Source: an uncultured Acidimicrobiales bacterium (GTDB lineage Bacteria; Actinomycetota; Acidimicrobiia; Acidimicrobiales; CAVXTF01). From it: a stretch of 64,000 nucleotides of DNA. The notes under the pieces are model-generated. The model ran no database searches and had not been told where the DNA came from. It saw only the letters and a program-made list of their open reading frames with translations. The stretch is from assembly GCA_963764615.1 (NCBI GenBank), contig CAVXTF010000002.1:1746745-1810744 (forward strand), written 5' to 3'. A program made the translations under genes and the position numbers. This document shows positions 1 through 64,000 of the stretch, one piece after another. How positions within the stretch are numbered: position 1 is the first letter of the stretch; each line of letters begins with the position of its first letter.

Positions 1-412
1 GTCGGTTGACGAACTGAGGGTCGTTGGTTTCCTCACCCGGGTTGAACCGGAGGTTCTCCTCGAGCTCGACCGTTGGCGCGAGGGTGGCGAGAATCCGGCG
101 CAACGGCTCGACCGAGAATGCGGGGTCGACCACACCCTTGGGCCTGCCCAGGTGCGTGCAGGCCGTCACGTGGGCTCCGCGCTCCAACAGCCACGAGATG
201 GTCGGCATGGCGGCTTTTATCCGGAAATCGTCCTCCACGGTCGCGAGCCCGTCGTCGTCGACCGGACCTAGGGGAACGTTGAAGTCCACACGCAGGAGCA
301 CCCTGGCGCCGTCGACGGGTGGCAGGTCCTCGAGCAGCGGCAGGCCCGCCAGCGGACCCCAGATTGCTCTTTTCGGATGGGGGTCTCCCCCCGACGAGGA
401 CCCCTCCGACAT
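1..412 (-). CDS. pgk: phosphoglycerate kinase, N-terminal ~137 codons (gene continues beyond window start)
   Basis: Not on the ORF track because there is no stop inside the window. Reading the minus strand from the ATG at 412 gives MSEGSSSGGDPHPKRAIWGPLAGLPLLEDLPPVDGARVLLRVDFNVPL...TACTHLGRPKG, the canonical PGK N-terminus. It lies 5 nt downstream of the gap stop, as in gap-pgk-tpiA operons. Confidence 0.85.
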   Translation of the reverse strand, partial: MSEGSSSGGDPHPKRAIWGPLAGLPLLEDLPPVDGARVLLRVDFNVPLGPVDDDGLATVEDDFRIKAAMPTISWLLERGAHVTACTHLGRPKGVVDPAFSVEPLRRILATLAPTVELEENLRFNPGEETNDPQFVNR

Positions 413-417
413 GATGC

Positions 418-1446
418 CTAATCCCGTCCTACGAGACAGACGAGATCTACGAGTCTGTTGGCGTAACCCCACTCGTTGTCGTACCACCCGGAAACCTTCA
501 CCATCGTGCCTGTCGCGGACGCCGGCACCGTCAACGTCAGTCCCGAGTCGAAAATGCATGACGCGGGATTGCCGACGATGTCGGACGAGACGAGCGGGTC
601 CTCGGTGTAGTCGAGATATGGAGCCAGCGGGCCGGACTCGGATGCGGCCCGGAATGCCGCATTGACGTCCTTCGGTTCGAGGGTGCCGCGCACAACCGCC
701 GTGAAGTCTGTTATGGATCCGTCTCCCACGGGAACCCTAAGAGCCGTCCCGTCGAGATGGCCCGCCATAGCAGGGAGGACGAGCCCCGTTGCCCGCGCGG
801 CTCCAGTGGAAGCAGGGACGATGTTGAGGGGCGCTGCCCTCGCCCGCCGGAGGTCGCGGTGCGCGAGGTCGAGAAGGTTCTGGTCGTTGGTCATCGCGTG
901 CACCGTCGTCATCAGGCCTGCCTCGACGCCGAAGGCGTCGTCGATCACCTTCACCATCGGCACGAAGCAGTTAGTCGTGCACGACGCGTTCGAGACGATG
1001 ACGTGGAAGGCCGGGTCGTACTCCCCGTCGTTCACGCCCATCACGAAGGTGGCGTCGACACCTTTCGCCGGCGCCGTGATGACGACGCGCTGAGCACCGC
1101 CTTCGAGATGACCCGCGGCACTCTTGCGGTCGGTGAACCTGCCCGTCGACTCGACGACGACGGTGACGCCGAGCTCCGCCCACGGCAGGTCCGCCGGCTG
1201 CTTCTCGGAGAGCACCCGGATCTTGCGACCGTCGACAAGGAGGTGGCCGTCTTCGGCCTGGACATCGCCGGGATAGCGCCCGTGAGTCGAGTCGAAGCGG
1301 AGCAGCACGGCGTTCGTCTCGGCGTCCGTCAGGTCGTTCACTGCGACTACCTCGACGTCGGCGTCGCGGGCCCTGACGGCCCGAAGAAAGTGGCGGCCGA
1401 TCCGGCCGAACCCGTTGACTCCCACCCGAACCGTCATGTCCCCCAC
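418..1446 (-). CDS. gap: type I glyceraldehyde-3-phosphate dehydrogenase
   Basis: 342-aa ORF with the VGVNGFGRIGR NAD-binding N-terminus, the SNASCTTN active-site motif and a WYDNEWGY C-terminal motif. Confidence 0.95.
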   Translation of the reverse strand: MGDMTVRVGVNGFGRIGRHFLRAVRARDADVEVVAVNDLTDAETNAVLLRFDSTHGRYPGDVQAEDGHLLVDGRKIRVLSEKQPADLPWAELGVTVVVESTGRFTDRKSAAGHLEGGAQRVVITAPAKGVDATFVMGVNDGEYDPAFHVIVSNASCTTNCFVPMVKVIDDAFGVEAGLMTTVHAMTNDQNLLDLAHRDLRRARAAPLNIVPASTGAARATGLVLPAMAGHLDGTALRVPVGDGSITDFTAVVRGTLEPKDVNAAFRAASESGPLAPYLDYTEDPLVSSDIVGNPASCIFDSGLTLTVPASATGTMVKVSGWYDNEWGYANRLVDLVCLVGRD

Positions 1447-1585
1447 CCCGTCATGTCCGGTACCTGATCATCCCCCACGCCGAGGGCAAACCGCCATCCC
1501 ATGTACGGTCGGTTTCGGCCGCTTGCATGCCCACCATGCCCACCAATACCCAATGTCGTGTCCCCAGATCGGTTCTGACCGCCGT

Positions 1586-2467
1586 CTATCGGACCAGATC
1601 GGCCAGTACGTCCGCCAGTCTGCCAGGATCGTGCGCCAAGCCGTTTGCTTTCGAGAGCTGGGCCGTGACCACCTGGACTCCGAGGCTGCGTAGTGGTCCG
1701 AGTCCCATGGCAGAGGTATCGGCAACGACGACGTCGATCTCCACTCCGTGATCTTGTAAGGCAGCCAAATGGGCGGCGACGTCATATCCGGCCGTCTCCG
1801 AGCGTTGCGGTCTCAGGTTCGCCACGTAGACCCGCTGGGCCGAGCTGTGCCCAAGGCTCTTTGTCAGCTCGGGGACGGCGAGCGCAGCGAGAACGCTCGT
1901 ATAGAGAGATCCCGGGCCGACGATGACCTGGTCGGCACGGGCGATGGCAGCCAGGGCCTCGGGGGGAGCAGCGACGTCATGGGGATCGAGAGAGACCCGC
2001 CGGATGCCCTCCGTCCGCTGTACGGCCGTCTGACCTCGGATCTCGCCGCCGTCGGATTCCGCCACCAGCACGACTGGCTCGGTGGCTGCGGGAATCACCC
2101 GGCCGACCGAGCCCAGGAGGGCTCCTGCGTCGTCGAGAGCCTTGAGCAGATCGCCCGTCGTGGCCGCGAGAGCGGCAATCACCAGGTTCCCGAGAGCGTG
2201 CCCGGAGGGATCGTCGGGGTCGAACCTGCACTCGAAGGCGGTCGCAAGCGTCCGGCTACGTTCAGACGTCTCGTCCGCCAGAGCCACTAGACACTTGCGC
2301 AGGTCGCCGGGAGGAACGATGCCGAGCTCGCTGCGCAACCTGCCGGACGACCCGCCGTCGTCGGCCACCGAGACGATGCCCGTCAGTGTCCCCGCGTAGC
2401 TCCTGGCTGCACGCAGCGTCATGGCGAGACCGTGACCGCCCCCGATCGCCACGACCTCCGGTCTCAC
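1586..2467 (-). CDS. yvcK: YvcK/CofD-like gluconeogenesis factor family protein
   Basis: Track ORF 1586..2572 carries the VVAIGGGHGL and SVADDGGSSGRLR motifs of the YvcK family. The longest-ORF start overlaps rapZ by 83 nt. The GTG at 2467 (VRPEVVAIGGGHG) is the more plausible start. Confidence 0.8.
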   Translation of the reverse strand: MRPEVVAIGGGHGLAMTLRAARSYAGTLTGIVSVADDGGSSGRLRSELGIVPPGDLRKCLVALADETSERSRTLATAFECRFDPDDPSGHALGNLVIAALAATTGDLLKALDDAGALLGSVGRVIPAATEPVVLVAESDGGEIRGQTAVQRTEGIRRVSLDPHDVAAPPEALAAIARADQVIVGPGSLYTSVLAALAVPELTKSLGHSSAQRVYVANLRPQRSETAGYDVAAHLAALQDHGVEIDVVVADTSAMGLGPLRSLGVQVVTAQLSKANGLAHDPGRLADVLADLVR

Positions 2468-2489
2468 CGGTCCACGTCCATCTGGACCG

Positions 2490-3341
2490 TCATCGGTCCA
2501 CGTCCCTATGAAACACAGTCGGTTCCGTGCCCTTGGCCGCGAGCCGACGCGCGACCTCCTCTGCGACGACAACCGACCGGTGCCGGCCCCCGGTGCATCC
2601 GAACGCGATCGTCAGGTACGACTTTCCTTCCGCTTCATAGCCAGGGAGCACGAGCTCCCACAACGAGTCGAGCCGATCGAGCAGAGCCGCCGTGGCGGGT
2701 TGGGCGAGCACGTAATCGCGCACCGGGGCGTCGAGGCCCGACAGCGGGCGCAGCTTGTCCTGCCAGTGAGGGTTCGGTAGGAAACGGCAGTCGAAGACGA
2801 CGTCGGCGTCCAAGGGAACTCCGTGCTTGTACCCGAAAGAGACCACCGAGGTCTGCATCCTGTGCTCGCTGCTTTCCCCGAACAGGGCGGTCACCCGGGC
2901 CCGAAGCTGATTGACGTTCAGCTCGCCCGTGTCGAGCACCATGTCGGCACGGTCCCGGAGCACCCGGAGCCGCTCGCGCTCGTCGGAGATCGCCTCCTCC
3001 ACGTTGCTCCCACCGAACGGGTGACGCCGCCTGGTGCCTTCGAACCTGCGCACGAGCACATGGTCGGGGGCGTCGAGGTAGATGATCCGGACCTTGTGCC
3101 CCGAGGCGCGCAGATGGTCGACCGCAGGCAGCGCCTGCTCGACCTGGGTGCCGCCGCTCCTCCCGATCACCAGCGCGACCCGGTCCTGGCCGGATCCCGG
3201 TGCTCCGACCGCGTCGACGACCTCGGTGAGCAGCGATGGCGGCATGTTGTCGATCACGTACCACCCTGAGTCCTCCAACGCGTCCACGGTGGTAGAACGT
3301 CCGGCCCCTGACATCCCGGTTATGAGGAGGTAGTCGCTCAC
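2490..3341 (-). CDS. rapZ: RNase adapter / nucleotide-binding protein RapZ (YvcJ)
   Basis: 283 aa with the ITGMSGAGRST P-loop and the C-terminal FGCTGGRHRSV motif typical of RapZ. Its GTG start overlaps the uvrC TGA stop (GTGA). Confidence 0.9.
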   Translation of the reverse strand: MSDYLLITGMSGAGRSTTVDALEDSGWYVIDNMPPSLLTEVVDAVGAPGSGQDRVALVIGRSGGTQVEQALPAVDHLRASGHKVRIIYLDAPDHVLVRRFEGTRRRHPFGGSNVEEAISDERERLRVLRDRADMVLDTGELNVNQLRARVTALFGESSEHRMQTSVVSFGYKHGVPLDADVVFDCRFLPNPHWQDKLRPLSGLDAPVRDYVLAQPATAALLDRLDSLWELVLPGYEAEGKSYLTIAFGCTGGRHRSVVVAEEVARRLAAKGTEPTVFHRDVDR

Positions 3342-5482
3342 CTCGCAGCCTCCCTGTCGGCTGTCTCCACTGGATCGGGTCCATCCGCGCGATCTTCCGA
3401 GGCGACACGCCGCCTCGCAGCCGGGAGAGGTAGCGGCGTCCGGCCGGGTCGCGGCGGGAAGGGGTCGTGCAGCTGGCGGTACAGCGCGCGTGCCGTCGCG
3501 TCAGGGAGCCAGCCGAGAGCGAGCAGATCCTCAACGGACGCACGGCGTACCGCAGAGACGCTGCCGAGCTCGCGAAGCAGGCGCGTTCTGCGCGCCGGGC
3601 CCAGCCCAGGGACACCGTCTAGCGCGCTTCGAGTCATGCGCCGGCCGCGCAGTTTCCGGTGGTAACCGATGGCGAATCGGTGCGCCTCGTCACGCACGCG
3701 TTGAAGGAGGAACAAGGCGTCCGATCCCCTGGGAATCCTCACCGGATCAGGACTGCCTGGGACGAACACCTCCTCGAAGCTCTTCGCTAGTGCGGCAACA
3801 GGGATCTCGTCGGAGAGCCCGAGGCTTTCGAGCACCCGTACTCCCACACCGAGCTGGCCCTTGCCGCCGTCGAGAAGCAGAAGCTGCGGCGGATACGCGA
3901 ACTTCCGCGGGACCTTGGAGTCCTCCGGGTTCTCGGCCGCCCGTTCCCTCGCCTGGAGAAGCGCGGCGAACCTCCGCGTCAGAACCTCGTGCATCGCCGC
4001 GTAGTCGTCGTTGCCGGCGACATCGCGAACCTTGAAGCGCCTGTACTCCGACGGCCTCGGCAGTCCGTCTTCGAGCACGACCATGGAGCCTACGTAGTCG
4101 GTCCCCTGCAGATGGCTCATGTCGAAGCATTCGATGCGCAAAGGGGCGAGCTCGAGGTCGAGGGCCTGCTGGAGCGCCTCTAGGGCCCGGGCTCTCGAGT
4201 TGTGATCCTGAGCGCGCCGCAGGCGGTGCCTGGTGAGCTCTTCGGAGGCGTTTCGCGAAACCGTCTCGAGCAGGGCTCTGCGCCCACCTCGCATAGGAAC
4301 CGCCAGCGCGACCGGCCCGCCCCTGAGGGTGGCGAGGAAGGCCTCGTAAAGCGGCGGATCCTCCGGGAGCTGGGGGACGAGCACCCGTCGTGGCACGCCA
4401 GGCTCCTGTGCCCCCTCGAGCCCCCATTTCCCCGGATCGCTCGCCCCCGATGCCCAGCCCTCGTGGTCCGACCGGTTGTTGCGGCGGGGCCTACGGACCG
4501 GTGCCTGCGGTCTGCCAGGGGGCGGCTCCTCCGCCGGCAGCGAGTCCCCGTAGACCTGCTCGAGAACGCGCCCGATCAGCCGCGGACCTGACAGGTCCTC
4601 CACCTTGTCGACGATGAAGGCACGCCGCCCGACGACCCGGCCTCTGCGGACGTGAAAGACGCAGACCGCCGCCTCGAGCTCGTCATCGGCGAGCCCGATC
4701 ACGTCGAGGTTCTCCGGAGTCATGGACACGACCTGCTGCCGCTCGATCGCGAGTCGGACTGCACTCAGGCGATCACGCAGGCGTGCGGCCCGTTCGAAGT
4801 CGAGCTCGGTGGCGGCCTGGCGCATCTCTGTCTCGATGCGGCGAACGACAGGATCGGTGTCCCCGGAAAGGAACGCCATCAGATCGGCGAGCATCCCGCT
4901 GTAAGTGGCGTGGTCGACTGCTCCGATGCACGGGCCGCTGCACTTCTCGATGTGGTACAGCAGGCACGGGCGACCCAGCTTGACGTGACGTTGGAGCTTC
5001 GTGTCAGAGCAGGTCCTCACACCGAAGGACCTCAACAGAAGGTCGAGGGTCCCGCGGATCGCCCCTGCATGGGCATAGGGGCCGAAGTAGCGGTTGCCGG
5101 GCCTGCGTTTCCCGCGCACGACAGCGGCGCGGGGCCACTCGTCTCCAAGGGTTATTGCGAGCCACGGGTAGCTCTTGTCGTCGACGAGCCTGATGTTGAA
5201 CCGGGGACGGTGCCTCTTTATCAACGAGTACTCGAGCATCACCGCCTCCACGTCGTTGGCCACCTGTATCCACTCGACGTGATCGGATGCAGCGACCATC
5301 TGGGCGGTGCGCGGGGGGAGGGTCGCGGGGTCGGCGAAGTAGTTCGACAGGCGGGCCCGCAGGCTCTTGGCCTTGCCCACGTAGAGCACCCTGCCGCCCG
5401 CGTCCACAAACTGGTATGAGCCAGGGGCGTCGGGGATCGAGCTCGCAGGCGGGCGGGTGATCACAGCTCCACTGTGCCGCAT
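3338..5482 (-). CDS. uvrC: excinuclease ABC subunit C
   Basis: GIY-YIG N-terminus (GSYQFVDAGGRVLYVGKAKSLRARLSNYF), a central UVR-like region and C-terminal HhH motifs (LDGVPGLGPARRTRLLRELGS). The ATG at 5482 gives the usual spacing before GIY-YIG; the longest ORF starts at 5533. Confidence 0.9.
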   Translation of the reverse strand: MRHSGAVITRPPASSIPDAPGSYQFVDAGGRVLYVGKAKSLRARLSNYFADPATLPPRTAQMVAASDHVEWIQVANDVEAVMLEYSLIKRHRPRFNIRLVDDKSYPWLAITLGDEWPRAAVVRGKRRPGNRYFGPYAHAGAIRGTLDLLLRSFGVRTCSDTKLQRHVKLGRPCLLYHIEKCSGPCIGAVDHATYSGMLADLMAFLSGDTDPVVRRIETEMRQAATELDFERAARLRDRLSAVRLAIERQQVVSMTPENLDVIGLADDELEAAVCVFHVRRGRVVGRRAFIVDKVEDLSGPRLIGRVLEQVYGDSLPAEEPPPGRPQAPVRRPRRNNRSDHEGWASGASDPGKWGLEGAQEPGVPRRVLVPQLPEDPPLYEAFLATLRGGPVALAVPMRGGRRALLETVSRNASEELTRHRLRRAQDHNSRARALEALQQALDLELAPLRIECFDMSHLQGTDYVGSMVVLEDGLPRPSEYRRFKVRDVAGNDDYAAMHEVLTRRFAALLQARERAAENPEDSKVPRKFAYPPQLLLLDGGKGQLGVGVRVLESLGLSDEIPVAALAKSFEEVFVPGSPDPVRIPRGSDALFLLQRVRDEAHRFAIGYHRKLRGRRMTRSALDGVPGLGPARRTRLLRELGSVSAVRRASVEDLLALGWLPDATARALYRQLHDPFPPRPGRTPLPLPAARRRVASEDRADGPDPVETADREAAR

Positions 5483-5700
5483 CGTGGCCGGCCGCCGTGC
5501 ACCCCTTCCTGACCGTCGTTTCGCGGGCGCCACGTGGCCCGAGGCGCCGCCCGGCGCATTCCGCGCCGTAGGATGGGAGACAGCGCCGGCCTGGTATCCC
5601 GGCGTGCATACCGTTCCGAGGCCGACAACCCCGCGGATGGGCGACCAGGCTGTCCCCGCCGGCCACGATCGGAGCGCTCCCCGAAGGGGGTCAGATCAAC

Positions 5701-6822
5701 ATGCTTCGCCTGCAGAAGGCGCTCCCCGAGCGCTACGGGTCGGCAACGCCCGAGGAACTTGCCGACAGGATCAGGTTTGCCAAGGAAGCGCTCGGGCCGC
5801 GCCTTGTCATCCTCGGCCACCATTACCAACGCGACGAGGTCATGAGGTGGGCAGACGCCAGAGGGGACTCGTTCGGGCTGTCGCGCATCGCAGCGGAAAG
5901 GCGCGACGCGGACTTCGTCGTGTTCTGTGGCGTCCACTTCATGGCCGAGTCCGCTGACGTGCTCACCTCCGAGCACCAGCAGGTCCTGCTCCCCGACCTG
6001 AACGCCGGGTGCTCGATGGCCGACATGGCCGACCTCGACTCGGTCGAAGAGGCATGGGAGTCCCTCGCCGGGGTGACCGACATCGACCGGGTGCTGCCGG
6101 TCACCTACATGAACTCTTCGGCGGCACTGAAGGCGTTCGTCGGCATGCACGGGGGAGCCGTGTGCACATCTTCGAACTGCCGCGCCGTGCTCAGGTGGGC
6201 GCTCGATCCCGAGGGCACCTCGGACGGGGGTCCGCGCGCCGACAAGGTCCTTTTCTTCCCCGACCAGCACCTCGGACGCAACACCGGGTACGAGCTTGGT
6301 TGGACGGAGTCGGACATGGTCACCTGGGACCCGCGCCTCGAGCTCGGGGGGAACGACGAGCGCAGCATCAAGGAATCGACGCTGATTCTCTGGAAAGGAC
6401 ACTGCTCGGTCCATCAACGTTTCCGGCCGGAGCACGTCGCGGCCTTCCGGGCCCAGCACTCCGACGGCATCGTGCTCGTGCATCCCGAGTGCGCCCACGA
6501 GGTGGTGGAGCTGGGCGACATGGTCGGATCGACAGATGCGATCATCCGGGCGGTGGACGCAGCGGCTCCTGGCACCTTCATAGGGGTCGCGACCGAGATC
6601 CATCTGGTCAACCGGCTGGCCGCCGAGCATCCTGATCTCGTCGTCGAGTCGCTCGACCCGATCGTGTGCCCTTGCTCGACGATGTCGCGTATCGACCCCG
6701 CCCATCTGTGTTGGGTGCTCGAGGGGCTCGTCGAAGGCGAGGTTCGCAACCGGATCACGGTCGACCCCGAGACCGCGGCGTGGGCGCGGGTCGCGCTCGA
6801 GCGGATGCTCGAGATCACCTGA
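5701..6822 (+). CDS. nadA: quinolinate synthase NadA
   Basis: 373 aa with the motifs GVHFMAESADVL, NAGCSMADMA, VHPECAHEV and VCPCSTMSRI, which match the NadA Fe-S ligand regions. Confidence 0.85.
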   Translation: MLRLQKALPERYGSATPEELADRIRFAKEALGPRLVILGHHYQRDEVMRWADARGDSFGLSRIAAERRDADFVVFCGVHFMAESADVLTSEHQQVLLPDLNAGCSMADMADLDSVEEAWESLAGVTDIDRVLPVTYMNSSAALKAFVGMHGGAVCTSSNCRAVLRWALDPEGTSDGGPRADKVLFFPDQHLGRNTGYELGWTESDMVTWDPRLELGGNDERSIKESTLILWKGHCSVHQRFRPEHVAAFRAQHSDGIVLVHPECAHEVVELGDMVGSTDAIIRAVDAAAPGTFIGVATEIHLVNRLAAEHPDLVVESLDPIVCPCSTMSRIDPAHLCWVLEGLVEGEVRNRITVDPETAAWARVALERMLEIT

Positions 6823-6837
6823 CTCGAAGAACTCGTC

Positions 6838-9800
6838 TCAGCCACCAACCGCAGCGCGACCGCGAACTGTCTTGCGGCTCGCGGCCTTCTTCGTGCTCGC
6901 GGCGCTCTTGCGAGCCCCGGCCTTAGCAGCCGCGGGAGCGCCGTTAGAGCTGCGGGTTGTGCCCTTCGGGCTTCGCGTGCTCGGAGCCGCTCGTCTGCTC
7001 GTCGGCCGTCTCGCGGCGTTGCGAACCCCTGCTCTGGCGAGAACCCTCGCAAGCTCCGCGCCCGTGGCGCTCTGGTCCGGCACCCCCGCGAGATCCTCCG
7101 GGGAGCCTTCTGCGATCACGGCGCCCCCCCGTTCCCCGCCTTCGGGCCCGAGGTCGATGAGCCAGTCGGCCGTCTTGATGACGTCGAGGTTGTGCTCGAT
7201 CACGATCACGGTGTTTCCCTGATCAACGAGTCGGCTGAGGACGTCGAGGAGCTTGCGCGTGTCTTCGAAATGTAGGCCCGTTGTGGGCTCGTCGAGGACG
7301 TAGAGAGTATGGCCGGTCGAGCGTCGCGAGAGCTCCGACGAAAGCTTCACGCGTTGTGCCTCCCCCCCGGACAAAGTCGGGGCCGGCTGACCGAGGCGAA
7401 TGTAACCGAGTCCCACGTCGACCAGAGTCTGCAGATGGCGCGCGATCGTCGGCTGGTTGGCGAAGAACGCGAGCCCCTCCTCGCAAGACATGTCGAGGAC
7501 GTCGGAGATCGTCTTGCCCTTGAACGTCACCTCGAGAGTCTCGCGGTTGTAACGCGCTCCGCCGCAGACTTCGCACGGCACGTAGACGTCGGGGAGGAAG
7601 TGCATCTCGATCTTGATCGTGCCGTCGCCGGCACACGCCTCGCACCTGCCGCCCTTCACGTTGAACGAGAAGCGACCGGGCAGGTAACCGCGGACCTTCG
7701 CCTCAGGTGCCTGGCTGAAGAGCCTGCGCACATGGTCGAACAATCCGGTATAGGTCGCGGCGTTCGAGCGCGGGGTGCGGCCGATCGGGGACTGGTCGAT
7801 CGCCACCACCTTGTCGATGCTCTTCGTGCCTTCGATTCGCCTGTGCAGGCCCGGGCTCGTCTTCGCGCGGTGCACCGTGGCGAGCAGCGAACGGAGCAGG
7901 ATGTCGTTCACGAGCGTGGACTTGCCGGAGCCCGAAACTCCGGTCACACCGACCAGGCACCCGAGCGGAAAGGCCACGTCTATGTCACGCAAATTGTGCT
8001 CGCGCGCTCCCCGGACTACTAAGTATTCCCCCGATCCGGGCCTCCGCTTGTCGGGCACAGGGATGGATCGCTGACCTGTCAGGTATTGACCGGTCAGCGA
8101 TTCTTTCGAGGCGAGCAGGCCCGGCACCTCGCCCGAATAGACAACGGCTCCGCCGTGCTCTCCGGCGCCGGGGCCGATGTCGACGACATGGTCCGCTTCG
8201 CGGATCGTCTCTTCGTCGTGCTCTACCACGATGACCGTGTTCCCGAGGTCCCTCAACCTTATGAGGGTGTCCAACAGTCTGCGGTTGTCGCGTTGGTGCA
8301 GGCCGATCGATGGCTCGTCCAGGACATAGAGCACACCGACCAGTCCCGATCCGATCTGGCTCGCGAGCCTGATCCGTTGAGCCTCTCCCCCCGAAAGCGT
8401 CGCAGTACCGCGAGCTAACGACAGGTAGTCGAGGCCCACGTCGAGGAGGAACTGCATCCGCGCCTTCACCTCGCGAAGGACGCGGTCGGCGATCAGGTGC
8501 TCGCGCTCTGTCAGCTCGATCTCGTCGACCGCCACCGAAGCGCGGGCGATGGAGAGGCTGCACAGCTCGTAGATGTTGCGTGAGCCGACGGTTACGGCGA
8601 GCGACTCCGGCTTCAGCCTCGCCCCTCCACACGCGGGGCACGGCACCTCGCGCATGTACGCCTCGATCGACTCCCTGAACGAGTCCGACTCGGCCTCGGA
8701 GTGGCGGCGCTGTAACCAGGGAACGACTCCTTCGTATCTACTCTGGAAGGACCGCTGCCGCCCGTACCTGTTCTTGTAACGGAGCTGCACCTGTCGGCCA
8801 CCCGCTCCGTAGAGCAGGACCTTCTTGTCCTTTTGGCGGAGCTTTTCCCAGGGTGTCCTGACGTCGAACCCGAAAGTCTCGGCCACCGCTTCGAGCAGGC
8901 GGTTGAAGTACATGCCGCGCGGTCCCGACCACGCCACGATGGCCCCATCGGCGATGCTGCGTGACCCGTCCGGTACGACGAGCTCGGGGTCCACCTCGTA
9001 ACGGGTACCGAGGCCGTCGCATACAGGACATGCTCCGTAGGGCGAGTTGAACGAGAAGTTTCTGGGCGCAGGCTCCTCGAACGACAGCCCGCAGTGCGTG
9101 CAGGCGAGATGCTCGGAGAAGGTGACCGGCTCCTCCTCGCCGTCGGCTCCCATGATGCCGATCTCCGCTATCCCGTCGGCCAGGCGCAGAGCCGTCTCCA
9201 TCGACTCTGTCAGCCGCTGGCGGATGCCGTCACGCCGTATGAGACGGTCGACTACCACTTCGATCGTGTGTTGCTCGTAACGGCCGAGATCGAGAGCCGA
9301 CCGCTCGGCGAGCTCGATGGCGTCGCCATCGACTCTCACCCGGGCGAAACCCTGCTTGGCCAGATCCTCGAGCAGCCCTTCGTACTGACCCTTTCGTCCC
9401 CTGACTACGGGGGCAAGAACGCTGAAACGCGTGCCCTCCGGCAGGTCGAGAACCCGGTCGACGATCTGCTGAGGGGTCTGCCGCTCGACCGGGCGACCGC
9501 AATTGGGGCAGTGGGGACGACCGATGCGGGCATACAGGAGTCTCAGGTAGTCGTAGATCTCGGTGACGGTGCCGACCGTGGAGCGAGGGTTGCGACTCGC
9601 AGACTTCTGGTCGATGGAGATGGCAGGCGAAAGACCTTCTATGAAGTCGACGTCGGGTTTGTCCATCTGCCCTAGGAACTGCCGGGCGTACGACGACAGG
9701 GACTCGACGTAACGGCGCTGGCCCTCTGCGTAGATCGTGTCGAACGCGAGCGAGGACTTACCCGAGCCCGAAAGGCCCGTGAACACGATCAGCCGGTCGC

Positions 9801-9870
9801 GAGGCAGCTCCAGCGAGATATCGCGCAGGTTGTGCTCGCGCGCACCGCGTATGACAAGGCGATCGGCCAT
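6838..9870 (-). CDS. uvrA: excinuclease ABC subunit A with basic C-terminal tail
   Basis: 1010 aa with two ABC modules (GLSGSGKSS and [17 protein letters not shown] twice) and CxxC zinc modules. The last ~65 aa are rich in Ala/Lys/Arg/Ser. Confidence 0.95.
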
Positions 9871-9947
9871 CGTGGCGAGGATACCGGGGGCCAGGGTGGG
9901 GATCTTCGGGGATCGAGGAGCCGCCAGTGAGGGGGTCGCGGGCGGAC

Positions 9948-12119
9948 TCAGCTCGGCACCGGTGCGCCGTCGGTGTCCGCCACTATCGCAAGACGGAGCT
10001 CGGCGATCTCGTCGCGGAGCAGCGCCGCCTCCTCGTACCGCATGTCGGCTGCAGCTTCGTTCATCGCCGCCTCCATGCGTTCGACGAGGAGTCGCAGGTC
10101 ACTGGATTCCATTCCCGTCAGGTCTCCTCCCTCGTCGTCCACCGCGTCCGCGGCGCCAATGGTCGGTCGACCGCCCCGGCGGTCGCGCATGCCCCGTGCG
10201 CTCTGCGCATATCCCTCGTCGCCGGTCAGCACCGATCGGCGCCCTCCCATGCGGCCCGGCCCTGAGGTCCCGCGGCCGCGGCCCCCTCTGGCCTTGCGGC
10301 CCTTCGAACCCTCGCTCCCGGCGGGCCTGATGCGTTCGAGTATGTCGGTCACGGCCTTGCGGACGGTCGACGGGTCGATCCCGTGCTCTGCGTTGTAGGC
10401 CTGTTGCTTCGCCCGGCGGCGCTGAGTCTCCGAGATGGCAGATCGCATGGCGTCGGTGATCGTGTCGGCATAGAGCACTACCTGACCGTCCACGTTGCGC
10501 GCTGCCCTGCCCATGGTCTGCACAAGAGACGATGCCGACCGTAAGAAGCCCTCTTTGTCGGCGTCGAGGATCGCCACCAGCGAGACTTCGGGAAGGTCGA
10601 GCCCCTCGCGAAGCAGGTTGATGCCCACGAGCACGTCGATCGCTCCCAGCCGAAGGTCGCGCAGAAGCTCGATCCGGGTGATCGTGTCGATGTCGGAGTG
10701 CAGGTACTGGACCCGGACGCCGAGCTCCAGCAGGTAGTCGGTCAGATCCTCTGCCATCTTCTTCGTGAGCGTCGTGACGAGGATCCTGCCGCCCCGCTCG
10801 GTCGCGACCCGGATGCGCGAGAGGAGGTCGTCGATCTGTCCCGTGGTCGGTTGCACGATCACTTCGGGGTCCACGAGGCCCGTCGGACGGATGACCTGCT
10901 CGGCCACCCTGCCCGACACGCGCAGCTCGTACGCGCTCGGGGTCGCCGACAAGAACAGGACCTGACCGAGGCGCTCCTGGCACTCCTCGAACGTGAGCGG
11001 CCGGTTGTCGAGCGCCGACGGGAGCCTGAACCCGTGTTCGACGAGGACGCGTTTGCGCGACTGGTCGCCCTCGTACTGTCCGTGGAGCTGCGGAACAGAT
11101 ACATGGCTCTCGTCGAGAACGGTAAGAAAGTCGGGAGGGAAGAAGTCGAGAAGCGTGTGGGGAGGCTCCCCCTGCTGTCTTCCGTCGAGGTGCCTGCTGT
11201 AGTTCTCTATCCCGCTGCAGACACCGACCTCGGCGAGCATCTCGAGGTCGTGGCGGGTCCTCATCCTGAGACGCTGGGCCTCGAGGAGCTTGTTCTCCGA
11301 CTGCAGCTCCTTCAGGCGGACCTCGAGCTCGCCTTCTATGGACTCGATGGCGCGCTTCATGGTTTCGTCGCCCGCCACGTAGTGGGTGGAGGCGAACACG
11401 ATCAGCTCCTCGAGCTCCTCGCCGAGCTCACCTGTGAGGGCGTCGTAGCGGCGGATCCTCTCCACCTCGTCGCCGAACAGCTCGATGCGGACCCCGAGCT
11501 CCTCGTAGGCAGGGTGCAGCTCTACGGTGTCGCCCCGCGCCCTGAAGCGGCCCCTCGCCAGAACGTGGTCGTTGCGGGTGTAATGGAGCTCGACGAGCCG
11601 GCGAAGCAGCTCGCGCTGGTCGATCGTGTCACCGGGCCTGACCACGAGGATCCGGTTCTTGTACTCCTCGGGAGACCCGAGGCCGTATATGCACGACACC
11701 GACGCCACGACGATCACGTCGCGCCGCAGGAGCAGGCTCGAGGTGGTCGAATGGCGGAGGCGGTCGATCTCGTCGTTGATCGACGAGTCCTTCTCGATGT
11801 AGGTGTCGGTCGTGGGAAGGTACGCCTCTGGCTGGTAGTAGTCGTAATACGAGACGAAGTACTCCACCCTGTTCTTCGGGAACAGCTCCTTTAGCTCCGA
11901 CGCCAGCTGGGCCGCCAGGGACTTGTTGGGCTCGATGACGAGCGTCGGTCGCTGGACCGCCTCGATCGTCCACGCGACGGTGGCGGTCTTGCCGCTGCCG
12001 GTAATGCCGAGCAGCGTCTGGAACCGCTCGCCTGCGAGGACGCCATCCGCCAGGGCGCGGATCGCGGCCGGCTGGTCACCAGCCGGCCTGAAAGGCGAGA
12101 TCACCTCGAAAGGCGCCAC
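9948..12119 (-). CDS. uvrB: excinuclease ABC subunit B
   Basis: 723 aa. N-terminus [20 protein letters not shown], Walker [13 protein letters not shown] box, and a C-terminal UVR domain ([17 protein letters not shown]). GTG start at 12119. Confidence 0.95.
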
Positions 12120-12127
12120 TGGGACAA

Positions 12128-12149
12128 GGGTAGCGACGCGGTGTGACAG
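12128..12149 (-). promoter_or_regulatory. candidate RecA-independent DNA-damage (PafBC-type) promoter of uvrB
   Basis: The minus strand reads TGTCACAC-N8-TACCCT, followed by 8 nt and then the uvrB GTG. This compares with the published actinobacterial RecA-NDp motif tTGTCRgtg-N8-TAnnnT. The core, spacing and -10 hexamer fit; the gtg triplet does not. Confidence 0.3.
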
Positions 12150-12245
12150 TCCCGCCAGGGCGGCCTCCTCGACCGCTCAGACACCTCCCGGGCCTGCCGA
12201 GACCCCTCCGATAGCATCCGCAGGCGTGTCCGAAGGCCCGGAGGG

Positions 12246-12998
12246 GTGCCGGTGAAGACCCTTATCCTCTGTGGAGGCAAAGGAACGCGTGCGTACCCCC
12301 ACAGCCTCGAGATGCCGAAGCCGCTCATGACGGTTGGCGACGAGCCGATCCTCCGTCACCTGATGCGCATCTATGCGAGGCAGGGTTTCACCGAGTTCGT
12401 CCTCGCGGGCGGATACAGGGCCGACCTTCTGGTCACGTTCGCAGAGGGCCTTCCCCCCGACTGGAGCGCCCAGGTCATCGACACAGGGGAAGACACCGGG
12501 ACAGCCGGACGGATCGCGCGCTGCCGCGCGGCTCTCGGTGGGACCTTCTTCGCCACCTACGGGGACGGCCTCGCGTCGATCGACCTCAGGTCGCTTCTCG
12601 ACTTCCACCGGTCCCACCCGGGTTCTGTGACCGTCACTACAGTGCCGCTCCCCTCTCCTTACGGCACGCTCGTGTGGGACGAGAATGGGCGCGTCTCGTC
12701 CTTCGTAGAGAAGCCCAGCCTGCCCGATCACTGGATCAACGCGGGGTTCTTCGTAATGGACGAACGGGCCTTCGACAACTGGCAGGGAGACGACCTCGAG
12801 CGAGACGTTCTCCCGACGCTCGCCGAGGCGGGCGAGCTGTACGTGCACAGGCACGCCGGTTTCTGGCGCTCGATGGACACCTACAAAGACGCATTGGAGC
12901 TGAGTGCCCTTTGCCGGGAAGGAGAAGGCCCGTGGACGACCTCGCAGGCGTCCGAGTCCTCGTCACAGGTGCCACTGGCTTCATCGGATCGCATCTGA
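12246..12998 (+). CDS. rfbF: glucose-1-phosphate cytidylyltransferase-like nucleotidyltransferase
   Basis: 250 aa with LILCGGKGTRAYP...MPKPLM, DTGEDTGTAGRI, YGDGLASIDL, WINAGFFVM and GFWRSMDTYKD...GEGPW. This is an RfbF-like pattern along the whole length. The 3' end overlaps the next gene by 67 nt. Confidence 0.7.
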   Translation: MPVKTLILCGGKGTRAYPHSLEMPKPLMTVGDEPILRHLMRIYARQGFTEFVLAGGYRADLLVTFAEGLPPDWSAQVIDTGEDTGTAGRIARCRAALGGTFFATYGDGLASIDLRSLLDFHRSHPGSVTVTTVPLPSPYGTLVWDENGRVSSFVEKPSLPDHWINAGFFVMDERAFDNWQGDDLERDVLPTLAEAGELYVHRHAGFWRSMDTYKDALELSALCREGEGPWTTSQASESSSQVPLASSDRI

Positions 12999-13906
12999 CC
13001 CGGCGCCTCGTAGACGAGGCGGCCGAGGTCCACGCGCTCACGAGCACCGTCTCGTCGGTGTACCCGGTACGCCTCGTAGAACTGAGGGACCGGATCACCC
13101 TACACGGGGGGAACCTCAACGACGGCGGGGCCATGGACTCGGTGGTCGGGCGCGTCCGGCCTCAGGTCGTGTTCCATCTGGGTGCGTACACACATGTCGG
13201 CAAGTCGTGGGACCGCGTGGACGAGTGCATCCAGACCAACATCCACGGAACCGTGAACCTGCTCCAGTCGCTCGCCCGCGAAGGTTACGACCGCTTCGTC
13301 TACACGAGCACGAGCGAGGTGTACGGAGACGTCGCCGTTCCGTTCAGAGAGGACGCTCTCGTAGACCCGCTTTCCCCTTATGCCGTGAGCAAGTACGCAG
13401 GAGAGCGCTTCTGCCGAATGCTTCGCCGGGGGCGGTCCTGGCCGATCGTGGTGGTCAGGCCGTTCAACGCCTACGGTCCCGCTCAGAGCCCCGACAGGGT
13501 GGTCCCCGAGATAATCGTGAAGGCTCTCCGAAACGAGCGGCTCCTCATGACAGAGGGTCTCCAGACGCGGGAGTTCAACTACGTGGAGGACCTGATCGAC
13601 GGGTTCATCCGCTCCGCCACGGTCCCGGGGATAGAGGGCGAGGTGTTCAACATCGGCGGCGGCGAGGAGGTCTCCATGAGGAGTCTCGCCACGACCATCC
13701 TCGAACTGATGGGCGATCCGATCTCACCGGAGTTCGGCGCGCTTCCCAATCGGCCGACTGAGATCTGGTCCATGCGAAGTGACGTCACCAAGGCTCGTGA
13801 CGTCCTCGGTCTCGAGCCTGCCCGGCCGCTCAAAGAGGGTCTCGAGCGCACCATTTCGTGGTACCGGCAGGAGCTTCAGAAGTCCGGCTCCCTGTTCTCG
13901 GCCTGA
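12932..13906 (+). CDS. NAD-dependent epimerase/dehydratase family protein (extended SDR)
   Basis: Motifs VLVTGATGFIGSHL, TSTSEVYGD and YAVSK (YxxxK). A GGAGAAGG Shine-Dalgarno sequence precedes the GTG at 12932. The longest ORF (from 12674) has an implausible N-terminus. Confidence 0.75.
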   Translation: MDDLAGVRVLVTGATGFIGSHLTRRLVDEAAEVHALTSTVSSVYPVRLVELRDRITLHGGNLNDGGAMDSVVGRVRPQVVFHLGAYTHVGKSWDRVDECIQTNIHGTVNLLQSLAREGYDRFVYTSTSEVYGDVAVPFREDALVDPLSPYAVSKYAGERFCRMLRRGRSWPIVVVRPFNAYGPAQSPDRVVPEIIVKALRNERLLMTEGLQTREFNYVEDLIDGFIRSATVPGIEGEVFNIGGGEEVSMRSLATTILELMGDPISPEFGALPNRPTEIWSMRSDVTKARDVLGLEPARPLKEGLERTISWYRQELQKSGSLFSA

Positions 13907-13926
13907 GGGCGGACGAACCGGTATCC

Positions 13927-15975
13927 ATGGGGGGCCCCGGGATTGCCCAGGTGGCAGGCACGACCGGAGCCGTGACGGAAACTTCCGCACCGGGCGGAGA
14001 ACGCGGCGCCGAAGAGGCTCCCGGCCGCCACGGTATTGAGCGAACCGCCGCGTCCGGTTCGCGCAGAGGGCGGTCCGCGGCGGGTGTCGCGGTCGCGTTC
14101 GCCGGCTACCTGGCTCTTGCGATCGGCCTTTGGTGGAACGTGTGGTCGACGCACCCGACGAGCGTCACGAGCTGCGCCTGCGGTGACGCCTCGTTGTTCA
14201 TCTGGTTCTTGGAGTGGCCGGCGTACGCGATCGCACACGGGCACGACCCGTTCTATTCCACGGCGCTGTTCCACCCGTCTGGCATAAACCTGCTTTCGAA
14301 CACGAGCGTTCTCGCGGTCGGTGTCGTGCTCGCCCCTGTCACCTGGTTGTTCGGTCCGGTCGCCACCATGAACGTTGCGTCGACTCTCGGCCCTGCGCTG
14401 TCTGCGCTAGCCATGTTCTGGCTACTTAGGCGCTGGGTGAATTGGACGCCCGCCGCTTTCGTCGGCGGCCTCCTGTTCGGGTTCTCGCCCTTCGTGTTCG
14501 TAAATGTGGTGGGCGGGCACCTGATGACGACGTTCCTGGCCGTCGTGCCACTCATCGTCGCCTGCCTCGACGAGATCTTCGTCCGCCAGACGAAGAGACC
14601 GATGCGAGTGGGGATCACTCTCGGACTGCTCGTGACGCTCCAGTTCTTCTTGAGCACCGAGGTGCTCGTCATCTGTCTGATCTGTGGCGTAGTCGCATTG
14701 CCCCTGCTCTTGCTCCATGCGGCCGCGAGTGATCCGGGCACGATCACTCACCGGGCGTCCTACGCATTGCGCGCCCTGGCCGTGGCCGCGTCTGTATCGA
14801 TCATCCTGCTCGCCTATCCCTTGTGGTTCGCCCTCGACGGCCCGGCACACTTGGCGGGACTCATATGGCCCACACTTCCCCCGGGGGCGGGCGGGATTGC
14901 GCTCGGAAACGTCTGGCATGTTGGCTACCAGACGGCATTGCGGAATCTGATGCAGATCGTCGGAGGCTACGAGGGACCGGCGTTGCCCCAGGCCGAATTC
15001 CTCGGTTTGGGAGTTCTGATCGTCGTAGCTCTTGGGATCCTTGGGTGGAGACGCGATCGTCGCCTCTGGTTCTTCTGCGGCCTCGGGGTTCTGACGACGA
15101 TTCTCTCTCTGGGAGTGAACACGCACTTCTGGGTTCCGTGGAACCTCCTCGCGCACGTCCCGCTCGTGAGGAGCATCGTCCCCTCGCGCTTCTTCCTTGC
15201 GACGACCCTTTGCGCCGCCGCCGCCGTATCCATCGTCGTGGACCGCGCGCACAGCAGTGTTGCCGATCGGGGCCGCCGGATCGCCGGGTCGCATTCGGTT
15301 CGGGCATCGAGAGCGTGGCCGGTTTCGATTCTGGCGTCGGTGGTCGCCCTCGGGATCTCGGCGGTTGCCGTCGCTCCTGTCACTGCGGCTGTCGCGACGA
15401 ACGTGCCCATCACCACGAGGGACGTGACGCTCCCGCGATGGTTCGCGGAGGCCGGCCCTGGTCTTGCAGCGGGTCAGGTGGTGCTGGCCTACCCCGCGCC
15501 GTTCACGCTCGTTCAGTCCTCGATGGCCTGGCAGGCCGTGGACCTGCTCCGGTTCGCGCTCGTCGGTGGCGGGGGGCCGGGGGGCGTGCCGGAGCGAGCA
15601 GGCAAGGAGCGAGCGGGATTCGAGGTGGTGAGCGCCATGTCGTTCTCGCTCGACGGCCCCCCTTCGCCCAGTCCCGCGAACATCGAAGCGGTGAGGGAGG
15701 CGCTCGCCGGCTGGCGCGTGACGATCGTTGTCGTGCCAGACCCCGCGGGGCTGCCCCGCTACGACCAGGGCACCGACCCCGCGTCCGCACTCGGCCTGTT
15801 CACGGTTTCCATCGGCCGCCCGCCTCGGTTCGTGGACGACGCTTGGGTCTGGACCCGCGTGCAGGCGCCAGGCGCGAGCCTCGAGATATCCACATCGGCG
15901 TTCGATCGCTGCACGAACGCAACCCTTTCCGCCGTGACATCGTGTGTCATCGCCTCGTCCGGGCCCGGCAACTGA
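13927..15975 (+). CDS. large polytopic membrane protein, GT-C-like glycosyltransferase candidate (paralog A)
   Basis: About 683 aa from the ATG at 13927. It has many hydrophobic helices, a first-loop CGDASLFIWFLEWPAYAIAHGH motif, and a ~180-aa C-terminal soluble domain. The family is not named; the function is inferred from architecture only. Confidence 0.55.
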   Translation: MGGPGIAQVAGTTGAVTETSAPGGERGAEEAPGRHGIERTAASGSRRGRSAAGVAVAFAGYLALAIGLWWNVWSTHPTSVTSCACGDASLFIWFLEWPAYAIAHGHDPFYSTALFHPSGINLLSNTSVLAVGVVLAPVTWLFGPVATMNVASTLGPALSALAMFWLLRRWVNWTPAAFVGGLLFGFSPFVFVNVVGGHLMTTFLAVVPLIVACLDEIFVRQTKRPMRVGITLGLLVTLQFFLSTEVLVICLICGVVALPLLLLHAAASDPGTITHRASYALRALAVAASVSIILLAYPLWFALDGPAHLAGLIWPTLPPGAGGIALGNVWHVGYQTALRNLMQIVGGYEGPALPQAEFLGLGVLIVVALGILGWRRDRRLWFFCGLGVLTTILSLGVNTHFWVPWNLLAHVPLVRSIVPSRFFLATTLCAAAAVSIVVDRAHSSVADRGRRIAGSHSVRASRAWPVSILASVVALGISAVAVAPVTAAVATNVPITTRDVTLPRWFAEAGPGLAAGQVVLAYPAPFTLVQSSMAWQAVDLLRFALVGGGGPGGVPERAGKERAGFEVVSAMSFSLDGPPSPSPANIEAVREALAGWRVTIVVVPDPAGLPRYDQGTDPASALGLFTVSIGRPPRFVDDAWVWTRVQAPGASLEISTSAFDRCTNATLSAVTSCVIASSGPGN

Positions 15976-18082
15976 GCTGGTTGTGACCGATCAGGACACG
16001 CTTGCGGCGACCCCCGACCAGGAGGATGCGTCCGACGGCGAGCCGGTTTCCTCGCCCGAGCCCGATGGCGCGGCTAAGGGGGTTCTCAGGTCGGCCGCCA
16101 CCTTGGGTGTGGCGTTCGCGTTCTATCTGGGACTTTCCGTGCTGCTCTGGTGGGGGGCCTGGTCCAGCCACCCGACCACTGTCACCACATGTGCCTGCAA
16201 CGACCCGTCTCTATTCGTCTGGTTCCTCGAATGGCCCGCGTACGCAATCGCGCACGGCCACAACCTGTTCTATTCGACGTCTCTTTTTCACCCGCAAGGG
16301 ATAAACCTGCTTTCGAACACCGGAGTTCTCTCTCTCGGAGTGCCACTGGCACCAGTCACGTGGTTGTTCGGCCCTGTCGCGACATTGAACGTCGCTTCGA
16401 CTCTCGGTCCTGCCTTGTCGGCTCTTGCCATGTTCTGGCTCCTGCGACGTTTCGTCAGCTGGGCCCCTGCCGCGTTCGCCGGCGGGCTCGTGTTCGGTTT
16501 TTCGCCCTTCGCCTTCGACAACCTGGCGGTGGCTCACCTGAACACCGAGCTGCTCGCTCTCGTGCCCCTCACGATCGGCTGCCTCGACGAGTTGTGCATG
16601 CGACAGTCAAGACGATGGCCCCTCGTCGGAGCGGCCCTCGGACTGCTGGTGACGGTTCAGTTCTTCTTGAGCACGGAGATGCTCGTCATCATCGGGTTCT
16701 GCGCCGTCGCCGGTCTCGTGATCCTTGTTCTCTATGCTGCAGTCTTCAGGCGGACAGAGCTGCTCACCAAGGCGCCACATGCGCTCGGCGGCTTTGCGGT
16801 CGCCATCACCGTGGCTGTGGTCCTGCTCAGCTATCCGGTCTGGTTCGCTCTCGACGGTCCGGCACACCTGTCGGGCCTGGTGTGGCCCATCGCCAAACCC
16901 GGAATTGCAGGAATCGACCTCGGCAACCTCTGGCACCTGCGATTCCTGGGTGCACAAGCAGTGCATCTCTTCGCCGGGTACGAAGGCCCGGCGCTACCTC
17001 AGGCCGAATATCTGGGAGTCGGCCTCCTAGGCGTGCTCGGCGCGGGCCTCGTTTCGTATCGACGCGATCTCAGACTCTGGTTCTTCGGCGCGGTCGGCCT
17101 GGTGAGCGTCGCGCTCTCCCTTCCCGTCACGAGCAGCTACTGGGTGCCCTGGCGCGTGCTCGAACACGTTCCCCTCGTTCAGAACGTCGCGGCAGCGAGA
17201 TTTTTCGGAATGACCACTGCGTGCGCCGCCATCATGCTCGGAGTAATCGTCGACCGCACACATGCGACCGCGTACGGCGTCATCGCCCGCCTGATCAACC
17301 GGTTCCGAAGTGCACGCACGTCTTCTCACCGCGCCGTCGACGCGGTGAGCTCGGCTTTGCGATCGGGCGTGGGTCGAGCTAGCGATCGTCGCCGCCTTAC
17401 AGGAGTTGCCGGCATCGTTGGCGGTGGCGCCGCGGCGGCAGTTGCACTGGCCGTCGCTGCTGTGGCGTTAGTCCCCATGGGATCCGCGGTCGCCGAGAAC
17501 GTCCCACTCACGACACAAGGCGTAGCCCTGCCGAAGTGGTTCGCCAACGACGGAGCCCATCTGGCGGCGGGACAAGTCGTACTTGCATACCCCCCGCCGG
17601 TTACCGGCGGCTCAGCGATGACATGGCAGGCGATAGACCTTCTTCGTTTCGCAATGGCGACCGGAGGAGGACCAGAGAGCATCCCGGCACGCGCTGGAAA
17701 AGAGCGAGCAGGCCTCGACGTCATCACGCAGGCTTCTTTGATCCTGTCACCTCCACCCCCGGCGACGACGTCCAACGTCGAGGCAGTACGTCAGGCATTG
17801 TCGGGATGGGGGGTGACGATCGTCGTCGTGCCGGACCCCGCAGGTCTCGAGCCTCACTATTCCCGCGCTGCGAGTACCGCGTGGGCGCTCGGGATGTTCA
17901 CCCTGGCGATAGGACGCCCGCCCAGGTTCGAAGACGATGCGTGGGTCTGGACGGGAGTGCGGTCGCCCAGTCGTCGCATGGCGATAACAGCTCGAGCTTT
18001 CGCAACCTGCACGGGTGCGGGTCTTTCGGTCACGGCAGACCCTCTGGGTGTGCCGGACTGCGTACTCCGGCCGGCCGCCTGA
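15944..18082 (+). CDS. large polytopic membrane protein, GT-C-like glycosyltransferase candidate (paralog B)
   Basis: 712-aa ORF collinear with paralog A (shared blocks FLEWPAYAIAHGH, GINLLSNT, NVASTLGPALSALAMFWLLRR, YEGPALPQAE, VTIVVVPDPAGL). The start is either 15944 or the GTG at 15983. Confidence 0.55.
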   Translation: MSSPRPGPATELVVTDQDTLAATPDQEDASDGEPVSSPEPDGAAKGVLRSAATLGVAFAFYLGLSVLLWWGAWSSHPTTVTTCACNDPSLFVWFLEWPAYAIAHGHNLFYSTSLFHPQGINLLSNTGVLSLGVPLAPVTWLFGPVATLNVASTLGPALSALAMFWLLRRFVSWAPAAFAGGLVFGFSPFAFDNLAVAHLNTELLALVPLTIGCLDELCMRQSRRWPLVGAALGLLVTVQFFLSTEMLVIIGFCAVAGLVILVLYAAVFRRTELLTKAPHALGGFAVAITVAVVLLSYPVWFALDGPAHLSGLVWPIAKPGIAGIDLGNLWHLRFLGAQAVHLFAGYEGPALPQAEYLGVGLLGVLGAGLVSYRRDLRLWFFGAVGLVSVALSLPVTSSYWVPWRVLEHVPLVQNVAAARFFGMTTACAAIMLGVIVDRTHATAYGVIARLINRFRSARTSSHRAVDAVSSALRSGVGRASDRRRLTGVAGIVGGGAAAAVALAVAAVALVPMGSAVAENVPLTTQGVALPKWFANDGAHLAAGQVVLAYPPPVTGGSAMTWQAIDLLRFAMATGGGPESIPARAGKERAGLDVITQASLILSPPPPATTSNVEAVRQALSGWGVTIVVVPDPAGLEPHYSRAASTAWALGMFTLAIGRPPRFEDDAWVWTGVRSPSRRMAITARAFATCTGAGLSVTADPLGVPDCVLRPAA

Positions 18083-20671
18083 CATGAGCACCACTGCGCA
18101 TCCGCGCTTTCGGATCAGGTCCTCCCGAGGCGTCTGACCTCTTCCGTCGAGCTTCCGTGGAGCGTCGCCGGCGGAATACGACGACCATCACCGACCCCGC
18201 CAGCACTGCGGTCGAGACGAGGCTAAGGATCCAGCCATCGGTGAAGCTCGAGGGGTCGTAGGTGAACACGATGCGGTCGTCACCGGAAGGGACGTGGACC
18301 CCGCGAAGCAGGTAGTCGACCTCGTCGATCTGCGCCGGCCTGCCGTTCACGGTCACCGTCCAGCCTGGGTAATAGGTGTCGGACAGCACGAGCTCAGACG
18401 ACCGGTTGGCGTGCGCGTCGATGGTCACCTGCTCAGCTCCGTAATCGGTGATGCGAGCGGAACCGGGTGATTGGGACGGATCGCCTGATTGTGCCAGCCA
18501 CGGAAGTGATTGGCCTGCGATCAGCGACCGACTTGGGTCGAAGCCGGCTGCGCCGATGGCTGTCAGTTGCGCCTGGTCTCCCTTCACCACCTCTTCGCTA
18601 CCGACCAACCATGTGCGTGGCAGCGCGTTGTCGTTTGCGTAAATGGTGGCGTCGGGCCCGTTGTAGGCGATATGAACGCCCGGCATCTGTAGCGGGATCT
18701 CTCCCTTCTGCTCGAGAAGGTCCGTCACTCCGAGCAGGGACAGGATCCTCGAGCGCGACGGGTCTCAGAACCAGTTGGAGCACCGGCACTGCAGCGGTGT
18801 CCAAGGGCAGCAGCGGGGTGGGCGGCCCGACGTACCGGCTCCACATCTCACCGAAGCGCCCGATCACGGGAAGGTCGTACCCACGTGCGTCGTACAGGCC
18901 GAAGTCGATGTTGACGTCCGGGGGGAGTGGATTGGCTCCCACATAGGGCGCTACCGCAACGAAACGAGCCGGACGCTGCTGCTGGAGATACCTGATCGCC
19001 GGTGTCGCGGGCTGGACCGCGTGAGAGTCGGGGATCGCGGGGTTCTCCCCCATGCCCGCCTGGAAGAGGTCCCCGACCACGAGAAGAATTGCGAGGACAG
19101 CAAAGATGCCCGGTCGCAGCCTACGTCCGAGGCGCAGATACACCAGGGCACAGGCGGCGCCGGCGATCGTCACCCAGATCACGACAGCGGTCATATGGAC
19201 GATCGGCCCGTCGTGAGCCGTCCCGGCCAAAGGTCGTCGCGCGAATGCCCAAGCGATGTCCACCGCACGGCCGAGGTAACGCCACGAGGTCGCCCGGGTC
19301 GCGACGACGATGATCACCGGCAGCACCAGGAGCGAACCAGGTATCGCTGCCGCCGCGACGAAGCAACGCCGGTCGAAGAGCCGTTCCATCAGATCATCGA
19401 GCCCCCATCCTGCGAGCAGCGCGACACAGAGCAGATAGAGGATCGTCATACGGCTCAGATACGTGGCGTCGAAGCCGGGCAACCGGCCGACGATGCCGAA
19501 CACGGGCTGGATCCCGAGGACGAGAAGTACGCAGAACAGGCCGAACAGCGCGATGACGATCCGTTCGACCCGAGCGCGCAAGAGCGCGACCAGGCCGAGC
19601 ATCAAAGGCAGGGCGCCCGCGTAGAAGGCGGTCTCGATCTCGAAGCTGTTGGGTACGTCGTTGAAGTAAGTCGGCAGCAGCGAGGCAAAGAAGAACTTCG
19701 GCTGGACATAGACGATGCTGCGCGGGCGTGACGTAAGGTCCGAAGAGTTCCTCAGCAGCTCGACGAACGGGAGGATCGCGACACCCGCGACCGCAGTGCC
19801 GACGACGATCGCGAGCACGAAACAGATGACCGCCGCGCGACACGATCTGAACAGCGCACCCAGCCTCGAACTTCCACGGCGACCGGCCTCACCGCGTCGC
19901 CCGAACGCCGCCGCCGGGCTCCTGCAAGACACGAAGCACGAAGTAGCAGGCGACAGCGAACAACGCCTGGAAGCTGGATTCCGGATGGCCGCCAAAGAAC
20001 TGAAGAGCGACGACGCCGCCCAGCCCGGCGACGGAAAGCACCCCTGGGCGACGGATCAACCTCTCGGTCGCGAACAGCATCCAAGGGATGAGAGGGAACA
20101 CATTGGCGAGGGGCCACGGCAGCCACACGATAAGGAACAGGCCGAACCCGTAGACGGTCCCGCACAAGAAGGCTCCCGCGAACCTCATCTTCAACGCCCT
20201 CGCCAGCAAGAAGGCGCCCATCGCCGCGACGACCACCTTCATCACCGCGATGACGCTCAACGACCACCAGAAAGGAAGCACGTACGCGGGCAAGCTGAAG
20301 GGCGAGAAGATCGCCGACTGCATGTCGCCCAGATACGGCGTTCCACCCATGATGTAGGGGTCCCAAAGCGGGATGTGCGGTAGCTGAGACCTTGTGTACT
20401 GCAAGAACGGCTCGAAGACAGTCGTCGGATCGACGAGCTGGATGTTGGACCCGACCAGCAGAGGGTGTCTGCTCCAGACGAAAAGGCCGCTCGGCATCGA
20501 GGTGTTCCACGGGGCGGTGCTCCACAGGTAGTCGGAGGCCGACGTCGTGTGTCCAGGTAGCAGCCCGGGCCCGAAGAAGATCACGCCGAGCAGCGTGTAG
20601 AGCACCAATGCAACAACGACCGGATGGGTCTGTGCCCAGCTCAGCAGGCCAGTGGGGACCTTCCGGCGCAT
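18030..20671 (-). pseudogene. YfhO-family membrane protein split over three frames (two frameshifts, or sequencing errors)
   Basis: Track ORFs 19889..20671, 18598..19995 and 18030..18728 are the N-terminal, middle and C-terminal thirds of a single ~880-aa YfhO-like protein. Supporting motifs are PLWDPYIMGGTPYLGD in the N-terminal third and YYPGWTVTVNGRPA in the C-terminal third. Frame changes fall near 19890 and near 18745. Confidence 0.7.
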
Positions 20672-20722
20672 AAGTCGCGCAAGGCTAGCGACGCGTCAAC
20701 AGTCAAGTACATTCACCAGCCT

Positions 20723-21470
20723 GTGGAGCAGGGCGCGTACTCCGAGATGTACAGGCTCGAGGATCGCCACTGGTGGTTCCGCGGCCGTCGTCACGTCATC
20801 CGGGCGCTTCTGCAACGTGCCGATCTCCCGCCCAAGCCCCGCTTGCTCGACGCAGGCTGCGGTACGGGCCGGAATCTCGTCGAATTCGGTGCGCTCGGTC
20901 CGACAGCCGGAGTGGATCCCTCTGCCGAGGCCGTCGCGTTCTGTCACCGAGCGCGGTCTCGACAACGTCAAGTGCGCCGACCTCGAGGCCCTGCCCTTCT
21001 CCGCCGGCGAGTTCGACCTGCTGCTCGCTTGCGACGTTCTCGAGCACGTGCACCATGACGACGTCGCCCTGAACGAGTTGCTCAGGGTCGCAGACGCGAG
21101 GGCCACTCTGATAATCACGGCTCCGGCATACCAGTGGCTGTGGACCGAGCACGATGTCCAGCTACATCACTTCCGTCGCTACACGCTGCGGACGATCCGA
21201 ACACGCGTGAGGGCAGCGGGCTGGAGCATCGAGTATTCGACCTACTTCAACTCGTTCCTCCTTCCGCTCGTCGCTGCAGCACGCGTGGTCCAGCGAGGGT
21301 CGTCTCGCAGTGGTCATACCGACCTCGACCGCACCCCGACCGGGGTGAACGGCGTGCTCGAGCAACCGATGAAACTCGAAGCCCTTCTCATACGGCACGG
21401 CGCGCGGCTTCCGGCAGGCGTCTCGCTCGGGCTGATCTGCAGAAAAATCGACGGTAAGCCTGGTAGATGA
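20723..21470 (+). pseudogene. class I SAM-dependent methyltransferase with one frameshift (or sequencing error)
   Basis: One frame gives YSEMYRLEDRHWWFRGRRHV...LLDAGCGTGRNL...GVDPSAEAVAFCH. The next frame continues ERGLDNVKCADLEALPFSAGEFDLLLACDVLEHV... through to the stop at 21470. The junction is at cacc, 20945-20948. The stop overlaps the next gene's start (ATGA). Confidence 0.7.
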
Positions 21471-22258
21471 GCGTCGCACACAGACCTTTGGCGGACCACC
21501 GCGCCTACACTTCCCGGATCCCACCCTCCCTTTCGATAGTGATCCCGGTCCTCAACGAGGAGGACGAGATAGCCCGCATCCTCGCCGGAGCCACGGAGTA
21601 CCTCGACCAGCGTGGCGGGGAGTGGGAGATCGTCGTCGTGGACAACGCGAGCACGGACCGTACCCTCAAGCGTGCGGAGCCCTTCCTCGAAGACAAGCGG
21701 GTCCGATTCCTTCGCAACGAAGTCAACCGCGGCAAGGGGTTCTCCATCCGCAGAGGGATGCTCGAAGCTCGCGGCGATCTGCGTCTCATGTGCGATGCCG
21801 ACTGCGTCACGTCGCTCCGGTCGCTCCCCCTCCTCGAGAAGGCGACCGAAGAGGTGGACGTGGCGGTCGGGTCGCGCCTCAGCGCCGGAGCCCGCGTATC
21901 TCGACAGCAGCCCATCCGCAGGAGGATCGTCGGGTTCGGCTTCATAACGCTGACCCGGGTGGTCATGGGGCGCTTGCCCCGCGACGTCTACTGCGGATTC
22001 AAGCTGTGGCGCGCGGAGGCCGCACAGCAAGTGTTCGAACGGGTGCACCTCGACGGTTGGGCCTTCGACGCAGAAGCCCTTGCCATGGCACGTCGTCTCG
22101 GCTTCGAAACGCGCGAAGTGGGCATCGAATGGACCAACCGCCCTGACTCGCGTCTGTCGATCCGCGACGTTCTGGTCCCGGTCACCCGAGAACTTGTCGC
22201 CGCTCGCCTGAATGTCCGGCGTGCGGCTCACTCTGGCGGGAAGGCCGGGAATCGTTGA
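21467..22258 (+). CDS. GT2 glycosyltransferase, polyprenyl-phosphate sugar synthase-like (DPM1/GtrB type)
   Basis: 263 aa with LSIVIPVLNEEDEI, IVVVDNASTDRT, NRGKGFSIRRG and MCDADCV (the DXD motif). It is a short soluble GT2 of the dolichyl/polyprenyl-phosphate sugar synthase type. Confidence 0.75.
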   Translation: MSVAHRPLADHRAYTSRIPPSLSIVIPVLNEEDEIARILAGATEYLDQRGGEWEIVVVDNASTDRTLKRAEPFLEDKRVRFLRNEVNRGKGFSIRRGMLEARGDLRLMCDADCVTSLRSLPLLEKATEEVDVAVGSRLSAGARVSRQQPIRRRIVGFGFITLTRVVMGRLPRDVYCGFKLWRAEAAQQVFERVHLDGWAFDAEALAMARRLGFETREVGIEWTNRPDSRLSIRDVLVPVTRELVAARLNVRRAAHSGGKAGNR

Positions 22259-23870
22259 CAGTTTTCGGGTCGATCCTCGTGAGACGCACTTCCTCGGGGC
22301 TGCTTCCCGCCGGCATCCGCAGCTCGAACAGGAGCTGGTAACCAAAGAGGGTCGGCCACAGACGGATGGCGCCCACGCTCGCTACGGCGATCACCCTGGA
22401 GAAACGCCTGCCCATCACCTTGCGGTCGGAGCCCTGCTCAGACAATCTCATGCCACGGGACAGCACGTTCACTATGGGGGTGCTCGTCGCTCCGAACTTG
22501 ACTATCTCGAGTTGCTCGACCGCCACTATTCGTTGGAAGTTCACGCGCGTGAAGAAGCGCAGATGGCCCGAATCGAACAGGCCCCGGCGGTCGTACGAGA
22601 AGAGGCCGAACCCGACCTTGAACCGGCCGTACCAGTGCCCGATGTTCGGAATGCTCACGAGGATGCTCCCACCGGGAGCGAGGAGGGCTCTTGCTCCACG
22701 TAGCAGTGTCGCCGGTGAGCGCACGTGCTCGAGGACGTCGGCGAGCACCACGATGTCGAAGGATTCCTCTTCGAAGTGCCGGTTCAGGCCTTCTTCGAGA
22801 TTGGCTTGTACGAAATGCGAGATCCGCTCCTCGACGCCAGGCGAGGCGTGCATGTCGACGCCGGTGACGGTGTGCCCCATCTGCTCGAGCAGATGACCGA
22901 AATGACCGTCGGAGCATCCGACGTCTAGAACCCTGCCGGGGTCGAACTCCTTCAGCCAACGCAGCAGGCTGTCGTGCGAGGAGTTCTCCTCGGTCTTGAC
23001 CTCGTAGGCGAGGCTGTTGAACGCCGTGGATCCCGTTCCGAACCCCATCTTGTGGAACCGATAGCGAAGGGCGGCGATGATCGAGTCCCTTGCGAGCCGG
23101 ACGCAGTCGGCGAGCCCGAAGGCCCGGTCGGGGACCACCGGAACCGGAAACTCCTCGAGCTGCTCGTGGAGCTCCACACATCCGACGAGCATCTCGAGAT
23201 CGAAGACGTGGCTGTCCGAATTGTTGAGAAAAGGCATCGACCTCAGCACGGTCGTCGAGTAGGCCCGGAAGGGACATAGCCACTCGTCGGCGGTGTGCCC
23301 CACGATCCGATTGATCACGGAGCACAGACGGCGGTTTCCTGCCGACTTCCACCACGAGATCTCTTTTCGGAAGTTGCCCGAGTCCTTTACTCGGCGGGCG
23401 AAGACAGCGCCGGCTTCCTTGCGCCCGATAGGGCCGATCATCTGATCGAGAGCTCGTAGAGGAAAGTGCCCGGAGGCGTGGACGACGGCCGCAATGTCGA
23501 ACTGCTGGTCGATCGCCCAGCTGAACGCGATCTTCTGAATGACTCCGTACCTGGCTGCCTCCTGCCGAACGGTGAGGACGGTCACGGGAATCCCGAACTT
23601 GTCGGCGAGGTTGCGCAGACCGTCGACGTCCGTCGTGGTCGCGTAGCCGTCGCGCTTCGCACCCTTAGCGTGCCCACCTTCGACGACCGGCACCAGCAAT
23701 CCCCGTATCTGCGGTCTCACATGCGGAGGAATTTCCGACAAGGAGCGCGACAGCAGCTCGTAGTCGTACGAACCGATTGCTATCAATCCGACGGTCGGCT
23801 GGCCCTCGGGTTCCAGATCCGCCTTGGTGGGAGGTGGCGCAGTCCCCTGCACAGGCGGTGGAGCGCTCAT
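22182..23870 (-). CDS. fusion protein: degenerate GT2-like domain + class I SAM methyltransferase domain
   Basis: 562 aa. The N-terminal half follows the GT2 layout, but the DXD position reads IAAVVHASGHFP. The C-terminal half has VLDVGCSDGHFG, FDIVVLADVLEHV and LAPGGSILVSIPN methyltransferase motifs. Confidence 0.6.
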   Translation of the reverse strand: MSAPPPVQGTAPPPTKADLEPEGQPTVGLIAIGSYDYELLSRSLSEIPPHVRPQIRGLLVPVVEGGHAKGAKRDGYATTTDVDGLRNLADKFGIPVTVLTVRQEAARYGVIQKIAFSWAIDQQFDIAAVVHASGHFPLRALDQMIGPIGRKEAGAVFARRVKDSGNFRKEISWWKSAGNRRLCSVINRIVGHTADEWLCPFRAYSTTVLRSMPFLNNSDSHVFDLEMLVGCVELHEQLEEFPVPVVPDRAFGLADCVRLARDSIIAALRYRFHKMGFGTGSTAFNSLAYEVKTEENSSHDSLLRWLKEFDPGRVLDVGCSDGHFGHLLEQMGHTVTGVDMHASPGVEERISHFVQANLEEGLNRHFEEESFDIVVLADVLEHVRSPATLLRGARALLAPGGSILVSIPNIGHWYGRFKVGFGLFSYDRRGLFDSGHLRFFTRVNFQRIVAVEQLEIVKFGATSTPIVNVLSRGMRLSEQGSDRKVMGRRFSRVIAVASVGAIRLWPTLFGYQLLFELRMPAGSSPEEVRLTRIDPKTVNDSRPSRQSEPHAGHSGERRQVLG

Positions 23871-24000
23871 GCGAGGAGTCTAGGGACGCGAGCACCTTCG
23901 GGATCCAATGGGGGGCTGAGAGTCACTTCCGTGGCGGCTTGCAGCCCGGGGACCGCGAGAAAAGCAGCCCCGATTCTGACTCGCCCGCTAGTGTCGCTCC

Positions 24001-26154
24001 GTGCAGAGCGAGGGTGCTTCGAGCCCTGCAAGGCGTTTCGCTCGAAGTTGCGCCGTCGCAATCGCACTCTGCGGCGCCGCGTTCTCTTGGCTCGTGACCG
24101 ACGGGACCTTCAACTTCCTGCAATCCGCGCCGTTCTCGAACTTCTACGACGTGCAGGCGCGCTCACTGCTGCACGGAACGTGGAGCATGCCCGCGAGCGT
24201 GCTGACGATAGAGGGCATTCGGATAGACGGCCAGACCTACATGTACTACGGGCCCATGCCGGCAATTCTCAGGATCCCGATCCTGATCTTCACGCACCGG
24301 CTCGACGGTCGCCTCACGCAACCTTCTCTGTTGATCGGCTTCGTCGTGGCCCTGACATTCGCCAGCTTGCTCAGCTGGCGTATTCGCGGAGTGGTGCGCG
24401 GCCCTGTGGATCTCGGCAGGTTCGAGTGCTGGCTGACAGCGGGTCTCATAGTGGTCGTCGGCCTGGGGTCGGTTCTGTTCTTCCTCGGCTCGACGGCGCA
24501 GGTCTACGAAGAGGCCGAGATGTGGGGTGCAGCGTTCACCCTCGGCGCCTTCTACTCGCTGATCGGATTCTTGGAACGGCCCGTTGCGGGCCGCCTCGTC
24601 TCGACCGGGATCTTCGCCACTCTGGCCATGCTCACACGTGGATCGGTGGGCGCCGGCCCGCTGGTCGCCATCGGGCTGGTAGCACTCGTCTACCTGTTGT
24701 CGATGCTCGCTGGTCGCTTTCAGCGCTACGAGAGCCAGGCACGCCGCATCGCCGACGCGCTCGCGCTCCGCGTGGCCGAAAGACAGGGGAGGTTCCTTGC
24801 TGGTCTCTTTGCGGCCCTGGGTGTGCCGCTCGCGCTTTACGCGTGGGTCAACGAGGCCAAATTCGGCACGCCCTTCAGCATCCCTGTCGGCCGGCAGATC
24901 TATTCGTTGGAAAACGCCCACCGCCGGGCGGTGCTCGCTGCCAACGGAGGAAGCCTCTTCGGCCTGAAGTTCCTGCCTACGAACCTCGTGCAGTTCGTGC
25001 GGCCCGATGCGCTGTCTGTGACCCGGCTCTTTCCTTTTCTCTTCTTTCCCGGAAAGGCTCTCGTCATCGGTCACCTCCTCTACGACACGAGAGACTGGAC
25101 GTCGAGCATCCCGGCTTGCATGCCGGTCCTGTTCGTCCTGGCGCTCGTGGGTATCGTCGTGGCCTACAAACGCCGCCCGCCTCCGGAGTCGCCTCATGTT
25201 ACCGAGGCCGGTCTCGCAACTCTGCGGATCCCGCTCGTCGGGGCGGCGGCCGGCACCTACGGCATCCTGACGATCGCGTTCATCGCCCAGCGCTACCTGG
25301 CGGACGCCATTCCGCTTCTCGTTCTCGCTTCGCTTGCGGGATGGCATTTCATGGCCGGCCGGGTCGCGAACTTCCGTGGCGGCCTCCGGGCCGTCGGCGC
25401 CACCCTGCTCGCGGTGCTCACGCTGTTCGGGCTCTGGGCGACCTTCTCGTTGAGCCTGTTCTACCAACGCGAGCTCGGGCCGCTCGTCTCGATCCCTCAA
25501 CGTGCGGGCATGGTGGCGTTCCAGCAACAGCTCGACCGGTCGCTGTTCGGCGGTCCACCCGCAGACGTCCGTTTCGTGTCCGCGCTGCCACCGAGCGGCC
25601 AGGCGCTCGAGCTGGCGGTAGTAGGTAGCTGCGCGGCGGTCTATCAGTTCGACGGGAATCTCTGGCAACCCGTGGAGCTCGGGGCCGCGGGCGGCGCAGT
25701 GGGCCTCGAGGCGACGTTCGTCCCAACTGCCCTCGGCCGGCGCCAGCCGCTGCTCGTAACCGGCGGTACCGCCCCACAGGATGTTGTGGCCGTCACCTGG
25801 GAGGGCGGTGACCGCTACAGCTTCTCCTACATCTTCGACGGCACGCTCTTGAGCCCCTCGGCCCGGGCGTGGTATCAGGAGCAGGCGGTGGTCGTCGGGC
25901 CCGGGCCGCACCAGGTCCAGATAGACCTTGTGACTCAGCTCGGCATGGTGTTCATCACGTTGGATCGGAAACCGGTCTTCTCGCTGCTCTACCCGGTGGC
26001 TCCCCCGACGCTCCTGCGCCTCGGATCGGCACCGGCGTCGGTCTCCACGACCGGACGGTTCTACGGTTCGGTCCATCTCGTTCCGGTGCCGACCCCGATC
26101 TGCCATGAGCTCGAACAGCACAGATCTGCGATGCTGCCGGCCCCGGCCCATTAG
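24001..26154 (+). CDS. large polytopic membrane protein, GT-C-like glycosyltransferase candidate
   Basis: 717 aa. It has about 12 hydrophobic segments followed by a ~220-aa C-terminal soluble domain. The N-terminal loop reads FYDVQARSLLHGTWSMP...GQTYMYYGPMPAILRIP. The family is not named. Confidence 0.45.
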   Translation: MQSEGASSPARRFARSCAVAIALCGAAFSWLVTDGTFNFLQSAPFSNFYDVQARSLLHGTWSMPASVLTIEGIRIDGQTYMYYGPMPAILRIPILIFTHRLDGRLTQPSLLIGFVVALTFASLLSWRIRGVVRGPVDLGRFECWLTAGLIVVVGLGSVLFFLGSTAQVYEEAEMWGAAFTLGAFYSLIGFLERPVAGRLVSTGIFATLAMLTRGSVGAGPLVAIGLVALVYLLSMLAGRFQRYESQARRIADALALRVAERQGRFLAGLFAALGVPLALYAWVNEAKFGTPFSIPVGRQIYSLENAHRRAVLAANGGSLFGLKFLPTNLVQFVRPDALSVTRLFPFLFFPGKALVIGHLLYDTRDWTSSIPACMPVLFVLALVGIVVAYKRRPPPESPHVTEAGLATLRIPLVGAAAGTYGILTIAFIAQRYLADAIPLLVLASLAGWHFMAGRVANFRGGLRAVGATLLAVLTLFGLWATFSLSLFYQRELGPLVSIPQRAGMVAFQQQLDRSLFGGPPADVRFVSALPPSGQALELAVVGSCAAVYQFDGNLWQPVELGAAGGAVGLEATFVPTALGRRQPLLVTGGTAPQDVVAVTWEGGDRYSFSYIFDGTLLSPSARAWYQEQAVVVGPGPHQVQIDLVTQLGMVFITLDRKPVFSLLYPVAPPTLLRLGSAPASVSTTGRFYGSVHLVPVPTPICHELEQHRSAMLPAPAH

Positions 26155-26271
26155 GTCTAGCGACTCGATGACTGAGACACTCTGAAAAAGAAGCCGAACC
26201 CGGATCATCAAGATTGACGTGGCCGGAGAAGGCACTCTCTGGTTCACTAATGGGGGCGGCGAGTTGCTTAG

Positions 26272-28659
26272 GTGCGCGGTGGGACACTCCGGCTGGAACG
26301 ATCACTTGCGGAGCGGCGGGTCGGGCCTACGGTGAGCAGCAGGCAGCGCCGTCGGCCTGAGAGCAGGCTCCCCCATCGACACGTCGCGCGCGAGCGCTTG
26401 GTGTCCGCGCTGCTCGAAGCTCCTGTAGGGATCATCGAGGGCGCAGCAGGATACGGGAAATCGGTGCTCGCCTCCGAGCTCCAGCACAGCCTCGGAATCG
26501 CGTGCGCGTGGGTGTCGCTAGGTGCTCCCGACGCCCATCCCGACGTTCTGGTTGCCTCCATCCGGCGCGCGTTGGGCGCGGCGAACTTGTCGGACATGTT
26601 CGCCGCTCTCTCGGGTACGGAGCTGGAACAGTGGCCTGATCGGTTCATCGACGCGTTGAGCGCCTCGGCAGAGCCTCTCCTCATCGTCCTCGACGACGCC
26701 CATCACCTCGAGTGTGGCGAGGCCGCCGCTCTCGTGGCGCGGATGGCCAAAGTGCTGAGGCCTCCGCATCGGCTCGTGGCGACCGCCCGTCGGCTTCCCG
26801 CCAGCCTCACGCCCCTACGCCAGGTGGACGCGACCTGCATCGATGCGTACGACCTGGCGTTCAACGAGAACGAGACGGCCGGGCTCGTCAGGCGGATACT
26901 CAGCCGGGAGCCGCTCGAGGACGAGGTTTCGTCGCTGCTCGACGCCACAGGCGGCTGGGCGAGCGCGCTGCTCTTGGCACTGAGCGGCACGAGCAGGCGG
27001 CACTCCGCTTCGCAACGCCGCTGGACCGCACCTGAAAGGCACGCTCTCATCGCTTCGCTCCTCGACAACATCCTCGAGCAGCTGAGTGCGACCGAGCGCG
27101 ACGGGTTGTGCACCTTGGCCCATCTTCCTTACGTGTCACCGGAGCTCGCGGCCCGGCTGACGGGCTCAAACGACATGTTCGATCGGGTGATGGCCGCCGG
27201 TGTCCCTCTCCTGCCCACTGCGCCCGGTTTGTGGGAGATGCCGGGTCCGGTCACCGGCTACCTGTCGGGGCTTACGCCGTTGCCGGCTCGCGCTGCCTGG
27301 ATGGCCGCCTCGGTGTTGCGCTCGGACAGCCAGGTCATGCCGGCGCTCAGGATGTTGATCGAGTCGGGGCACCTCGAGCGGGCAGCGGCGTTCCTAGCCG
27401 ACCTGACACCGGCTGAGGCCGAAGGGCTCGGTTGGGCCGAGATCAGAAACCTCGTCGAGGCGCTTCCCGACTCCACTGTCAGCCTCCACCCGAGAATCCT
27501 CGTCCACCTTGCTAGGACGGCAGAGACACCGGACCGGATGGCGATGCGCCGTGCTTGCCTCGCCAGGGCGTCTGAGATCGTCCGAACAGGCAGCGACGCC
27601 ATGGCCGCGATCGGTCGCGAGGTGCAGGCGGAGCACGCTCGCGATCTCGTCTGGGACGAGAGGACGCGCGACGAGGCCGGCGAGCTCGCCATGTCGATCG
27701 TCTCTTCGTCGGGCGCCGATGAAGTGGCGAGGCCCCGCGCACTGGACGCTCTCGGCCGCCTGCGGTCGTGGTGGAGCAAGGACGGTCCTCATGAAGATGC
27801 CCAGGAATTGCTCGAGGAGTCTGCTCGCGCGGCCTTGCTGATCGGACAACCCGAATGGGCGGCACGAACGCTGCTGCCTCTGGCCATGGGTCTGTACTTC
27901 GGGACGTGCAGGTACGAGCGGGCACTTGCGAGCATCGACCGGAGTCTGGCGCTTCTTGCTGCCCGCAGCCCGGTCCGCGCGTTCTCGCTCAGCTTTCGCG
28001 CAACCGTGCTGAACGAGCTCGGCCGCTTCGCTGAGGCCGAGGCCGCGTTATCGGAGCTCCGTCACCTCGCTCGCACGCTTGGCGAGGAATGGATCGTGGC
28101 ATATGCCTGGTGGTCCGAAGCCGAGCTCGCGGCGTTGTCCGGGGACCGGGACCGCACCGAAAGAGCGATCTTCGAAGCCCACCGTCACCGGTCAGGGTGG
28201 TTCGACGAGACACCAGGGATCGAATTTCTCTCACAGACGGCCGACATGCTCGACCGTGTGGGCAGGCACGATCTGGCTTGCAAGCAATTGGACCAGGCAC
28301 GGGCGCGGATGGCCGGCTTCGAGCGGATCGTGTATGTCTACGAGGCCGCCGTGCTCGGTCGATCCGGAGATCCGGTCCTTGCGGAGGGAGCCATCGCCTC
28401 GACCCTCGCAAGGCACGACCTTGACCCACAGGAGCGCTGGCCATTGAGGCTACTTGGCGCGTACGCCGCGCTCAGGCGAGGCGACCCGGCAGCCACCGAA
28501 CTCGCCTGCGCAGCCTTCGAGAATTGCTCGAGCTCGGGCTCGCCGATGCGCCCCTGCGTCGCGAGCGAGCGGCGTGTGAGGCGCTCTTACCACTGGCGAC
28601 CGATGCGGGATGTAGAGCGGCCGCGGTTCTGCTCGAATCTGCTTCGAGCGTCTCGATAA
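26272..28659 (+). CDS. MalT-like STAND NTPase with helical/TPR-like sensor region (probably the N-terminal part of a frameshifted STAND-SARP fusion)
   Basis: Walker A GAAGYGKS; AWVSLGAPDAHPDV (compare the MalT pattern aWlsLde.D); Walker B LLIVLDDAHHL; then a long helical repeat region. The last ~45 aa (SSSGSPMRPCVASERRVRRSYHWRP...) look out of frame. The true start is probably near 26330. Confidence 0.7.
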   Translation: MRGGTLRLERSLAERRVGPTVSSRQRRRPESRLPHRHVARERLVSALLEAPVGIIEGAAGYGKSVLASELQHSLGIACAWVSLGAPDAHPDVLVASIRRALGAANLSDMFAALSGTELEQWPDRFIDALSASAEPLLIVLDDAHHLECGEAAALVARMAKVLRPPHRLVATARRLPASLTPLRQVDATCIDAYDLAFNENETAGLVRRILSREPLEDEVSSLLDATGGWASALLLALSGTSRRHSASQRRWTAPERHALIASLLDNILEQLSATERDGLCTLAHLPYVSPELAARLTGSNDMFDRVMAAGVPLLPTAPGLWEMPGPVTGYLSGLTPLPARAAWMAASVLRSDSQVMPALRMLIESGHLERAAAFLADLTPAEAEGLGWAEIRNLVEALPDSTVSLHPRILVHLARTAETPDRMAMRRACLARASEIVRTGSDAMAAIGREVQAEHARDLVWDERTRDEAGELAMSIVSSSGADEVARPRALDALGRLRSWWSKDGPHEDAQELLEESARAALLIGQPEWAARTLLPLAMGLYFGTCRYERALASIDRSLALLAARSPVRAFSLSFRATVLNELGRFAEAEAALSELRHLARTLGEEWIVAYAWWSEAELAALSGDRDRTERAIFEAHRHRSGWFDETPGIEFLSQTADMLDRVGRHDLACKQLDQARARMAGFERIVYVYEAAVLGRSGDPVLAEGAIASTLARHDLDPQERWPLRLLGAYAALRRGDPAATELACAAFENCSSSGSPMRPCVASERRVRRSYHWRPMRDVERPRFCSNLLRASR

Positions 28660-29381
28660 CTCTCCTCGGCGGCTTCGAGGTGCGCCGTGGCGGCCAGAGC
28701 TTGAGGCCACCGGCAGGCCGGCCAGCGGCTGCGATGCGCGCTGTGGCCGCACGAGGGGGACGGGTGCACGTCGAGGAGCTCATCGAGATGCTCTGGCCGG
28801 GTGCCGGTCCCGATTCGGGCCGCAACCGGCTGAAGAACGTTCTGAGCCGGCTCCGGACCGCCGTCGGCGAGGTGCTGATTCGTGAGGAGGAGACGGTGAC
28901 CCTGGTACAGGGATCCCGCTGCGACGCACAGGACTTCGGACGAGAGGTCCACGAAGCCCTGAGGGCCAGAGCGTCGGGAGATCGGCTGACCGCAGCAATG
29001 CTTGCCGGGTCTGCCGTCGAGCGCTACCGCGGCGACCTGCTCCCCGCCGACCTGTACGAACCGTGGGCAGCGGAGCCGAGGGAACGGTTGCGACTCGGAT
29101 ACCTCGAGATGCTCGATCTCCTCAGCGACTGGGCGGAGGAGAGTAACGAGGTCGATCAGGCCGTGCGGCTCATCAGGCGCGCGATAAACGTCGAGCGGTA
29201 TGACGAGCGCAGATACGTCAGGCTGGCGGGGCTGCTCTCCTCGCAGGGACGAGCGGGATCTGCGCGCTCGGTTCTGCGAAGCGCCCGAGCCGTGCTCAAC
29301 GAACTGGGGCTCGAACCGTCGGCGGACCTGACAGAGATGGATCGGTCGGTGGGATTGTCGTCGGCGGGAGGAGACGGCTGA
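28524..29381 (+). CDS. SARP-type module: OmpR-like winged helix + BTAD domain
   Basis: ITLLGGFEVRRGGQSL...LIEMLWPG...RNRLKNVLSRLR forms the winged helix. ERYRGDLLPADLYEPWA...ERYDERRYVRLAGLLSSQGRAGSARSVLRSARAVLNELGLEPSADL is the BTAD domain. No ATG or GTG start is available; only the TTG at 28524, which lies inside the upstream ORF. Confidence 0.75.
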   Translation: MLELGLADAPLRRERAACEALLPLATDAGCRAAAVLLESASSVSITLLGGFEVRRGGQSLRPPAGRPAAAMRAVAARGGRVHVEELIEMLWPGAGPDSGRNRLKNVLSRLRTAVGEVLIREEETVTLVQGSRCDAQDFGREVHEALRARASGDRLTAAMLAGSAVERYRGDLLPADLYEPWAAEPRERLRLGYLEMLDLLSDWAEESNEVDQAVRLIRRAINVERYDERRYVRLAGLLSSQGRAGSARSVLRSARAVLNELGLEPSADLTEMDRSVGLSSAGGDG

Positions 29382-29452
29382 CCAGCCCGGGAGGGCCCGC
29401 GCTCGTCGCGTTTAACCGGGATTGAACGCTCGGGACGTACGTTTCGGATCGG

Positions 29453-29647
29453 ATGCCGGTCTCATTCCTCCTTCAATTGGTCCCCGACGAACTTGCAGGC
29501 TCCCGAATCGTGGGCCAGGCCAAGGAGATCGAGACTGGTGTCAGCGTCCGGGTCCGAAGCTCCGAGGAGCTGCTCACGTTCCTCTTTTCGTGCGCTGAGT
29601 CAGAGGCCCCCGGGCGGGACGGCGGAGAAGCTATCGCAGGCAGCTGA
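29453..29647 (+). CDS. small hypothetical protein (64 aa), uncertain
   Basis: ATG ORF in the 286-nt gap between the SARP module and the repeat-protein gene. Third-position GC is high, as in real genes here. There is no recognisable motif and no clear ribosome-binding site. Confidence 0.25.
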   Translation: MPVSFLLQLVPDELAGSRIVGQAKEIETGVSVRVRSSEELLTFLFSCAESEAPGRDGGEAIAGS

Positions 29648-29667
29648 ACTACGAAAGAGGAGTCCCT

Positions 29668-31461
29668 ATGCAGGCGAATCGGCACGGATTGTTATTTTCC
29701 TCCGGGCGGCGGGTGAACGGCCGTCGCATCTTGCGAGGTGCCGCGGCCGCAGGCGCGGGAACGCTCTTGGTTCTTTCCTGCCTGCTCTTCGCGGGAGTTC
29801 AGGCCGCCTCCGCCAACAGTGGGCCGATCACGGCGAACGGATCCCCGGTGACGGCCACCATCTCGAGTGCCGGTATACCGGCAACGTTCACTTTCACGGG
29901 GACTTCCGGCGAGGTTGTCACGGCCAGCGCATACGACGGCACGTTCGCGGGGTCCTGTGACGTCGATCTCGAGATCCTCACCCCGTCGAGCACCAACATC
30001 GCGAGCGTCGGCTGCGTCGGCACCAGCGGCTTCATCGGTGAGACTCCCCTGCCCGGAGCCGGCACGTACACGTTGGAGCTGGTACCGACGGACAGCGACC
30101 TCGGCAGTGTAACCCTTGCATTGTCGGCCAACCCGGCCAACGGCACGATAACGGTGAACGGGCCATCGGTCTCGTTCACCGCCACCAATACCGGCCAAGG
30201 GCAAGAATTCACCTTCACGGGTGGCAAGAATGGCCAGACCGTTACCCTTTCGGCGAGCGGCGGGACCTTCCCGAACGGCTGCGATGAGAACATGTACCTA
30301 CTGACTTCTTCGGGTACCGAGCTCGCCGGTGACGGCTGCGTGGGATCGAGCGGCTTCATCGGCGAGACGGTCCTGCCAGGTAAGGGCACCTACATCGTCG
30401 ACCTCGTCCCGACCTCGGACAACCCCGGCGCGAACACCGGCAGCGTGACGCTTTGGCTGTCTGCCGATCCCGCCAAAAGCACGATCCCGGTCAACGGAAG
30501 TGCGACGTTCACCGCTAGCCACACGGGACAAGGCCAAGACTTCACCTTCTCCGGAACGGCCGGTCAGACCGTTACCCTTTCGGCGAGCGGCGGGACCTTC
30601 CCGAACGGCTGCGATGAGAACATGTACCTACTGACTTCTTCCGGAACCGAGCTCGGTGGTGACGGCTGCGCCGGCACGAGCGGTTTCATAGGGGAGACCG
30701 TCCTGCCGGGAACGGGCACCTACGTCGTGGACCTCGCCCCGACCTCGGACAACCCTGGGGCTAACACGGGCACCTTGACGCTGTGGGTGTCTGCCGATCC
30801 CGCCAACAGCACGATCTCGGAGAACGGCGCCTCCGTGACGTTCTCCGCGGCCCACACCGGCCAGGGCCGGGACTTCACCTTCAAGGGAAAAGCCGGACAG
30901 ACGGTCACGGTGTCGGCGAGCGGTGGAACCTTCCCGAGCAGCTGCGACCTCGGCCTGTACCTTCTCGGTCCCTCGGGCACCCAGCTTGGGGATGACGGAT
31001 GCTTCTCCCAGAGCGGCTTCCTAGGAGAGACCGTCCTGCCCGGAAAGGGGACCTACACCCTCGACATAGTTCCGACCTCGAGCAACCCCGGGTCGAACAC
31101 CGGCAGCGTGAAGCTCGAGCTGTCCGAGGACCCCGCCAACAGCACGATCAGCGTCGACGGGCCGCCCGTGGTCTTCACCGCGACCCATACGGGCCAGGGT
31201 CAGAATTTCACGTTCTCCGGGACGGCGGACGAGACGGTCACGCTGACCTCGAGCGGCGGGACCTTCCCCGGCAGCTGCGACGTCGGCATGGAGATACTCA
31301 GCCCGGCAGGGACGGAGGTCGCCGACGCAGGATGCATGGCACAGAGCGGGACGATCAGCAACGCGGTCCTCTACGGCACCGGGACGTACACCGTCGAGGT
31401 GTACCCCGAAGACAACAACATCGGGTCGAACACCGGCAGCGTGAACTTGTCTCTGACGTAG
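29668..31461 (+). CDS. secreted protein with five tandem PPC (pre-peptidase C-terminal)-like beta-sandwich repeats
   Basis: Strong RBS (aaagaggag). The N-terminus NGRRILRGAAAAGAGTLLVL...VQAASA is a signal peptide, possibly Tat type. Five ~110-aa repeats follow, each with TGQGQxFTFxG, two Cys, CDxxxYLL and GTYxVDLVP. Confidence 0.7.
   Translation: MQANRHGLLFSSGRRVNGRRILRGAAAAGAGTLLVLSCLLFAGVQAASANSGPITANGSPVTATISSAGIPATFTFTGTSGEVVTASAYDGTFAGSCDVDLEILTPSSTNIASVGCVGTSGFIGETPLPGAGTYTLELVPTDSDLGSVTLALSANPANGTITVNGPSVSFTATNTGQGQEFTFTGGKNGQTVTLSASGGTFPNGCDENMYLLTSSGTELAGDGCVGSSGFIGETVLPGKGTYIVDLVPTSDNPGANTGSVTLWLSADPAKSTIPVNGSATFTASHTGQGQDFTFSGTAGQTVTLSASGGTFPNGCDENMYLLTSSGTELGGDGCAGTSGFIGETVLPGTGTYVVDLAPTSDNPGANTGTLTLWVSADPANSTISENGASVTFSAAHTGQGRDFTFKGKAGQTVTVSASGGTFPSSCDLGLYLLGPSGTQLGDDGCFSQSGFLGETVLPGKGTYTLDIVPTSSNPGSNTGSVKLELSEDPANSTISVDGPPVVFTATHTGQGQNFTFSGTADETVTLTSSGGTFPGSCDVGMEILSPAGTEVADAGCMAQSGTISNAVLYGTGTYTVEVYPEDNNIGSNTGSVNLSLT
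29815..31458 (+). repeat. five tandem ~330-nt coding repeats; repeats 2 and 3 share an exact 77-nt block
   Basis: 30235..30311 and 30565..30641 are identical (cagaccgttaccctttcggcgagcggcgggaccttcccgaacggctgcgatgagaacatgtacctactgacttcttc). Confidence 0.9.
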
Positions 31462-31471
31462 ATCTTCCCAA

Positions 31472-33468
31472 CTAGCTCTTCAGGGTCACCCTCAGCCCGA
31501 GCCTCGCCACTTCGGGGAGTATCTGTGGCCGGAGCCACTCTCCGCCTTGAACGGTCACGTGGATGCCGTCGTCGGGGTAGCGAACGTCGATGCCGTCGAT
31601 GGCCATCGCGTACCGGCCGGCCGGGTCGAGGATGCGATTCAGATCGATCAGCGTGGTCGTGGTCGGATGCTCAGCCGCAACCTGCCTGAGAAGGCTGTTC
31701 CACTCGTCTACACGCGAGGGGCGCGTTCTCCGGCCACGCGTCGCCGTCGGGCTGCTCCAAAGGTGGGTCGATGTAGGGGAAGGTGAAGATCACCACGTGC
31801 GCCCCCCCGGCCGAAAGGGTCCTCACCGCCCGGTTGAGATCGGCCAACAGATGGGCGTCCCACGCCGGCTCGCCGACATGCACCCACGTCCCGTCGTAAA
31901 GATGGTCTGCGAGCTCGAAGCGACCGATGAGCAGGCCGACGACCTGGGGACGGATCGTCGCCACCTCGGTGGCCCAGGACCTCGGCCAGTTCCCGCACTC
32001 GGGGCTCCCGTACGCGACTCCGGCGACGCGGGTCGCGAACGGATCCAGATCGCACCCGAGAATTCCGTCGTTCACCACGTCGACCCCGTAGTCCTCGATC
32101 GAGTTCCAGCTGAGCCCGACGGCGGTCGTCAACGCCACCGAATCGCCGACCATCAGGAAACGCAACGGGTCGGACGTAAAGGCGTGAGCGGAGGCGAGGG
32201 CTTCGTGCTCCGTGACCGGAACTCCTACGGAACCTCTCAACAGGCCAGCGGGAACCGACGCAAATGCCGGCGGTACCGTAGCGATGACCACCGCCGCCGC
32301 GGTTGCAAGCGCACCGCCCGCAGCGATTGGAAGTCCCCGCCAGCTGCGCGCGATGTAGCCGCGCCTTATCGGCTGCTCGACGAGATGGAACGACGCCACG
32401 GCGGTGGCGAAGGTGACGCCGAGTCGCACCGCCAGCAGCGCGGCTCCCTGCAGACCGGTGTGGGCACGATCGAGGGCTAAGAACAGCGGCCAGTGGTACA
32501 GGTAAAGACCGTAGGAGATCCGTCCTATGTACGCGAGGGGCGGAACAGAAAGGGCCCGGGCGAGCACAGAGCCGCGCCAGCTTGAAACGCTCGTGATCAC
32601 GGCCCCCGCCGCCAGGGCCACCAACAGGAACCCGCCCTCGTACAAGAACGCGTCCTGGCCGCCGACGGCGTGCCAGCACCACAACAAAGCTCCCGCACCC
32701 GAAACTCCGAGGACCCCGCCGACCGCACGCCCTCGGCCGGTATCCGCCCATCTGGCAGGAACGACCCTCCAATCGCGGCGCGATGCGAGAGCCCCGAGCA
32801 TGGATCCCACCAGCAGCGCCTGCGCTCTCGTGTCGGTCCCGTAGTACAACCGGTCGGTCGAGAATCCGTCGAGGTACATGCTCGCCATGAGCAGCGCGGA
32901 GGCCGCAGCCCCGGTTCCCGCCACCCAGGCCAGAACTCGCGACCCCCTCGATCGCAGGATCACGAAGGCCACCAACGGCCATATGACGTAGTACTGCTCT
33001 TCGACCGACAACGACCACATGTGGAGCAGCGGTGAAGGTGCGGTGGACTGCGCGAAATAACCCTGATTCGAGATGATGAAGTGCCAGTTGGCGAAGTAGA
33101 GCAAGGTCGAGATCGCATCACCGCGGATGGCGGTCACGTCGACGGAGTCCCTGTACCCCCACGCGTAGACAGCGACCGCCACAAGCAGCACCAACAAGGC
33201 CGGCAGGAGCCTGCGGGCCCTGCCCGCCCAGAATCTCCCCAGGCGGATGGAGCCCGACTCCAGGTGCTCTCCGCAAAGCAGGCTCGTGATGAGGAACCCT
33301 GAAAGCACGAAGAACACGTCGACGCCGAGTAGTCCCCCGCCTACCCCGCCAACGCCCGCGTGGTACAGGAGCACGGCGCACACCGCGAATGCCCGGATCC
33401 CGTCCAGGAACCCCAGGCGCTCCTCGCCCGCCCGGTCCCGTTCTCGTCCCGGCGCCGTTTCCGTCACT
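31472..33468 (-). pseudogene. AT3 (OafA-like) acyltransferase with C-terminal SGNH domain, one frameshift near the 3' end (or sequencing error)
   Basis: FLDGIRAFAVCAVLLYHAGV...GVDVFFVLSGFLITSLL and HMWSLSVEEQYYVIWPL are AT3 motifs. Track ORF 31671..33710 ends in ...WPENAPLACRRVEQPSQAGCG. A -1 frame read by hand continues PSRVDEWNSLLRQVAAEHPTTTTLIDLNRILDPAGRYAMAIDGIDVRYPDDGIHVT..., an SGNH block V-like sequence, to the TAG at 31472. The shift lies at the gggg run 31718-31721. A likely GTG start at 33468 is 21 nt after the coaE stop. Confidence 0.75.
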
Positions 33469-33489
33469 CGGTCGATCTCAAAAGCTATC

Positions 33490-34107
33490 TCAGGGCGCTG
33501 ACGAGGTCCGGGCCAGCAGATCCGCCCAGAGCCGGTCCACCTGCGCCTGCAGGGAATCGAGGTCCCCGCTGTTGTCGAGCACCACGTCCGCGAGAGCGCG
33601 ACGTTCCTCCCTGGTGATCTGCGCCGCCAACCGCGCCTCTGCGTCCGCGCGATCGAAGCCGCGCTGGCCGACGAGCCGCTCCACCGCCGTCTCCGTCGGC
33701 GCGTCCACAACGACCACCACGTCGAAGCCGAGCTGCTCGCGGTGCGTCTGTTTCAGAAGCGGGATGTCCATGACGACCACGGCACCTGCTTTTTCGGCCG
33801 CGGACCGCCGTTCAACCATCAACTGCCCGATCACCGGATGGGTCGCGGCGTTAAGGTCGGCGAGCGCCTGAGGGTCGTTGAAGACGATCTCCGCGAGTGC
33901 CTTGCGGTCGATGGTCCCGTCGACAGCGACCACGGCATCGCCGAACCGCTCGACCACAGGTCCGTACGCCGGGCCGCCTGGAGCGACCACTTCGCGCGCG
34001 ATCGCATCTGCGTCGACCAAGACAGCACCCTTCGACGCGAGCATGTGAGCCGCAGTCGACTTGCCGGAGCCGATACCTCCGGTGAGACCCACCGTGACTG
34101 CACTCAT
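33490..34107 (-). CDS. coaE: dephospho-CoA kinase
   Basis: 205 aa with the VGLTGGIGSGKST P-loop and overall CoaE length and layout. Confidence 0.9.
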   Translation of the reverse strand: MSAVTVGLTGGIGSGKSTAAHMLASKGAVLVDADAIAREVVAPGGPAYGPVVERFGDAVVAVDGTIDRKALAEIVFNDPQALADLNAATHPVIGQLMVERRSAAEKAGAVVVMDIPLLKQTHREQLGFDVVVVVDAPTETAVERLVGQRGFDRADAEARLAAQITREERRALADVVLDNSGDLDSLQAQVDRLWADLLARTSSAP

Positions 34108-34117
34108 CGCCGAGGAC

Positions 34118-34951
34118 TCACCGCCTGGGATCGCCGGCTATGGCGAACAGCACGAGGGTCGTGTCGTCGATCTCGTCGGTTACGAAGAAGTCGTCCGCCG
34201 TTATGCCGCTCGAGCCCCCCGTGTCGTGGCGCGCCATGATCCTGTATGCGAGTGGCAGCGCACGCGTGTAACCCGCGACGTACCACGAGCGCGGTATGCG
34301 GTGGCGGAGGTCGAACACGTCGAGTGAGAGCACCTTCGCAGCGCGCTCGCGTCGTGCGGCGAAGTCCGCCTTCACTGCGTCAGTGGCGTCGAGGCCCCCT
34401 ATCCACACATCTGAGAAGTACACCGACAGCAGGGATCGCAGCTCCTTCGCGTCGAAGAGATGGACATGGAACGGGTTCTCGAAGTCCGCGGGCGCGTTGG
34501 GAGTGAGAATCAGCGCCCTGCCCGCGGGCTTGAGCACCCGGGCCATCTCTTCGACGTGGCCTTCGGGCTGCTCGAAGTGCTCGATCAGGTGAGAAGAGCA
34601 CACGTAGTCGAAGGACCCTCCGCCGATGCAAAGCGCCAGGGCGTCGGTCCGCGCCACCGACAGCCCCGATCCCGCATGGATCCTCGCCGCGTGCTCGACC
34701 GCATCGATGCTGTAGTCGACGCCGACGACAGATCTTCGCGGCCCGATCAACCTGACGGACTCGAAACCCTGCCCGCACCCGAGGTCGAGGAGCCTGCCTT
34801 CGCCCACCCTGGCCGTGACGGCGCGGTAGCCGGCGTCGTGCAGAGCGAGCAGAGAGTCGGGAGTCACCCCCTGGACAGGGCGCTCTCCGGTCAGCCTGGC
34901 CAACTCACCTCCTAGAAGCGGGGCCTGGTTCTCCCCGACGGCGCCCCGCAT
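34118..34951 (-). CDS. class I SAM-dependent methyltransferase
   Basis: 277 aa with LLDLGCGQGFES (motif I), FDYVCSSHLIEH and LKPAGRALILTPN. Confidence 0.75.
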   Translation of the reverse strand: MRGAVGENQAPLLGGELARLTGERPVQGVTPDSLLALHDAGYRAVTARVGEGRLLDLGCGQGFESVRLIGPRRSVVGVDYSIDAVEHAARIHAGSGLSVARTDALALCIGGGSFDYVCSSHLIEHFEQPEGHVEEMARVLKPAGRALILTPNAPADFENPFHVHLFDAKELRSLLSVYFSDVWIGGLDATDAVKADFAARRERAAKVLSLDVFDLRHRIPRSWYVAGYTRALPLAYRIMARHDTGGSSGITADDFFVTDEIDDTTLVLFAIAGDPRR

Positions 34952-35049
34952 CCGGGGGTGCGTACACTACCGGCCGGACAGGTCCGGGACCCACCCGGCC
35001 CGGCGCAAATCCCATCCCAAGCGCGCAGGAGAGGACCGTACCGAGACAC

Positions 35050-38000
35050 GTGGCGCGAGAAGCGGCAGCGACCACGCCTCGAGACACGGCCGGCGCTCCG
35101 GGCCCGGCGCGCACCATCCGCACGGCGGCCGCCTCGTGGTTCGAGTACGTGACCGTCGCCCTGTTCGCGTTCGTCCCGCAGCTCGCGTCCCAACCCGGCG
35201 TGGTCGATTCCGACACGAAGTCCTATCTCTTCATCGACCCGGCGAGGTTCCTAGCCCAGTCCGCCTCGATGTGGGACCCCGACATTGCGCTCGGTACCGT
35301 CACCCACCAGCAACTCGGCTACCTGTTCCCCATGGGGCCGTTCTTCCTCGCGACTCATGGCCTCGGTATCCCGGTGTGGGTAGCGGAGCGGCTCTGGGTG
35401 GGCGCGACCCTCTTCGCCGCCGGTGCAGGAGTCATCTACCTGGCGAGGACACTCGGCATGCGGGGTCCTGGCGTGCTCGCAGCCGGAATCGCGTACATGC
35501 TCTCGCCGTACTTCTTGCAGTACGTGGGCAGGATCTCGGTGATCCTCCTGTCCTGGGCGGCGCTGCCCTGGCTCGTGGCTCTGGTGGCGCGTGCGATGCG
35601 TCAGGGGGGATGGCGGTACCCGGCCCTGTTCGCCCTCGTCGCGCTCACAGCGGGCGGCGTCAACGCGAGCTCGCTCATATACGTCGGCGTGGGCCCGTTG
35701 CTTTGGCTGCCCTACTCGGTGCTCGTGAGCCGCGAGCAGACCTGGCGCAGGGCATGGGCCGTGCTCTGGCGCACCGGGTTGTTGACGCTCGCGGTTTCGC
35801 TGTGGTGGATCGTCGGCCTCGAGATCGAAGGGGGATACGGGCTCGACATCCTCAAGTACACAGAGACGGTCCAGGCCGTGAGCCAGACCTCTTACGCGTC
35901 GGAAGTGCTTCGCGGACTCGGCTACTGGTACTTCTACGGCTCGGACCGTATAGGCCAGTGGGTCGCGACCTCGACCCAGTTCACCCAGGAGATCTGGCTG
36001 ATCGCTACCAGCTTCGCGGTTCCGGTCGCAGCATTTGTCTCGGCCGTAGTCGTTCGCTGGCGCTACCGGGCGTACTTCGTGCTGCTTGTGGTCGTCGGGC
36101 TCGTCCTGTCGGTAGGCGCGAACCCGTTCGGAAACCCGTCACCTCTGGGAGCCCTCCTCAAATGGCTGATGACGGATACGACGGCCGGCCTCGCCATGCG
36201 CTCGACGGACAGGGCGTCGCCTCTTCTTCTGCTCGGGACCTCCATGCTGCTCGGTGCGGGGGTGAGCGCGCTCGCTAGAAGCGTCAGGCTCGCCGGGCTC
36301 GCGTCGTGTGCAGCAGCGATCGGCCTCGTGTGCGCTGCCAACCCGGCGGTGTTCAACGGGGCCACCGTGGCCGACAATTTCACGCAGCCCTCACCACTAC
36401 CTACCTTCCTCACCGACGCCACGAGCGCCCTGAACGCGCAACCCGGGGGCTCGGGGCCGGCCGCCACGAGAGTGCTCGCGATACCCGGCCAGAACTTCGC
36501 TGCGTACCGATTCGGCGACACGATCGACACGGTCTATCCAGCACTGCTCACCCGACCGTTCGCACAACGCGAACAACAGGAGTACGGGTCGCTTGCAACC
36601 CAGGACGTCCTATACGCGCTCGACGATCCGATACAAGAGGGTTATTTCGTGTCGAGCGGGCTCGCGCCGATGGCGAGCCTGATGAGCGCGGGGTCCCTTC
36701 TCGTCCAGAACGACCTCGCCTACGAGCGATACAACCAGCCGACCCCACTCCAGGTCGAGCAGGACCTCACACCGACCCCGCCGGGGCTCGGGAGCCCCAC
36801 CGGATACGGACCTCCCCAGCCGAACCAGTCGCTCATCGCCGAGATCGACGAGGTCACCGAAGCCGAATCGCCCGACCAGTCCTGGCCGTCGCCGCTCGAG
36901 GTGTACCCGGTGGAGGATCCTCGCCAGATCGTGCGCGCCGAGACTCAATCCGCCCCGCTCATCGTCGACGGAGACGCGGAAGGCATCTCGGCGGCCGCCG
37001 ACGTCGGGCTCCTCGCCGGCAATCCGACAATTCTTTACGCGACTACTTTGGACAGCCGGCCCGGCGCGATCCAACAGACTGCTGCGAGCGGCGCGACGCT
37101 CGTGCTCACCGACACCGATCGCAAGCGCGAGTTCCGCTGGAACTCAGTGGCGCAGAACGCCGGCTACACGGAAACCGCCGCACAAGGACCGTCATCGGAC
37201 CCCACGGCGGAGCCGATCGACAGCTTCTTGCCGCAGACTCCGGATTCGCAGAGCGTCACCGTCTTCGGGGGGATCAAGTCCGTTGAAGCGTCCGACTACG
37301 GAAACGATGTGCAGAATCTGCCCGAGGACCGTGCAGCAATGGCCCTGGACGCGAACACCCAGACCTCGTGGCAGACGTCGGCGTTCTCCAACCCGGTCGG
37401 ACAATGGTGGCAGGTGGCCCTCGACCACCCGACCACTACCGATCACATCAACCTTCTGCAGGTCATAACCGGTTCGCTCACCCGCTGGATCACGAGCGCG
37501 ACCCTCACCTTCGACGGCAAAAAGACGATTCATGTGTCCTTGGGGCCGTCATCGCGCTCGCTGTCGGGCAAGGGCCAGACCGTGACCTTCCCTACGACCA
37601 CCTTCCAGACGCTTCGCATCACCATCGACGGCACAAACCTCAACCAGGCGGGGAATACCGCAAGCCTGCCCGGAGTCGGGTTCGCAGAGGTGAGGATCCC
37701 GGGCGTGACCATGCAGGAATACGTGTCGTTGCCCGAGGACATGCTCCGCACGCTCGGAAGCTCGTCGATCGACAACCGCCTCGTCATGATCCTCACGCGC
37801 CTGCGGGTCGCCCCCGAGCCGCCCAGAACCGATCCGGAGACGAGCATGTCGCGGATATTCTGGCTGCCGACAACGCGCAACTTCACGCTGACGGGTGAGG
37901 CATCGATCGACGCTCTCATCCCCGACGACGCGATCGACCGCCTCGTCGGGAGGCAGGGATCGAACGGCACAGGCATCGTGGCGTACTCGTCGGGCCGCCT

Positions 38001-39684
38001 GCCCGGCGACCTTCACGACGGGGCGGAAGCTGCGCTCGACGGCAATCCGGCCACGATGTGGTCGACGGGGTTCGGAGCGAACGCTCTAGTCGACCCGTGG
38101 ATCGAGGTGAACCTGCCGAGCCCCGTGACGGTCAGCCATCTCGACCTGCAGGTTGTCGCGGACGGCCATCACTCGGTGCCGGCGAGCGTGCGGGTCACGG
38201 CGTGCGACACGTTGCCTGTCAGCTCGTACTGCGCTGCAGACGCCTCCAACTCGGTCGAGCTCCGACTACCGCCCATCTCCGACGGAAAGCGACAGGGCGA
38301 CACGGTGACCTTGCCGCTGAATTTCCGTCCGCTCACCGGTCGTTTCCTCACATTCACGTTCACGAGCGTGAGAACCGAGACGTCGGTCAACTACTACTCG
38401 GAGTCACCTCTCGCGATGCCGATAGGAGTCGCCGAGCTCGGGATACCCGGAGTGGACGAACCGGCTCCGCCAGCAAGCATCCCGGCGGTGTGCACCGACA
38501 AGCTGCTCACCATCGACTCCAAGCCGGTCTGGGTGGAGATCAGCGGAAAGAGCGCTGCCGCTCTCGACGGCGACGAGCTCCCGCTCTCCCTCTGTGGGCC
38601 TGACGCCCGAGGGCTCGAGCTCGGCCCAGGGGCGCACACGGTCGTGGCCACTTACGGGCACGCGAACGGCCCGCATTCGACAGGGTGGGATCTCGACCAG
38701 CTCACGTTCGACTCGGCGCCTGGAGGAGGTGCGGAGCCCGACGCCGCAGGCGGGCCTGTCGTCGCGCCCCACATCGCAGGTGGAACGCCCACTGTGAAAG
38801 TGATCTCATCCACCGCGACGACATGGAAGCTCCAAGTCTCCGGCGCGACAGGGCCTTTCTGGTTGGTGCTCGGCGAGACCCAGAACCGCGGCTGGCAGGC
38901 GTCGGTCGACGGCGGCCCGTCGCTCGGCGGGTCGACACTGATCGACGGCTTCGCGAACGGGTGGAAGGTGGACCCCGGGGACCTTGGTGCTGCCGCAAAA
39001 GGCGCGAAGTTCGACGTGACCCTGGACTGGACGCCGCAGGACCGCGTCTGGGAAGCGCTCTTCATCTCGGGCGCGGCCGCTGTCGTCTGCGTCGTGCTCG
39101 TCGCGCTCCCGCGCCGAAGGCGCCGCCGGACCGGTTGGGAAGTCTGGCGATCGCGTCAAGGTCATGTTCCAGTTGAGCGCGACGCCAACGGCGCGACAGC
39201 GGCCACGACCGTCGGTCAGGCGGACGTCGGGCCCGTCCTCGGCTCCCCGGCGACGTTCCCCCGGTCGCAACGTCCACCTCTGTGGATAGCGGGCCTTGCC
39301 GCCGTGGGGGCCGGCCTCGTGGCTTCGGCCCTGTCGACTCCTTGGTCTCCCTGGGCCGGTCTGGTGATCGGCCCTGCGGTCGGGCTCGTGGTGCTCGTGC
39401 GCCGGACGAGGCTGCTCCTCACCCTGTCTGCGGTCGGGCTGGTGATCGCCGCCGCCATCTACGTGGTCCTCGGTCAGGCTCAGCACCACTACCTGGTCGG
39501 GGCGACATGGCCGGGAGAATTCGAGCCCGCAGCGATCATGACGTCGCTCGGGGTCCTGTTGCTCGGAGCCGACGCCCTCGCTGAACGCGTCCGCACCGCG
39601 CGACCGGTCAGCGAACCCGGTGGCGTCTCCGGGCCTCGTCGACGAGGGCGCCGAGGGTCCCACTCGCAGTCGCCCCCCAGGTGA
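35050..39684 (+). CDS. AftD-like (alpha-(1->3)-arabinofuranosyltransferase family / DUF3367) giant GT-C membrane glycosyltransferase with discoidin-like modules
   Basis: 1544 aa. QPGVVDSDTKSYLFIDPARFL...QQLGYLFPMGPFF matches the AftD N-terminal signature as I recall it. Multiple TM helices follow. F5/8-type-C-like signatures occur (AMALDANTQTSWQT, AALDGNPATMWST), and there are C-terminal TM helices. Confidence 0.8.
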   Translation: MAREAAATTPRDTAGAPGPARTIRTAAASWFEYVTVALFAFVPQLASQPGVVDSDTKSYLFIDPARFLAQSASMWDPDIALGTVTHQQLGYLFPMGPFFLATHGLGIPVWVAERLWVGATLFAAGAGVIYLARTLGMRGPGVLAAGIAYMLSPYFLQYVGRISVILLSWAALPWLVALVARAMRQGGWRYPALFALVALTAGGVNASSLIYVGVGPLLWLPYSVLVSREQTWRRAWAVLWRTGLLTLAVSLWWIVGLEIEGGYGLDILKYTETVQAVSQTSYASEVLRGLGYWYFYGSDRIGQWVATSTQFTQEIWLIATSFAVPVAAFVSAVVVRWRYRAYFVLLVVVGLVLSVGANPFGNPSPLGALLKWLMTDTTAGLAMRSTDRASPLLLLGTSMLLGAGVSALARSVRLAGLASCAAAIGLVCAANPAVFNGATVADNFTQPSPLPTFLTDATSALNAQPGGSGPAATRVLAIPGQNFAAYRFGDTIDTVYPALLTRPFAQREQQEYGSLATQDVLYALDDPIQEGYFVSSGLAPMASLMSAGSLLVQNDLAYERYNQPTPLQVEQDLTPTPPGLGSPTGYGPPQPNQSLIAEIDEVTEAESPDQSWPSPLEVYPVEDPRQIVRAETQSAPLIVDGDAEGISAAADVGLLAGNPTILYATTLDSRPGAIQQTAASGATLVLTDTDRKREFRWNSVAQNAGYTETAAQGPSSDPTAEPIDSFLPQTPDSQSVTVFGGIKSVEASDYGNDVQNLPEDRAAMALDANTQTSWQTSAFSNPVGQWWQVALDHPTTTDHINLLQVITGSLTRWITSATLTFDGKKTIHVSLGPSSRSLSGKGQTVTFPTTTFQTLRITIDGTNLNQAGNTASLPGVGFAEVRIPGVTMQEYVSLPEDMLRTLGSSSIDNRLVMILTRLRVAPEPPRTDPETSMSRIFWLPTTRNFTLTGEASIDALIPDDAIDRLVGRQGSNGTGIVAYSSGRLPGDLHDGAEAALDGNPATMWSTGFGANALVDPWIEVNLPSPVTVSHLDLQVVADGHHSVPASVRVTACDTLPVSSYCAADASNSVELRLPPISDGKRQGDTVTLPLNFRPLTGRFLTFTFTSVRTETSVNYYSESPLAMPIGVAELGIPGVDEPAPPASIPAVCTDKLLTIDSKPVWVEISGKSAAALDGDELPLSLCGPDARGLELGPGAHTVVATYGHANGPHSTGWDLDQLTFDSAPGGGAEPDAAGGPVVAPHIAGGTPTVKVISSTATTWKLQVSGATGPFWLVLGETQNRGWQASVDGGPSLGGSTLIDGFANGWKVDPGDLGAAAKGAKFDVTLDWTPQDRVWEALFISGAAAVVCVVLVALPRRRRRRTGWEVWRSRQGHVPVERDANGATAATTVGQADVGPVLGSPATFPRSQRPPLWIAGLAAVGAGLVASALSTPWSPWAGLVIGPAVGLVVLVRRTRLLLTLSAVGLVIAAAIYVVLGQAQHHYLVGATWPGEFEPAAIMTSLGVLLLGADALAERVRTARPVSEPGGVSGPRRRGRRGSHSQSPPR

Positions 39685-40864
39685 ACTTGCCGGCGTGACG
39701 GATCGCGCCCTTGGCGAGCTCACCGAGGCGCACCGGGTCCGCGATGAGCTCCGAAACCGCCCCCGCCAGGGCGGCGGGATCGTCGACCAACACGCCACTC
39801 ACACCGTGGTCGACCGCATCTTCGTGCCCTGCTATCCGGGTCGCGACCGCCGGTGTGCCGCATGCGCCCGCCTCGGTGATCGTCATCCCCCATCCCTCGC
39901 GCAACGAGGAGCTGACGAGGACCCAGGCGCGCCTGTAGACGTCGACCAGATCGTCGTCGGAGAGCTTGCCCGGCATGTCGATCCAGTGGTCGGCGCCAAG
40001 CTCGTGGCGGCGGGCCTCGAGGCGCGCCCGCTCGTAGCCCTCGCCCACGATGACGGCTCTCAACGCGGGATGATCGATACGGACCTTTGCGAGCGCGTCA
40101 ATGAGTGCGTCGAATCGCTTCACTGGCACGAGCCTTCCCACTGCTACCACCAGCGGGGATGACGAGCGTTCGCCGCTCGGGGTGAAGCGCGGCTCGACGC
40201 CGGGCGGCACGACGCTCACGCGTTCGGGCCGCATCTTCAGCATCGACACGATCTCGGCGCGAGACGACTCGGAGAGCGTCACCAGGCTCGTGCGCCTGTA
40301 CAAAGGCGGCGCGAGCGTCTGCTCGACGAACCTGCCGGCCCTGGCGAGGTTGGGAGGAAGGGTCATCTGCCACATCTCGGCGTGGACGTGGTGGAGGAAC
40401 ACGACCCTCGGGCCCGTTGCCCAGAGCGGAGAGAAGAAAGGCATGCCGTTCCAGATCTCGACCCATCCGTCGTTGCGCCCGTGCCTGCGAAAGGCGCCAC
40501 TGAGCGCGCTCCTTGCGAAGACGGCGTACCTGCCTGACTTGCGGACCACCCTGTACCCGTCGCGCTCGGTGAACATCGGTTGGCCCTCTGCCCTCGATGC
40601 ACGCATGGTGACGTCGAGACCCGCGGCCGCCCAAAGAGATGCGATGCGATGGGCATGGAGCTCCGAGCCCCCGGCTTCGGGATCGTCGAGATCGCGCCAC
40701 GCGAGAATGTGAACACTGCCCATGCCGAGGCGGCCGGCCTCGTCGACCAGCTCGCCGAGCGGCCGGCGATCGTTGCGGTCCCCGGCGGCGGTCGATGACA
40801 CCCGTGCAGCGCTCCTGTGGCCCACGTCGGCCCGTGCGGCCGCCCTAGTGCTCTGTTGCCTCAC
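39608..40864 (-). CDS. GT4 (GT-B fold) glycosyltransferase
   Basis: GGSELHAHRIA near the N-terminus and EGWGMTITEAGACGTPAVATRIAGHEDAV (EX7E region). The ATG at 40723 (MGSVHILAWRDL) is a plausible true start. Confidence 0.8.
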   Translation of the reverse strand: MRQQSTRAAARADVGHRSAARVSSTAAGDRNDRRPLGELVDEAGRLGMGSVHILAWRDLDDPEAGGSELHAHRIASLWAAAGLDVTMRASRAEGQPMFTERDGYRVVRKSGRYAVFARSALSGAFRRHGRNDGWVEIWNGMPFFSPLWATGPRVVFLHHVHAEMWQMTLPPNLARAGRFVEQTLAPPLYRRTSLVTLSESSRAEIVSMLKMRPERVSVVPPGVEPRFTPSGERSSSPLVVAVGRLVPVKRFDALIDALAKVRIDHPALRAVIVGEGYERARLEARRHELGADHWIDMPGKLSDDDLVDVYRRAWVLVSSSLREGWGMTITEAGACGTPAVATRIAGHEDAVDHGVSGVLVDDPAALAGAVSELIADPVRLGELAKGAIRHAGKFTWGATASGTLGALVDEARRRHRVR

Positions 40865-40913
40865 CGCCGTCCTTCGGCCCCCGTGGAATCCGTCCGGACG
40901 ATCGCTGGCGCGA

Positions 40914-42257
40914 TCACTGTAGCCCCGGACGCCTGCCGGCCACCTTGTGGACCCTCAGGAATCCGACACCGACTAGGCCCGCCAGCAGGGCCTGGACCAC
41001 CAGGTCGGCGCGAGCGGTCTTCGAAGGGTCGCCGTGAGCCTGGTAGAAGACCACGGCCGCGGCCGCCGTGCCGGCACCGAGCACGGCCACGATCCAGCGC
41101 CTCCCCGCCCCAAGGAGGTAGTTGGTCAGGAGAACCGTCACGCACAGAAACGCCATCGCTGCAACGAGAGTCGAGAACGATCCCGACGCCCCGACAAGCC
41201 GCGGCCCGAAGGCGAGACGGATGAGCTGCTTCGGTGCGAGGAGCGAGGCGACGAGCAGACCGGACGCCGGCACCGCGAGGATGAGGGCGGTGGTGGCGAG
41301 CTGCCGCAGGGCGTGCTCGCCTCTGTGCCACCTGATTGTCGCCTCGGGAAGGAGGTAGCTCCCAAGTGCTATGGCGCCGAAGACGATCGCCTTCGACGCA
41401 ACCGAGATTGCGGCGTAGGCGCCGGAATGCCTTGGCGATTCGCGCCCGAGCAGGATCACGTCGAGGTTCTGGAGCAGCGCCAAGAAGGCGAGGCAACCGA
41501 AGGCGGTGGCGACGTCCGACGCGAGGTGCCTCCTCGAGCTGACCGAAGCGGGTTGCGAGCCGGGTTCCGAAGGGTCGGGCTCCCCTGCCCACCTGCGCGT
41601 CGACTCGAAGCGGGCGTGGACCGCGGCGGCGGCCTCGCCGAGGAGGACCCCAACGCACACGCCCGTCACGCCGAAGCCCGCTCCGGTGAAGATGAGGACG
41701 AAGGCCATGCGCATGCCGCCCTCCACCAACAGGTTCACAGCGAGGGGCCGATAGGCGCGACGCGCCTGCAGCAGCCCCCTGTCGACCGAGAGGGCGAGCC
41801 ATATCCCACCGGCCGCGACGATCGGCACGATGCCGCCGGCATTGTCGAGCGACAGCGCGTGCGCCACTGCATCCTGGAGCACCAGCGCGAGCAGGGTGAG
41901 CAGAGCCACACCGGCAAGGGTCAGCCGGTGGAGGCGTACAGCGAAGGACCTGACGTTTGCTCCGAGCCCGGCGGTGCGCAGCGCCGTCGCTCGACGGACG
42001 ACTCCGACCAGCAGGGCCGAGCCCGGCATCGACAGAAAGAGGAAGATCCCGTTCAGCTGGGCGAGCTCGCCGTACCCCCGCGAGGTTAGGAGGCGGGCGA
42101 CCACCACGGTCACGACCACGTTGGCACCGTTGGCGACGAGGCCGGCGATCGCGATGGGCCCGGCGTGGCGGATACCCGCCACCACTCCCGAGTCGCCCAG
42201 GTCGCTCTCTGCGAGGTCCTCCGCCGCTCCGAGGGGGACCATCCCGCTAGGCCTCAC
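40914..42257 (-). CDS. polysaccharide/oligosaccharide flippase-like MOP family membrane protein (Wzx-like)
   Basis: 447 aa with about 12-14 hydrophobic segments. The N-terminal region IAGLVANGANVVVTVVVARLLTSRGYGELAQL is typical of Wzx-type polysaccharide biosynthesis proteins. Confidence 0.55.
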   Translation of the reverse strand: MRPSGMVPLGAAEDLAESDLGDSGVVAGIRHAGPIAIAGLVANGANVVVTVVVARLLTSRGYGELAQLNGIFLFLSMPGSALLVGVVRRATALRTAGLGANVRSFAVRLHRLTLAGVALLTLLALVLQDAVAHALSLDNAGGIVPIVAAGGIWLALSVDRGLLQARRAYRPLAVNLLVEGGMRMAFVLIFTGAGFGVTGVCVGVLLGEAAAAVHARFESTRRWAGEPDPSEPGSQPASVSSRRHLASDVATAFGCLAFLALLQNLDVILLGRESPRHSGAYAAISVASKAIVFGAIALGSYLLPEATIRWHRGEHALRQLATTALILAVPASGLLVASLLAPKQLIRLAFGPRLVGASGSFSTLVAAMAFLCVTVLLTNYLLGAGRRWIVAVLGAGTAAAAVVFYQAHGDPSKTARADLVVQALLAGLVGVGFLRVHKVAGRRPGLQ

Positions 42258-42292
42258 CGCGGCCTCATTGCCTCTTAGGCCTTCTCAGCTGC

Positions 42293-43867
42293 TCATCCGA
42301 GGTTGGTGCCGGCGGCCACGCGCTTAGGCACCACGGGCGCCGTCCTACCCGTTCCCTCGCCTGCGTCGCGCACCTTCTCCTCGTGATACTCCTCTTCGAC
42401 GTTCACGACCCAGATGTCGTGGTGCGCCCCTTCGACGATGTTCTCCACGGTGAGCATGGCCGTGTACATCGAATGGTCCTGGTTGTTGTACTTGTGCATG
42501 CCGTTACGGCCCACCGCGTGGACGTTGGGCACCTCTTTCGCGAGCCATGACCTGATGGTCTCCACAGCCTGCTGGTAGCCCTCGTCGTACACCGGGTACG
42601 CCTTGGGCATGCGGACCACGAAGCCGCGCTCGACGTCGTCGCGCCCGACAAGGCCGAGCGCGGTGAGCTCGTCGGTCGCCATGGCGATGAGGGCTGCGTC
42701 GTCCGAGTCCCACAGTTCGTCGCCCTCGAAGACGAAATACTCGAGCCCGAGGCAGGTGCGGCCGTCTTTCACCATGTAGGGGGACCACGACCCGAAGTTC
42801 TGGATGCGCCCGACCTTCACGCCCGGGTAGTGGACGTATATCCAGTTGTCAGGGAACCCGGCGTGCCGCGGTACCACTAACGCTACGGTCAGGAAGTCCC
42901 GGTAATGGAGATCGGCCGCCGCCTGAAGCACCTCGGGGGGCGCCGGTGGGTCCATGGCTCTGACGAGAGCCGAGTACGGCATCGAGGAGATCACGTGGCT
43001 CGCTCCGGTCACCGACTCCCCGGTCCCGTCCTCGTAGCCGACCGCGAAGGCGCCGCCGTCTTGCCGCCAGATCCTTGTCACAGGGCTTGTGGTCCTGACC
43101 TCGCCCCCTGCTTTTTCGACGAGCTCGGTGCAGCGCTCCCACATCATGCCGGGGCCCAATTTCGGGTACTGGAATTCGTCGATCAGGCTCGTCACGTCCG
43201 TGGAGTGCTTGTTCGGCAGAAGGGCGTTCGCTATCGCCTTTCCGAGCGACAGGGTCTTGATGCGCTGCGCGGCGAAGTCGGCCTTGAGCTCGGTGCCAGG
43301 GACGCCCCACACCTTCTCTGTGTAGGTCTTGAAGAACGTCCGGTAAAGACGCCAACCGAACCGCGACGCGGTCCATCCCTCATACGAGTCGAGGTCCTTC
43401 GGAGGCCTCACCCTCACCCACGCGTAGGACAGGACGCACAACGTGGCCTCGAGCACCCCGAGGTTCCTCAAGGCGTTCACCGCCCGTAGCGGATAGTCGA
43501 AGAACTTGCCGTCGTAGTAGATCCGGCTCATCCGCGGGCGCAACAAGAAGTCCTCGTCGGGCAGGATCTCGTGCCACAGGTTTTCTACCGCCTGGACCTT
43601 CGTGAAGAAGCGGTGCCCGCCTATGTCGAATCGCCACCCGTCGCGCTCGACTGTGCGACTGATCCCTCCGACGACGTCGTCCGCCTCGAGGACGACAACC
43701 GGCCACGCCGCCTTTGTGAGCTGGTAGGCAGCCGTGAGCCCGGCAGGACCTGCGCCTATCACCACGACAGGAGTGTCGCCCCCGATGGTGCCGGCGCGAG
43801 CGGTGCCCTCGTCGGCCGCCTCGCGCAGGGGCGCCGATTTGCCGTTCGCCTCTGCTGTCGATCGCAC
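42293..43867 (-). CDS. FAD/NAD(P)-binding oxidoreductase (amine-oxidase/UDP-galactopyranose-mutase-like Rossmann N-terminus)
   Basis: VVVIGAGPAGLTAAYQL...VLEADDVVGGISRT...FDIGGHRFF. The longest ORF starts at 44140, but its first ~90 aa look non-coding. The GTG at 43867 is more plausible. Confidence 0.65.
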   Translation of the reverse strand: MRSTAEANGKSAPLREAADEGTARAGTIGGDTPVVVIGAGPAGLTAAYQLTKAAWPVVVLEADDVVGGISRTVERDGWRFDIGGHRFFTKVQAVENLWHEILPDEDFLLRPRMSRIYYDGKFFDYPLRAVNALRNLGVLEATLCVLSYAWVRVRPPKDLDSYEGWTASRFGWRLYRTFFKTYTEKVWGVPGTELKADFAAQRIKTLSLGKAIANALLPNKHSTDVTSLIDEFQYPKLGPGMMWERCTELVEKAGGEVRTTSPVTRIWRQDGGAFAVGYEDGTGESVTGASHVISSMPYSALVRAMDPPAPPEVLQAAADLHYRDFLTVALVVPRHAGFPDNWIYVHYPGVKVGRIQNFGSWSPYMVKDGRTCLGLEYFVFEGDELWDSDDAALIAMATDELTALGLVGRDDVERGFVVRMPKAYPVYDEGYQQAVETIRSWLAKEVPNVHAVGRNGMHKYNNQDHSMYTAMLTVENIVEGAHHDIWVVNVEEEYHEEKVRDAGEGTGRTAPVVPKRVAAGTNLG

Positions 43868-44078
43868 CAATGCCAAAAACTCCCACTCGGTCGCCGGTCG
43901 CCCAGTAGCGGATCTGGCGGTCCGTGCCGGACGGCACCAGGCGCCCTCGATCCGGACGGCACCAAGCGTTGCCCTCTGCTCGTCCGTCTTCACCTCGCGT
44001 GGCGGAACCCCGGGGGGAGGATACCGGTTCCCGGCTCTCCGGCCCAGGAGGTACGCCTGTCCCAAGGCACGTACAGCC

Positions 44079-45221
44079 CTACGGCACGTACAGCCCGGTG
44101 AAGGCGAGGAGCGAGTAACAAGCGAGCCCAGCAGCTGCAAGCACGAGGACCGCGGTCTCAGCGCGTGGTGAGCGGTCGAGCGAGGCGCCAGCGATCACGA
44201 GCGGGAACGCCGAAAGGGCATAGCGCTCGAACGAATCCAGGTTCGAAGCGGTCAGGGCCACCGCAAGGACGAGGAAAGCGAACCCCGCGTAGGACGCGGG
44301 CAGCCTCACCGCTGCGACGACAGCGAGGAGCACGGCGAGGATCACCCACGGAAGGTGGAACGCGGTGCCGAGATGACTTCCGTGGACCAGGAGGCTCGCG
44401 TCGTGACCGAGCGTTGAGAACGGGTCGGCGAGTGCTCCCCTGTGCCCTGCCTCCTCTTGGATGCGAAGCGGGGCGAACGCGTCGCCGTAGCGCCATCCGC
44501 ACCATGCAAGGAACGCGCCGCAACCGAGCGGTCCTCCGATCACGGACACGAGAGCCGCGGTGCGGCTCGACCGGGTCGAGCGCGCCGACATGGTCGACCG
44601 AGCAGGATGGGTATGGCTCCAGGCTCTCGCGCACTCGATCGCGGCAGGAACCACCAGGAGCGCGCCGAGCGGCCGCGCCAGGCCCGCGAGAACCGACAGT
44701 GCGGCTGCCGCCCACCAACGGCGGCGGCGCATGCACAAGAACGCGCCGACACAGAGCATCACGAACGTCGACTCGGCGTAGCCCATGATGAAGACGAAAG
44801 CCGGAGGGGCCAGGCAGAGCAGCCATGCCGCCCGGCGCGCGAACTGCGCGTCGCCGGTCTCGCGTCTCACGAGGCTCGCGAGCAGCGCGGCTGCTGCCAG
44901 GGCACAGAGGTTGGAGACGACCACGAGTGCAACCCCGACCGATACCCCCGGCACCTCGGCCAGGGCGCGGGCGACTGCCGGGACCAAAGGAAAGAAGCGA
45001 AGAGAGGCGGGGCCGGCGCCCGCGTAACCGTGCTTGGCGATCGCTTCGTACCAGCCGGCGTCCCAACCGAGCAGACCCTGGCGGACCCTCGATGCGGACT
45101 GAGCGGACAGGCGGCCGTCACTCGTGAGCTCGCGGGCGACAGCAAGCGATGCGAGCACCACTGCCCGCGCCAACAGCCAAGGCGGGGCCGCGGTCCGCAC
45201 GGCCCAGCGCGCCCCGAGCAT
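44079..45221 (-). CDS. PIG-V-like mannosyltransferase family membrane protein (GT-C candidate)
   Basis: 380 aa, polytopic. GWDAGWYEAIAKHGYAGAGPASLRFFPLVPAVARAL matches the WDxxxYxxIAxxGY...FFPLxP signature of the Mannosyl_trans2 family. Confidence 0.55.
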   Translation of the reverse strand: MLGARWAVRTAAPPWLLARAVVLASLAVARELTSDGRLSAQSASRVRQGLLGWDAGWYEAIAKHGYAGAGPASLRFFPLVPAVARALAEVPGVSVGVALVVVSNLCALAAAALLASLVRRETGDAQFARRAAWLLCLAPPAFVFIMGYAESTFVMLCVGAFLCMRRRRWWAAAALSVLAGLARPLGALLVVPAAIECARAWSHTHPARSTMSARSTRSSRTAALVSVIGGPLGCGAFLAWCGWRYGDAFAPLRIQEEAGHRGALADPFSTLGHDASLLVHGSHLGTAFHLPWVILAVLLAVVAAVRLPASYAGFAFLVLAVALTASNLDSFERYALSAFPLVIAGASLDRSPRAETAVLVLAAAGLACYSLLAFTGLYVP

Positions 45222-45514
45222 GGGGCATCGTAGCTACGCGCGCCCGCGATCCACGAGGATCGGGCGCCCGGCACAGAACTCCCCGCTCCGGGCAGGGCTG
45301 CGGTCTACGATGACCGGCGCGTCGACGGCAATGGCGCTACCGTCACGCCGAGGACCGGCACGAGAACCCAGGGGGAATGCCCGTGCGACAAATGGCGGTT
45401 GTAGGCGGTGAACCGGGTCTGGCCCGGCGCCTCCACAATCCCGTGGCCAACCCGGGGTCCGCGGCGCTCAAGTGCCCGACCACCTACAGTGCCTGAGGCC
45501 GAAGAGGACGACCG

Positions 45515-46459
45515 GTGGGCCGCTACCTGCTAACTCGGCTGGTCCAGCTGGTCGTGATCGTCTGGGTCATCTCGATCCTCACCTTTTTGCTCGTCCATCT
45601 GCTGCCCGGCAATCCGATCGACACGATCCTCGGACCCAACCAGACCGTCCAGAACCGCGCGGCGCTGCTGAAGCAACTGGGATTGAACAAACCTCTTCTC
45701 GACCAGTACTGGATCTGGTTGAAGAACGTCTTGCACGGCAACCTAGGCGAGTCGTTCCTCAACCATCAGAACGTGACGACCATCATCGGCAACGCTTTCC
45801 CATTCGACATCGAGCTGATCCTCTACTCGCAGATCATCTCGTTTGTCATCGCGATTCCTCTCGCGCTCGTGTCTTCGCGACGGCCCAACCGGCTCTTCGA
45901 CCGTCTCGCGGGCATGTCCACTTTCGGCATGCTCGCCATGCCGGCATTCGTGATCGGCCCTATCCTCGCCCTGGTCTTCGCAGTGAAGATCCACCTCTTC
46001 CCCGCCACGGGGGCGCCCGCTTTCACCTCCGCTCCCCTGACGAACATCCACAACATGACCCTGCCGTCGATCGCTCTCGCGTTCGGGTCCATAGCGGTCT
46101 ATTACCGTTTGCTGCGTGGCGACCTCATAAGCACCCTGCAAGAGGACTTCATCACCATGGCGAAGTCGAAGGGCCTGTCGACCCGCTACATAATGGTGAG
46201 GCACGCGCTACGGCCTTCTTCGTTCTCGATGCTCGCCTCTGCGGGCCTCAACATCGGCACGCTCATCACCGGCGCATTCGTCGTCGAATACCTGTTCGGC
46301 ATTAACGGTATTGGCTTCCAACTCGTCAACTCGATCAACCAGCGCGACTATTTGGCTGTTCAGGGCATGGCGCTCGTCGTCGCCCTGGTCTACGTCGTAG
46401 TGAACTTCTTCGTGAATTTCCTCTACACGGTCCTGGACCCGAGGATCGCCCGTGCCTGA
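45515..46459 (+). CDS. ABC transporter permease, Opp/Dpp/Nik family (OppB-like)
   Basis: 314 aa with N-terminus MGRYLLTRLVQLVVIVW, six TM segments and a BPD-transporter signature region (ITMAKSKGLSTRYIMVRHALR). Confidence 0.85.
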   Translation: MGRYLLTRLVQLVVIVWVISILTFLLVHLLPGNPIDTILGPNQTVQNRAALLKQLGLNKPLLDQYWIWLKNVLHGNLGESFLNHQNVTTIIGNAFPFDIELILYSQIISFVIAIPLALVSSRRPNRLFDRLAGMSTFGMLAMPAFVIGPILALVFAVKIHLFPATGAPAFTSAPLTNIHNMTLPSIALAFGSIAVYYRLLRGDLISTLQEDFITMAKSKGLSTRYIMVRHALRPSSFSMLASAGLNIGTLITGAFVVEYLFGINGIGFQLVNSINQRDYLAVQGMALVVALVYVVVNFFVNFLYTVLDPRIARA

Positions 46460-47387
46460 CGTCATCGGATCGGCCACTACGAGCGAATCGCTCATGGAGC
46501 GCCCGCCTCTGCTTCCCGGTGGTTCGCCAATGACGGTCCTCGAAGTCGAGACGGAGTTCAGGGCGCACAAGAAGCTCGGGGTGTTCTTCTGGATCTGCGT
46601 GGGCTGGGTCTCTTTCATAATCCTGCTCGCCATCTTTGCGAACGTTCTGCCGTTGCAGTCGCCGACGGCCATCGGCGCACTCCCGTTCGCCGGCCCGAGC
46701 TCGGGCCACTTGCTCGGCACCGACGACCTCGGCCGCGACCTGCTATCGCGGATCATCTTCGGCTCTCAGCCGACCCTCACGATCTGCTTCGCCTCGATAG
46801 CCATCGGGCTCATCATCGGCGGAACCGCCGGCATGCTCGCCGCGTACACCGGCAAGATCGTCGACAACATCGCCAATGCGATCGCTTTCATCATCATCTC
46901 GTTCCCACCGCTGCTCGCGATCCTCGTGATCATCGCCTTCTGGGAGCCTCCGACCGTCTTGAAGCTCACGCTTATATTCGCGGTCGCTTCGATCCCTCAG
47001 CTCTTCGTCGTACTCCGAGCCACCTCCCTCGCTTTCGTGAATCGCGACTTTGTGACCGCGGCGCGCACCATGGGGGCGAAGACTCCCCGGATCCTCGTGA
47101 GGGAGATCCTCCCGAACATCGCACCCGCAGGATTGTCGTACGGACTCATCGGGGTGGCCTCCGTCGCAATCATCGAGGGCTCCCTCGCTTTCCTCGGGCT
47201 TTCCATCCCCGAGCCGCATCCCTCGGTAGGGAACATCATCTCGGAAGGGATTCCATATCTTCAGAACAACAGCGACGTCTGGATCACCGTGTTCCCCTGT
47301 CTGTACCTGTTCTTCCTGCTCATCTCGATCAGCTACATAGGAGACCGTCTCCGTTCGAGGTTCGACGTGCGCGAAGGAAACGTGTGA
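46452..47387 (+). CDS. ABC transporter permease, Opp/Dpp/Nik family (OppC-like)
   Basis: 311 aa with LGTDDLGRDLLSRIIFG and FVTAARTMGAKTPRILVREILPN motifs. It overlaps the previous gene by 8 nt. Confidence 0.85.
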   Translation: MPDVIGSATTSESLMERPPLLPGGSPMTVLEVETEFRAHKKLGVFFWICVGWVSFIILLAIFANVLPLQSPTAIGALPFAGPSSGHLLGTDDLGRDLLSRIIFGSQPTLTICFASIAIGLIIGGTAGMLAAYTGKIVDNIANAIAFIIISFPPLLAILVIIAFWEPPTVLKLTLIFAVASIPQLFVVLRATSLAFVNRDFVTAARTMGAKTPRILVREILPNIAPAGLSYGLIGVASVAIIEGSLAFLGLSIPEPHPSVGNIISEGIPYLQNNSDVWITVFPCLYLFFLLISISYIGDRLRSRFDVREGNV

Positions 47388-48634
47388 TCGGCACGAGGAA
47401 GAGACGTCTCACATTCCCCGCCGCACAGGAGCTCGAAGGCCCCATCTTGCAGGTCGACGACCTTCGCACGTCGTTCGTCACCGACCGCGGGCTCGTGCGT
47501 GCCGTCGACGGCGTGTCGTTCGAGCTCGAAAGGGGCCAGACCCTCGGCGTGGTCGGTGAGTCCGGGTCGGGCAAAACGGTTCTGTCGAGGTCGATCATGG
47601 GACTACTCCCCCCGATGCGCGTCCACCACTCAGGGACGGTCCGATTCTCGGGACACGAGATCTCGAGCCTGTCTTCGACGGAGCTACGCGACGTCTGGGG
47701 CACCCAGATCGCGATGGTGTTCCAGGATCCGATGACGGCTCTCAACCCGGTCCTCAAGGTGGAGAGGCAGCTAACAGAGGGCTTACGCAAAAGGCTCGGG
47801 CTCGACCGCAAGGCTGCTCACGACACGGCGGTAGCCCTGCTCGAGTCTGTCGGCATCCCCGACCCGCTCAGGCGGCTTCGCGTCTACCCCCACGAGTTGT
47901 CGGGCGGGATGCGCCAGCGCGTCATGATCGCGATCGCACTCGCGTGCGGCCCGAAGCTGCTCCTTGCGGACGAGCCCACCACCGGTCTCGACGTCACGGT
48001 GCAGGCGCAGATCCTCGACCTTTTGTCAGACCAGCAACGCGAGCGCTCCATGGCGATGGTGCTCGTGACCCACGACCTCGGCGTCGTGGCGAACAGAACC
48101 GACGAGATCGTCGTCATGTACGCGGGACGCGTGGTGGAGCAGGCACCCACGCGCGAGCTGTTCGAGCACACCCGCATGCCGTACACGGAGGCTCTGCTCC
48201 TGTCGATCCCCCGGCTCACCGACGCGAGCCACTCCAGGCTCAGGTCAATCCCCGGACGGCCGCCCGACCTTGCGAACACCCCCAAGGGCTGCAAGTTCGC
48301 CCCGCGCTGCCCGTATGCCCAACCTCGTTGTGAGGAAGAAGAGCCGCCTCTCAGGAATGCCGGCCCCGGCCACCTGTTCAGGTGCTGGTTCCCCGTCGGG
48401 TCCCCTGAAGGCGAGCAGGCGTACGCGAGCAACCTGCGGGCAGGGCTTCCGGCCGCAGTGGTGTTCAGCGCCGGCAACGGATCCGAGCGCAAGTTCGAGC
48501 CCGCTCAAGTCGTCGGTTCGCAATCGGCAGTCTCCGCCCCTCAGGCCGGAGCGTTGCCGGTGGGTGATGGCGCCGAGGACGGCTCGGGCGGGGATTCGTC
48601 CCCGCCGCTTTATGACGCGTCTGGAGGGACCTGA
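47384..48634 (+). CDS. ABC transporter ATP-binding protein (OppD-like) with low-complexity tail
   Basis: GESGSGKT Walker A, LSGGMRQR signature, LLLADEPTTGLD Walker B and a C-terminal CKFAPRCPYAQPRC oligopeptide-type motif. Confidence 0.9.
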   Translation: MIGTRKRRLTFPAAQELEGPILQVDDLRTSFVTDRGLVRAVDGVSFELERGQTLGVVGESGSGKTVLSRSIMGLLPPMRVHHSGTVRFSGHEISSLSSTELRDVWGTQIAMVFQDPMTALNPVLKVERQLTEGLRKRLGLDRKAAHDTAVALLESVGIPDPLRRLRVYPHELSGGMRQRVMIAIALACGPKLLLADEPTTGLDVTVQAQILDLLSDQQRERSMAMVLVTHDLGVVANRTDEIVVMYAGRVVEQAPTRELFEHTRMPYTEALLLSIPRLTDASHSRLRSIPGRPPDLANTPKGCKFAPRCPYAQPRCEEEEPPLRNAGPGHLFRCWFPVGSPEGEQAYASNLRAGLPAAVVFSAGNGSERKFEPAQVVGSQSAVSAPQAGALPVGDGAEDGSGGDSSPPLYDASGGT

Positions 48635-49686
48635 TGGCCGGCAGCGGGACGGCCCACCTGCGCGGCAGCGACACGCTGCTACGGGTCGAGAACCTGGTTG
48701 TGGAATTCGGCCACGGGCGCCGGCGCGTCCATGCCGTGTCCGACGTGAGCTTCGACGTGGCCGCCGGCGAGACCCTCGGGCTCGTGGGCGAGTCCGGGTG
48801 CGGCAAGTCGACGACCGGCCGTGCCGTGGCGATGGTGCACCCACCCACCTCCGGGGCGATCCGTCTCGACGGCACGGACCTTACGACGCTCAACCAAGGC
48901 GAGCTCAGGCGCAGGCGCACGAAGGTCCAGCTCATCTTCCAGGACCCGATCTCCTCGCTCAACCCCAGGCGCAAGATCCGCGACGTGGTCGCAGAGCCGC
49001 TCAGCATCTGGGGCTTAGGCACCCGTGCCGAGCGAAGGCAGAAGGCCGCCGCCATGCTCGAGGCCGTGGGCATCGACCCGGAAGCGGCGGCCGACCGGCA
49101 TTCGGTCGAGTTCTCAGGTGGGCAGTGCCAACGGGTGAGCATCGCTCGCGCGCTCATGCTCGAGCCCGAACTGCTCGTGTGCGACGAACCGGTCTCGGCT
49201 CTCGACGTGTCCGTGCAAGCTCAGATCCTCAACCTGCTCGAGGACCTGAAGGTCCGTATGGGCCTGACGATGATCTTCATCGCCCACGACCTTGCAGTCG
49301 TGAAGCACGTGAGCGACCGGGTAGCGGTCATGTACCTGGGAAAGCTCTGCGAGCTCGCACCTCCCGACGTCCTGTATCACCGGCCGGCGCACCCCTACAC
49401 GGAGGCGTTGCTCGCCTCGATCCCAGAACCTGATCCCACAGTCGGCGCCCACAAGGTGCCCAAACGCCTCGCAGGCGACCTTCCCTCGCCGATCGACCCC
49501 CCGTCCGGCTGCAGGTTCCGCACGCGTTGCCCGTACGCGCAGCCACGCTGCGCCGAGGAAGAGCCCCAGATAAGAGAGCTCACCCCCGGGCAGTTCGTGG
49601 CGTGTCACTTCCCGATCGGAGTACCGAGCACCTCTTCAGCAGGACCTGCAGCCTCGGAGGACCGTAGTGCCGTCGGCTCGACCTAA
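48634..49686 (+). CDS. ABC transporter ATP-binding protein (OppF-like)
   Basis: GESGCGKST, FSGGQCQRVSIARAL, LLVCDEPVSALD and CRFRTRCPYAQPRC motifs. TGATG start/stop overlap with the previous gene. Confidence 0.9.
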   Translation: MAGSGTAHLRGSDTLLRVENLVVEFGHGRRRVHAVSDVSFDVAAGETLGLVGESGCGKSTTGRAVAMVHPPTSGAIRLDGTDLTTLNQGELRRRRTKVQLIFQDPISSLNPRRKIRDVVAEPLSIWGLGTRAERRQKAAAMLEAVGIDPEAAADRHSVEFSGGQCQRVSIARALMLEPELLVCDEPVSALDVSVQAQILNLLEDLKVRMGLTMIFIAHDLAVVKHVSDRVAVMYLGKLCELAPPDVLYHRPAHPYTEALLASIPEPDPTVGAHKVPKRLAGDLPSPIDPPSGCRFRTRCPYAQPRCAEEEPQIRELTPGQFVACHFPIGVPSTSSAGPAASEDRSAVGST

Positions 49687-51134
49687 TTCGACCCGGTAGT
49701 GGCGTACACCGAAGACTGAGAAGTCCCTCCGGGTCGACGTCGCCCGAGCCTCTTTTTCCACCGCGACGCCATGGCTTCACCAGCCGCCACGATCCCGGCG
49801 CTTGCGAGCACGACCAGCGCCACCTCGAACTCCGCCCGGAAGCGCACCTGCCCATAGCCCGTCGCTGCGATCACGGTCACCGCCACAGCCACGACGAGCA
49901 ACGGCCAGACCTTCACCGACCGCCTCCTCAACACGACGACGCCGGCCACCGCGAACGGCAGGAGCAGGTAATAGGAAAGCAGGCCGCCGAGTGAGGCGGG
50001 GATCGGCCGTCCCTCGTTCACGTCGGTGTCCACCATCTGCAGGGGCTCGTACAGGTCCCAGACCCTGCCCACCCGCGCCGCCGCGACGACCGGCAGCCTG
50101 CTCGCGTGGTGCTCCAGATAGTGAAGGCCGGCGTCGAACTGCCTTGCGGACTCGACCGACTGCTCCTGAGCGGGAGGGACGTCGATTGAGCAAGGGAGAC
50201 TCCAGCTGCCGAGTCCCGGTCCGTAGTACGTCTGTGGGCAGTTGGCCCCGAGGAGCACCGGCCCCTCCCCGGTCGAGAGGAAAGTCGGATCGCGAAAGGA
50301 GTCCAAATTTCGACCCACCCAGGGAGAGACGACAAGGAGCGCTGCCAGGAGACTCACGGCTGTTAGGACGAGCCGTCGACCCCATGGGATCCCCCTCAGG
50401 CCCAGCGCCGCCGGCACGAGGAGAAGAGGCAGGAGCAAGATGAGTTCGGCCCGGGTGAGGATCTCGAGCCCGCATCCGATGCCGAGGAGAACGCCATTGG
50501 CGATCCCCGGCGAGTCCATGAAGCGGTACGCGGCGAGGAGGATCAAGACCATGAGCAGCATGCTGACCGTCTCGGACATGACGATCCCGTTCGGGATCCA
50601 CATGTTGGGGTACAGCGCTGCGACTACCGCTGCGACGATTCCTACACGGGTTCCTGCCAGCCGGCGTCCGAGCAAGCCCACGCACAGCACGACCGCCGAC
50701 CCCAAGACAGCCATCGTCAGGCGCTGCGGAGTCTCACCCGGTGGCAGGCCGAACAAGTAGGTGGCGGGTGTGAGCACGAACGCGGTCATCGGCGGATGCG
50801 CAGCATCGGGGCCGTGTCCGAAGATCACCGGAAAGAAATGGCCAGAAGCGAGAGTGAGGGCCTGCAGCTCGTAGTACGCGGAGTCGTAGAGCTTGTAGGG
50901 CTCGTTGCGCGTCACCACGAGCACGTAAAGCACGCGAAACACGAGCGCGCCCCCTGTGACCACCCCGAGCCACAGGCCGAACCGGGAGTGTGCCTGACGC
51001 CGGATGTCGGAGGCCCCGCGTGGAGGGTCGGTCTGCGCTTCGAGCAGCAACGGCGAGCCTGGCACAGGCGCAATCATTGTCGTTCGGTCGATCCAGCCGT
51101 TGGTCCGAGCGTCTTGGGCCGGATTTGCTTGCAT
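49683..51134 (-). CDS. ArnT/PMT-like (GT39/GT83-type) polytopic membrane glycosyltransferase candidate
   Basis: 483 aa with more than 10 TM segments. The first-loop region VTRNEPYKLYDSAYYELQALTLASGHFF resembles the phospholipid-carrier-dependent glycosyltransferase layout. Confidence 0.5.
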   Translation of the reverse strand: MQANPAQDARTNGWIDRTTMIAPVPGSPLLLEAQTDPPRGASDIRRQAHSRFGLWLGVVTGGALVFRVLYVLVVTRNEPYKLYDSAYYELQALTLASGHFFPVIFGHGPDAAHPPMTAFVLTPATYLFGLPPGETPQRLTMAVLGSAVVLCVGLLGRRLAGTRVGIVAAVVAALYPNMWIPNGIVMSETVSMLLMVLILLAAYRFMDSPGIANGVLLGIGCGLEILTRAELILLLPLLLVPAALGLRGIPWGRRLVLTAVSLLAALLVVSPWVGRNLDSFRDPTFLSTGEGPVLLGANCPQTYYGPGLGSWSLPCSIDVPPAQEQSVESARQFDAGLHYLEHHASRLPVVAAARVGRVWDLYEPLQMVDTDVNEGRPIPASLGGLLSYYLLLPFAVAGVVVLRRRSVKVWPLLVVAVAVTVIAATGYGQVRFRAEFEVALVVLASAGIVAAGEAMASRWKKRLGRRRPGGTSQSSVYATTGSN

Positions 51135-51223
51135 ATGCGCGATAAAAGCGGCAGTTTGACGTCAAGCACACCGGTCGACCGCCCCCGGGGCCGACGAGGA
51201 TTCCGACCAAGGAGCCACACGCA

Positions 51224-53896
51224 GTGCGAACCACGCCTTTGCGACCCGGCGGCGGGGCCCGCCGCTCGCGCCGCGTCGCCTGGCTCGTTGCGTCGAGCGC
51301 AGCGGCCACCCTGGTCGTCGGGACGTTCGACATGGCAGCCGACGCACCGGCAGCTGCCGCATGGGCTGCCCGCTCATCTCCTTCAGCCAGGGAGTTCGTG
51401 GTCGACACCACGGCGGACTCGCACGACGCCCATCCCGGGGACGGGTCATGCGCAGACACGTCGGGAAAGTGCTCGCTCCGAAGCGCCGTCGAGGAAGCCG
51501 ACGCTCTCGGGGCGCCGGTCACCGTGATCGTGCCTGCGGGGACTTACCGCCTGTCATTAGGAGCCCTAGTGGCTACCGACCCGGCAGGCATCGACATCGT
51601 GGGCGCAGGGACGGCCCTGACGACGATCACTGCCGGTGGGTCGTCACGTGATGTCACCGTCAAGGAGGCCGGGTCCGGCAAGGACCCTTTCGGCGGTGCT
51701 GTCGCAACGCTGTCGGGAGTCACGATCACCGGAGGCACTGCGCATGCCGGCGGGGACATCGACGTGATGGACGCGAACGACACGCTCATGCTCGAGCAGG
51801 CCTCGGTGTCGGGAGGGCGAGCGGCCGACGGCGGGGGGATAGCGACGTCCGGCCAGATAGGGATCTCGGGATCCTCGGTGAGCGGCAACTCCGCGACCGA
51901 CGATGGGGGAGGCATTGCGGCATCGGACGCCTCGGTTCGCGTCGCGGACTCGACGCTCGACGGCGACTCCGCGCAGTTCGGCGGAGCGATGTTCCTTCAG
52001 GACTGCGTGACGTCGCTCGGATCTACGACGCTCGGCTCGAACACGGCTTCGTCCTCCATGGCCGACAGCTCGGGCGGGGCGATATACGACTCAGGTCCAA
52101 TGGACATCGTCTCCGACCAGTTCTCCTCGGACGCGGCCGAGGGCCTGAAGACTGAGAGCTCCTTCGGCGGTGCCATCTACGAGTCCAAAGGCGGTGTGAC
52201 CGTGACCGGCACCACATTCTCGGACGACCGGTCCACCGTCTCGTCCGACGGTGACGCTTCGGGCGGAGCCGTCTTCGCAGGTGGTCCCCTCACGGTGAGC
52301 GGATCGTCATTCCGTGACGATGCGACCGCGGGAGAAGGATCCGACCTCGGTGGCGCGATCTACGACAACTCGTTCGCCTCCATCAGCGGATCGTCGTTCG
52401 ACTCCGACCGGGCCGACGGAACGGCTGCTTCGACCTTCGGTGGAGCTGTCTACGACGCGGGAGCTGGTGCCGACATAGCCAACACCACATTCGACGGAAA
52501 TGTCGCTGTGAACGGCAACGGCGGCGCCATCGCCTCATCGGGCGGCGGGGAGTTGCTCTCCGGCGACACCTTCTCGAGGAACGAGGCGACGGGCGGCGCC
52601 AACGGCGAAGGAGGCGCGTTGTGGGCCGAATCCGCGTTCACCTCACAGGGCTCCACATTCGTGCTGAACCACGCGCAGGTTCTAGGAGGGGCCATCTGGG
52701 AGGACGACTCCTCCTCGCTCGAGGGCACGACCGTCGAGCAGAACTCCGCAAACCAGGGGGGAGGGGTCTACGTCTTCTGGGTGCTCCAGGCGACGGACTC
52801 GGCTTTCTTGGACAACGCGGCGACTGGGCCCGAAAGCACCGGCGGGGCCATCATGATCTCGGGAACGCACGGTGGCCCGAAGGTGCACCACGTCGACCTG
52901 CAATACGTGACGATCGCGGGAAACACCGCCGACATCGGGGCCGGTATAGCGGACCAGGCGGGCAAGGCAGATGCGGTGGGCGGAACGATCGGCGATTCGG
53001 TCATCGCCGGGAACCTCACCCCCTCCGGGCACGAGCAGGACTGCAGTATCGGCGGTGGACCCCGCGCCGCACTCCCGTGGAGCTCGGCCGGGGGAAACGT
53101 GGCGGGTGACACGACCTGCCGTCTGGATCAGGCGACCGACCGCGAGGGGGAGAGTGAGCAGGGCTACGCGGAGTCCGGCGCTGACGGCGGGGTGTTCAAC
53201 TTCGGTACCGAGTACCTGGGGTCGATGGGCGACAGGCACCTGAACTCCCCTGTCGTCGGCGCTGCGATGAGACCCGGCAACCAGGGCTATTGGGAGGTCG
53301 CATCCGACGGAGGCGTGTTCAGCTTCGGCGACGCGCAGTACTTCGGCTCCATGGGAGGCAGGCACCTGAATGAACCGATCGTCGCGATGACCGCGACGCC
53401 CGACGGCATGGGCTACTGGCTGGTCGCCTCCGACGGCGGCGTTTTCAGCTTCGGCGACGCACGGTACTTCGGCTCCATGGGAGGCAGGCACTTGAACGCA
53501 CCGATCGTCGCCATGGCCCGCACGCCCGACGGGCGGGGCTACTGGCTCGTCGCCTCCGACGGAGGCGTGTTCAGCTTCGGCGACGCCGACTTCTTCGGGT
53601 CGACGGGTGGCGTGCAGTTGAACGGGCCCGTGGTCGCACTTGACCCCGCGCCCGACGGCGTCGGGTACACCCTTTTCGCGTCCGATGGCGGGGAATTCAA
53701 TTTCGGGACGACCTACGAGGCGAACAGGTTCGTTCCGTCGTCGCCGATCGTCTCCGCTGCCGCGACCCCAGACGGGCTCGGATACTGGGAGATGGCGGCC
53801 GACGGCTCGGTGTACGCACTCGGCGACGCTGCGTTCGACGGGCCGTCCAGGGCTCTTCGCCTTCGGGCACTCGTGGTTTCAGGGTTCGCGACCTGA
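51224..53896 (+). CDS. secreted right-handed beta-helix (PMP/GGAI-repeat) protein with C-terminal six-fold 40-aa repeat module
   Basis: RBS aaggag. Arg-rich signal-like N-terminus. GKCSLRSAVEEADALGAPVTVIVPAGTYRL motif. Many GGAI/GGAV/GGAM-containing degenerate repeats. Six GYWLVASDGGVFSFGDAxYFGS repeats at the C-terminus. Confidence 0.7.
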   Translation: MRTTPLRPGGGARRSRRVAWLVASSAAATLVVGTFDMAADAPAAAAWAARSSPSAREFVVDTTADSHDAHPGDGSCADTSGKCSLRSAVEEADALGAPVTVIVPAGTYRLSLGALVATDPAGIDIVGAGTALTTITAGGSSRDVTVKEAGSGKDPFGGAVATLSGVTITGGTAHAGGDIDVMDANDTLMLEQASVSGGRAADGGGIATSGQIGISGSSVSGNSATDDGGGIAASDASVRVADSTLDGDSAQFGGAMFLQDCVTSLGSTTLGSNTASSSMADSSGGAIYDSGPMDIVSDQFSSDAAEGLKTESSFGGAIYESKGGVTVTGTTFSDDRSTVSSDGDASGGAVFAGGPLTVSGSSFRDDATAGEGSDLGGAIYDNSFASISGSSFDSDRADGTAASTFGGAVYDAGAGADIANTTFDGNVAVNGNGGAIASSGGGELLSGDTFSRNEATGGANGEGGALWAESAFTSQGSTFVLNHAQVLGGAIWEDDSSSLEGTTVEQNSANQGGGVYVFWVLQATDSAFLDNAATGPESTGGAIMISGTHGGPKVHHVDLQYVTIAGNTADIGAGIADQAGKADAVGGTIGDSVIAGNLTPSGHEQDCSIGGGPRAALPWSSAGGNVAGDTTCRLDQATDREGESEQGYAESGADGGVFNFGTEYLGSMGDRHLNSPVVGAAMRPGNQGYWEVASDGGVFSFGDAQYFGSMGGRHLNEPIVAMTATPDGMGYWLVASDGGVFSFGDARYFGSMGGRHLNAPIVAMARTPDGRGYWLVASDGGVFSFGDADFFGSTGGVQLNGPVVALDPAPDGVGYTLFASDGGEFNFGTTYEANRFVPSSPIVSAAATPDGLGYWEMAADGSVYALGDAAFDGPSRALRLRALVVSGFAT
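53162..53893 (+). repeat. six tandem ~120-126-nt coding repeats (GYWLVASDGGVFSFGDAxYFGSMGGRHLNxPIVAMxxTPDG)
   Basis: Repeat starts fall at about 53162, 53285, 53411, 53537, 53663 and 53780. Repeats 2-4 are nearly identical at the protein level. Confidence 0.85.
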
Positions 53897-53920
53897 GGCC
53901 GCACTTGCGGGAACCGCCGA

Positions 53921-54718
53921 TCACAAATCCTGAGATCGGCCTCCTGGCCTGAAGTACCGGTAAAGGCCGTCCACGCCCGAGCCGTGAAGCGTCATGCCCC
54001 CGTCCACGACGATGTTCTGACCGGTCACGAACCTCGCCAGGTCGGAGCACAGGAATAGGACCACGTCGGCTATGTCCTCCGGTGTGCCGATACGCCCGGC
54101 AGGAGTCTTGTCGACCATCCGCTCGACGAGGTCCGGGAAATTCTCCGTGAGCGGAGCGGTCAGTGCCGTGGCGATCATTCCCGGAGATACTGCATTGCAC
54201 CGAACCGCGGGGCCGTATTCGAGAGCGACGCTCGCACAGAACGCCGCCACACCCGCCTTCGAAGCCGCATAGGCGGCCTCGCCCTCTGCGGGACGGACTC
54301 CGCTTATCGACGCTGTGCAAACGATGCTTCCGGCACCGCATCTCACCAGGTGGGGAAGACACTCGCGCACGGTGTGGAAGACGCCCGACAGGTTCACGTC
54401 GATCACCTTGCGCCACTCGCCGGCGTCCATCTCGTCCACGGCGCCGAAGCTCCCGATCCCGGCATTGGCGAACACAGCCGACAACCCGCCGAGCTCTCCC
54501 GCGGCGTCCGCCACGGTCCGGCGCATCTGGTCGTGATCGCTCACGTCGGCGACGAACGCGCACCCATCGACGTCACCAGCGACCGCGTGAGCGGACTCGG
54601 AGTCGCGGTCCACCACGGCGACCTTCGCGCCGTGCTCGGCCATGCGACGGCATGTCGCCGCCCCTATCCCCGACCCGCCGCCGGTGACGAGGGCCTTCTG
54701 TCCGTCGAGAAGGCCCAT
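53921..54718 (-). CDS. classical SDR family oxidoreductase (FabG-like)
   Basis: 265 aa with TGGGSGIGAAT, NAGIG and YAASKAGV (YxxxK). Confidence 0.85.
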   Translation of the reverse strand: MGLLDGQKALVTGGGSGIGAATCRRMAEHGAKVAVVDRDSESAHAVAGDVDGCAFVADVSDHDQMRRTVADAAGELGGLSAVFANAGIGSFGAVDEMDAGEWRKVIDVNLSGVFHTVRECLPHLVRCGAGSIVCTASISGVRPAEGEAAYAASKAGVAAFCASVALEYGPAVRCNAVSPGMIATALTAPLTENFPDLVERMVDKTPAGRIGTPEDIADVVLFLCSDLARFVTGQNIVVDGGMTLHGSGVDGLYRYFRPGGRSQDL

Positions 54719-54762
54719 CGGAGGTGTGTCGACCTTGGATCAGGCTGGGCGGAGGCCGGTTC

Positions 54763-56277
54763 TCAGCCGACGACGGGAGACTCGGGCTGCGGATCGGCAG
54801 CGTCGGGCTCGGGAATGGAGGCTTGCGCCGGCGCATGCTCAGGTTCTGCGGCTCCGGGGTCGCCTCCGGACTCGAGGACTGCGCCCTCTTCGGGCGGAGC
54901 AACGGCTACTGCGTGCGCTGTCTCGGGGTGCTCCACCAGATCCGCCCATGCCGCCTGTGCCTCGGTCTCCGGGGTGAACTCGGCGTCGCCATAGTCGAAA
55001 CCGATGTAGTTGCCCTGCTCGTCGTAGGCGTGCTCGCCGAAAGCCTCGCGGTACTCCTCCGACACCTCGCCGCCTTCTGCCGCCTGCTTGATCGACAGGC
55101 TGATACGGCGGCGCTGCAGGTCGATGTCGATGATCTTGACCCACAGCTCCTCGCCCGTGTTCACTACCTGTTCGGGCAGGTCCACGTGGTGCACCGCCAT
55201 CTCCGAGATGTGCACCAGACCCTCGATGCCGTCGCCGACCTGGACGAACGCACCGAACGGCACGAGTTTGGTGATCCGCCCGTAGACGAGCTCCCCCACC
55301 TGGTGGGTGTTGGCGAAGTCCTGCCACGGGTCGGTCTGCGTCGCCTTGAGTGACAGGCTGATTCGCTCCTTGCTCAGGTCGACGTCGAGGACCTCGACGT
55401 CGACCTCGTCGCCTACTGCGACGACCGACGAGGGATGGTCGACGTGCTTCCATGAAAGCTCGGACACGTGGATGAGGCCGTCCATCCCGCCGAGGTCGAC
55501 GAACGCACCGAAGTTCACGACCGACGAGACCACGCCGCGACGTCGCTCACCTGGCTTCAGGTTGGCGAGGAAGTCACCGCGCTGTTCGCGCTGGGTCTCT
55601 TCGAGCCACGCCCGGCGTGACAGGACGACGTTGTTGCGATTGCGGTCCAGCTCGATGATCTTTGCTTCGATGGAACGCCCGACATACGGCTGGAGCTCCC
55701 GGACCCTGCGCAGCTCCACGAGCGATGCAGGAAGGAACCCTCTGAGACCGATGTCGACGATCAGGCCGCCCTTCACAACTTCGATGACGGGGCCCTTCAC
55801 CACCCCTTCGGATTCCTTGATCTTCTCGATGGTGCCCCAAGCGCGTTCGTACTGTGCACGCTTCTTCGAAAGGATGAGCCGACCTTCTTTGTCCTCCTTC
55901 TGGAGGACGAGAGCTTCGACGTGCTCTCCGAGAGAGACGATCTGGTCGGGGTCGACGTCGTTGCGGATCGACAGCTCGCGTACCGGGATCACACCCTCGG
56001 ATTTGAAGCCGATGTCCAAGAGGACTTCGTCCTTGTCGATCTTCACGACCGTTCCCTCGACGATGTCCCCGTCGTCGAACTCGACGATGGTCGAAGCGAT
56101 CGCGTCGTCGAGTGACGTACCCGTCAGGTCGTCTTCGGTCACCGCACGCGGCAGGTAGTTGCCTTCCGCGTCGAAGGTGCCCATCGGCATCTCCGGAAGC
56201 AGGGCGACTCCACCAGTTGAGGCGGATGTGTTTCGGTTCTCGGGAGCGCCGGCGGTGCCGGCGTCGTGGTCGGACAT
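54763..56277 (-). CDS. rpsA: 30S ribosomal protein S1
   Basis: Four S1 domains (FDDGDIVEGTVVKIDKDEVLLDIGFKSEGVIPVRELS and following). It has an acidic/Pro-rich C-terminal tail. The ATG at 56277 is used; the longest ORF starts with a TTG at 56319. Confidence 0.9.
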   Translation of the reverse strand: MSDHDAGTAGAPENRNTSASTGGVALLPEMPMGTFDAEGNYLPRAVTEDDLTGTSLDDAIASTIVEFDDGDIVEGTVVKIDKDEVLLDIGFKSEGVIPVRELSIRNDVDPDQIVSLGEHVEALVLQKEDKEGRLILSKKRAQYERAWGTIEKIKESEGVVKGPVIEVVKGGLIVDIGLRGFLPASLVELRRVRELQPYVGRSIEAKIIELDRNRNNVVLSRRAWLEETQREQRGDFLANLKPGERRRGVVSSVVNFGAFVDLGGMDGLIHVSELSWKHVDHPSSVVAVGDEVDVEVLDVDLSKERISLSLKATQTDPWQDFANTHQVGELVYGRITKLVPFGAFVQVGDGIEGLVHISEMAVHHVDLPEQVVNTGEELWVKIIDIDLQRRRISLSIKQAAEGGEVSEEYREAFGEHAYDEQGNYIGFDYGDAEFTPETEAQAAWADLVEHPETAHAVAVAPPEEGAVLESGGDPGAAEPEHAPAQASIPEPDAADPQPESPVVG

Positions 56278-56348
56278 AAGTAGTAGGAGCTCGCTTTCAG
56301 GACACGACCCGTCCGGCAAGATTCGTCCTGACCGGATTGGGCCTCGGA

Positions 56349-59291
56349 TTACGGTCGACCTGTGGGCAACCGGGAGCCAATGCTAGCCGGTAGGTCGTGC
56401 TCCGCCACCTGTTGACCTGCGGACACGTGATCCTTCGCTTCCGCCCACGACGCGCCCCACGCGATCGACACCTCGAGCGGCACCGACAATCCGACCTCGT
56501 CGGCCACCCCTTCGAGGACTGCGCGTGTCAGGTCTGCAGCGGAATGCTCCTCCGATTGGTCTCCTGTTGGGACTTCCAGGATCACCTCGTCGTGAACCTG
56601 AAGGACGAGTCGCGAACTGAAGCCACCTTCTTCGAGCGCGCCGTCGAGACGCACGAGGGCCACTTTGAACAGGTCTGCTGCGAGACCCTGGATCCCGGCG
56701 TTCATCGCCTGGCGCTCCGCAGCCATCCGAAGTCCACGGTTCGGCGAGTGCAGATCAGGTAGAGGCCTTCTGCGCCCGAGCAACGTGACGGTGTAGCCGC
56801 GAGCGCGCGCGTCGGCAACCGAGCGGTCCATCAGGTCACGCACGAGAGGGAAGGCGGCGAAATAGGAGCCGAGGATCTCCGCCGCCTCGGCCGTCTCGAT
56901 GCCGAGTCGCTGGGCGAGCCCGTAGGACTCCATTCCGTAGGCGAGCCCGTAAGAGACCATCTTCGCCCGGCTCCTCTGGGTGAAGGTGACATCCTCGGGC
57001 GCTACGCCGAACACCTTCGCTGCGGTCGCGCGGTGGATGTCGCGGTGCTCCTCGAACGCCAGGACGAGCCCCGGATCGCCCGACAGGTGCGCGATGACGC
57101 GCAATTCGATCTGGTCGTAGTCGGCGACGAGCAGCAGGTGGCCCGGAGACGGAACGAACGCGCGCCGCAGCCTTCGGCCTTCTTCGGTGCGCACAGGGAT
57201 GTTGTGGAGGTTCGGCCGGTCAGAAGAGAGCCTGCCGGTGCGCGCCACGGTCTGGTTGAAAGAGGCGTGGATCCGTCCGTCGGCGCCGACCTCTGCGAGG
57301 AGGGACTCGCCGTACGTGGAGCGGAGCTTCTCCACCTCGCGGTAACGCAGGATGGTGTCGATGATCGGATGGGTCCCGCGCAATTTCTCGAGGGTTGCCG
57401 CATTCGTGGAGAAACCGGTCTTCGTACGACGGCCCGGAACCAACCCCAGACGGTCGTACAGCACAGCCCGTAACTGCGGGGTCGAGTTCACGTTGAACGT
57501 CTCGCCTGCGTGACGGTGGATCTCAGCCTCGAGGCTCTTGCACTGAGCAGACAGCTCGGCTGCCGTACTCCTGAGCTCGTCGGCGTCCACGGCGATGCCC
57601 GCCACCTCCATGCGCGCGAGCACACGCGACAGGGGCCTTTCGACCTGGTCGTGCAGTCTCTGCATCCCGTCTGTGGCGAGCCTTGCATTCAGCTCAGGTG
57701 CCAGCAGCGCGACCGCGACGGCCTGCCTTCCCATGGCTGCGTTCGTGTCCTCTTCATCGGGCTCGGTGTGGTCGATGTCGAGCTCGAGCTGGCCGGTGAC
57801 TTGAACCGACCCCGCGTCGACAGCGACGCCCAGGTAGGTGTCCGCGACAGATTCCAGGCTGTAGCGGCCGCTCGACGGATCGAGGAGGTACGCGGCCACC
57901 CCTACGTCGAGTCGCAGTCCCGTCATGTCCATGCCCAGACCGAGAAGAGACCGCTCGAGCTCTTTCGCCTGGTATGTGACGACCCCCGGGCCCTCTGACC
58001 CGAGGAGCTCACCCAGCTCCGCGGCGACCCGCTCGTCCGACATGACCGGGCCACCGACCCACACAACCTGTCGTCGGGCCCCGTCGTGCGCGCTCGGCTC
58101 CGCGTCGGTTGTCAGGACCATCCCCTCCAACGCGGAGCGTCCAGGATCGCCCGACCAGAAGGGCACGACCGAGACAGGTCCGTCCGTTCGGCCGAGCTGC
58201 CGTAGGACCTCGAGCAGGTCGTCGCCTTGCGGGCGCAACACGTCGACGGGTCCGAGGTCGACCGACGGCACCTTGGCTACTGCAGCGACAGGCTGCTCGA
58301 CCCAGTCGCCCGTCAGCTCGCCGCTCGAGAGCATCGGCTCGAGACGCCCCCAGGCAGTCTTGAGCTCGAGCTTGTCGAAGACGGCCCGCACCTCTGTCGA
58401 ATTCCATCCACCCATCTTCAGGTCGTGGGGTTGCTCCGCCAGCGGCGCGTCGCGCACGAGAGGGATCACCGTCAGGTTCCGGCGCACCGTCTCCTCCGAG
58501 GCGGCGAGATTCTTCTTCAGGCTCGGCGTCATCTCGTCGAGATGAGCGAAGATACCGTCGAGGTCCTTGTACTTGTTCACGAGCTTGGCTGCCGTCTTCT
58601 CCCCCACCCCTGGCACGCCCGCCAGATTGTCGGAGGGGTCGCCCCTGAGCGCGGCGAGAACGGGGTAGTCGACGGGCAAGACGCCAGTCCTGTCCTCGAT
58701 TCCTTTCTCGTCGTACAAGGTGGTGTCCGAGGTGCCCCGCCTCGTGTAGAGGACCGACACATGGGGATCCTCCACCAGCTGGAAGGCGTCGCGGTCCCCG
58801 GTGACCACCACCACGTTCTCGCCCGAGTCACGCGCCCTGGTGGCAAGGGTCGCAAGGATGTCGTCGGCTTCGTACCCCGCAAGATCGAGGCACGGGACGC
58901 AGAGGGCGTCGAGAACCTCGCGCACCATTCCGAACTGGGGAGCGAGCAGGTCGGGTAGCTCGGCCCTGTTGGCCTTGTAATCCGGGACAACCTCGTCGCG
59001 GAAAGTCGGTTCGGGGCGGTCCCATGCGACTGCTATCCCGCTCGGGCGCCGGGTCTGGAGCAGATAGATGAGCATGCTCACGAAACCATGGACGGCATTG
59101 GTGGTGACGCCGTCGGAGGTCCGCAGGTCCGCCGGCACCGCGAAGAAGGCGCGAAAGACGAGGGAGTTGCCGTCGAGCAGGTAAAGGGCGTCATCTGCCG
59201 GCGTCGGAGAACCGACGCTGCCAGGAGCAGCTTCTGGCCCGGCTTGCGGGGAAGAGGTGCCCGGTTCTTTAAGGGGTGAGCGTGCCGTCAA
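56349..59291 (-). CDS. polA: DNA polymerase I
   Basis: 5'-nuclease N-terminus (LYLLDGNSLVFRAFFA), a 3'-5' exonuclease-like region and polymerase motifs (DYDQIELRV, RRRAKMVSYGLAYG-like, LVLQVHDEVILEV). The start is uncertain: TTG at 59291 or the longest-ORF start at 59363. Either overlaps the 3' end of the response regulator gene. Confidence 0.9.
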   Translation of the reverse strand: MTARSPLKEPGTSSPQAGPEAAPGSVGSPTPADDALYLLDGNSLVFRAFFAVPADLRTSDGVTTNAVHGFVSMLIYLLQTRRPSGIAVAWDRPEPTFRDEVVPDYKANRAELPDLLAPQFGMVREVLDALCVPCLDLAGYEADDILATLATRARDSGENVVVVTGDRDAFQLVEDPHVSVLYTRRGTSDTTLYDEKGIEDRTGVLPVDYPVLAALRGDPSDNLAGVPGVGEKTAAKLVNKYKDLDGIFAHLDEMTPSLKKNLAASEETVRRNLTVIPLVRDAPLAEQPHDLKMGGWNSTEVRAVFDKLELKTAWGRLEPMLSSGELTGDWVEQPVAAVAKVPSVDLGPVDVLRPQGDDLLEVLRQLGRTDGPVSVVPFWSGDPGRSALEGMVLTTDAEPSAHDGARRQVVWVGGPVMSDERVAAELGELLGSEGPGVVTYQAKELERSLLGLGMDMTGLRLDVGVAAYLLDPSSGRYSLESVADTYLGVAVDAGSVQVTGQLELDIDHTEPDEEDTNAAMGRQAVAVALLAPELNARLATDGMQRLHDQVERPLSRVLARMEVAGIAVDADELRSTAAELSAQCKSLEAEIHRHAGETFNVNSTPQLRAVLYDRLGLVPGRRTKTGFSTNAATLEKLRGTHPIIDTILRYREVEKLRSTYGESLLAEVGADGRIHASFNQTVARTGRLSSDRPNLHNIPVRTEEGRRLRRAFVPSPGHLLLVADYDQIELRVIAHLSGDPGLVLAFEEHRDIHRATAAKVFGVAPEDVTFTQRSRAKMVSYGLAYGMESYGLAQRLGIETAEAAEILGSYFAAFPLVRDLMDRSVADARARGYTVTLLGRRRPLPDLHSPNRGLRMAAERQAMNAGIQGLAADLFKVALVRLDGALEEGGFSSRLVLQVHDEVILEVPTGDQSEEHSAADLTRAVLEGVADEVGLSVPLEVSIAWGASWAEAKDHVSAGQQVAEHDLPASIGSRLPTGRP

Positions 59292-59865
59292 GCACCTCGC
59301 GGGCGACCTGCTGCATGCGGACCCTGCGATCCATGGCAGTGCGCTGGATGAAGTTGAAAGCATCGAGCTCGGAGAGCTCGTGGCGGTCCATCAGGATGGC
59401 TTTCGCCCGGTCCACGACCCGACGGGTCTCGAGCTTGTCCTCCAGGCTGGCCGGGCCTTCGCCCGATGAGGCAGCCTCGTCCTCGATGGCGCAGTGCTCC
59501 GTGAAACGGGCAAGGGCGACCTCGATCGCAGGGACGATGTCGGCGCTCTGGAAAGGCTTGACGAGATAGGCGGCGACGCCGGCGTCACGCGCCTCTTCTA
59601 TCAAATTCCTCTGGCTGAACGCGGTGAGAATGAGCACGGGCACCCGCTGCTCGGCGACCACTCGGCGTGCAACCTCGATCCCGTCGAGACCAGGCATCTT
59701 TATGTCGAGGATCGCAAGATCGGGATTCGTCTGCTTGACGAGCTCGAGTGCGTCGTCTCCGCGAGCGGCCTCACCGACCACTTCATAGCCCTCCGACTCG
59801 AGGATCTCCTTCAGGTCGAGACGGATGATCGCCTCGTCCTCGGCGATCACAACCCGCTTCGGCAT
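59269..59865 (-). CDS. pdtaR: ANTAR-domain response regulator (PdtaR-like)
   Basis: The ATG at 59865 is preceded by gaaaggaggg. The receiver domain reads MPKRVVIAEDEAIIRLDL...DLAILDIKMPGLDG...LTAF, and the C-terminal ANTAR domain reads LETRRVVDRAKAILMDRHELSELDAFNFIQRTAMDRRVRMQQVA. Confidence 0.85.
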   Translation of the reverse strand: MPKRVVIAEDEAIIRLDLKEILESEGYEVVGEAARGDDALELVKQTNPDLAILDIKMPGLDGIEVARRVVAEQRVPVLILTAFSQRNLIEEARDAGVAAYLVKPFQSADIVPAIEVALARFTEHCAIEDEAASSGEGPASLEDKLETRRVVDRAKAILMDRHELSELDAFNFIQRTAMDRRVRMQQVAREVLDGTLTP

Positions 59866-60162
59866 CGGCCAGCCCTCCTTTCTTTCACTTGGTCGGTCGA
59901 CCGGCGTTGCGATCCGAGCATTGCAAAACGGCTGAGAGTGGCGGCACCGTGCGTGGTACCGGTCCGTGCCGGCGCATCGAGCGGGGGCGCTTGCTGACAA
60001 AGGCGTATCGGGATGCGGAGCCTAGTATCTCGGGCGCCTGGCAGGGGCCTTTCGAGATCATACGGGTAAGGCCCATTCGGCGGACGGAACGACCGCTCCG
60101 GCATCGGGGCATGACCGATGCAGGCCCTGGGTATGGCCGGTCCAGCCGAATCTGGAGGTCCG

Positions 60163-60630
60163 ATGTACACGAACATCGTGGTTGGAACTGACGGGTCCAC
60201 TACGGCGAGCAAGGCGGTCCGGAAAGCCGCAGACCTGGCAGCCATCACGTCGGCCACCCTGGTGGTGGTGTCCGCCTACCGACCTGTCCCCGAAGAGCGT
60301 CTGAGATCAGAACGCGCCGGTGCCCCGGATGACCTCGCTTATGTGGTCAACCGCGAAGAGGACGTCGGCGGTGTCCTCGAGAACGCGAAGAAGCTGGCCG
60401 AATCCAGAGGAGCGACGAAGGTGGTCACCGAGTCGGTCGACTCCGGGCCTTCGGAAGCTCTCATCGACGTCGCGGAGAGAACCGGGGCCGAGCTGTTAGT
60501 CGTCGGCAGTCAGGGGATGACCGGCGCCAAGCGGTTCCTGCTCGGAAGCGTCCCGAACCGAATCGCCCACCACGCCCCCTGTGACGTCCTCATCGTGAAG
60601 ACCGACCTGGAGCCGAACGAGCGCACGTGA
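60163..60630 (+). CDS. universal stress protein family protein
   Basis: MYTNIVVGTDGSTTASKAV...LLVVGSQGMTGAKRFLLGSVPNRIAHHAPCDVLIV. RBS ctggaggt lies before the ATG at 60163. Confidence 0.85.
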   Translation: MYTNIVVGTDGSTTASKAVRKAADLAAITSATLVVVSAYRPVPEERLRSERAGAPDDLAYVVNREEDVGGVLENAKKLAESRGATKVVTESVDSGPSEALIDVAERTGAELLVVGSQGMTGAKRFLLGSVPNRIAHHAPCDVLIVKTDLEPNERT

Positions 60631-60637
60631 GCCGTGC

Positions 60638-60922
60638 TCAGAACGTGAGCCGGCTCAGCAATTCGTCCTGACGTCTCTCGAGCTCGGCAACCGTCTCCAC
60701 AAGTGCGGCCCGCGCCCTCATGGCGGCGTCGAGATGGCGCTGGGCGTCGCTGTGCTCGTGGGCGGCGAGGGGTGTCTCCGACACCAAGGAACGCAATCTC
60801 AGGTCGTCCGCTATGTCGTTTATGACGACCAGCTGCTCGTCGAGCACCGCGAGCTCCTGGCGCGCTTTGGTGAGGCGTCCGTGCACATCGCTCAGGGAGC
60901 GTTCGACGAGGGAGCGCCGCAT
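60638..60922 (-). CDS. hypothetical coiled-coil protein (94 aa)
   Basis: An ORF with heptad-like Leu/Glu/Arg-rich sequence and no recognisable motif. It fits neatly between neighbouring genes. Confidence 0.4.
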   Translation of the reverse strand: MRRSLVERSLSDVHGRLTKARQELAVLDEQLVVINDIADDLRLRSLVSETPLAAHEHSDAQRHLDAAMRARAALVETVAELERRQDELLSRLTF

Positions 60923-60965
60923 GGTGGCGTGAATCGTACTCTGCGCGCGCGCAAATGGAGGCCTG

Positions 60966-62141
60966 CTACCGCAGCGGCACCCAGAAGCTGCGGGCCGTGA
61001 CCAGGTCGAGAGCCTCTTGGTCGGGGGCAGGGCCGACTCCCGGCCCGCGGTGCACGGAGACGATGGGCTCAGGATCGCGGGAGACCTCGGCCCCCGCGCC
61101 GGCCAGGAAGGGATCGCTCTCCACGAATCGCTCGCCTCCAGCTAGGTCACCCGGCAGGCAGAAGCCCCGAAGCATGGCAATGGCCGCGTTCGCCGAACGT
61201 GCGAGCGTCGTCTCGAGCATTCCCCCGCACCAGAGTCCGATCCCCGCAGCCGTGCAGATGTCGTGCGCGGCCACCGCCTGGAGGAGGCCTCCGAGGCGTG
61301 CGGGCTTGATGCAGATCAAGTCGCAGGCCTGAAGAGCGATCGCATCGCGCAGCCGCCCGAGCGAGCTGACGGACTCGTCGAGACAGACAGGGGTGTCGAG
61401 CTCGCGAGCAAGGCGGGCGTGACCCACCAGGTCGTCTGGGTCCAGAGGCTGCTCCACGCAGAGAAGCGCCAGCTCGTCGAGCGCTCTCAGGGTTTCGAGA
61501 TGCCCGGGATCGTCGATCCGGTACGAGCCGTTCGCATCGGCCTGAAGGCCGATATCGGGAAACGAACGGCGCACCTCCATGAGCACTGACAGGTCGTCGC
61601 CCGGGGCGATCTTCACCTTGACCCTGGTGAACCCGGCGTCCACGGCGGCGGCAACCTCGCCGAGCAACGTCGCGATGGCCTTTTCGTCGTCGGACCGAGC
61701 GAGCCCCACGACGGCACCTGCCGGCACGCGGTCGCGCCGCCCGGCCACGTGCTCAGCGAGCGATCGGCCCTCGGATCGCAGCCCGGCGTCGAGCACGGCC
61801 ATCTCGAGACACGCCTTCGCCATCCGGTGCCCCCGCACGGGCGCCAGCAGACCGTCCATTTCCGCTGCGTCCGGCAAACGCCCACCGTTAGCGCGCACCG
61901 AGGTGAGCAGGAGCGGGACCAGGTGTGCGCTTAGCACCGACCACGCGCCGTCGGCGTACTCCTCGCTGTAGCCCGGTGTTGCGAGCGCGGCGCATTCGCC
62001 CCATCCGTCGTAGCGATCTGTAGCGATCCGGGCGATCACGACGGGCCTCTCGAGCGATGATCCGAGGGAGCTGACGTGTGGTGTACGAAGATGCAGGTCC
62101 AGTCGGCGCAGCTCCACTCCGACCATCCGCGCCCGGCCCAC
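60966..62141 (-). CDS. menC: enolase-superfamily enzyme, o-succinylbenzoate synthase / N-acylamino-acid racemase subgroup
   Basis: KxK (RVKVKIAPGDD), metal ligands in QADANGSY, CVEQPL and CLDESV, and a second catalytic Lys in ICIKPARLGG. Confidence 0.6.
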   Translation of the reverse strand: MGRARMVGVELRRLDLHLRTPHVSSLGSSLERPVVIARIATDRYDGWGECAALATPGYSEEYADGAWSVLSAHLVPLLLTSVRANGGRLPDAAEMDGLLAPVRGHRMAKACLEMAVLDAGLRSEGRSLAEHVAGRRDRVPAGAVVGLARSDDEKAIATLLGEVAAAVDAGFTRVKVKIAPGDDLSVLMEVRRSFPDIGLQADANGSYRIDDPGHLETLRALDELALLCVEQPLDPDDLVGHARLARELDTPVCLDESVSSLGRLRDAIALQACDLICIKPARLGGLLQAVAAHDICTAAGIGLWCGGMLETTLARSANAAIAMLRGFCLPGDLAGGERFVESDPFLAGAGAEVSRDPEPIVSVHRGPGVGPAPDQEALDLVTARSFWVPLR

Positions 62142-62195
62142 CGGAGGAGCCTACGGCGGACACGGATTGTCACGCCGTTAGTAGGCTCGCCGCAC

Positions 62196-62278
62196 GCCCG
62201 GATGGCGGAATGGCAGACGCGGAGGACTCAAAATCCTCTGCCCGCAAGGGCATGCGGGTTCGAGTCCCGCTCCGGGCA
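62196..62278 (+). tRNA. tRNA-Leu (anticodon CAA), class II with long variable arm
   Basis: Hand-folded. Acceptor stem GCCCGGA/TCCGGGC. D arm GCG-GAATGGCAGA-CGC. Anticodon stem GAGGA/TCCTC with loop CTCAAAA. Variable stem GCCC/GGGC. T arm GCGGG-TTCGAGT-CCCGC. Discriminator A. No encoded CCA. Confidence 0.9.
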
Positions 62279-62298
62279 CCGTCGAGTACCCTCGGGCC

Positions 62299-64000
62299 GT
62301 GAACGGGGAAGATGTGCAGTCCCCCGGAATGACTTTGACGGGCCATTACCTGCCCGGTCTCGACGGTCTTCGCGCGCTCGCGATCACTGGCGTGATCGCA
62401 TACCACCTCGGGTACGGCTGGGCCTCCGGCGGTTACCTGGGTGTCGACCTTTTCTTCGTGCTGTCGGGCTTTCTGATCACGACCCTGCTCATGGAGGAAT
62501 GGTTGGGGACCGGCGCGGTCAGGCTTACCAAGTTCTGGGGAAGGCGCGCACGCAGGCTGCTGCCGGCGCTGCTCCTCATGGTGGTCGTGGTAGTGGCGTT
62601 CGTGGCGACCCAGAGCGGCGGACTTCCGATTGACTGGTCAGGGCTGCGGAGCCAGGCACTGGCGACGGTCGGCTATGTAGCGAATTGGCAGCTCCTCCTC
62701 GCGCACCAGTCGTATTTCGACCAGTTCGCGGTCCAATCGCCGCTCAAGCACACCTGGTCGCTCGCGATCGAGGAGCAGTTCTACCTGGTGTGGCCCCTCG
62801 TGATCGTGGGGATGATGGGCCTGCTGCGCAGGGTGCGCCGTCCCGGACGTTGGCGCAGCGCCGGGCTCGCCCTCACCGTCGGCGGCGGAATCGCCTCGGC
62901 GGCCTGGATGGCCGTTCTGTGGCTGCACGGCGCTTCGGTCGACAGGGTGTACTACGGCACCGACACCCGGGCGTTCGACCTGTTTGCCGGCGCGGCGCTC
63001 GCCATGATGACCGTCGGCCGACCTCAGCCAACTCCGCGCTCCATGCGCCGGCTGCACGCCTTCGGACTCGTGGCCGTCGGCACGCTCGCGGCTTGCTGGA
63101 TCACCGGAGGATCGCCGGTCACCGATGTCCCGCGCGGATGGATGTTCGAAGGGGGGTTCGCCCTGTGCGCCATCGCCGGGGCCGTCGTCATCGCCGACGT
63201 CCGCTGCAAGGAGCCGGGGCCGCTGCACTCGGTGCTCTCGTTGCGACCCGTGCGCTACGTCGGGAAGATCTCCTACGGGCTCTACTTGTGGCACTGGCCG
63301 GTCATAGTCGAGCTCACCCCCGCAAGAGCACATGCGAACGGCCTGACGTTGTCCACGCTGCGAGTGGCCGTGACCTTCGGGCTCGCCGTCACGAGCTACT
63401 ACCTCGTGGAGCAGCCCATCCGGCAAGGGTGGCCCCGCATACGCCTAACCTGGCCGCGAATTGCGATGGCTCCCGCCGCGATGGCAGCCACGGCGGTGGT
63501 GATACTGGTCGGGACCGTCCCGCCGGCGGTTGCGACGGCGCCGGTGGGGCAAGTGGTGCGGACGACGGTCTCGGTCCCGGGCGCCGGGGGTGTCGTCGGC
63601 CGGCCGATCGTCCTAGGGCGCGCCGTATCCGAGCGCCGACCGCTTCGGATCCTTCTTGTCGGGGACTCGGTGATGCTCACCGAGGCGCCCGCGATCGAGG
63701 CCCTGTTCGACTCGACGCACGAAGCCGTCGTCACTGACGAGTCCCAGTGGGGCTACGGGCTGACCAGGCTGCCCGACTGGGCGACCAAACTGACCGAGTG
63801 GCTCGCAACCGACCGTCCCGACCTGGTGGTCGCCATGTGGAGCTGGGACAACGTCGCATACGCCACCGATCCGGCGGCCTACCGCTCCCAGATGGACCGG
63901 TTCGTGCGGATCGCGCTCAATCCGACCGACGGCGCCAAGGGCATCGTCTTCCAGCAGTTCCCCGCACCGGGACCTGATGCGGCCCTCACTACGGGCTCTC
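62299..64000 (+). CDS. AT3 (OafA-like) acyltransferase with C-terminal SGNH-like domain, partial (runs off window end)
   Basis: Not on the ORF track because there is no stop in the window. Read by hand from the GTG at 62299 (alternatives: GTG 62314, ATG 62329): LPGLDGLRALAITGVIAYHLG...GVDLFFVLSGFLITTLL...HTWSLAIEEQFYLVWPL...ISYGLYLWHWPV...LRILLVGDSVM. It is a paralog of 31472..33468. Confidence 0.8.
   Translation, partial: MNGEDVQSPGMTLTGHYLPGLDGLRALAITGVIAYHLGYGWASGGYLGVDLFFVLSGFLITTLLMEEWLGTGAVRLTKFWGRRARRLLPALLLMVVVVVAFVATQSGGLPIDWSGLRSQALATVGYVANWQLLLAHQSYFDQFAVQSPLKHTWSLAIEEQFYLVWPLVIVGMMGLLRRVRRPGRWRSAGLALTVGGGIASAAWMAVLWLHGASVDRVYYGTDTRAFDLFAGAALAMMTVGRPQPTPRSMRRLHAFGLVAVGTLAACWITGGSPVTDVPRGWMFEGGFALCAIAGAVVIADVRCKEPGPLHSVLSLRPVRYVGKISYGLYLWHWPVIVELTPARAHANGLTLSTLRVAVTFGLAVTSYYLVEQPIRQGWPRIRLTWPRIAMAPAAMAATAVVILVGTVPPAVATAPVGQVVRTTVSVPGAGGVVGRPIVLGRAVSERRPLRILLVGDSVMLTEAPAIEALFDSTHEAVVTDESQWGYGLTRLPDWATKLTEWLATDRPDLVVAMWSWDNVAYATDPAAYRSQMDRFVRIALNPTDGAKGIVFQQFPAPGPDAALTTGS

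Follow-up and report, generated by a model that had tools for sequence, protein, structure and literature searches.

Clustered GT-C membrane proteins in an Acidimicrobiales genome and their probable role in building a cell-wall sugar polymer

What are seven large polytopic membrane proteins with the look of GT-C glycosyltransferases doing within about 37 kb of one genome? The question arises from a 64-kb stretch of DNA, analysed whole and called the window here, in a MAG from an uncultured soil actinobacterium of the order Acidimicrobiales. All seven of the GT-C candidates originally proposed are present, and all seven are polytopic GT-C enzymes as judged by Pfam, predicted structures and paralogy. 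Four of them (AftD-, PIG-V-, PMT_2- and YfhO-like, the last after frame repair only) score above the cut-offs of their Pfam models, and three (13927–15975, 15983–18082 and 24001–26154) have no family model; Kyte-Doolittle scans find 7–13 TM segments per protein in the six that read intact. Seven such genes among ~30 would be clustering far above random placement, with P ~1e-8 if GT-C genes make up ~1% of genes. The span was predicted to be a single system, but it is not one locus: it consists of a core cassette (34.1–45.2 kb), an inserted block (12.2–33.7 kb) and a separate PMT_2 gene, with unrelated genes between them, although fusions and one distant cluster, described below, link the parts. 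The genes concerned are as follows.

12252–12998, + strand: sugar-1-phosphate nucleotidylyltransferase, nearest glucose-1-phosphate cytidylyltransferase (PF00483, TIGR02623)
12932–13906, + strand: extended SDR, NDP-hexose 4,6-dehydratase/epimerase-like (PF01370, PF16363)
13927–15975, + strand: GT-C fold membrane protein, family GTCa, copy 1 (AF2/Foldseek)
15983–18082 (ORF from 15944), + strand: GT-C fold membrane protein, family GTCa, copy 2, tandem paralog (paralogy)
18030–20671, − strand: YfhO-family GT-C gene, in three frames here (PF09586 after repair)
20748–21470, + strand: class I SAM methyltransferase, frameshifted here by an extra C at 20947 (methyltransferase models)
21467–22258, + strand: GT2 (GT-A fold), candidate polyprenyl-phosphate sugar synthase (PF00535, 87.8 bits)
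22182–23870, − strand: 562-aa protein, N-terminal 290 aa unassigned, C-terminal SAM methyltransferase (Methyltransf_23)
24001–26154, + strand: GT-C fold membrane protein, family GTCb, with C-terminal lectin-like beta-sandwich (AF2/Foldseek)
31671–33710, − strand: AT3 + SGNH-like O-acyltransferase (PF01757, 88.7 bits)
34118–34951, − strand: class I SAM methyltransferase, divergent from the AftD-like gene (Methyltransf_11, 62.5 bits)
35050–39684, + strand: AftD-like GT-C with periplasmic F5/8-C/CBM domains and C-terminal TM bundle (PF11847)
39608–40864, − strand: cytoplasmic GT4 glycosyltransferase (PF00534, 122 bits)
40914–42257, − strand: MOP/PST (Wzx-like) flippase candidate, 12 TM (PF01943, weak)
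42293–43867, − strand: eukaryotic-type UDP-galactopyranose mutase (UGM) homolog, flavoenzyme (PDB matches, NCBIfam PRK07208.1-4)
44079–45221, − strand: PIG-V-like (GT76-like) GT-C (PF04188, 33.3 bits, cut-off 22.4)
49683–51077 (ORF to 51134), − strand: PMT_2 (ArnT/PMT-like) GT-C (PF13231, 46.8 bits, cut-off 26.1)

The core cassette, which runs from the methyltransferase at 34118–34951 to the PIG-V-like gene, is placed between uvrB-coaE and rpsA-polA, and its gene order is fixed across Acidimicrobiales loci. The AftD-like gene has 80 syntenic loci in the order; in the 52 loci with full 10-kb flanks (AftD 44–53% identical), uvrB is found in 50, coaE in 51, the UGM-like gene in 50, GT4 in 46, the PIG-V-like gene in 43, the methyltransferase in 41 (in the same position as here) and the MOP gene in 39. 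Between the MOP and UGM genes there is a GTCa-family gene in 14/52 loci and a PMT_2-like gene in 5/52, and one locus (L076) carries a YfhO-like gene after AftD. A Pol-P-sugar synthase is not among the genes that the related loci conserve in the cassette. In the source lineage a 21.5-kb block is lodged between uvrB and coaE, carrying the sugar-nucleotide genes, a Dol-P-sugar-synthase-like GT2, methyltransferases and four GT-C genes. Two related loci (L006 and L007) both have the NTP transferase, the SDR, the pair of GTCa copies in tandem and YfhO; L006 continues in window order with methyltransferase, GT2, 562-aa methyltransferase and GTCb, and L007 has GTCb upstream, its sequence stopping before a GT2 could follow. 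Other genes also break up the span: coaE, a pair of STAND/BTAD regulators, a gene for a PPC-domain protein and an ABC transporter of the Opp type. Neither an initiating phosphoglycosyl transferase nor a GtrA-type flippase is found within the window.

The families that lack models were assigned by structure prediction, and the models of 13927–15975 and 24001–26154 match only GT-C enzymes in Foldseek. The two GTCa copies are 52% identical across 710 aa, as expected of the tandem paralogs that had been called; DUF2079 and STT3 matches are sub-threshold, and no Pfam or NCBIfam model applies. Copy 1 has 10 TM segments (Kyte-Doolittle), conserved D79 and E88 in the loop after TM1, and more than 1100 unnamed homologs, with Acidimicrobiales in every source name among the matches listed. 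Its AF2 model (pLDDT 77.5) has GT-C proteins as all of its best 19 Foldseek PDB matches, the first being AftD 6w98 (E 1.6e-6). GTCb likewise has no Pfam or NCBIfam match; its model (pLDDT 89, pTM 0.89) matches PglB (E 5.8e-6), STT3A, AftA, DPY19 and Pmt4, its C-terminal domain matches LG, CBM40 and galectin folds, and the family comprises 3436 representative clusters. GTCb is found fused to AftD-like proteins (P0430, P0431, P0401) and to an AT3 acyltransferase (P0468).

For the core cassette, the predicted AftD-, PIG-V- and GT4-like families are borne out. The AftD-like protein also matches F5_F8_type_C and CBM_AftD, carries 8 TM segments at its N-terminal end and 5 at its C-terminal end, and scores 124 bits against Mycobacterium abscessus AftD 6w98. 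The PIG-V-like protein has 7 TM segments and a 'WDAGWYEAIAKHGY' motif after TM1, and the PMT_2 protein outside the cassette, likewise as predicted, has 9 and 'YDSAYYE' in the same place (TM counts by Kyte-Doolittle). The Wzx/MOP-like flippase call is weak for the 12-TM window protein itself, which is below threshold on PF01943 (21 bits, cut-off 28.2) and has no solved-structure match; of its orthologs, 8/20 match that model (best E 4.9e-9).

The gene most telling about sugar identity was overlooked in the original prediction. The best PDB matches of the UGM-like protein are the Aspergillus fumigatus and Trypanosoma cruzi UGMs (E ~3e-21), and it keeps H63, R182, W315, Y317, R327, Y453 and N457, residues that in AfUGM bind substrate and flavin and whose roles have been described (PMC3322874). 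The ORF can be read on to 44140, but this 5' extension is non-coding. Because the NCBIfam family that the protein matches (PRK07208.1-4, 805 bits) is named only 'hypothetical protein' and its score on the bacterial Glf model is 33 vs 304, its substrate could be another NDP-sugar.

Most of the accessory functions predicted for the inserted block were also recovered. The gene call for the first, 12252–12998, was adopted from the independent assembly L089; its product scores 80.7 bits on PF00483 and 183.5 bits on TIGR02623, under the equivalog cut-off of 300; the predicted CDP-glucose synthase comes nearest to glucose-1-phosphate cytidylyltransferase. The SDR beside it (PF01370, 194 bits; PF16363, 192 bits) is 4,6-dehydratase-like, its LegB-like (187 bits) and dTDP-glucose 4,6-dehydratase (170 bits) scores both falling under model cut-offs. 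The GT2, expected to be DPM1/GtrB-like, best matches Pyrococcus Dol-P-Man synthase (5mlz, E 3.8e-16), then ArnC and GtrB, and members of its cluster are labelled 'dolichyl-phosphate beta-glucosyltransferase' by JGI; no TM segment was detected by Kyte-Doolittle scan, whereas GtrB and CsbB have TM helices. Across the whole span, three SAM methyltransferases are confirmed. One is the 562-aa protein, which adjoins GT2 in L006 and L008 also and matches Methyltransf_23 over residues 302–457 (71 bits); its N-terminal 290 aa have no Pfam match. Several AT3-SGNH acyltransferases had been listed, but only one lies in the span, a second starting outside it at 62185. The one in the span has weak DUF459 and SGNH matches and scores 111 bits on a SucT-like model, far under cut-off; since its ORF overlaps coaE, the true start is probably near 33480.

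The YfhO-like gene belongs to the predicted family (48 bits after repair, cut-off 28.5) but is not one ORF here. Insertions of +1 at 18751 and near 19885–19898 split it into three frames, which by tblastn together cover homolog residues 1–823 and have 4+7+1 TM segments (Kyte-Doolittle); intact homologs are 790–850 aa and carry PF09586. In the adjacent methyltransferase, models cover only the C-terminal half, and L001 carries an intact 240-aa version with an LDAGCGTG motif. With both genes out of frame, their branch could be inactive in this strain. It is tempting to see them as genuine pseudogenes of a decaying GT2/YfhO branch that leaves six GT-C enzymes active: the three insertions (18751, ~19890 and 20947) fall inside 2.2 kb, none occurs in the other ~29 kb compared with independent assemblies, and the two genes are neighbours with a plausible joint function. 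We nevertheless think decay somewhat unlikely. All three insertions are added bases, and the two that can be placed exactly extend short single-base runs (GG to GGG, C to CC), a gain in run length being typical of long-read consensus errors. L006, a related bin deposited at ENA under a neighbouring run of accession numbers, has the essential coaE broken in two. Because two of the three are absent from near-identical independent assemblies (99.6–99.96% identity) in which the genes are intact, including L089 (99.96%), which lacks the extra G at 18751 and has a continuous YfhO-like ORF, the frameshifts are probably assembly errors.

Do the parts, then, serve one product? The seven GT-C genes might come from several unrelated pathways that have collected at a gap in the core genome where recombination is tolerated, with PMT_2 acting in protein O-glycosylation and GT2 as its Ppm1-like donor synthase, GT2/YfhO decorating a teichoic-acid-like polymer, and the AftD cassette making a separate wall polysaccharide. 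Such a mixture would explain why the cassette occurs without the inserted block in 51/52 loci, why the accessory block lies elsewhere in L007, why GTCb neighbourhoods are not conserved in the more distant genomes L002 and L004, why housekeeping and regulatory genes lie within the span, and why the Opp operon stands between PMT_2 and the cassette, with PMT_2 facing the gene of a large secreted protein with repeats. It is at odds with the AftD::GTCb and AT3::GTCb fusions, with the GTCa or PMT_2-like genes inside the cassette in 19/52 loci, and with a distant genome of 74% GC (L088) in which PMT_2, GT2 (AglJ/PpgS/ArnC-like), methyltransferase, AftD-like, GT4 (48% identical) and an AftD::GTCb fusion form one tight cluster, GT4 adjoining the AftD-like gene; moreover, the PMT_2 protein was rejected as an actinobacterial Pmt ortholog (23.7 vs 800 bits on the Pmt equivalog model). 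We judge it unlikely. Less probable still is a true D-arabinofuranosyltransferase making an arabinan-containing polymer from decaprenyl-phospho-arabinose, supplied by UbiA/DprE-type genes elsewhere in the genome, as the PF11847 match (291 bits), the NCBI name 'alpha-(1->3)-arabinofuranosyltransferase family protein', an architecture agreeing with mycobacterial AftD and the conserved K39, E251 and D474 might suggest. The AftD-like protein shares little sequence identity with mycobacterial AftD, having Tyr at the place of the essential D41 and Arg at that of K361, and it is partnered across loci by a UGM homolog, not by an arabinose-pathway enzyme. As had been claimed, no UbiA/DprE-type gene is present among the 42 larger ORFs scanned in the window, and a sample of the additional genes in related loci yielded none either. 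The literature searched reports no function for AftD homologs outside Corynebacteriales, and whole-cell sugars of a cultured Acidimicrobiia species are given as rhamnose, ribose, mannose and galactose, arabinose not being listed (PMC12263773).

We therefore favour, with moderate confidence, envelope glycopolymer machinery whose product is completed by the GT-C enzymes at the outer face of the membrane, and a functional link between cassette and inserted block, because of the AftD::GTCb fusions and the co-clustering in L088. Most likely the seven GT-C enzymes and their helpers build a cell-wall sugar polymer, which probably contains galactofuranose. Drawing on folds and families, conserved synteny, fusions and conserved catalytic residues, we propose donors (including the polyprenyl-phosphate chemistry), acceptor, step order and product as follows. 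The UGM-like mutase would supply a nucleotide sugar in furanose form, most likely UDP-Galf; GT4, together with other enzymes of the cytoplasm, would assemble a lipid-linked intermediate, to be flipped by the MOP protein; and outside the membrane the AftD-like and PIG-V-like enzymes would lengthen the polymer or add branches to it. The cytidylyltransferase-like enzyme and the SDR may produce a modified NDP-hexose, and GT2 may put a sugar on polyprenyl phosphate, from which four GT-C enzymes (two GTCa, YfhO-like and GTCb) would pass it to the polymer. Methyltransferases and the AT3-SGNH acyltransferase would decorate the polymer with methyl and acyl groups, and PMT_2 would be an additional, variable GT-C of the same kind.

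In the literature searched we found no characterised counterpart of the gene set, which agrees with its initial description as uncharacterised. Its chemistry is of an already known kind, polyprenyl-phosphate-dependent extracytoplasmic glycosylation, and the scheme in which a GT-A enzyme, a flippase and a GT-C enzyme act in turn is established in wall-polymer glycosylation (PMC8035078; PMC11127046).

The glycan genes of the window (G+C ~66%) fill two intervals, one between uvrB and coaE and the other between coaE and rpsA, in a backbone of core genes placed by scanning the larger ORFs against Pfam and NCBIfam.

Left flank, core genes: gap, yvcK-like, rapZ, uvrC, nadA, uvrA and uvrB (ends 12119)
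13927-15975 and 15983-18082: tandem GT-C genes of one family without a domain model (GTCa)
18030-20671: YfhO-like gene, in three frames
20748-21470: methyltransferase
21467-22258: GT2
24001-26154: GT-C gene of a second family without a domain model (GTCb)
33490-34107, minus strand: coaE, in the middle of the span
35050-39684, plus strand: AftD-like gene
40914-42257, minus strand: MOP-type flippase candidate
42293-43867, minus strand: UDP-galactopyranose mutase (UGM)-like gene
44079-45221, minus strand: PIG-V-like gene
49683-51134: PMT_2 gene
Right flank, from 54763: rpsA, polA and an ANTAR response regulator

Segments 9948-12119 and 33490-34107, with their flanks, carry uvrA, uvrB, coaE, rpsA and polA, a backbone resembling M. 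tuberculosis Rv1629-Rv1638, where the GT-C mannosyltransferase Rv1635c adjoins uvrB; a long-standing tie of GT-C genes to this chromosomal site is possible.

A scan of a genome collection with the AftD-like protein retrieved 80 loci, all from MAGs, with soil, bog and peat among the sample names; 71 are titled Acidimicrobiales or Acidimicrobiaceae, and nine only 'Actinomycetes', 'Actinomycetota bacterium' or 'uncultured Actinomycetota bacterium'. In the 52 loci whose 10-kb flanks are complete, tblastn with the window proteins revealed a fixed order: uvrB (minus strand, 50/52 loci), coaE (minus, 51/52), methyltransferase (minus, 41/52), AftD-like (plus), GT4 (minus, 46/52), MOP (minus, 39/52), UGM-like (minus, 50/52) and PIG-V-like (minus, 43/52), followed by Opp genes or rpsA-polA. 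This fixed arrangement indicates that the cassette is ancestral across the sampled Acidimicrobiales genomes. In 19 of the 52, the MOP and UGM genes flank an additional GT-C gene, either of the GTCa family or PMT_2-like, and in one locus (L076) a YfhO-like gene follows AftD. The latter is the sole relevant addition among the extra cassette genes of other loci, which otherwise encode M16 peptidases, ankyrin and BNR proteins, EF-G and aldehyde dehydrogenase; no arabinose pathway or donor synthase was found among them. Another locus (L033:6002-8335) encodes, between uvrB and coaE beside the cassette, a 777-aa protein in which three cell-wall-binding 2 (CWB2) domains were recognised. Domains of this type hold surface proteins on a secondary wall polysaccharide in Clostridioides difficile, an analogy that hints that the cassette product could be such an anchor polymer.

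The 12.2-33.7 kb block, from just beyond uvrB to coaE, has a different distribution. It is missing from the uvrB-coaE site in the 52 loci except that of the closest relative (L008), which starts inside the block; another close relative (L006) also carries it. Judged by this comparison of loci, the block was inserted between uvrB and coaE. The glycan genes within it constitute a separate module: NTP transferase, SDR, both GTCa genes and YfhO recur in L006 and in a further related locus, L007. In L006 the methyltransferase, GT2, a 562-aa methyltransferase and GTCb come next, in window order; L007 has GTCb upstream and stops before a possible GT2. A conserved GTCb neighbourhood was not recovered in the more distant genomes of L002 and L004.

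Two findings link module and cassette. A GTCb profile search of 1.84 billion representatives returned 3436 clusters, which include 2005-2149-aa proteins composed of a full AftD-like enzyme extended at its C terminus by GTCb, as well as a single AT3::GTCb fusion. On a fusion-bearing contig (L088) from a distant 74%-GC organism, the order is PMT_2, a 509-aa protein, GT2 (AglJ/PpgS/ArnC-like) and methyltransferase, then AftD-like, GT4 and AftD::GTCb, with 36-37% (AftD), 48% (GT4) and 33% (GTCb) identity to the window proteins. There (L088:4552-16450), GT4 lies between two AftD-like genes, the second fused to GTCb (2149 aa); the fusion occurs on two contigs. Because of these fusions and this co-clustering, we regard the accessory module as linked to the core cassette. 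The original prediction of one ~37-kb system is thus upheld in part: the glycan genes lie in two gaps, one filled by an inserted block, but the two sets are probably connected.

Absent from the original prediction was the UGM-like gene. Its best solved relatives are the Aspergillus and Trypanosoma UDP-galactopyranose mutases (E ~3e-21), and phmmer alignment with 3ute/4u8l shows conservation of all seven AfUGM residues H63, R182, W315, Y317, R327, Y453 and N457. In that enzyme they serve to bind flavin, diphosphate and galactose, W315 being specific to the eukaryotic type (PMC3322874). The protein scores 805 bits on NCBIfam PRK07208.1-4, named just 'hypothetical protein', and 33 on the bacterial Glf model TIGR00031 (cut-off 304). 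On sequence grounds it is a candidate UDP-galactopyranose mutase of eukaryotic type; our literature search found nothing relevant on characterised bacterial enzymes of this type. The mechanical ORF (42293-44140) is ~90-120 codons too long: 66 homologs show no conservation of its 5' part, its 5' third is not coding-like, with a flat GC profile by codon position, and an independent gene call gives 524 aa with the start at 43867.

The AftD-like protein scores 291 bits on PF11847 (cut-off 26), also matches F5_F8_type_C and CBM_AftD domains, and has eight N-terminal and five C-terminal TM segments with periplasmic CBMs, aligning with 6w98 over residues 37-1034. For the five residues that M. abscessus AftD requires, one pairwise phmmer alignment retains K39, E251 and D474 and places Arg at K361 and Tyr at D41. 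We therefore do not file it as an arabinofuranosyltransferase, despite its automated name. The whole-cell sugars of a cultured member of the Acidimicrobiia are rhamnose, ribose, mannose and galactose, with arabinose not listed (PMC12263773); this composition fits a polymer of deoxyhexose and galactose better than an arabinan. AftD homologs occur in many actinobacterial orders, and those of Acidimicrobiales have been noted earlier, since the alignment of the AftD paper holds an Ilumatobacter sequence; we found function described only for Corynebacteriales, and literature searches on characterised homologs outside the mycolata, including Streptomyces, and on Acidimicrobiia GT-C enzymes returned nothing relevant.

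All seven membrane proteins proposed as GT-C enzymes have evidence for that fold. Five are assigned by Pfam families of the GT-C clan or by paralogy, among them the PIG-V-like protein (33.3 bits, Pfam cut-off 22.4), the PMT_2 protein (46.8, cut-off 26.1) and the second copy of the tandem pair, confirmed as a paralog of the first at 52% identity. PDB sequence searches with the PIG-V-like and PMT_2 proteins gave no match. A Kyte-Doolittle scan places 7-13 TM segments in the six single-ORF proteins and 4+7+1 in the three YfhO fragments. For the two families without models, the GTCa proteins give only sub-threshold DUF2079/STT3 matches, and 24001-26154, identical to a hypothetical protein on a 3.55-Mb contig of an Acidimicrobiales MAG, has no match in Pfam or NCBIfam scans. 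Homologs number >1100 for GTCa (13927-15975) and 274 for GTCb, all unnamed, every listed source name being Acidimicrobiales or Acidimicrobiia and, with three exceptions, without a Pfam domain.

We therefore rely for these two on AlphaFold2 models built from 40-sequence alignments, both of which are helical bundles with soluble domains. The GTCb model (pLDDT 89, pTM 0.89) finds PglB, human and yeast STT3, AftA, DPY19 and Pmt4 as its best PDB matches (E 6e-6 to 8e-4), and its predicted C-terminal beta-sandwich resembles the LG, CBM40 and galectin folds. For the first GTCa copy (13927-15975, modelled over 13951-15975, pLDDT 77.5) the top 19 structure matches are all GT-C, AftD first, with DPY19, AftA, PglB, STT3 and ArnT also matched (E 2e-6 to 9e-4). 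TM-scores of both models against solved GT-C enzymes are just 0.3-0.45, modest as expected of multi-domain membrane proteins at 10-16% identity. An acidic residue right after the first TM helix, its loop position judged from sequence and models, is conserved in GTCa (D79 invariant, E88 nearly so), GTCb (D50 nearly invariant, E71 invariant), the PMT_2 protein ('YDSAYYE' directly past TM1) and the PIG-V-like protein ('WDAGWYE'). A sequence relationship between 13858-15975 and 24001-26154 was rejected by BLASTP and by hhalign profile-profile comparison (probability 0.14%), so GTCa and GTCb are separate families. The GT-C proteins would use a polyprenyl-phosphate-linked sugar donor, for which the GT2 is a candidate synthase.

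That GT2, described originally as DPM1/GtrB-like, is indeed closest to the Pyrococcus Dol-P-Man synthase 5mlz, ArnC and GtrB; its NCBIfam matches all fall below cut-off, the JGI name for members of its cluster is dolichyl-phosphate beta-glucosyltransferase, and a Kyte-Doolittle scan found no TM helix. Of the proposed CDP-glucose synthase and SDR, the NTP transferase resembles glucose-1-phosphate cytidylyltransferase but stays below cut-off (183 bits), and the SDR resembles NDP-hexose 4,6-dehydratases. A second, FabG-like SDR (53921-54718), considered as a DprE2-like enzyme, was ruled out, being a generic member of the glucose-1-dehydrogenase/FabG subfamily. The span contains the single cytoplasmic GT4 and, for the several methyltransferase domains predicted, three SAM methyltransferases. 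Only one AT3-SGNH O-acyltransferase gene lies within it; the other (62185-64000), an AT3 with a DUF459/SGNH-like C-terminal part, lies beyond polA and the ANTAR regulator and runs past the window end. The Wzx/MOP-like flippase candidate has 12 TM segments and 8 of 20 orthologs match Polysacc_synt (best E 4.9e-9), but the window protein itself is below cut-off (PF01943, 21 bits against 28.2) and a profile of the 12-TM MOP family found no match in the PDB. The window has no ORF for a small GtrA-type flippase, nor an intergenic gap big enough for one, and, as predicted, no UbiA or DprE families appear among the 42 larger ORFs scanned.

The YfhO-like gene matches the expected family once repaired but is not the single ORF first described. 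Intact homologs are 790-850 aa with PF09586; 18030-20671 corresponds to residues 1-823 of these, spread over three frames. After repair, the protein reaches 48 bits on that family (cut-off 28.5; intact homolog P0246, 58.6). Both breaks look like +1 insertions, and we compared the window with the retrieved independent assemblies of an almost identical strain.

Near-identical assemblies compared with the window
L089: window 5983-19424, 99.96% identity, one indel (extra G at 18751 in the window)
L001: window 20196-22716, 99.56% identity, one indel (extra C at 20947 in the window)
L091: window 36208-52148, 99.95% identity, no indel; covers the core cassette and PMT_2

The extra G (GG to GGG) is the second YfhO frameshift, and the ORF is continuous in L089. 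The extra C (C to CC) splits methyltransferase 20748-21470, whose L001 copy is intact with the motif LDAGCGTG. The first YfhO frameshift falls at ~19885-19898, a position covered by no other retrieved assembly. Assembly error is the more likely explanation, as these genes are intact where another assembly covers them. That the YfhO-like gene and the methyltransferase are real pseudogenes is a live alternative, favoured by the clustering of three single-base insertions within 2.2 kb, two in YfhO and one in the adjoining methyltransferase; the other ~29 kb compared with near-identical assemblies holds no indel difference. On the preferred reading of assembly error, the practical warning is that single-base insertions in this long-read assembly break genes intact in other assemblies. 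In L006 (ERZ25039470 contig_103856, 17707-19548), from a related long-read ENA bin in an adjacent accession run, coaE is called as 96- and 145-aa fragments and AT3 as two short pieces of 100 and 115 aa that lie ~400 nt apart, which suggests indel errors in assemblies of that accession series. Inside the inserted block, a MalT-like STAND ATPase with TPR repeats (26272-28659) overlaps a BTAD-domain ORF (28524-29381) by 136 nt in different frames; the two could be a single regulator gene broken by another indel, and the pair is absent from related loci.

Two further proteins stand out. That at 29668-31461, in the inserted block, has 597 aa and five PPC (pre-peptidase C-terminal) domains with no other recognisable domain, and is not conserved in related loci. 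The other (51224-53896, 890 aa), divergent from the PMT_2 gene, has one N-terminal TM/signal segment, a weak N-terminal match to the CSLREA motif and repeats of the Chlamydia-PMP type, and could be a glycosylated surface protein; beside the GTCb homolog of L006, a 940-aa gene matches the same PMP repeat family faintly.

These genes are best read as assembling an envelope glycopolymer by a route that depends on polyprenyl phosphate and is partly extracytoplasmic. The core cassette would provide furanose as a nucleotide sugar, probably UDP-Galf, together with a GT4 step in the cytoplasm, a flippase and a pair of GT-C enzymes; the inserted module would add a modified NDP-hexose, a Pol-P-sugar synthase, four further GT-C enzymes and the enzymes that methylate and acylate the product, the donors, acceptor and step order given here being those we infer. 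The scheme of GT-A enzyme, flippase and GT-C enzyme is established (PMC8035078; PMC11127046), and the proposed mechanism follows the arabinogalactan logic of mycobacteria (bioRxiv 10.1101/2019.12.22.885152). A bolder proposal, which we consider rather unlikely, is that the uvrB-coaE-linked cassette makes the main secondary wall polysaccharide of Acidimicrobiales, Galf-based and built by arabinogalactan-like logic from different parts, with outer steps by the non-arabinosyl AftD-like enzyme and GTCa/GTCb, maybe using an undescribed lipid-linked furanose or deoxyhexose donor.

This kind of system is already known, and automated names exist for several genes; the searchable literature yielded no characterised counterpart of the whole. 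What is new is a conserved cassette in which an AftD-like enzyme partners a UGM homolog of eukaryotic type, and two large GT-C families without models, tied to cassette parts by fusion and co-clustering. With its fixed partners (UGM homolog, GT4, flippase candidate and PIG-V-like protein), the cassette gives AftD homologs outside Corynebacteriales a concrete, testable context. GTCa and GTCb escape all Pfam and NCBIfam models, one of them with thousands of sequence clusters, and gene fusion ties such a GT-C protein to AftD-like proteins. Acidimicrobiales abound in soil and peat; a wall polymer conserved among them would bear on their ecology and chemotaxonomy and on how phages and lectins recognise them.

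The closest comparison is with the arabinogalactan and LAM systems of mycobacteria and corynebacteria. Shared is an AftD-family GT-C enzyme that ends in a TM bundle and bears carbohydrate-binding modules on its periplasmic side. Also common to both are a flavoenzyme of the galactopyranose-mutase type within the cassette, a cytoplasmic glycosyltransferase and export step followed by several GT-C enzymes outside the membrane, the likeness of AT3 to SucT and the site near uvrB, coaE, rpsA and polA. The parts differ: the mutase is of eukaryotic type rather than bacterial Glf, a GT4 takes the cytoplasmic place of the GT2 GlfT (GlfT1/2), and the export candidate is a MOP protein rather than an ABC transporter. 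By the window scan, UbiA/DprE genes and Emb proteins are absent, whereas arabinogalactan and LAM assembly exports a lipid-linked galactan and then uses AftA-D and EmbA-C with decaprenyl-phospho-arabinose, and the essential D41 of mycobacterial AftD is not conserved. To our knowledge, Acidimicrobiia are not known for mycolic acids or arabinan.

Actinobacterial protein O-mannosylation (Ppm1 with Pmt) likewise pairs a TM-less GT2 resembling polyprenyl-phosphate-mannose synthase with a PMT_2 GT-C enzyme, and here too large secreted repeat proteins are encoded close by. Unlike in that system, the GT2 and PMT_2 genes lie 27 kb apart, and the PMT_2 protein (464-483 aa) is shorter than the 530-position Pmt model, matching only the generic PMT_2 domain and scoring 23.7 bits on the Pmt equivalog NF058602, far below its cut-off of 800.

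In the multi-component systems GtrA/B/V, CsbB-GtcA-YfhO and ArnC-ArnEF-ArnT, a sugar is loaded on polyprenyl phosphate, flipped, and moved to a wall polymer outside (PMC8035078). The inserted block similarly has a GT-A fold GT2 ~0.8 kb from a YfhO-family GT-C gene, with one methyltransferase gene between and more GT-C genes nearby. It differs in having four to seven GT-C genes instead of one and in carrying three methyltransferases as well as NDP-sugar genes of its own; a GtrA-type flippase is missing from the window, and the GT2 has no C-terminal TM helices. Pentofuranose three-component systems combine a polyprenyl-phosphoribose synthase, a MATE-family flippase and a GT136 GT-C enzyme with a CBM (PMC11127046). 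Their phosphoribosyltransferase-type donor synthase has no equivalent here and the GT-C families differ; the furanose would come here from a nucleotide sugar through the UGM-like mutase. Shared are a non-GtrA multi-TM flippase, a candidate of Polysacc_synt/PST type here and MATE there, and a CBM-bearing GT-C enzyme; extracytoplasmic furanose addition is plausible for the Acidimicrobiales cassette too.

Follow-up and report, generated by a model that had tools for sequence, protein, structure and literature searches.

An AftD-family membrane glycosyltransferase in a conserved, predicted cell-envelope glycopolymer locus of Acidimicrobiales

What does a relative of mycobacterial AftD do in a bacterium outside the mycolate-producing lineages? 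Soil and peat are rich in Acidimicrobiales; nearly all of them are uncultured, and their envelope is essentially undescribed. In contrast to the mycobacterial hosts of AftD, no mycolic acids or arabinogalactan are known from the host studied here. The question arises from one large open reading frame in a 64,000-nucleotide stretch of a contig from an uncultured soil bacterium of the Acidimicrobiales (hereafter the window). A preliminary description, made from the sequence without database searches, had proposed an AftD-like glycosyltransferase with a substrate of its own. Biochemical characterization of the AftD family is limited to Mycobacteriales. There, AftD and the acyltransferase TmaT form a complex coordinating two pathways, and two 2026 preprints place AftD at the node that joins arabinogalactan and mycolate assembly.

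The gene is a single open reading frame, annotated here in its longest version from a GTG start, with a coding-like codon-position GC (GC3 0.82, GC2 0.54). Translation may in fact begin as many as ~30 codons after the GTG; alignments to homologues begin at query residue ~19 to 32. The protein and its parts are as follows.

35050..39684, + strand: AftD-family GT-C glycosyltransferase, 1544 aa (single ORF, GTG start, longest version)
35104..36354, + strand: N-terminal membrane part of the GT-C domain, aa ~19-435, ~11 transmembrane helices (AF2 helices, hydropathy)
36355..37239, + strand: periplasmic alpha/beta part of the GT-C domain, aa ~436-730, with D493 (PF11847 match reaching aa 712, alignment, AF2 secondary structure)
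37252..37734, + strand: first beta-sandwich discoidin-like CBM, aa ~735-895 (DUF7402/NADase_discoid at aa 759-864, AF2 beta strands)
37978..38439, + strand: F5/8 type C / CBM_AftD module, aa ~977-1130 (PF00754, PF24607 and CBM32 Foldseek matches)
38440..39039, + strand: further periplasmic beta-rich region, aa ~1131-1330, covered by the structure model to aa 1200 (AF2 strands at aa 1149-1199, conserved alignment columns)
39055..39582, + strand: C-terminal bundle of 4-5 transmembrane helices, aa 1336-1511 (hydropathy)

This open reading frame encodes an intact membrane glycosyltransferase belonging to the same family as mycobacterial AftD, as had been proposed. The Pfam family GT-C_AftD (PF11847, formerly DUF3367) matched aa 43-712 at 291 bits, far above the cut-off of 26 (E=1.8e-86), and the match spans positions 5-652 of the 661-position model. 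In a phmmer search of PDB sequences, AftD was the sole match (6w98/6wbx, E=3.5e-35, aa 37-1034); the C-terminal transmembrane region, which in AftD includes the site near R1389 where acyl carrier protein binds on the cytoplasmic side, does not align in sequence to 6w98 (second stretch, -10 bits). The AF2 model, covering aa 1-1200 of 1544 (pLDDT 76, pTM 0.65), had as its best Foldseek match the cryo-EM structure of Mycobacterium abscessus AftD (6w98_A, E=2.1e-39, TM 0.65/0.60 across 1251 columns), followed by unrelated CBM32 and STT3 proteins. Both checks suggested for the AftD assignment, against the DUF3367 model and against the AftD structure, came out in its favor. The domain order is shared with mycobacterial AftD (Rv0236c; M. 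abscessus 6W98, 6WBX, 6WBY): an 11-TM GT-C part, a periplasmic alpha/beta part, discoidin-type CBMs and a C-terminal transmembrane bundle.

The sequence motifs that had drawn attention to the protein fall within these parts. QPGVVDSDTKSYLFIDPARFL occupies aa 48-68 (nt 35191-35253) and LGYLFPMGPFF aa 89-99. The claim of at least two F5/8-type-C-like signatures holds, with F5_F8_type_C (PF00754) matching at 58 bits in two stretches (best aa 991-1106) and CBM_AftD (PF24607) at 28.5 bits against a cut-off of 27 (aa 986-1071); DUF7402 matched aa 768-864 slightly below its cut-off. Both motifs quoted for these signatures were located: AMALDANTQTSWQT at aa 763-776 (nt 37336-37377), inside the first discoidin-like module, which aligns with the AftD CBM1 region, and AALDGNPATMWST at aa 994-1006 (nt 38029-38067), inside the F5/8 type C / CBM_AftD module. 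Hydropathy gave ~11 N-terminal transmembrane segments and 4-5 C-terminal ones (aa 1336-1511), in agreement with the extra C-terminal helices noted earlier, and the same C-terminal topology has been described for AftD homologues (Tan et al., bioRxiv 10.1101/2019.12.22.885152).

The preliminary description had restricted AftD to mycolate producers, and this does not stand: Tan et al. found AftD homologues of the same topology in 11 other, non-mycolate orders of class Actinobacteria. The window protein has more than 2500 homologues, the closest 85% identical, and its best 80 genomic loci all belong to Acidimicrobiales or Acidimicrobiaceae MAGs. NCBI names the Acidimicrobiales homologues "alpha-(1->3)-arabinofuranosyltransferase family protein". 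That automated name is also borne by the AftD-family proteins found in Streptomycetaceae and Streptosporangiales, which are ~25-32% identical to the window protein and likewise come from hosts not known for mycolic acids. Our literature search found no paper joining Acidimicrobiia with an arabinofuranosyltransferase. The protein is an uncharacterised branch of an already annotated family and no new type of system.

Is the active site retained? Overall identity to mycobacterial AftD is ~20%. In two mycobacterial studies, alanine mutants at the K39, E251, K361 and D474 positions failed to complement, and D41A and D25A were non-functional. Of the five essential residues that mark AftD in the strict sense (K39, D41, E251, K361, D474), three are identical here (K57, E272 and D493 for K39, E251 and D474), K361 is Arg (R388), and D41 is replaced by Tyr (Y59). 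W272 is also conserved; Asn45 has changed to Asp and Glu475 to Thr. In a residue mapping on M. abscessus AftD, D55, K57, Y59, D63, E272, W293 and R388 fall in the N-terminal membrane part as putative active-site residues. Across an alignment of 118 Acidimicrobiia sequences, ~50% identical overall, D55, K57, D63, E272, W293, R388 and D493 are invariant (118/118), which against that background argues for a maintained active site. The D41 position holds Tyr in 114 sequences and Phe in 4, and the invariant D63 sits at the N45 position, four residues past Y59.

Loss of Asp41 is not unique to Acidimicrobiia. The Streptomyces/Embleya group likewise lacks it, having Gly41 and Asp45, and many Streptosporangiaceae-type proteins have Ser41/Asp43. 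Asp41 is instead a mark of mycobacterial-type AftD, including that of Nonomuraea, which unlike the window protein keeps the mycobacterial DTKxDLxxNP motif. The Acidimicrobiales proteins, with Asp41 moved to position 45, are natural active-site variants for structure-function work.

The genes around the AftD-like gene were compared across 46 related loci with full flanks, 45 of which contain coaE. The neighbors in the window are listed with the number of loci in which each occurs.

31671..33710, - strand: Acyl_transf_3 (+SGNH) O-acyltransferase, 679 aa, beyond coaE (Pfam; 13/46 loci)
34118..34951, - strand: class I SAM-dependent methyltransferase (Pfam; 39/46 loci)
39608..40864, - strand: GT4 (GT-B, nucleotide-sugar dependent) glycosyltransferase (Pfam; 41/46 loci)
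40914..42257, - strand: multi-pass flippase-like membrane protein, Wzx/Polysacc_synt (sub-threshold Pfam; 37/46 loci)
42293..43867, - strand: UGM-like flavoenzyme, 524 aa, NCBIfam PRK07208 group (NF005548, 805 bits; 44/46 loci)
44079..45221, - strand: small GT-C, PIG-V/GT87-like, 380 aa (PF04188, 33 bits against a cut-off of 22; 37/46 loci)

The set from methyltransferase to small GT-C, AftD-like gene included, lies beside uvrB-coaE in ~80-95% of the 46 related species, with the gene order kept in loci L001-L006. The methyltransferase and AftD-like genes are divergently transcribed across a 98-bp gap, and the GT4 gene is convergent with the AftD-like gene, overlapping its 3' end by 77 nt. The flippase-like protein matched PF01943 below threshold (E=2.3e-4, 21 bits against a cut-off of 28), and the L002 orthologue of the small GT-C has a weak GT87 match. 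The flanking genes had been described as a GT4, a flippase, an FAD oxidoreductase and a PIG-V-like GT-C; all are present, but the oxidoreductase is closest to UDP-galactopyranose mutases (UGMs). This locus makeup, a conserved set of predicted envelope-polymer genes, and the UGM-like flavoenzyme are among the new points of the analysis, together with the active-site pattern described above and the wider occurrence of the GT4 partner described below.

By sequence, the flavoenzyme is most similar to eukaryote-type UGMs, with the substrate-binding residues kept. Its best PDB sequence matches were the UGMs of Aspergillus fumigatus (E=1.5e-21) and Trypanosoma cruzi (E=2e-18), compared with E=1e-6 to 2e-5 for protoporphyrinogen oxidases (PPOX). 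The likeness to the eukaryote-type enzymes (3UTE/3UKH, A. fumigatus; 4DSG, T. cruzi) amounts to ~21% identity, a GGH loop, and the Arg, Tyr, Trp and Asn residues of the UDP/galactose site. Counterparts of A. fumigatus UGM (AfUGM) H63, R182, W315, Y317, R327, R447, Y453 and N457 are identical in the flavoenzyme and invariant among 28 of its homologues; from the AfUGM literature, we take these residues to serve in the flavin loop and in UDP-sugar binding. Unlike those enzymes, it is bacterial, has no Pfam GLF (PF03275) match, and does not conserve the Asn207 counterpart. The curated UGM model TIGR00031 scored 33 bits against a cut-off of 304, and the names that annotation gives the family go no further than 'NAD(P)/FAD-dependent oxidoreductase' and 'protoporphyrinogen oxidase'. 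Fold searching did not separate UGM from PPOX: Foldseek gave TM 0.71-0.76 to UGMs and, nearly level, 0.69/0.80 to protoporphyrinogen oxidase 2ivd (E=1.8e-25). That the flavoenzyme is UGM-like rather than a generic FAD oxidoreductase changed our reading of the locus.

We also compared the locus with the surroundings of AftD genes in other orders. The absence of flanking emb, aft and dprE genes had been taken to set this locus apart from the mycobacterial ones. No gene of Emb, Aft (AftA-C) or DprE type was seen among the window ORFs scanned, yet a 34-38% identical GT4 adjoins AftD genes in Embleya, Nonomuraea, Tsukamurella and Nocardia (L007-L010), and so spans Streptomycetaceae, Streptosporangiales and Mycobacteriales. 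The window GT4 is 34.5% identical to that of the Tsukamurella locus over 362 aa (E=3e-51), and the AftD genes of Embleya sp. NBC_00888 (L007) and Nonomuraea gerenzanensis (L008) have a GT4 directly upstream. With the Mycobacteriales tmaT-aftD locus (mtrP, cgp_3167, cgp_3166, mmpA, lmcA, tmaT, aftD), the window locus has in common the GT4 and a class I methyltransferase, the similarity of the latter being generic (E=2e-5).

UGM-like, flippase-like and GT87-like genes were not seen beside aftD in Tsukamurella and Nocardia, nor within 14 kb at the Embleya and Nonomuraea loci; the Nonomuraea gene is surrounded by MmpA-like, GT2, GT4, TmaT-like and DUF3068 genes. Conversely, the mycobacterial tmaT-aftD locus is linked with mycolate transport, for which the window locus has no equivalent, and the window gene, unlike mycobacterial aftD, has no adjacent TmaT-type partner (~400 aa). 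By tblastn, no homologue of the Tsukamurella TmaT-like neighbor, 570-aa membrane protein or 'polysaccharide biosynthesis protein' was found near the window gene, and the 570-aa and 388-aa Tsukamurella locus proteins had no window match at E<=1e-3. The two Acyl_transf_3 (+SGNH) genes of the window matched the Tsukamurella TmaT-like protein weakly (E=1e-3 over 50 aa; E=2e-8 at 26% identity). We rejected the 679-aa acyltransferase as a TmaT counterpart, given its 50-aa match, its resemblance to the SucT type at no more than family level and its presence in 13 of 46 loci.

On balance, we favor the reading that the protein is a functional AftD-family GT-C, predicted to act in the making of a cell-envelope glycopolymer, its locus being part of the core genome and inherited vertically. 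In the proposed pathway, the GT4 would start and extend a lipid-linked glycan in the cytoplasm from nucleotide sugars; these probably include a furanose, for which galactofuranose made by the UGM-like flavoenzyme is the likeliest candidate. The flippase-like protein would then carry the lipid-linked intermediate across the membrane. Outside, the AftD-like enzyme and the small GT87/PIG-V-like GT-C may lengthen or branch the chain with polyprenyl-phosphate sugars as donors. Catalysis by the AftD-like enzyme would take place in a cavity lined by D55/K57/D63, E272, W293, R388 and D493, with the discoidin-type modules gripping the growing polysaccharide, and the methyltransferase might act on the product or the lipid intermediate. 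UDP-furanoses are used by cytoplasmic glycosyltransferases and not by GT-C enzymes, so the presence of a UGM-like gene does not by itself tell which donor the AftD-like enzyme uses. Literature searches on GT-C enzymes together with galactofuranose, and on the distribution of DprE1, returned nothing useful.

A substrate differing from that of mycobacterial AftD, as first suggested, must be weighed against an ordinary AftD, that is, a DPA-dependent alpha-(1->3)/(1->5) arabinofuranosyltransferase acting on an Acidimicrobiales arabinan, with the DPA pathway and other arabinosyltransferases encoded elsewhere in the genome. Such an enzyme would account for the match in family, fold and domain order, for the four of five essential positions kept or conservatively changed, and for the adjacent GT4 homologous to that of the mycobacterial aftD/tmaT region. 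It would not account for Tyr or Phe at the essential Asp41 in all 118 sequences, a position at which the mycobacterial mutant is non-functional. Moreover, in a tblastn search with M. tuberculosis DprE1, no match at E<=1 was found in the window or in 92 further loci (2.0 Mb in all). Since dprE1 and ubiA lie apart from aftD in mycobacteria too, the missing DprE1 near the locus is weak evidence. Nor do we know of arabinan in actinomycete groups with an Asp41-less motif, such as Streptomyces. In the one sugar analysis found for Acidimicrobiia, that of the cultured species Actinospongicola halichondriae, whole-cell sugars were rhamnose, ribose, mannose and galactose, with no arabinose (PMC12263773). 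We regard the ordinary AftD as unlikely. The replaced D41, the lack of DprE1 in or near the locus and the lack of arabinose in that species make a different substrate plausible: the sugar is probably not arabinose, D-arabinofuranose from DPA is less likely than another sugar, and an envelope polymer of sugars other than arabinose, possibly including a furanose, is a plausible product.

The polymer might instead contain no furanose, being a lipoglycan or protein-linked glycan based on mannose or hexose; the AftD-like enzyme would then use polyprenyl-phosphate mannose or glucose, and the flavoenzyme would be a PPOX/amine-oxidase-type enzyme with a lipid or sugar intermediate as its substrate. 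The small GT-C matches the mannosyltransferase families PIG-V/GT87, relatives have PMT_2-type GT-Cs with the locus, mannose is among the A. halichondriae sugars, and the near-level PPOX fold match and missing GLF domain would fit as well. We nevertheless find this reading rather improbable, as the flavoenzyme's sequence match to UGM is ~15 orders of magnitude better than that to PPOX and eight UGM substrate- or flavin-site residues are identical and invariant. Loss of the catalytic Asp could also mean that the protein is mainly a non-catalytic scaffold or regulator of an envelope-assembly complex, like the TmaT-AftD node; AftD does complex with TmaT in Mycobacteriales, and the window contains Acyl_transf_3 genes at 31671-33710 and from 62326 to its end. 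The seven residues invariant among ~50%-identical sequences speak against this, as do the need for catalytic residues in the function of the mycobacterial complex and the lack of an adjacent TmaT-type acyltransferase, so we consider a scaffold very improbable.

Returning to the favored reading of an active enzyme in an envelope-glycopolymer locus, its three GT-C-type or GT-B enzymes, flippase-like protein and UGM-like flavoenzyme, together with its core-genome, ~80-95% conserved character, make it a good candidate for the main secondary wall polymer of these bacteria. The occurrence of AftD-family genes with the same GT4 partner in lineages without arabinogalactan or mycolate gives a hint of the enzyme's ancestral role. 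We tentatively extend this to a more speculative scenario, in which the AftD-family enzyme and its GT4 partner would be an ancient Actinomycetota envelope-glycan machine that predates both arabinogalactan and mycolic acids. Acidimicrobiales would have coupled it to a bacterial UGM of eukaryote type and two further GT-Cs, building a furanose-containing wall polymer or lipoglycan, possibly via a polyprenyl-phosphate furanose donor, and the TmaT-AftD node would be a later specialisation.

Several window genes outside the core set also bear on envelope chemistry. Association of the 31671..33710 acyltransferase with the locus is loose; it scored 111 bits against a cut-off of 1275 for the SucT-type NCBIfam model, and its L001 orthologue has an SGNH domain. 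In relatives, the PMT_2-type GT-Cs follow the GT87-like gene. Orthology of the window PMT_2 gene (49683-51134) to these was not supported, as it matches in 6/46 loci, and the tandem GT-C paralogues at 13858-18082 match the PMT_2 position in 14/46. A polyprenyl-phosphate-sugar-synthase-like GT2 at 21467-22258, found in 1/46 loci, is a possible donor supplier for the locus, and related GT2 genes lie beside GT4-AftD in Nonomuraea and near the UGM-like gene in L092.

Primary structure and predicted fold place the window protein in the AftD family of GT-C glycosyltransferases, and its homology to AftD is solid. The preliminary description had presented it as an AftD-like giant glycosyltransferase with discoidin-like modules and extra C-terminal transmembrane helices, and these features were confirmed, as were the four peptide signatures it quoted, all found where it had placed them. 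The gene for this protein and that for a nearby flavoenzyme resembling UDP-galactopyranose mutase (UGM) are as follows.

35050-39684, +: AftD-like ORF, 1544 codons, GTG start
42293-43867, -: UGM-like flavoenzyme, 524 aa, of the uncharacterised PRK07208 group

The AftD-like ORF has a coding-like GC pattern across codon positions, with a GC3 of 0.82 in a window of 66% GC. Pfam matched residues 43-712 to GT-C_AftD (PF11847, E=1.8e-86), two stretches to F5/8-type-C modules (the best at aa 991-1106), aa 986-1071 to CBM_AftD, and, near threshold, aa 768-864 to DUF7402. Among solved structures, the sequence search matched those of M. abscessus AftD alone (E=3.5e-35, aa 37-1034). Hydropathy indicated about 11 N-terminal and 4-5 C-terminal transmembrane segments. 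AlphaFold2, run on aa 1-1200 with 70 homologues, gave a model (pLDDT 76, pTM 0.65) whose best Foldseek match by far was the AftD structure 6w98_A (E=2.1e-39, TM 0.65/0.60, 1251 columns), followed by unrelated CBM32 proteins, STT3, and AftA. The C-terminal tail is Arg/Pro/Ser-rich and weakly conserved, and the 3' end of the ORF overlaps that of the convergent GT4 ORF by 77 nt (39608-39684).

The surrounding DNA is ordinary chromosome (gap, cofD, rapZ, uvrC, nadA, uvrA, uvrB ... coaE ... rpsA, polA), and the Acidimicrobiales AftD-like locus with its UGM-like flavoenzyme is strongly conserved. In relatives of about 50% identity, the order is uvrC-nadA-uvrA-uvrB-coaE-methyltransferase up to the AftD-like gene, followed by (GT4)-flippase-like-flavoenzyme-small GT-C-PMT_2 GT-C-SBP-ABC permeases. 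Among 46 related species loci with full 10-kb flanks, coaE was present in 45, the flavoenzyme in 44, GT4 in 41, the methyltransferase in 39, and the flippase-like and small GT-C genes in 37 each. The window departs from this pattern in having no PMT_2 or SBP gene immediately after the small GT-C, and in some 21 kb of extra glycan genes (12246-33710) that separate uvrB from coaE, which directly follows uvrB in most relatives. The inserted genes are listed below.

within 12246-33710: glucose-1-P cytidylyltransferase-like gene (sugar-1-phosphate nucleotidyltransferase)
within 12246-33710: NDP-sugar 4,6-dehydratase
13858-15975 and 15944-18082: two tandem GT-C paralogues of about 710 aa
18030-20671, -: YfhO-like gene
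21467-22258: 263-aa GT2, polyprenyl-phosphate-sugar-synthase-like
24001-26154: 717-aa protein without a Pfam match
within 12246-33710: methyltransferases
within 12246-33710: AAA/BTAD regulator pair and a PPC-domain protein

The YfhO-like region comprises three overlapping ORFs of 232, 465, and 260 aa, the first of which matches the C-terminal end of YfhO alone (model positions 763-835 of 835); it looks like one YfhO-like GT-C gene, either split by frameshifts or mis-split by ORF calling. An Opp/Dpp-type ABC transporter (45515-49686, +) comprises two permeases and two ATPases without an adjoining substrate-binding protein; in relatives, an SBP_bac_5 gene and a PMT_2 GT-C separate the permeases from the small GT-C. 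A probable secreted surface protein of the beta-helix type (890 aa; 51224-53896, +), which combines an N-terminal CSLREA-type motif with a Chlamydia-PMP-like repeat, occurs in only 5 of the 46 related loci.

For the active site, residues 22-868 of M. abscessus AftD were rebuilt from the printed alignment and aligned with 118 Acidimicrobiia sequences (the window protein plus 117 homologues). AftD chain numbering is the paper numbering plus 3, as verified on E251, W272, K361, and D474.

AftD active-site residues and their counterparts in the window protein and across the 118 Acidimicrobiia sequences
AftD D37; window D55; invariant
AftD K39; window K57; invariant
AftD D41; window Y59; Tyr in 114, Phe in 4
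AftD N45; window D63; Asp in 118/118
AftD E251; window E272; invariant
AftD W272; window W293; invariant
AftD K361; window R388; Arg throughout
AftD D474; window D493; invariant
AftD E475; window T494; Thr, Pro, or Ser

In M. abscessus AftD, alanine mutants of K39, D41, E251, K361, and D474 do not complement, and neither do the equivalent M. smegmatis mutants. Taken with the alignment, this means that one of five essential residues is missing in Acidimicrobiia, with an Asp one helical turn later. That the absence of Asp41 is peculiar to Acidimicrobiia was ruled out by the Streptomyces/Embleya group (Gly41/Asp45) and by many Streptosporangiaceae-type AftD-family proteins (Ser41/Asp43). Because these other actinomycete groups also lack it, Asp41 marks the mycobacterial type and not the AftD family. 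The Nonomuraea AftD-family protein keeps the mycobacterial DTKxDLxxNP motif (as DTKMDLALNP).

These differences bear on whether the enzyme transfers arabinose. An M. tuberculosis DprE1 query, verified by 1058 bits to PDB DprE1 entries, found no match at E<=1 in the window and 92 loci (2.0 Mb in total). This absence of an enzyme of the decaprenyl-phosphoryl-arabinose pathway is weak evidence, since mycobacteria, too, have dprE1 unlinked to aftD. The single chemotaxonomy paper located for Acidimicrobiia, on Actinospongicola halichondriae, lists rhamnose, ribose, mannose, and galactose as whole-cell sugars, with arabinose not among them (PMC12263773). Together with the Asp41 change, these observations favor, without proving, a sugar other than arabinose. 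Of the earlier proposal, an AftD-family enzyme outside the mycolate producers stands, and a different substrate is likely.

The flavoenzyme, previously described simply as an FAD oxidoreductase, is probably an NDP-sugar pyranose/furanose mutase, judging from its sequence. Its best solved-structure matches are eukaryote-type UGMs (A. fumigatus, E=1.5e-21; T. cruzi, E=2e-18 and nearly full length), whereas protoporphyrinogen and amine oxidases match at just 1e-9 to 1e-4. Counterparts of A. fumigatus UGM residues H63 (GGH loop), R182, W315, Y317, R327, R447, Y453, and N457, whose roles we take from the literature on that enzyme, are identical in the flavoenzyme and invariant among 28 homologues; N207 has no conserved counterpart. 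Fold by itself cannot decide between the two, as the predicted structure (pLDDT 76.5) resembles M. xanthus protoporphyrinogen oxidase almost as closely as it does UGMs (TM 0.71-0.76). The family is unusually conserved, with about 70% identity among Acidimicrobiales, Hamadaea (Micromonosporales), and a Mycobacteriales MAG, in which the gene has a PMT_2 GT-C, an epimerase, and a GT2 as neighbors. At E<1e-20 the family counts over 8000 database members, under names that are generic or probably wrong; the JGI label "protoporphyrinogen oxidase" is probably a mis-annotation.

Two July 2026 preprints show an AftD complex with the acetyltransferase TmaT and place aftD in a conserved locus alongside the methyltransferase gene mtrP, cgp_3167, cgp_3166, mmpA, and lmcA. 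Unlike that locus, the window has no TmaT-type gene adjoining its AftD-like gene, and the similarity between the two methyltransferases is of a generic kind. Among the AftD loci compared, UGM-like, flippase-like, and GT87-like genes occurred only in Acidimicrobiales. By tblastn, the window GT4 has homologues of 34-38% identity (E=1e-44 to 1e-51) in four AftD settings: directly upstream of the AftD-family gene in Embleya and Nonomuraea, and in the aftD region of Tsukamurella and Nocardia. On these matches, partnership of this GT4 with an AftD-family gene appears to be shared across classes. Nonomuraea gerenzanensis (NZ_LT559118.1, locus L008, 10175-20158) has a full MmpA-like/GT2/GT4/AftD/TmaT-like/DUF3068 cluster, so the tmaT-aftD locus apparently exists outside Mycobacteriales. 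Nonomuraea is not known to make mycolic acids. In the window, a second Acyl_transf_3 plus SGNH acyltransferase gene (62326-64000, +), truncated at the window edge, shares 26% identity across 395 aa with the Tsukamurella aftD-adjacent TmaT-like acyltransferase (E=2e-8). The comparison chromosomes were PLSDB records mislabelled as plasmids; NZ_CP108785.1, NZ_LT559118.1, and NZ_LN868939.1 are evidently chromosomes or pieces of them, and several such records (2.6 to 11.9 Mb) are a trap for plasmid statistics.

The suggestion that AftD is limited to mycolate producers did not hold: the family is neither new nor so confined, because homologues are already published and annotated. NCBI names them "alpha-(1->3)-arabinofuranosyltransferase family protein," and homologues of the same topology were reported in 11 non-Corynebacteriales orders of class Actinobacteria (Tan et al., bioRxiv 10.1101/2019.12.22.885152). 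Our literature search found no paper on AftD-family proteins of Acidimicrobiia. The class as Tan et al. used it excludes Acidimicrobiia (Bergey's classification). Of the new findings, three are of most use: the strongly conserved Acidimicrobiales locus that includes a UGM-like flavoenzyme, the shift of the first-loop Asp throughout the clade, and the apparent cross-class GT4 partnership. More than 2500 database proteins match the window protein at E<=1e-10, the best at 85% identity and most at about 50%. When one genome was scanned for each GTDB species, 162 relatives emerged, and the 80 best all come from uncultured Acidimicrobiales/Acidimicrobiaceae MAGs from soil, peat, and bog.

Follow-up and report, generated by a model that had tools for sequence, protein, structure and literature searches.

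Acidimicrobiia are a major actinobacterial class of soil, freshwater and the sea; to our knowledge, almost nothing is known about how proteins are retained on their surface. The non-covalent wall binders of Gram-positive surface proteins and phage endolysins (SH3b, LysM, CW_7, PG_binding_1, SLH, CWB2 and choline-binding repeats) are shuffled from protein to protein; the GYW repeat module described here is likewise shuffled, and is usually found at the C-terminus of secreted enzymes and wall hydrolases or, in phages, behind an Amidase_2 or endolysin domain. Unlike SH3b-, LysM- and SLH-type binders, it is a predicted β-propeller, shares no sequence similarity with them and is centred on Acidimicrobiia. 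Two groups of described propellers invite comparison. The RCC1 and BLIP-II repeats (PF00415 and PF13540) follow a similar motif logic, in which a strand and the pattern DG-x-V-aromatic-x-aromatic-G are joined to a glycine-rich loop, and BLIP-II has short three-stranded blades, as in the model of the GYW module. In the lectins RSL, BambL and AAL, a six-blade ring can be built either from one chain of six or from oligomers of shorter chains; phage GYW proteins have 2 or 3 blades, numbers that divide six. For the other part of the protein, the closest described systems are the CSLREA, choice-of-anchor Q and chlamydial Pmp proteins (TIGR04214, NF041518 and PF02415), with which its N-terminal 640 residues share a CSLR..A cap, GGA(I/V) and FxxN coils and a C...DQ..DR.G cap.

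The gene under study lies at 51224–53896 on the forward strand (as do all features below unless stated otherwise) of the window, the whole 64,000-nucleotide stretch of uncultured Acidimicrobiales DNA that was analysed. Its 890-codon reading frame opens with a GTG; direct reading of the sequence places a ribosome-binding site, AAGGAG (51210–51215), 8 nt 5' of it. The protein comprises, in order, a signal peptide, a CSLREA-type cap, a PMP-type β-helix and a six-repeat propeller module, and orthologues with this architecture are 38–82% identical to it over the whole length. The DNA sequencing runs that contain the gene are soil metagenomes only, and none of the RNA runs searched contains it. An AftD-type transferase gene lies 12 kb upstream in the same window.

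Export signal and β-helix passenger

The heuristically assigned signal peptide (residues 1–49; 51224–51370) combines a basic n-region (RRSRR), a hydrophobic core at residues 19–34 and a cleavage-type A-W-A motif that marks the presumed cleavage site. The hydropathy maximum of the N-terminus (2.09) starts at residue 21, and this part of the protein aligns with three orthologues (P0267, P0272 and P0273). The protein would be exported through a Sec or a Tat signal peptide. The motif SRRVAWL led to a Tat signal being considered; its twin arginine is conserved in P0267 and, in the orthologue alignment, is absent from P0272, P0273 and the short N-terminus of P0275.

The signal peptide is followed by a CSLREA-type N-terminal cap (residues 58–92; 51395–51499) containing Cys76 and Cys83. 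With 21.8 bits, it falls just below the cutoff of 25 of the NCBIfam model TIGR04214 (CSLREA_Nterm), the motif reading CSLRSA; C83, R86 and A88 are invariant across six orthologues, a homologue of the same architecture (P0284) scores 36.1 bits with this model, and JGI annotates the orthologue P0267 as "CSLREA domain-containing". The right-handed β-helix region with its PMP-type coils spans residues 157–545 (51692–52858). Between residues 157 and 540 it contains 14 GG[AG][ILVMF] motifs, spaced 25–31 residues apart and alternating with 10 FxxN/D motifs, and the whole protein exceeds the gathering score of the Pfam family PF02415, Chlam_PMP (22.5 bits, E 1.1e-4, against 20.6). PF02415 and PF13229 also occur in the β-helix homologues, whose names are those of CSLREA, choice-of-anchor Q or parallel β-helix proteins. 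A first-pass annotation, made from the sequence alone, had described the N-terminal two-thirds as a PMP-like parallel β-helix introduced by a GKCSLRSAVEEA...TYRL motif; both elements are where it saw them (GKCSLRSAVEEA at residues 81–92, TYRL at residues 107–110), and the Chlam_PMP score, the sub-cutoff CSLREA_Nterm score and the names of the homologues bear out the fold that it proposed.

The helix ends in a C-terminal cap (residues 600–646; 53021–53161) with two invariant cysteines, Cys607 and Cys632. Its motif, C-RLDQATDREG, corresponds by sequence to a shortened choice-of-anchor Q motif, cut off where the propeller begins. The corresponding model, NF041518 (a 58-aa domain of pattern C...DQRG...CD.GA.E, with a cutoff of 25 bits), gives no match to the protein at E<=1; the homologues P0284 and P0318 score 65.8 and 82.8 bits; in P0284, the first propeller blade starts 3 residues past the Q domain, at a position equivalent to that seen here. 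Homologues down to 35% identity satisfy both TIGR04214 and NF041518; unlike typical CSLREA and choice-of-anchor Q proteins, the present one lies just under the cutoff of the former and is not matched by the latter. What follows the cap varies among 118 β-helix relatives: 17 continue into the propeller, 25 end at the choice-of-anchor Q motif and 10 carry a hydrophobic-plus-basic tail, and others bear autotransporter, T9SS, dockerin or DUF11 domains. A full-text literature search found no paper testing the function of CSLREA or choice-of-anchor Q proteins.

The GYW repeat module and its predicted fold

The last 244 residues (647–890; 53162–53893) consist of six repeats of 38–42 residues with the consensus GYW..DGG(V/I)F.FGDA.F.GS..G..LN.P(I/V)VGMA.TPDG, with D8, G9-G10, F12, G21-S22 and N29 as its invariant positions. 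The repeats start at residues 647, 688 and 730 (blades 1–3: 53162–53284, 53285–53410 and 53411–53536) and at residues 772, 814 and 853 (blades 4–6: 53537–53662, 53663–53779 and 53780–53893). Each scores 46–88 bits against the repeat HMM, a circular measure as the model was made from the same six copies; the repeat is independently supported because Tandem Repeats Finder detects a 126-bp period of ~80% DNA identity and because it has matches in other proteins. Repeats 2–4 are canonical and repeats 1, 5 and 6 degenerate, a pattern common to the close orthologues P0267 and P0269; the loss of parts of the consensus from blades 1, 5 and 6 could mean weaker or different binding. No further copies occur within the 64-kb window.

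The first-pass annotation had counted the same six repeats, could not name them and proposed a six-bladed propeller. Its count and the 244-residue extent are confirmed, and the repeat is still without a name: no Pfam, NCBIfam or PHROGs model matches it, PDB sequence searches with the module, with a 36-sequence profile and with a profile of single repeats made from 43 blades returned nothing significant, and a full-text literature search with the repeat motifs found no occurrence. When 36 modules were scanned against Pfam and NCBIfam at permissive thresholds, the only matches were scattered, sub-threshold and to unrelated families, among them Ribosomal_L24e, DUF5818 and SH3_YKFC_2nd; they are read as noise from the glycine/aromatic motif.

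Structure prediction agrees with the propeller. The AF2 model from a single sequence was poor (pLDDT 57.4) and was replaced by a run with a 36-sequence alignment (A1), which yielded a pLDDT of 92.7, a pTM of 0.90 and 18 strands, three per repeat. The top Foldseek matches to this model in both PDB and BFVD are propellers; PDB gave 1376 matches at E<=1e-3, and WD40-type or designed propellers make up nearly all of the best 50 of these 1376, with query-normalised TM scores of 0.50–0.68. The module is thus predicted to be a closed six-bladed β-propeller with three strands per blade, the blade count and the ring closure being drawn from the number of repeats, the pTM and the pattern of strands. The final strand (LVVSGF) is of the type that precedes the GYW strand in the other repeats and therefore probably completes blade 1, which would close the ring. 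Copy numbers among relatives are quantised in the same unit: exactly 6 repeats are present in 209 of 266 proteins, 12 in 11 and 18 in one, and six is also the number at 67 of 80 loci of GTDB species representatives. These numbers support a closed unit of six.

An alternative reading of the module is a protein-binding domain of RCC1/BLIP-II type, docking on an envelope protein (a penicillin-binding or S-layer protein) and not on a glycan. Its motif pattern, a hydrophobic strand followed by DG-x-V-F/Y-x-F/W-G, resembles that of RCC1 repeats, and the model has three strands per ~42-aa blade, as reported for BLIP-II; the best PDB profile matches are the RCC1-like domains of HERC2 (E 0.038) and RPGR, within a range of E 0.038–4.7 for such domains. 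Pfam RCC1_2 (PF13540) scores 16.9 bits with the protein (E 0.0059) against a gathering score of 22, and matches only 5 of 36 family members, at best with E 7e-6. However, every one of these scores is sub-threshold, BLIP-II itself is neither retrieved by sequence nor found in the best 50 of 1376 Foldseek matches, the module has six blades and not seven, and the endolysin tails of phages, where the repeat also occurs, normally bind wall polymers. Docking on an envelope protein is, on balance, improbable.

Carriers of the repeat and a candidate wall anchor

The repeat family is large. At E<=1e-3 the repeat matches 19,276 protein clusters (clustered at 50% identity), of which 9,227 remain at E<=1e-30; the clusters with a named source are nearly all from Acidimicrobiia, and nearly all of the best 80 genomic loci belong to Acidimicrobiales or Acidimicrobiia. 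Among cultured strains, Acidithrix ferrooxidans PY-F3 and Acidiferrimicrobium sp. IK carry the repeat. In 168 of 203 proteins the module occupies the C-terminus, and by a crude hydropathy test 179 of 266 relatives have a signal-peptide-like N-terminus. Its partners include wall enzymes (CHAP, SpoIID, Amidase_2, Amidase_3, Amidase_6 and Rv2525c-like domains) as well as sedolisins (sedolisin plus TIG), PQQ-type propellers, GH43, GH99 and NPCBM. If the wall-anchor reading given below holds, the propeller is an anchoring module shuffled across Acidimicrobiia and their phages. Literature searches found no characterised member of the repeat family and no binding experiment, and those for propeller wall-binding domains in Acidimicrobiia and for endolysins combined with propellers and RCC1 found nothing relevant.

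The repeat also occurs at 38 loci on IMG/VR viral contigs, a collection that can contain mis-called cellular DNA; phage neighbours were examined at one of these loci (L105), where they are a ParB-methyltransferase gene and a collagen-like tail-fibre gene. The viral proteins are mostly 220–380 residues long with 2 or 3 C-terminal blades, a few having 6. In 6 of 10 scanned, the N-terminal part exceeds the Pfam gathering score for Amidase_2, and PHROG endolysin matches are also seen; among 17 short (<520 aa) viral proteins scanned, 12 combine an Amidase_2 or PHROG endolysin N-terminus with 2, 3 or 6 C-terminal blades. This endolysin-type position, C-terminal to a lytic domain, is thus found in the repeat family and not in the protein studied here. 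Among sequenced phages, the INPHARED set gave a single, weak match, the complete phage MK557849, in which a 1304-aa protein with two diverged six-repeat arrays adjoins a minor tail protein; the "GH25" label of this protein has no Pfam support at 1e-5. By analogy with RSL and BambL, the distribution suggests that the 2- or 3-blade phage proteins may form trimers or dimers.

As phages place the repeat on wall-cutting enzymes, wall fastening is its most likely role. A wall anchor is further suggested by its usual place at the C-terminus of secreted enzymes, wall hydrolases of CHAP, SpoIID and amidase type among them, and by the other anchors that occupy the propeller's position in β-helix relatives. 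On these grounds, the protein is probably a secreted surface protein whose propeller anchors it non-covalently to the cell wall and so displays the β-helix. We infer secretion, wall binding, ligand and helix role along the following lines: the signal peptide would export the protein, leaving a mature form made of the helix passenger and the C-terminal propeller; the passenger would be a right-handed parallel β-helix with a CSLREA cap, ~14 PMP-type GGA(I/V)/FxxN coils and a Cys-bridged end cap; the propeller would bind a wall component non-covalently, be it peptidoglycan or a lineage-specific wall glycan; and this binding would keep the helix at the cell surface, as SLH, LysM, SH3b or choline-binding repeats do for other proteins elsewhere. 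For the passenger itself, the likeliest role is that of an adhesin or a glycan-binding surface, and the gene is accordingly likely to encode a surface-displayed β-helix adhesin.

The range of partners also brings in another glycan-binding role, that of a lectin or carbohydrate-binding module for external soil polysaccharides of plant, fungal or microbial origin, which would direct the enzyme or helix joined to it towards a substrate and not towards the producer's own wall. Many partners act elsewhere than on that wall (GH43, GH99, NPCBM, sedolisin plus TIG and PQQ-type propellers), and six-bladed propeller lectins such as RSL, BambL and AAL are an established kind. Phage endolysins, however, attack the host wall from inside and yet carry 2–6 blades where wall-binding domains sit, and cellular wall hydrolases (CHAP, SpoIID and amidases) bear the module too; Pfam and PDB searches gave no sequence match to lectin families, RSL, BambL and AAL included, and these three are not in the best 50 of the 1376 Foldseek PDB matches. 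A lectin for external polysaccharides is therefore an unlikely reading of the module.

If the wall-anchor reading is right, the propeller would represent a new fold class of cell-wall-binding domain, in a module of ~19,000 clusters for which no Pfam, NCBIfam or PHROGs model, related solved structure or paper was found. Thousands of "hypothetical" proteins could then be annotated as surface proteins, a conserved wall epitope would be indicated, and the module would offer a handle for predicting the hosts of Acidimicrobiia phages and a tag with which poorly cultured Acidimicrobiia could be labelled or used for surface display. A broader proposal, more tentative and with somewhat less than an even chance of being correct, is that the GYW propeller is a general non-covalent anchor of Acidimicrobiia that reads a wall glycan specific to the lineage, perhaps a product of GT-C enzymes such as the AftD-type transferase encoded in the window; that phages have captured 2- or 3-blade pieces, one-third or one-half of the ring, which trimerise or dimerise into a six-bladed ring on endolysins and tail proteins; and that the propeller is the anchor of the "choice-of-anchor" β-helix families in this class.

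The divergent GT-C gene

A GT-C gene (PMT_2, 46.8 bits; 49683–51134, reverse strand), considered as context only, is transcribed divergently from the gene for the β-helix protein, 89 bp away. The first-pass annotation had noted this pairing, which stands as an arrangement, and had seen in it a possible functional link, with the protein as a glycosylated substrate or a glycan-processing partner. The 89-bp intergenic region is common to both genes, and genes for envelope glycans abound in the window (an AftD-like GT-C, a GT4, a PIG-V-like GT-C and acyltransferases). The link is nevertheless rejected and appears very improbable: the GT-C gene is missing between the conserved neighbours at all four syntenic orthologous loci (L002, L003, L122 and L123), and tblastn with its protein gave no match in any of the 123 loci fetched. 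With 23.7 bits against a cutoff of 800 for the NCBIfam Pmt model, the enzyme is not a Pmt orthologue, and the β-helix protein has no Pro/Thr-rich linker of the type modified by actinobacterial Pmt. What the four syntenic loci do keep is the order Opp-ABC, orthologue of the β-helix protein, SDR and rpsA, with polA also retained in three of them.

The protein and its beta-helix passenger

The open reading frame at 51224-53896 (+) begins with a GTG codon, lies 8 nt downstream of the ribosome-binding site AAGGAG recognized in the sequence, and encodes 890 aa. Its N-terminus carries a basic RRSRR stretch, a hydrophobic core from about aa 19-21 and an A-W-A motif (hydropathy and sequence) and is read as a putative signal peptide of the Sec or Tat type. 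The protein is 100% identical to one from an Acidimicrobiales metagenome-assembled genome (MAG; P0048), and the window sequence is present in soil metagenome runs. The first-pass annotation had described this gene accurately: the frame, its motifs and the six terminal repeats were all recovered.

The N-terminal passenger contains GKCSLRSAVEEA at aa 81-92 and scores 21.8 bits against the NCBIfam model CSLREA_Nterm, just below the cutoff of 25; further on, 14 GG[AG][ILVMF] motifs spaced 25-31 aa apart are interleaved with 10 FxxN/D motifs, and the Pfam Chlam_PMP model matches at 22.5 bits, above its gathering score of 20.6. Searching with aa 50-640 retrieved 1063 relatives, many with PF02415 or PF13229, under names such as CSLREA domain-containing, choice-of-anchor Q, parallel beta-helix repeat and "predicted outer membrane repeat"; on sequence grounds, the N-terminal part is thus a known kind of protein. 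The literature search found no functional test for CSLREA or choice-of-anchor Q proteins. P0284, an Acidimicrobiales homologue that resembles the target in length and architecture, scores above the cutoffs of both NCBIfam models (CSLREA, 36.1 bits; choice_anch_Q, 65.8 bits), and its Q domain lies three residues ahead of the first propeller blade. The Q motif of the target is reduced to "C-RLDQATDREG" and choice_anch_Q gives no match; Cys607 and Cys632 of the passenger cap are invariant across six orthologues, which would fit an extracellular disulfide.

A predicted six-bladed propeller

The last 244 aa consist of six GYW repeats located by repeat search (starts at aa 647, 688, 730, 772, 814 and 853; DNA 53162-53893, +), with a period of 126 bp and about 80% identity at the DNA level. 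Repeats 2-4 match the family consensus and repeats 1, 5 and 6 are degenerate, a pattern common to the close orthologues P0267 and P0269. Exactly six repeats are found in 209 of 266 relatives, with 12 in 11 and 18 in one, and 67 of the best 80 genomic loci have six; on viral contigs the blade counts divide six evenly (2, 3 or 6), except in two long proteins with 9-11 detected. These quantised copy numbers independently support a closed unit of six.

From the single sequence, AlphaFold2 gives a poor model (pLDDT 57); with a 36-sequence alignment of modules, it gives one with pLDDT 92.7, pTM 0.90 and 18 strands, three per repeat (PIVGMA-type, GYWLVA and GGVFSF), in which the conserved FGDA.F.GS.GG..LN forms a long inter-blade loop. 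The last strand, LVVSGF (model residues 245-250), is of the type found before each GYW strand elsewhere and, judged from strand order, is likely to close the ring Velcro-fashion by completing blade 1. Foldseek searches with this model return propellers only, in both PDB and BFVD; the PDB matches, mostly seven-bladed WD40 and designed propellers, have TM scores (normalised to the query) of 0.50-0.68, so the module has no close solved relative. The proposal of a six-bladed propeller is therefore supported by a confident predicted model, by its structural neighbours and by copy numbers in sixes. A protein-binding domain of the RCC1/BLIP-II type is suggested by sub-threshold matches to RCC1_2 (16.9 bits, below the gathering score of 22) and to the HERC2 RCC1-like domain (E 0.038), and the three-stranded blades are consistent with it; however, no score is significant and the blade number differs from that of the module.

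That the repeat is unnamed is borne out by profile searches: neither Pfam nor NCBIfam has a model that matches it significantly in the target or, at lax thresholds, in 36 family members, and the PDB yields no significant sequence match to the module, its profile or a single-blade profile. The literature search on the repeat motifs found no occurrence. The GYW module is an undescribed family of known fold. It is also widespread: among 1.84 billion cluster representatives, HMMER retrieves 19,276 at E<=1e-3, of which 9,227 reach E<=1e-30. Among the matches listed for species-representative genomes, the best 80 loci come almost all from Acidimicrobiales or Acidimicrobiia MAGs, with Acidithrix ferrooxidans PY-F3 and Acidiferrimicrobium sp. 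IK as cultured carriers. A 1173-aa protein with two GYW modules (12 repeats in all) and a PKD-like segment between them is encoded on a contig binned as "Thermoplasmata archaeon" (L062 2243-5764); either the bin is contaminated or an archaeon has acquired the gene by horizontal transfer.

A probable wall-anchor role for the propeller

Four comparative lines (position and partners, phages, a slot shared with other anchors, and conserved architecture) underlie the reading of the module as a wall anchor. First, of 203 six-repeat proteins, 168 carry it at the C-terminus, and a crude hydropathy test, negative for five cytoplasmic control proteins of the window, detects a signal-peptide-like N-terminus in 179 of 266 carriers. 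Its partners are highly diverse (PQQ-type propellers, sedolisin with TIG, PKD, GH43, cadherin-like and prenyltransferase-like domains), and peptidoglycan enzymes recur among them (CHAP, SpoIID, Amidase_2, Amidase_3, Amidase_6 and a Rv2525c-like domain).

Second, 38 IMG/VR loci encode the repeat, mostly in proteins of 220-380 aa in which a catalytic domain of about 150-260 aa precedes 2 or 3 terminal blades (6 in a few). Amidase_2 exceeds its Pfam gathering score in six of ten viral carriers scanned and gives a weaker match in another, and PHROG endolysin families align to the catalytic part only of such proteins (the N-terminal part of L105, L084, L085, L103 and L091); the L105 gene is flanked by a ParB-methyltransferase gene and a collagen-like tail-fibre gene. 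Wall-binding domains typically sit at this position in lysins, after the catalytic domain. If the module were a lectin for external glycans, its degradative partners would be accounted for but these endolysins would not.

In the complete phage MK557849 (L001 1639-5553), a 1304-aa protein adjoining the minor tail protein has two diverged six-repeat arrays (aa 455-703 and 1005-1230); annotated "glycoside hydrolase family 25", it has no Pfam match at 1e-5 and a weak PHROG tail-protein match as its sole one, and may be a receptor-binding tail protein and not a GH25 lysin. Two IMG/VR proteins of about 1030 aa (L092 2858-5926 and L093 2540-5674) have 9-11 detectable blades mid-protein (aa 263-763), match no PHROG family at E<=1e-5 and may be tail or fibre proteins containing two propellers.

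Third, among 118 beta-helix relatives, 25 have the choice-of-anchor Q motif as their very end, 17 extend into the propeller and 10 terminate in a hydrophobic-plus-basic tail, and others carry autotransporter barrels, T9SS sorting domains, dockerins or DUF11; judged from these C-termini, the propeller fills the anchor position in Acidimicrobiia. Fourth, the helix-plus-propeller architecture is kept in orthologues at 38-82% whole-length identity. Functionally, the GYW module is probably one more member of a kind already known, the wall-binding modules. We consider it reasonably likely that the target is displayed on the cell surface with its propeller bound non-covalently to a wall component, which would be its ligand, while the beta-helix would play an adhesin-like role. 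Interest is moderate to high for the GYW family as a whole and lower for this single instance.

The divergent GT-C gene and surrounding loci

A functional link to the divergent GT-C gene (49683-51134, -), raised in the first-pass annotation, did not hold: four orthologous loci (L002, L003, L122 and L123) keep the order Opp-ABC, target orthologue, SDR and rpsA (polA is also retained in three) without a GT-C gene, and a tblastn search with the GT-C protein detects no homologue in any of 123 loci. An NCBIfam scan rejects its assignment as a Pmt orthologue. Compared with the four syntenic loci, the GT-C gene, whose stop overlaps that of the Opp ATPase gene by 4 bp and which shows no GC anomaly, seems to have been either inserted or lost in particular lineages between the ATPase gene and the target.

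Envelope-glycan genes are abundant around the target (35050-39684, +; 39608-40864, -; 44079-45221, -; 31671-33710, -; 62299-63999, +) and encode an AftD-like GT-C arabinofuranosyltransferase of 1544 aa that carries F5/8-type-C and CBM_AftD domains (291 bits), together with a GT4, a PIG-V-like GT-C mannosyltransferase and two Acyl_transf_3 proteins. The presence of an AftD-type enzyme in Acidimicrobiales suggests that their wall may contain a polymer resembling arabinan, speculatively a candidate ligand of the propeller. In L003 (10468-15140), five genes that the window lacks form an island 3' of the beta-helix/propeller gene and encode a sulfotransferase, two methyltransferases, a GT4 and a 2OG-Fe(II) oxygenase; the content of glycan-modification genes seems to vary at this site. 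In L002 (8001-10700), the orthologue P0268 (704 aa) is shortened by frame shifts, its six repeats running on in other frames; as polA on that contig is likewise split, these breaks look like indel errors of long-read assembly and not a pseudogene.
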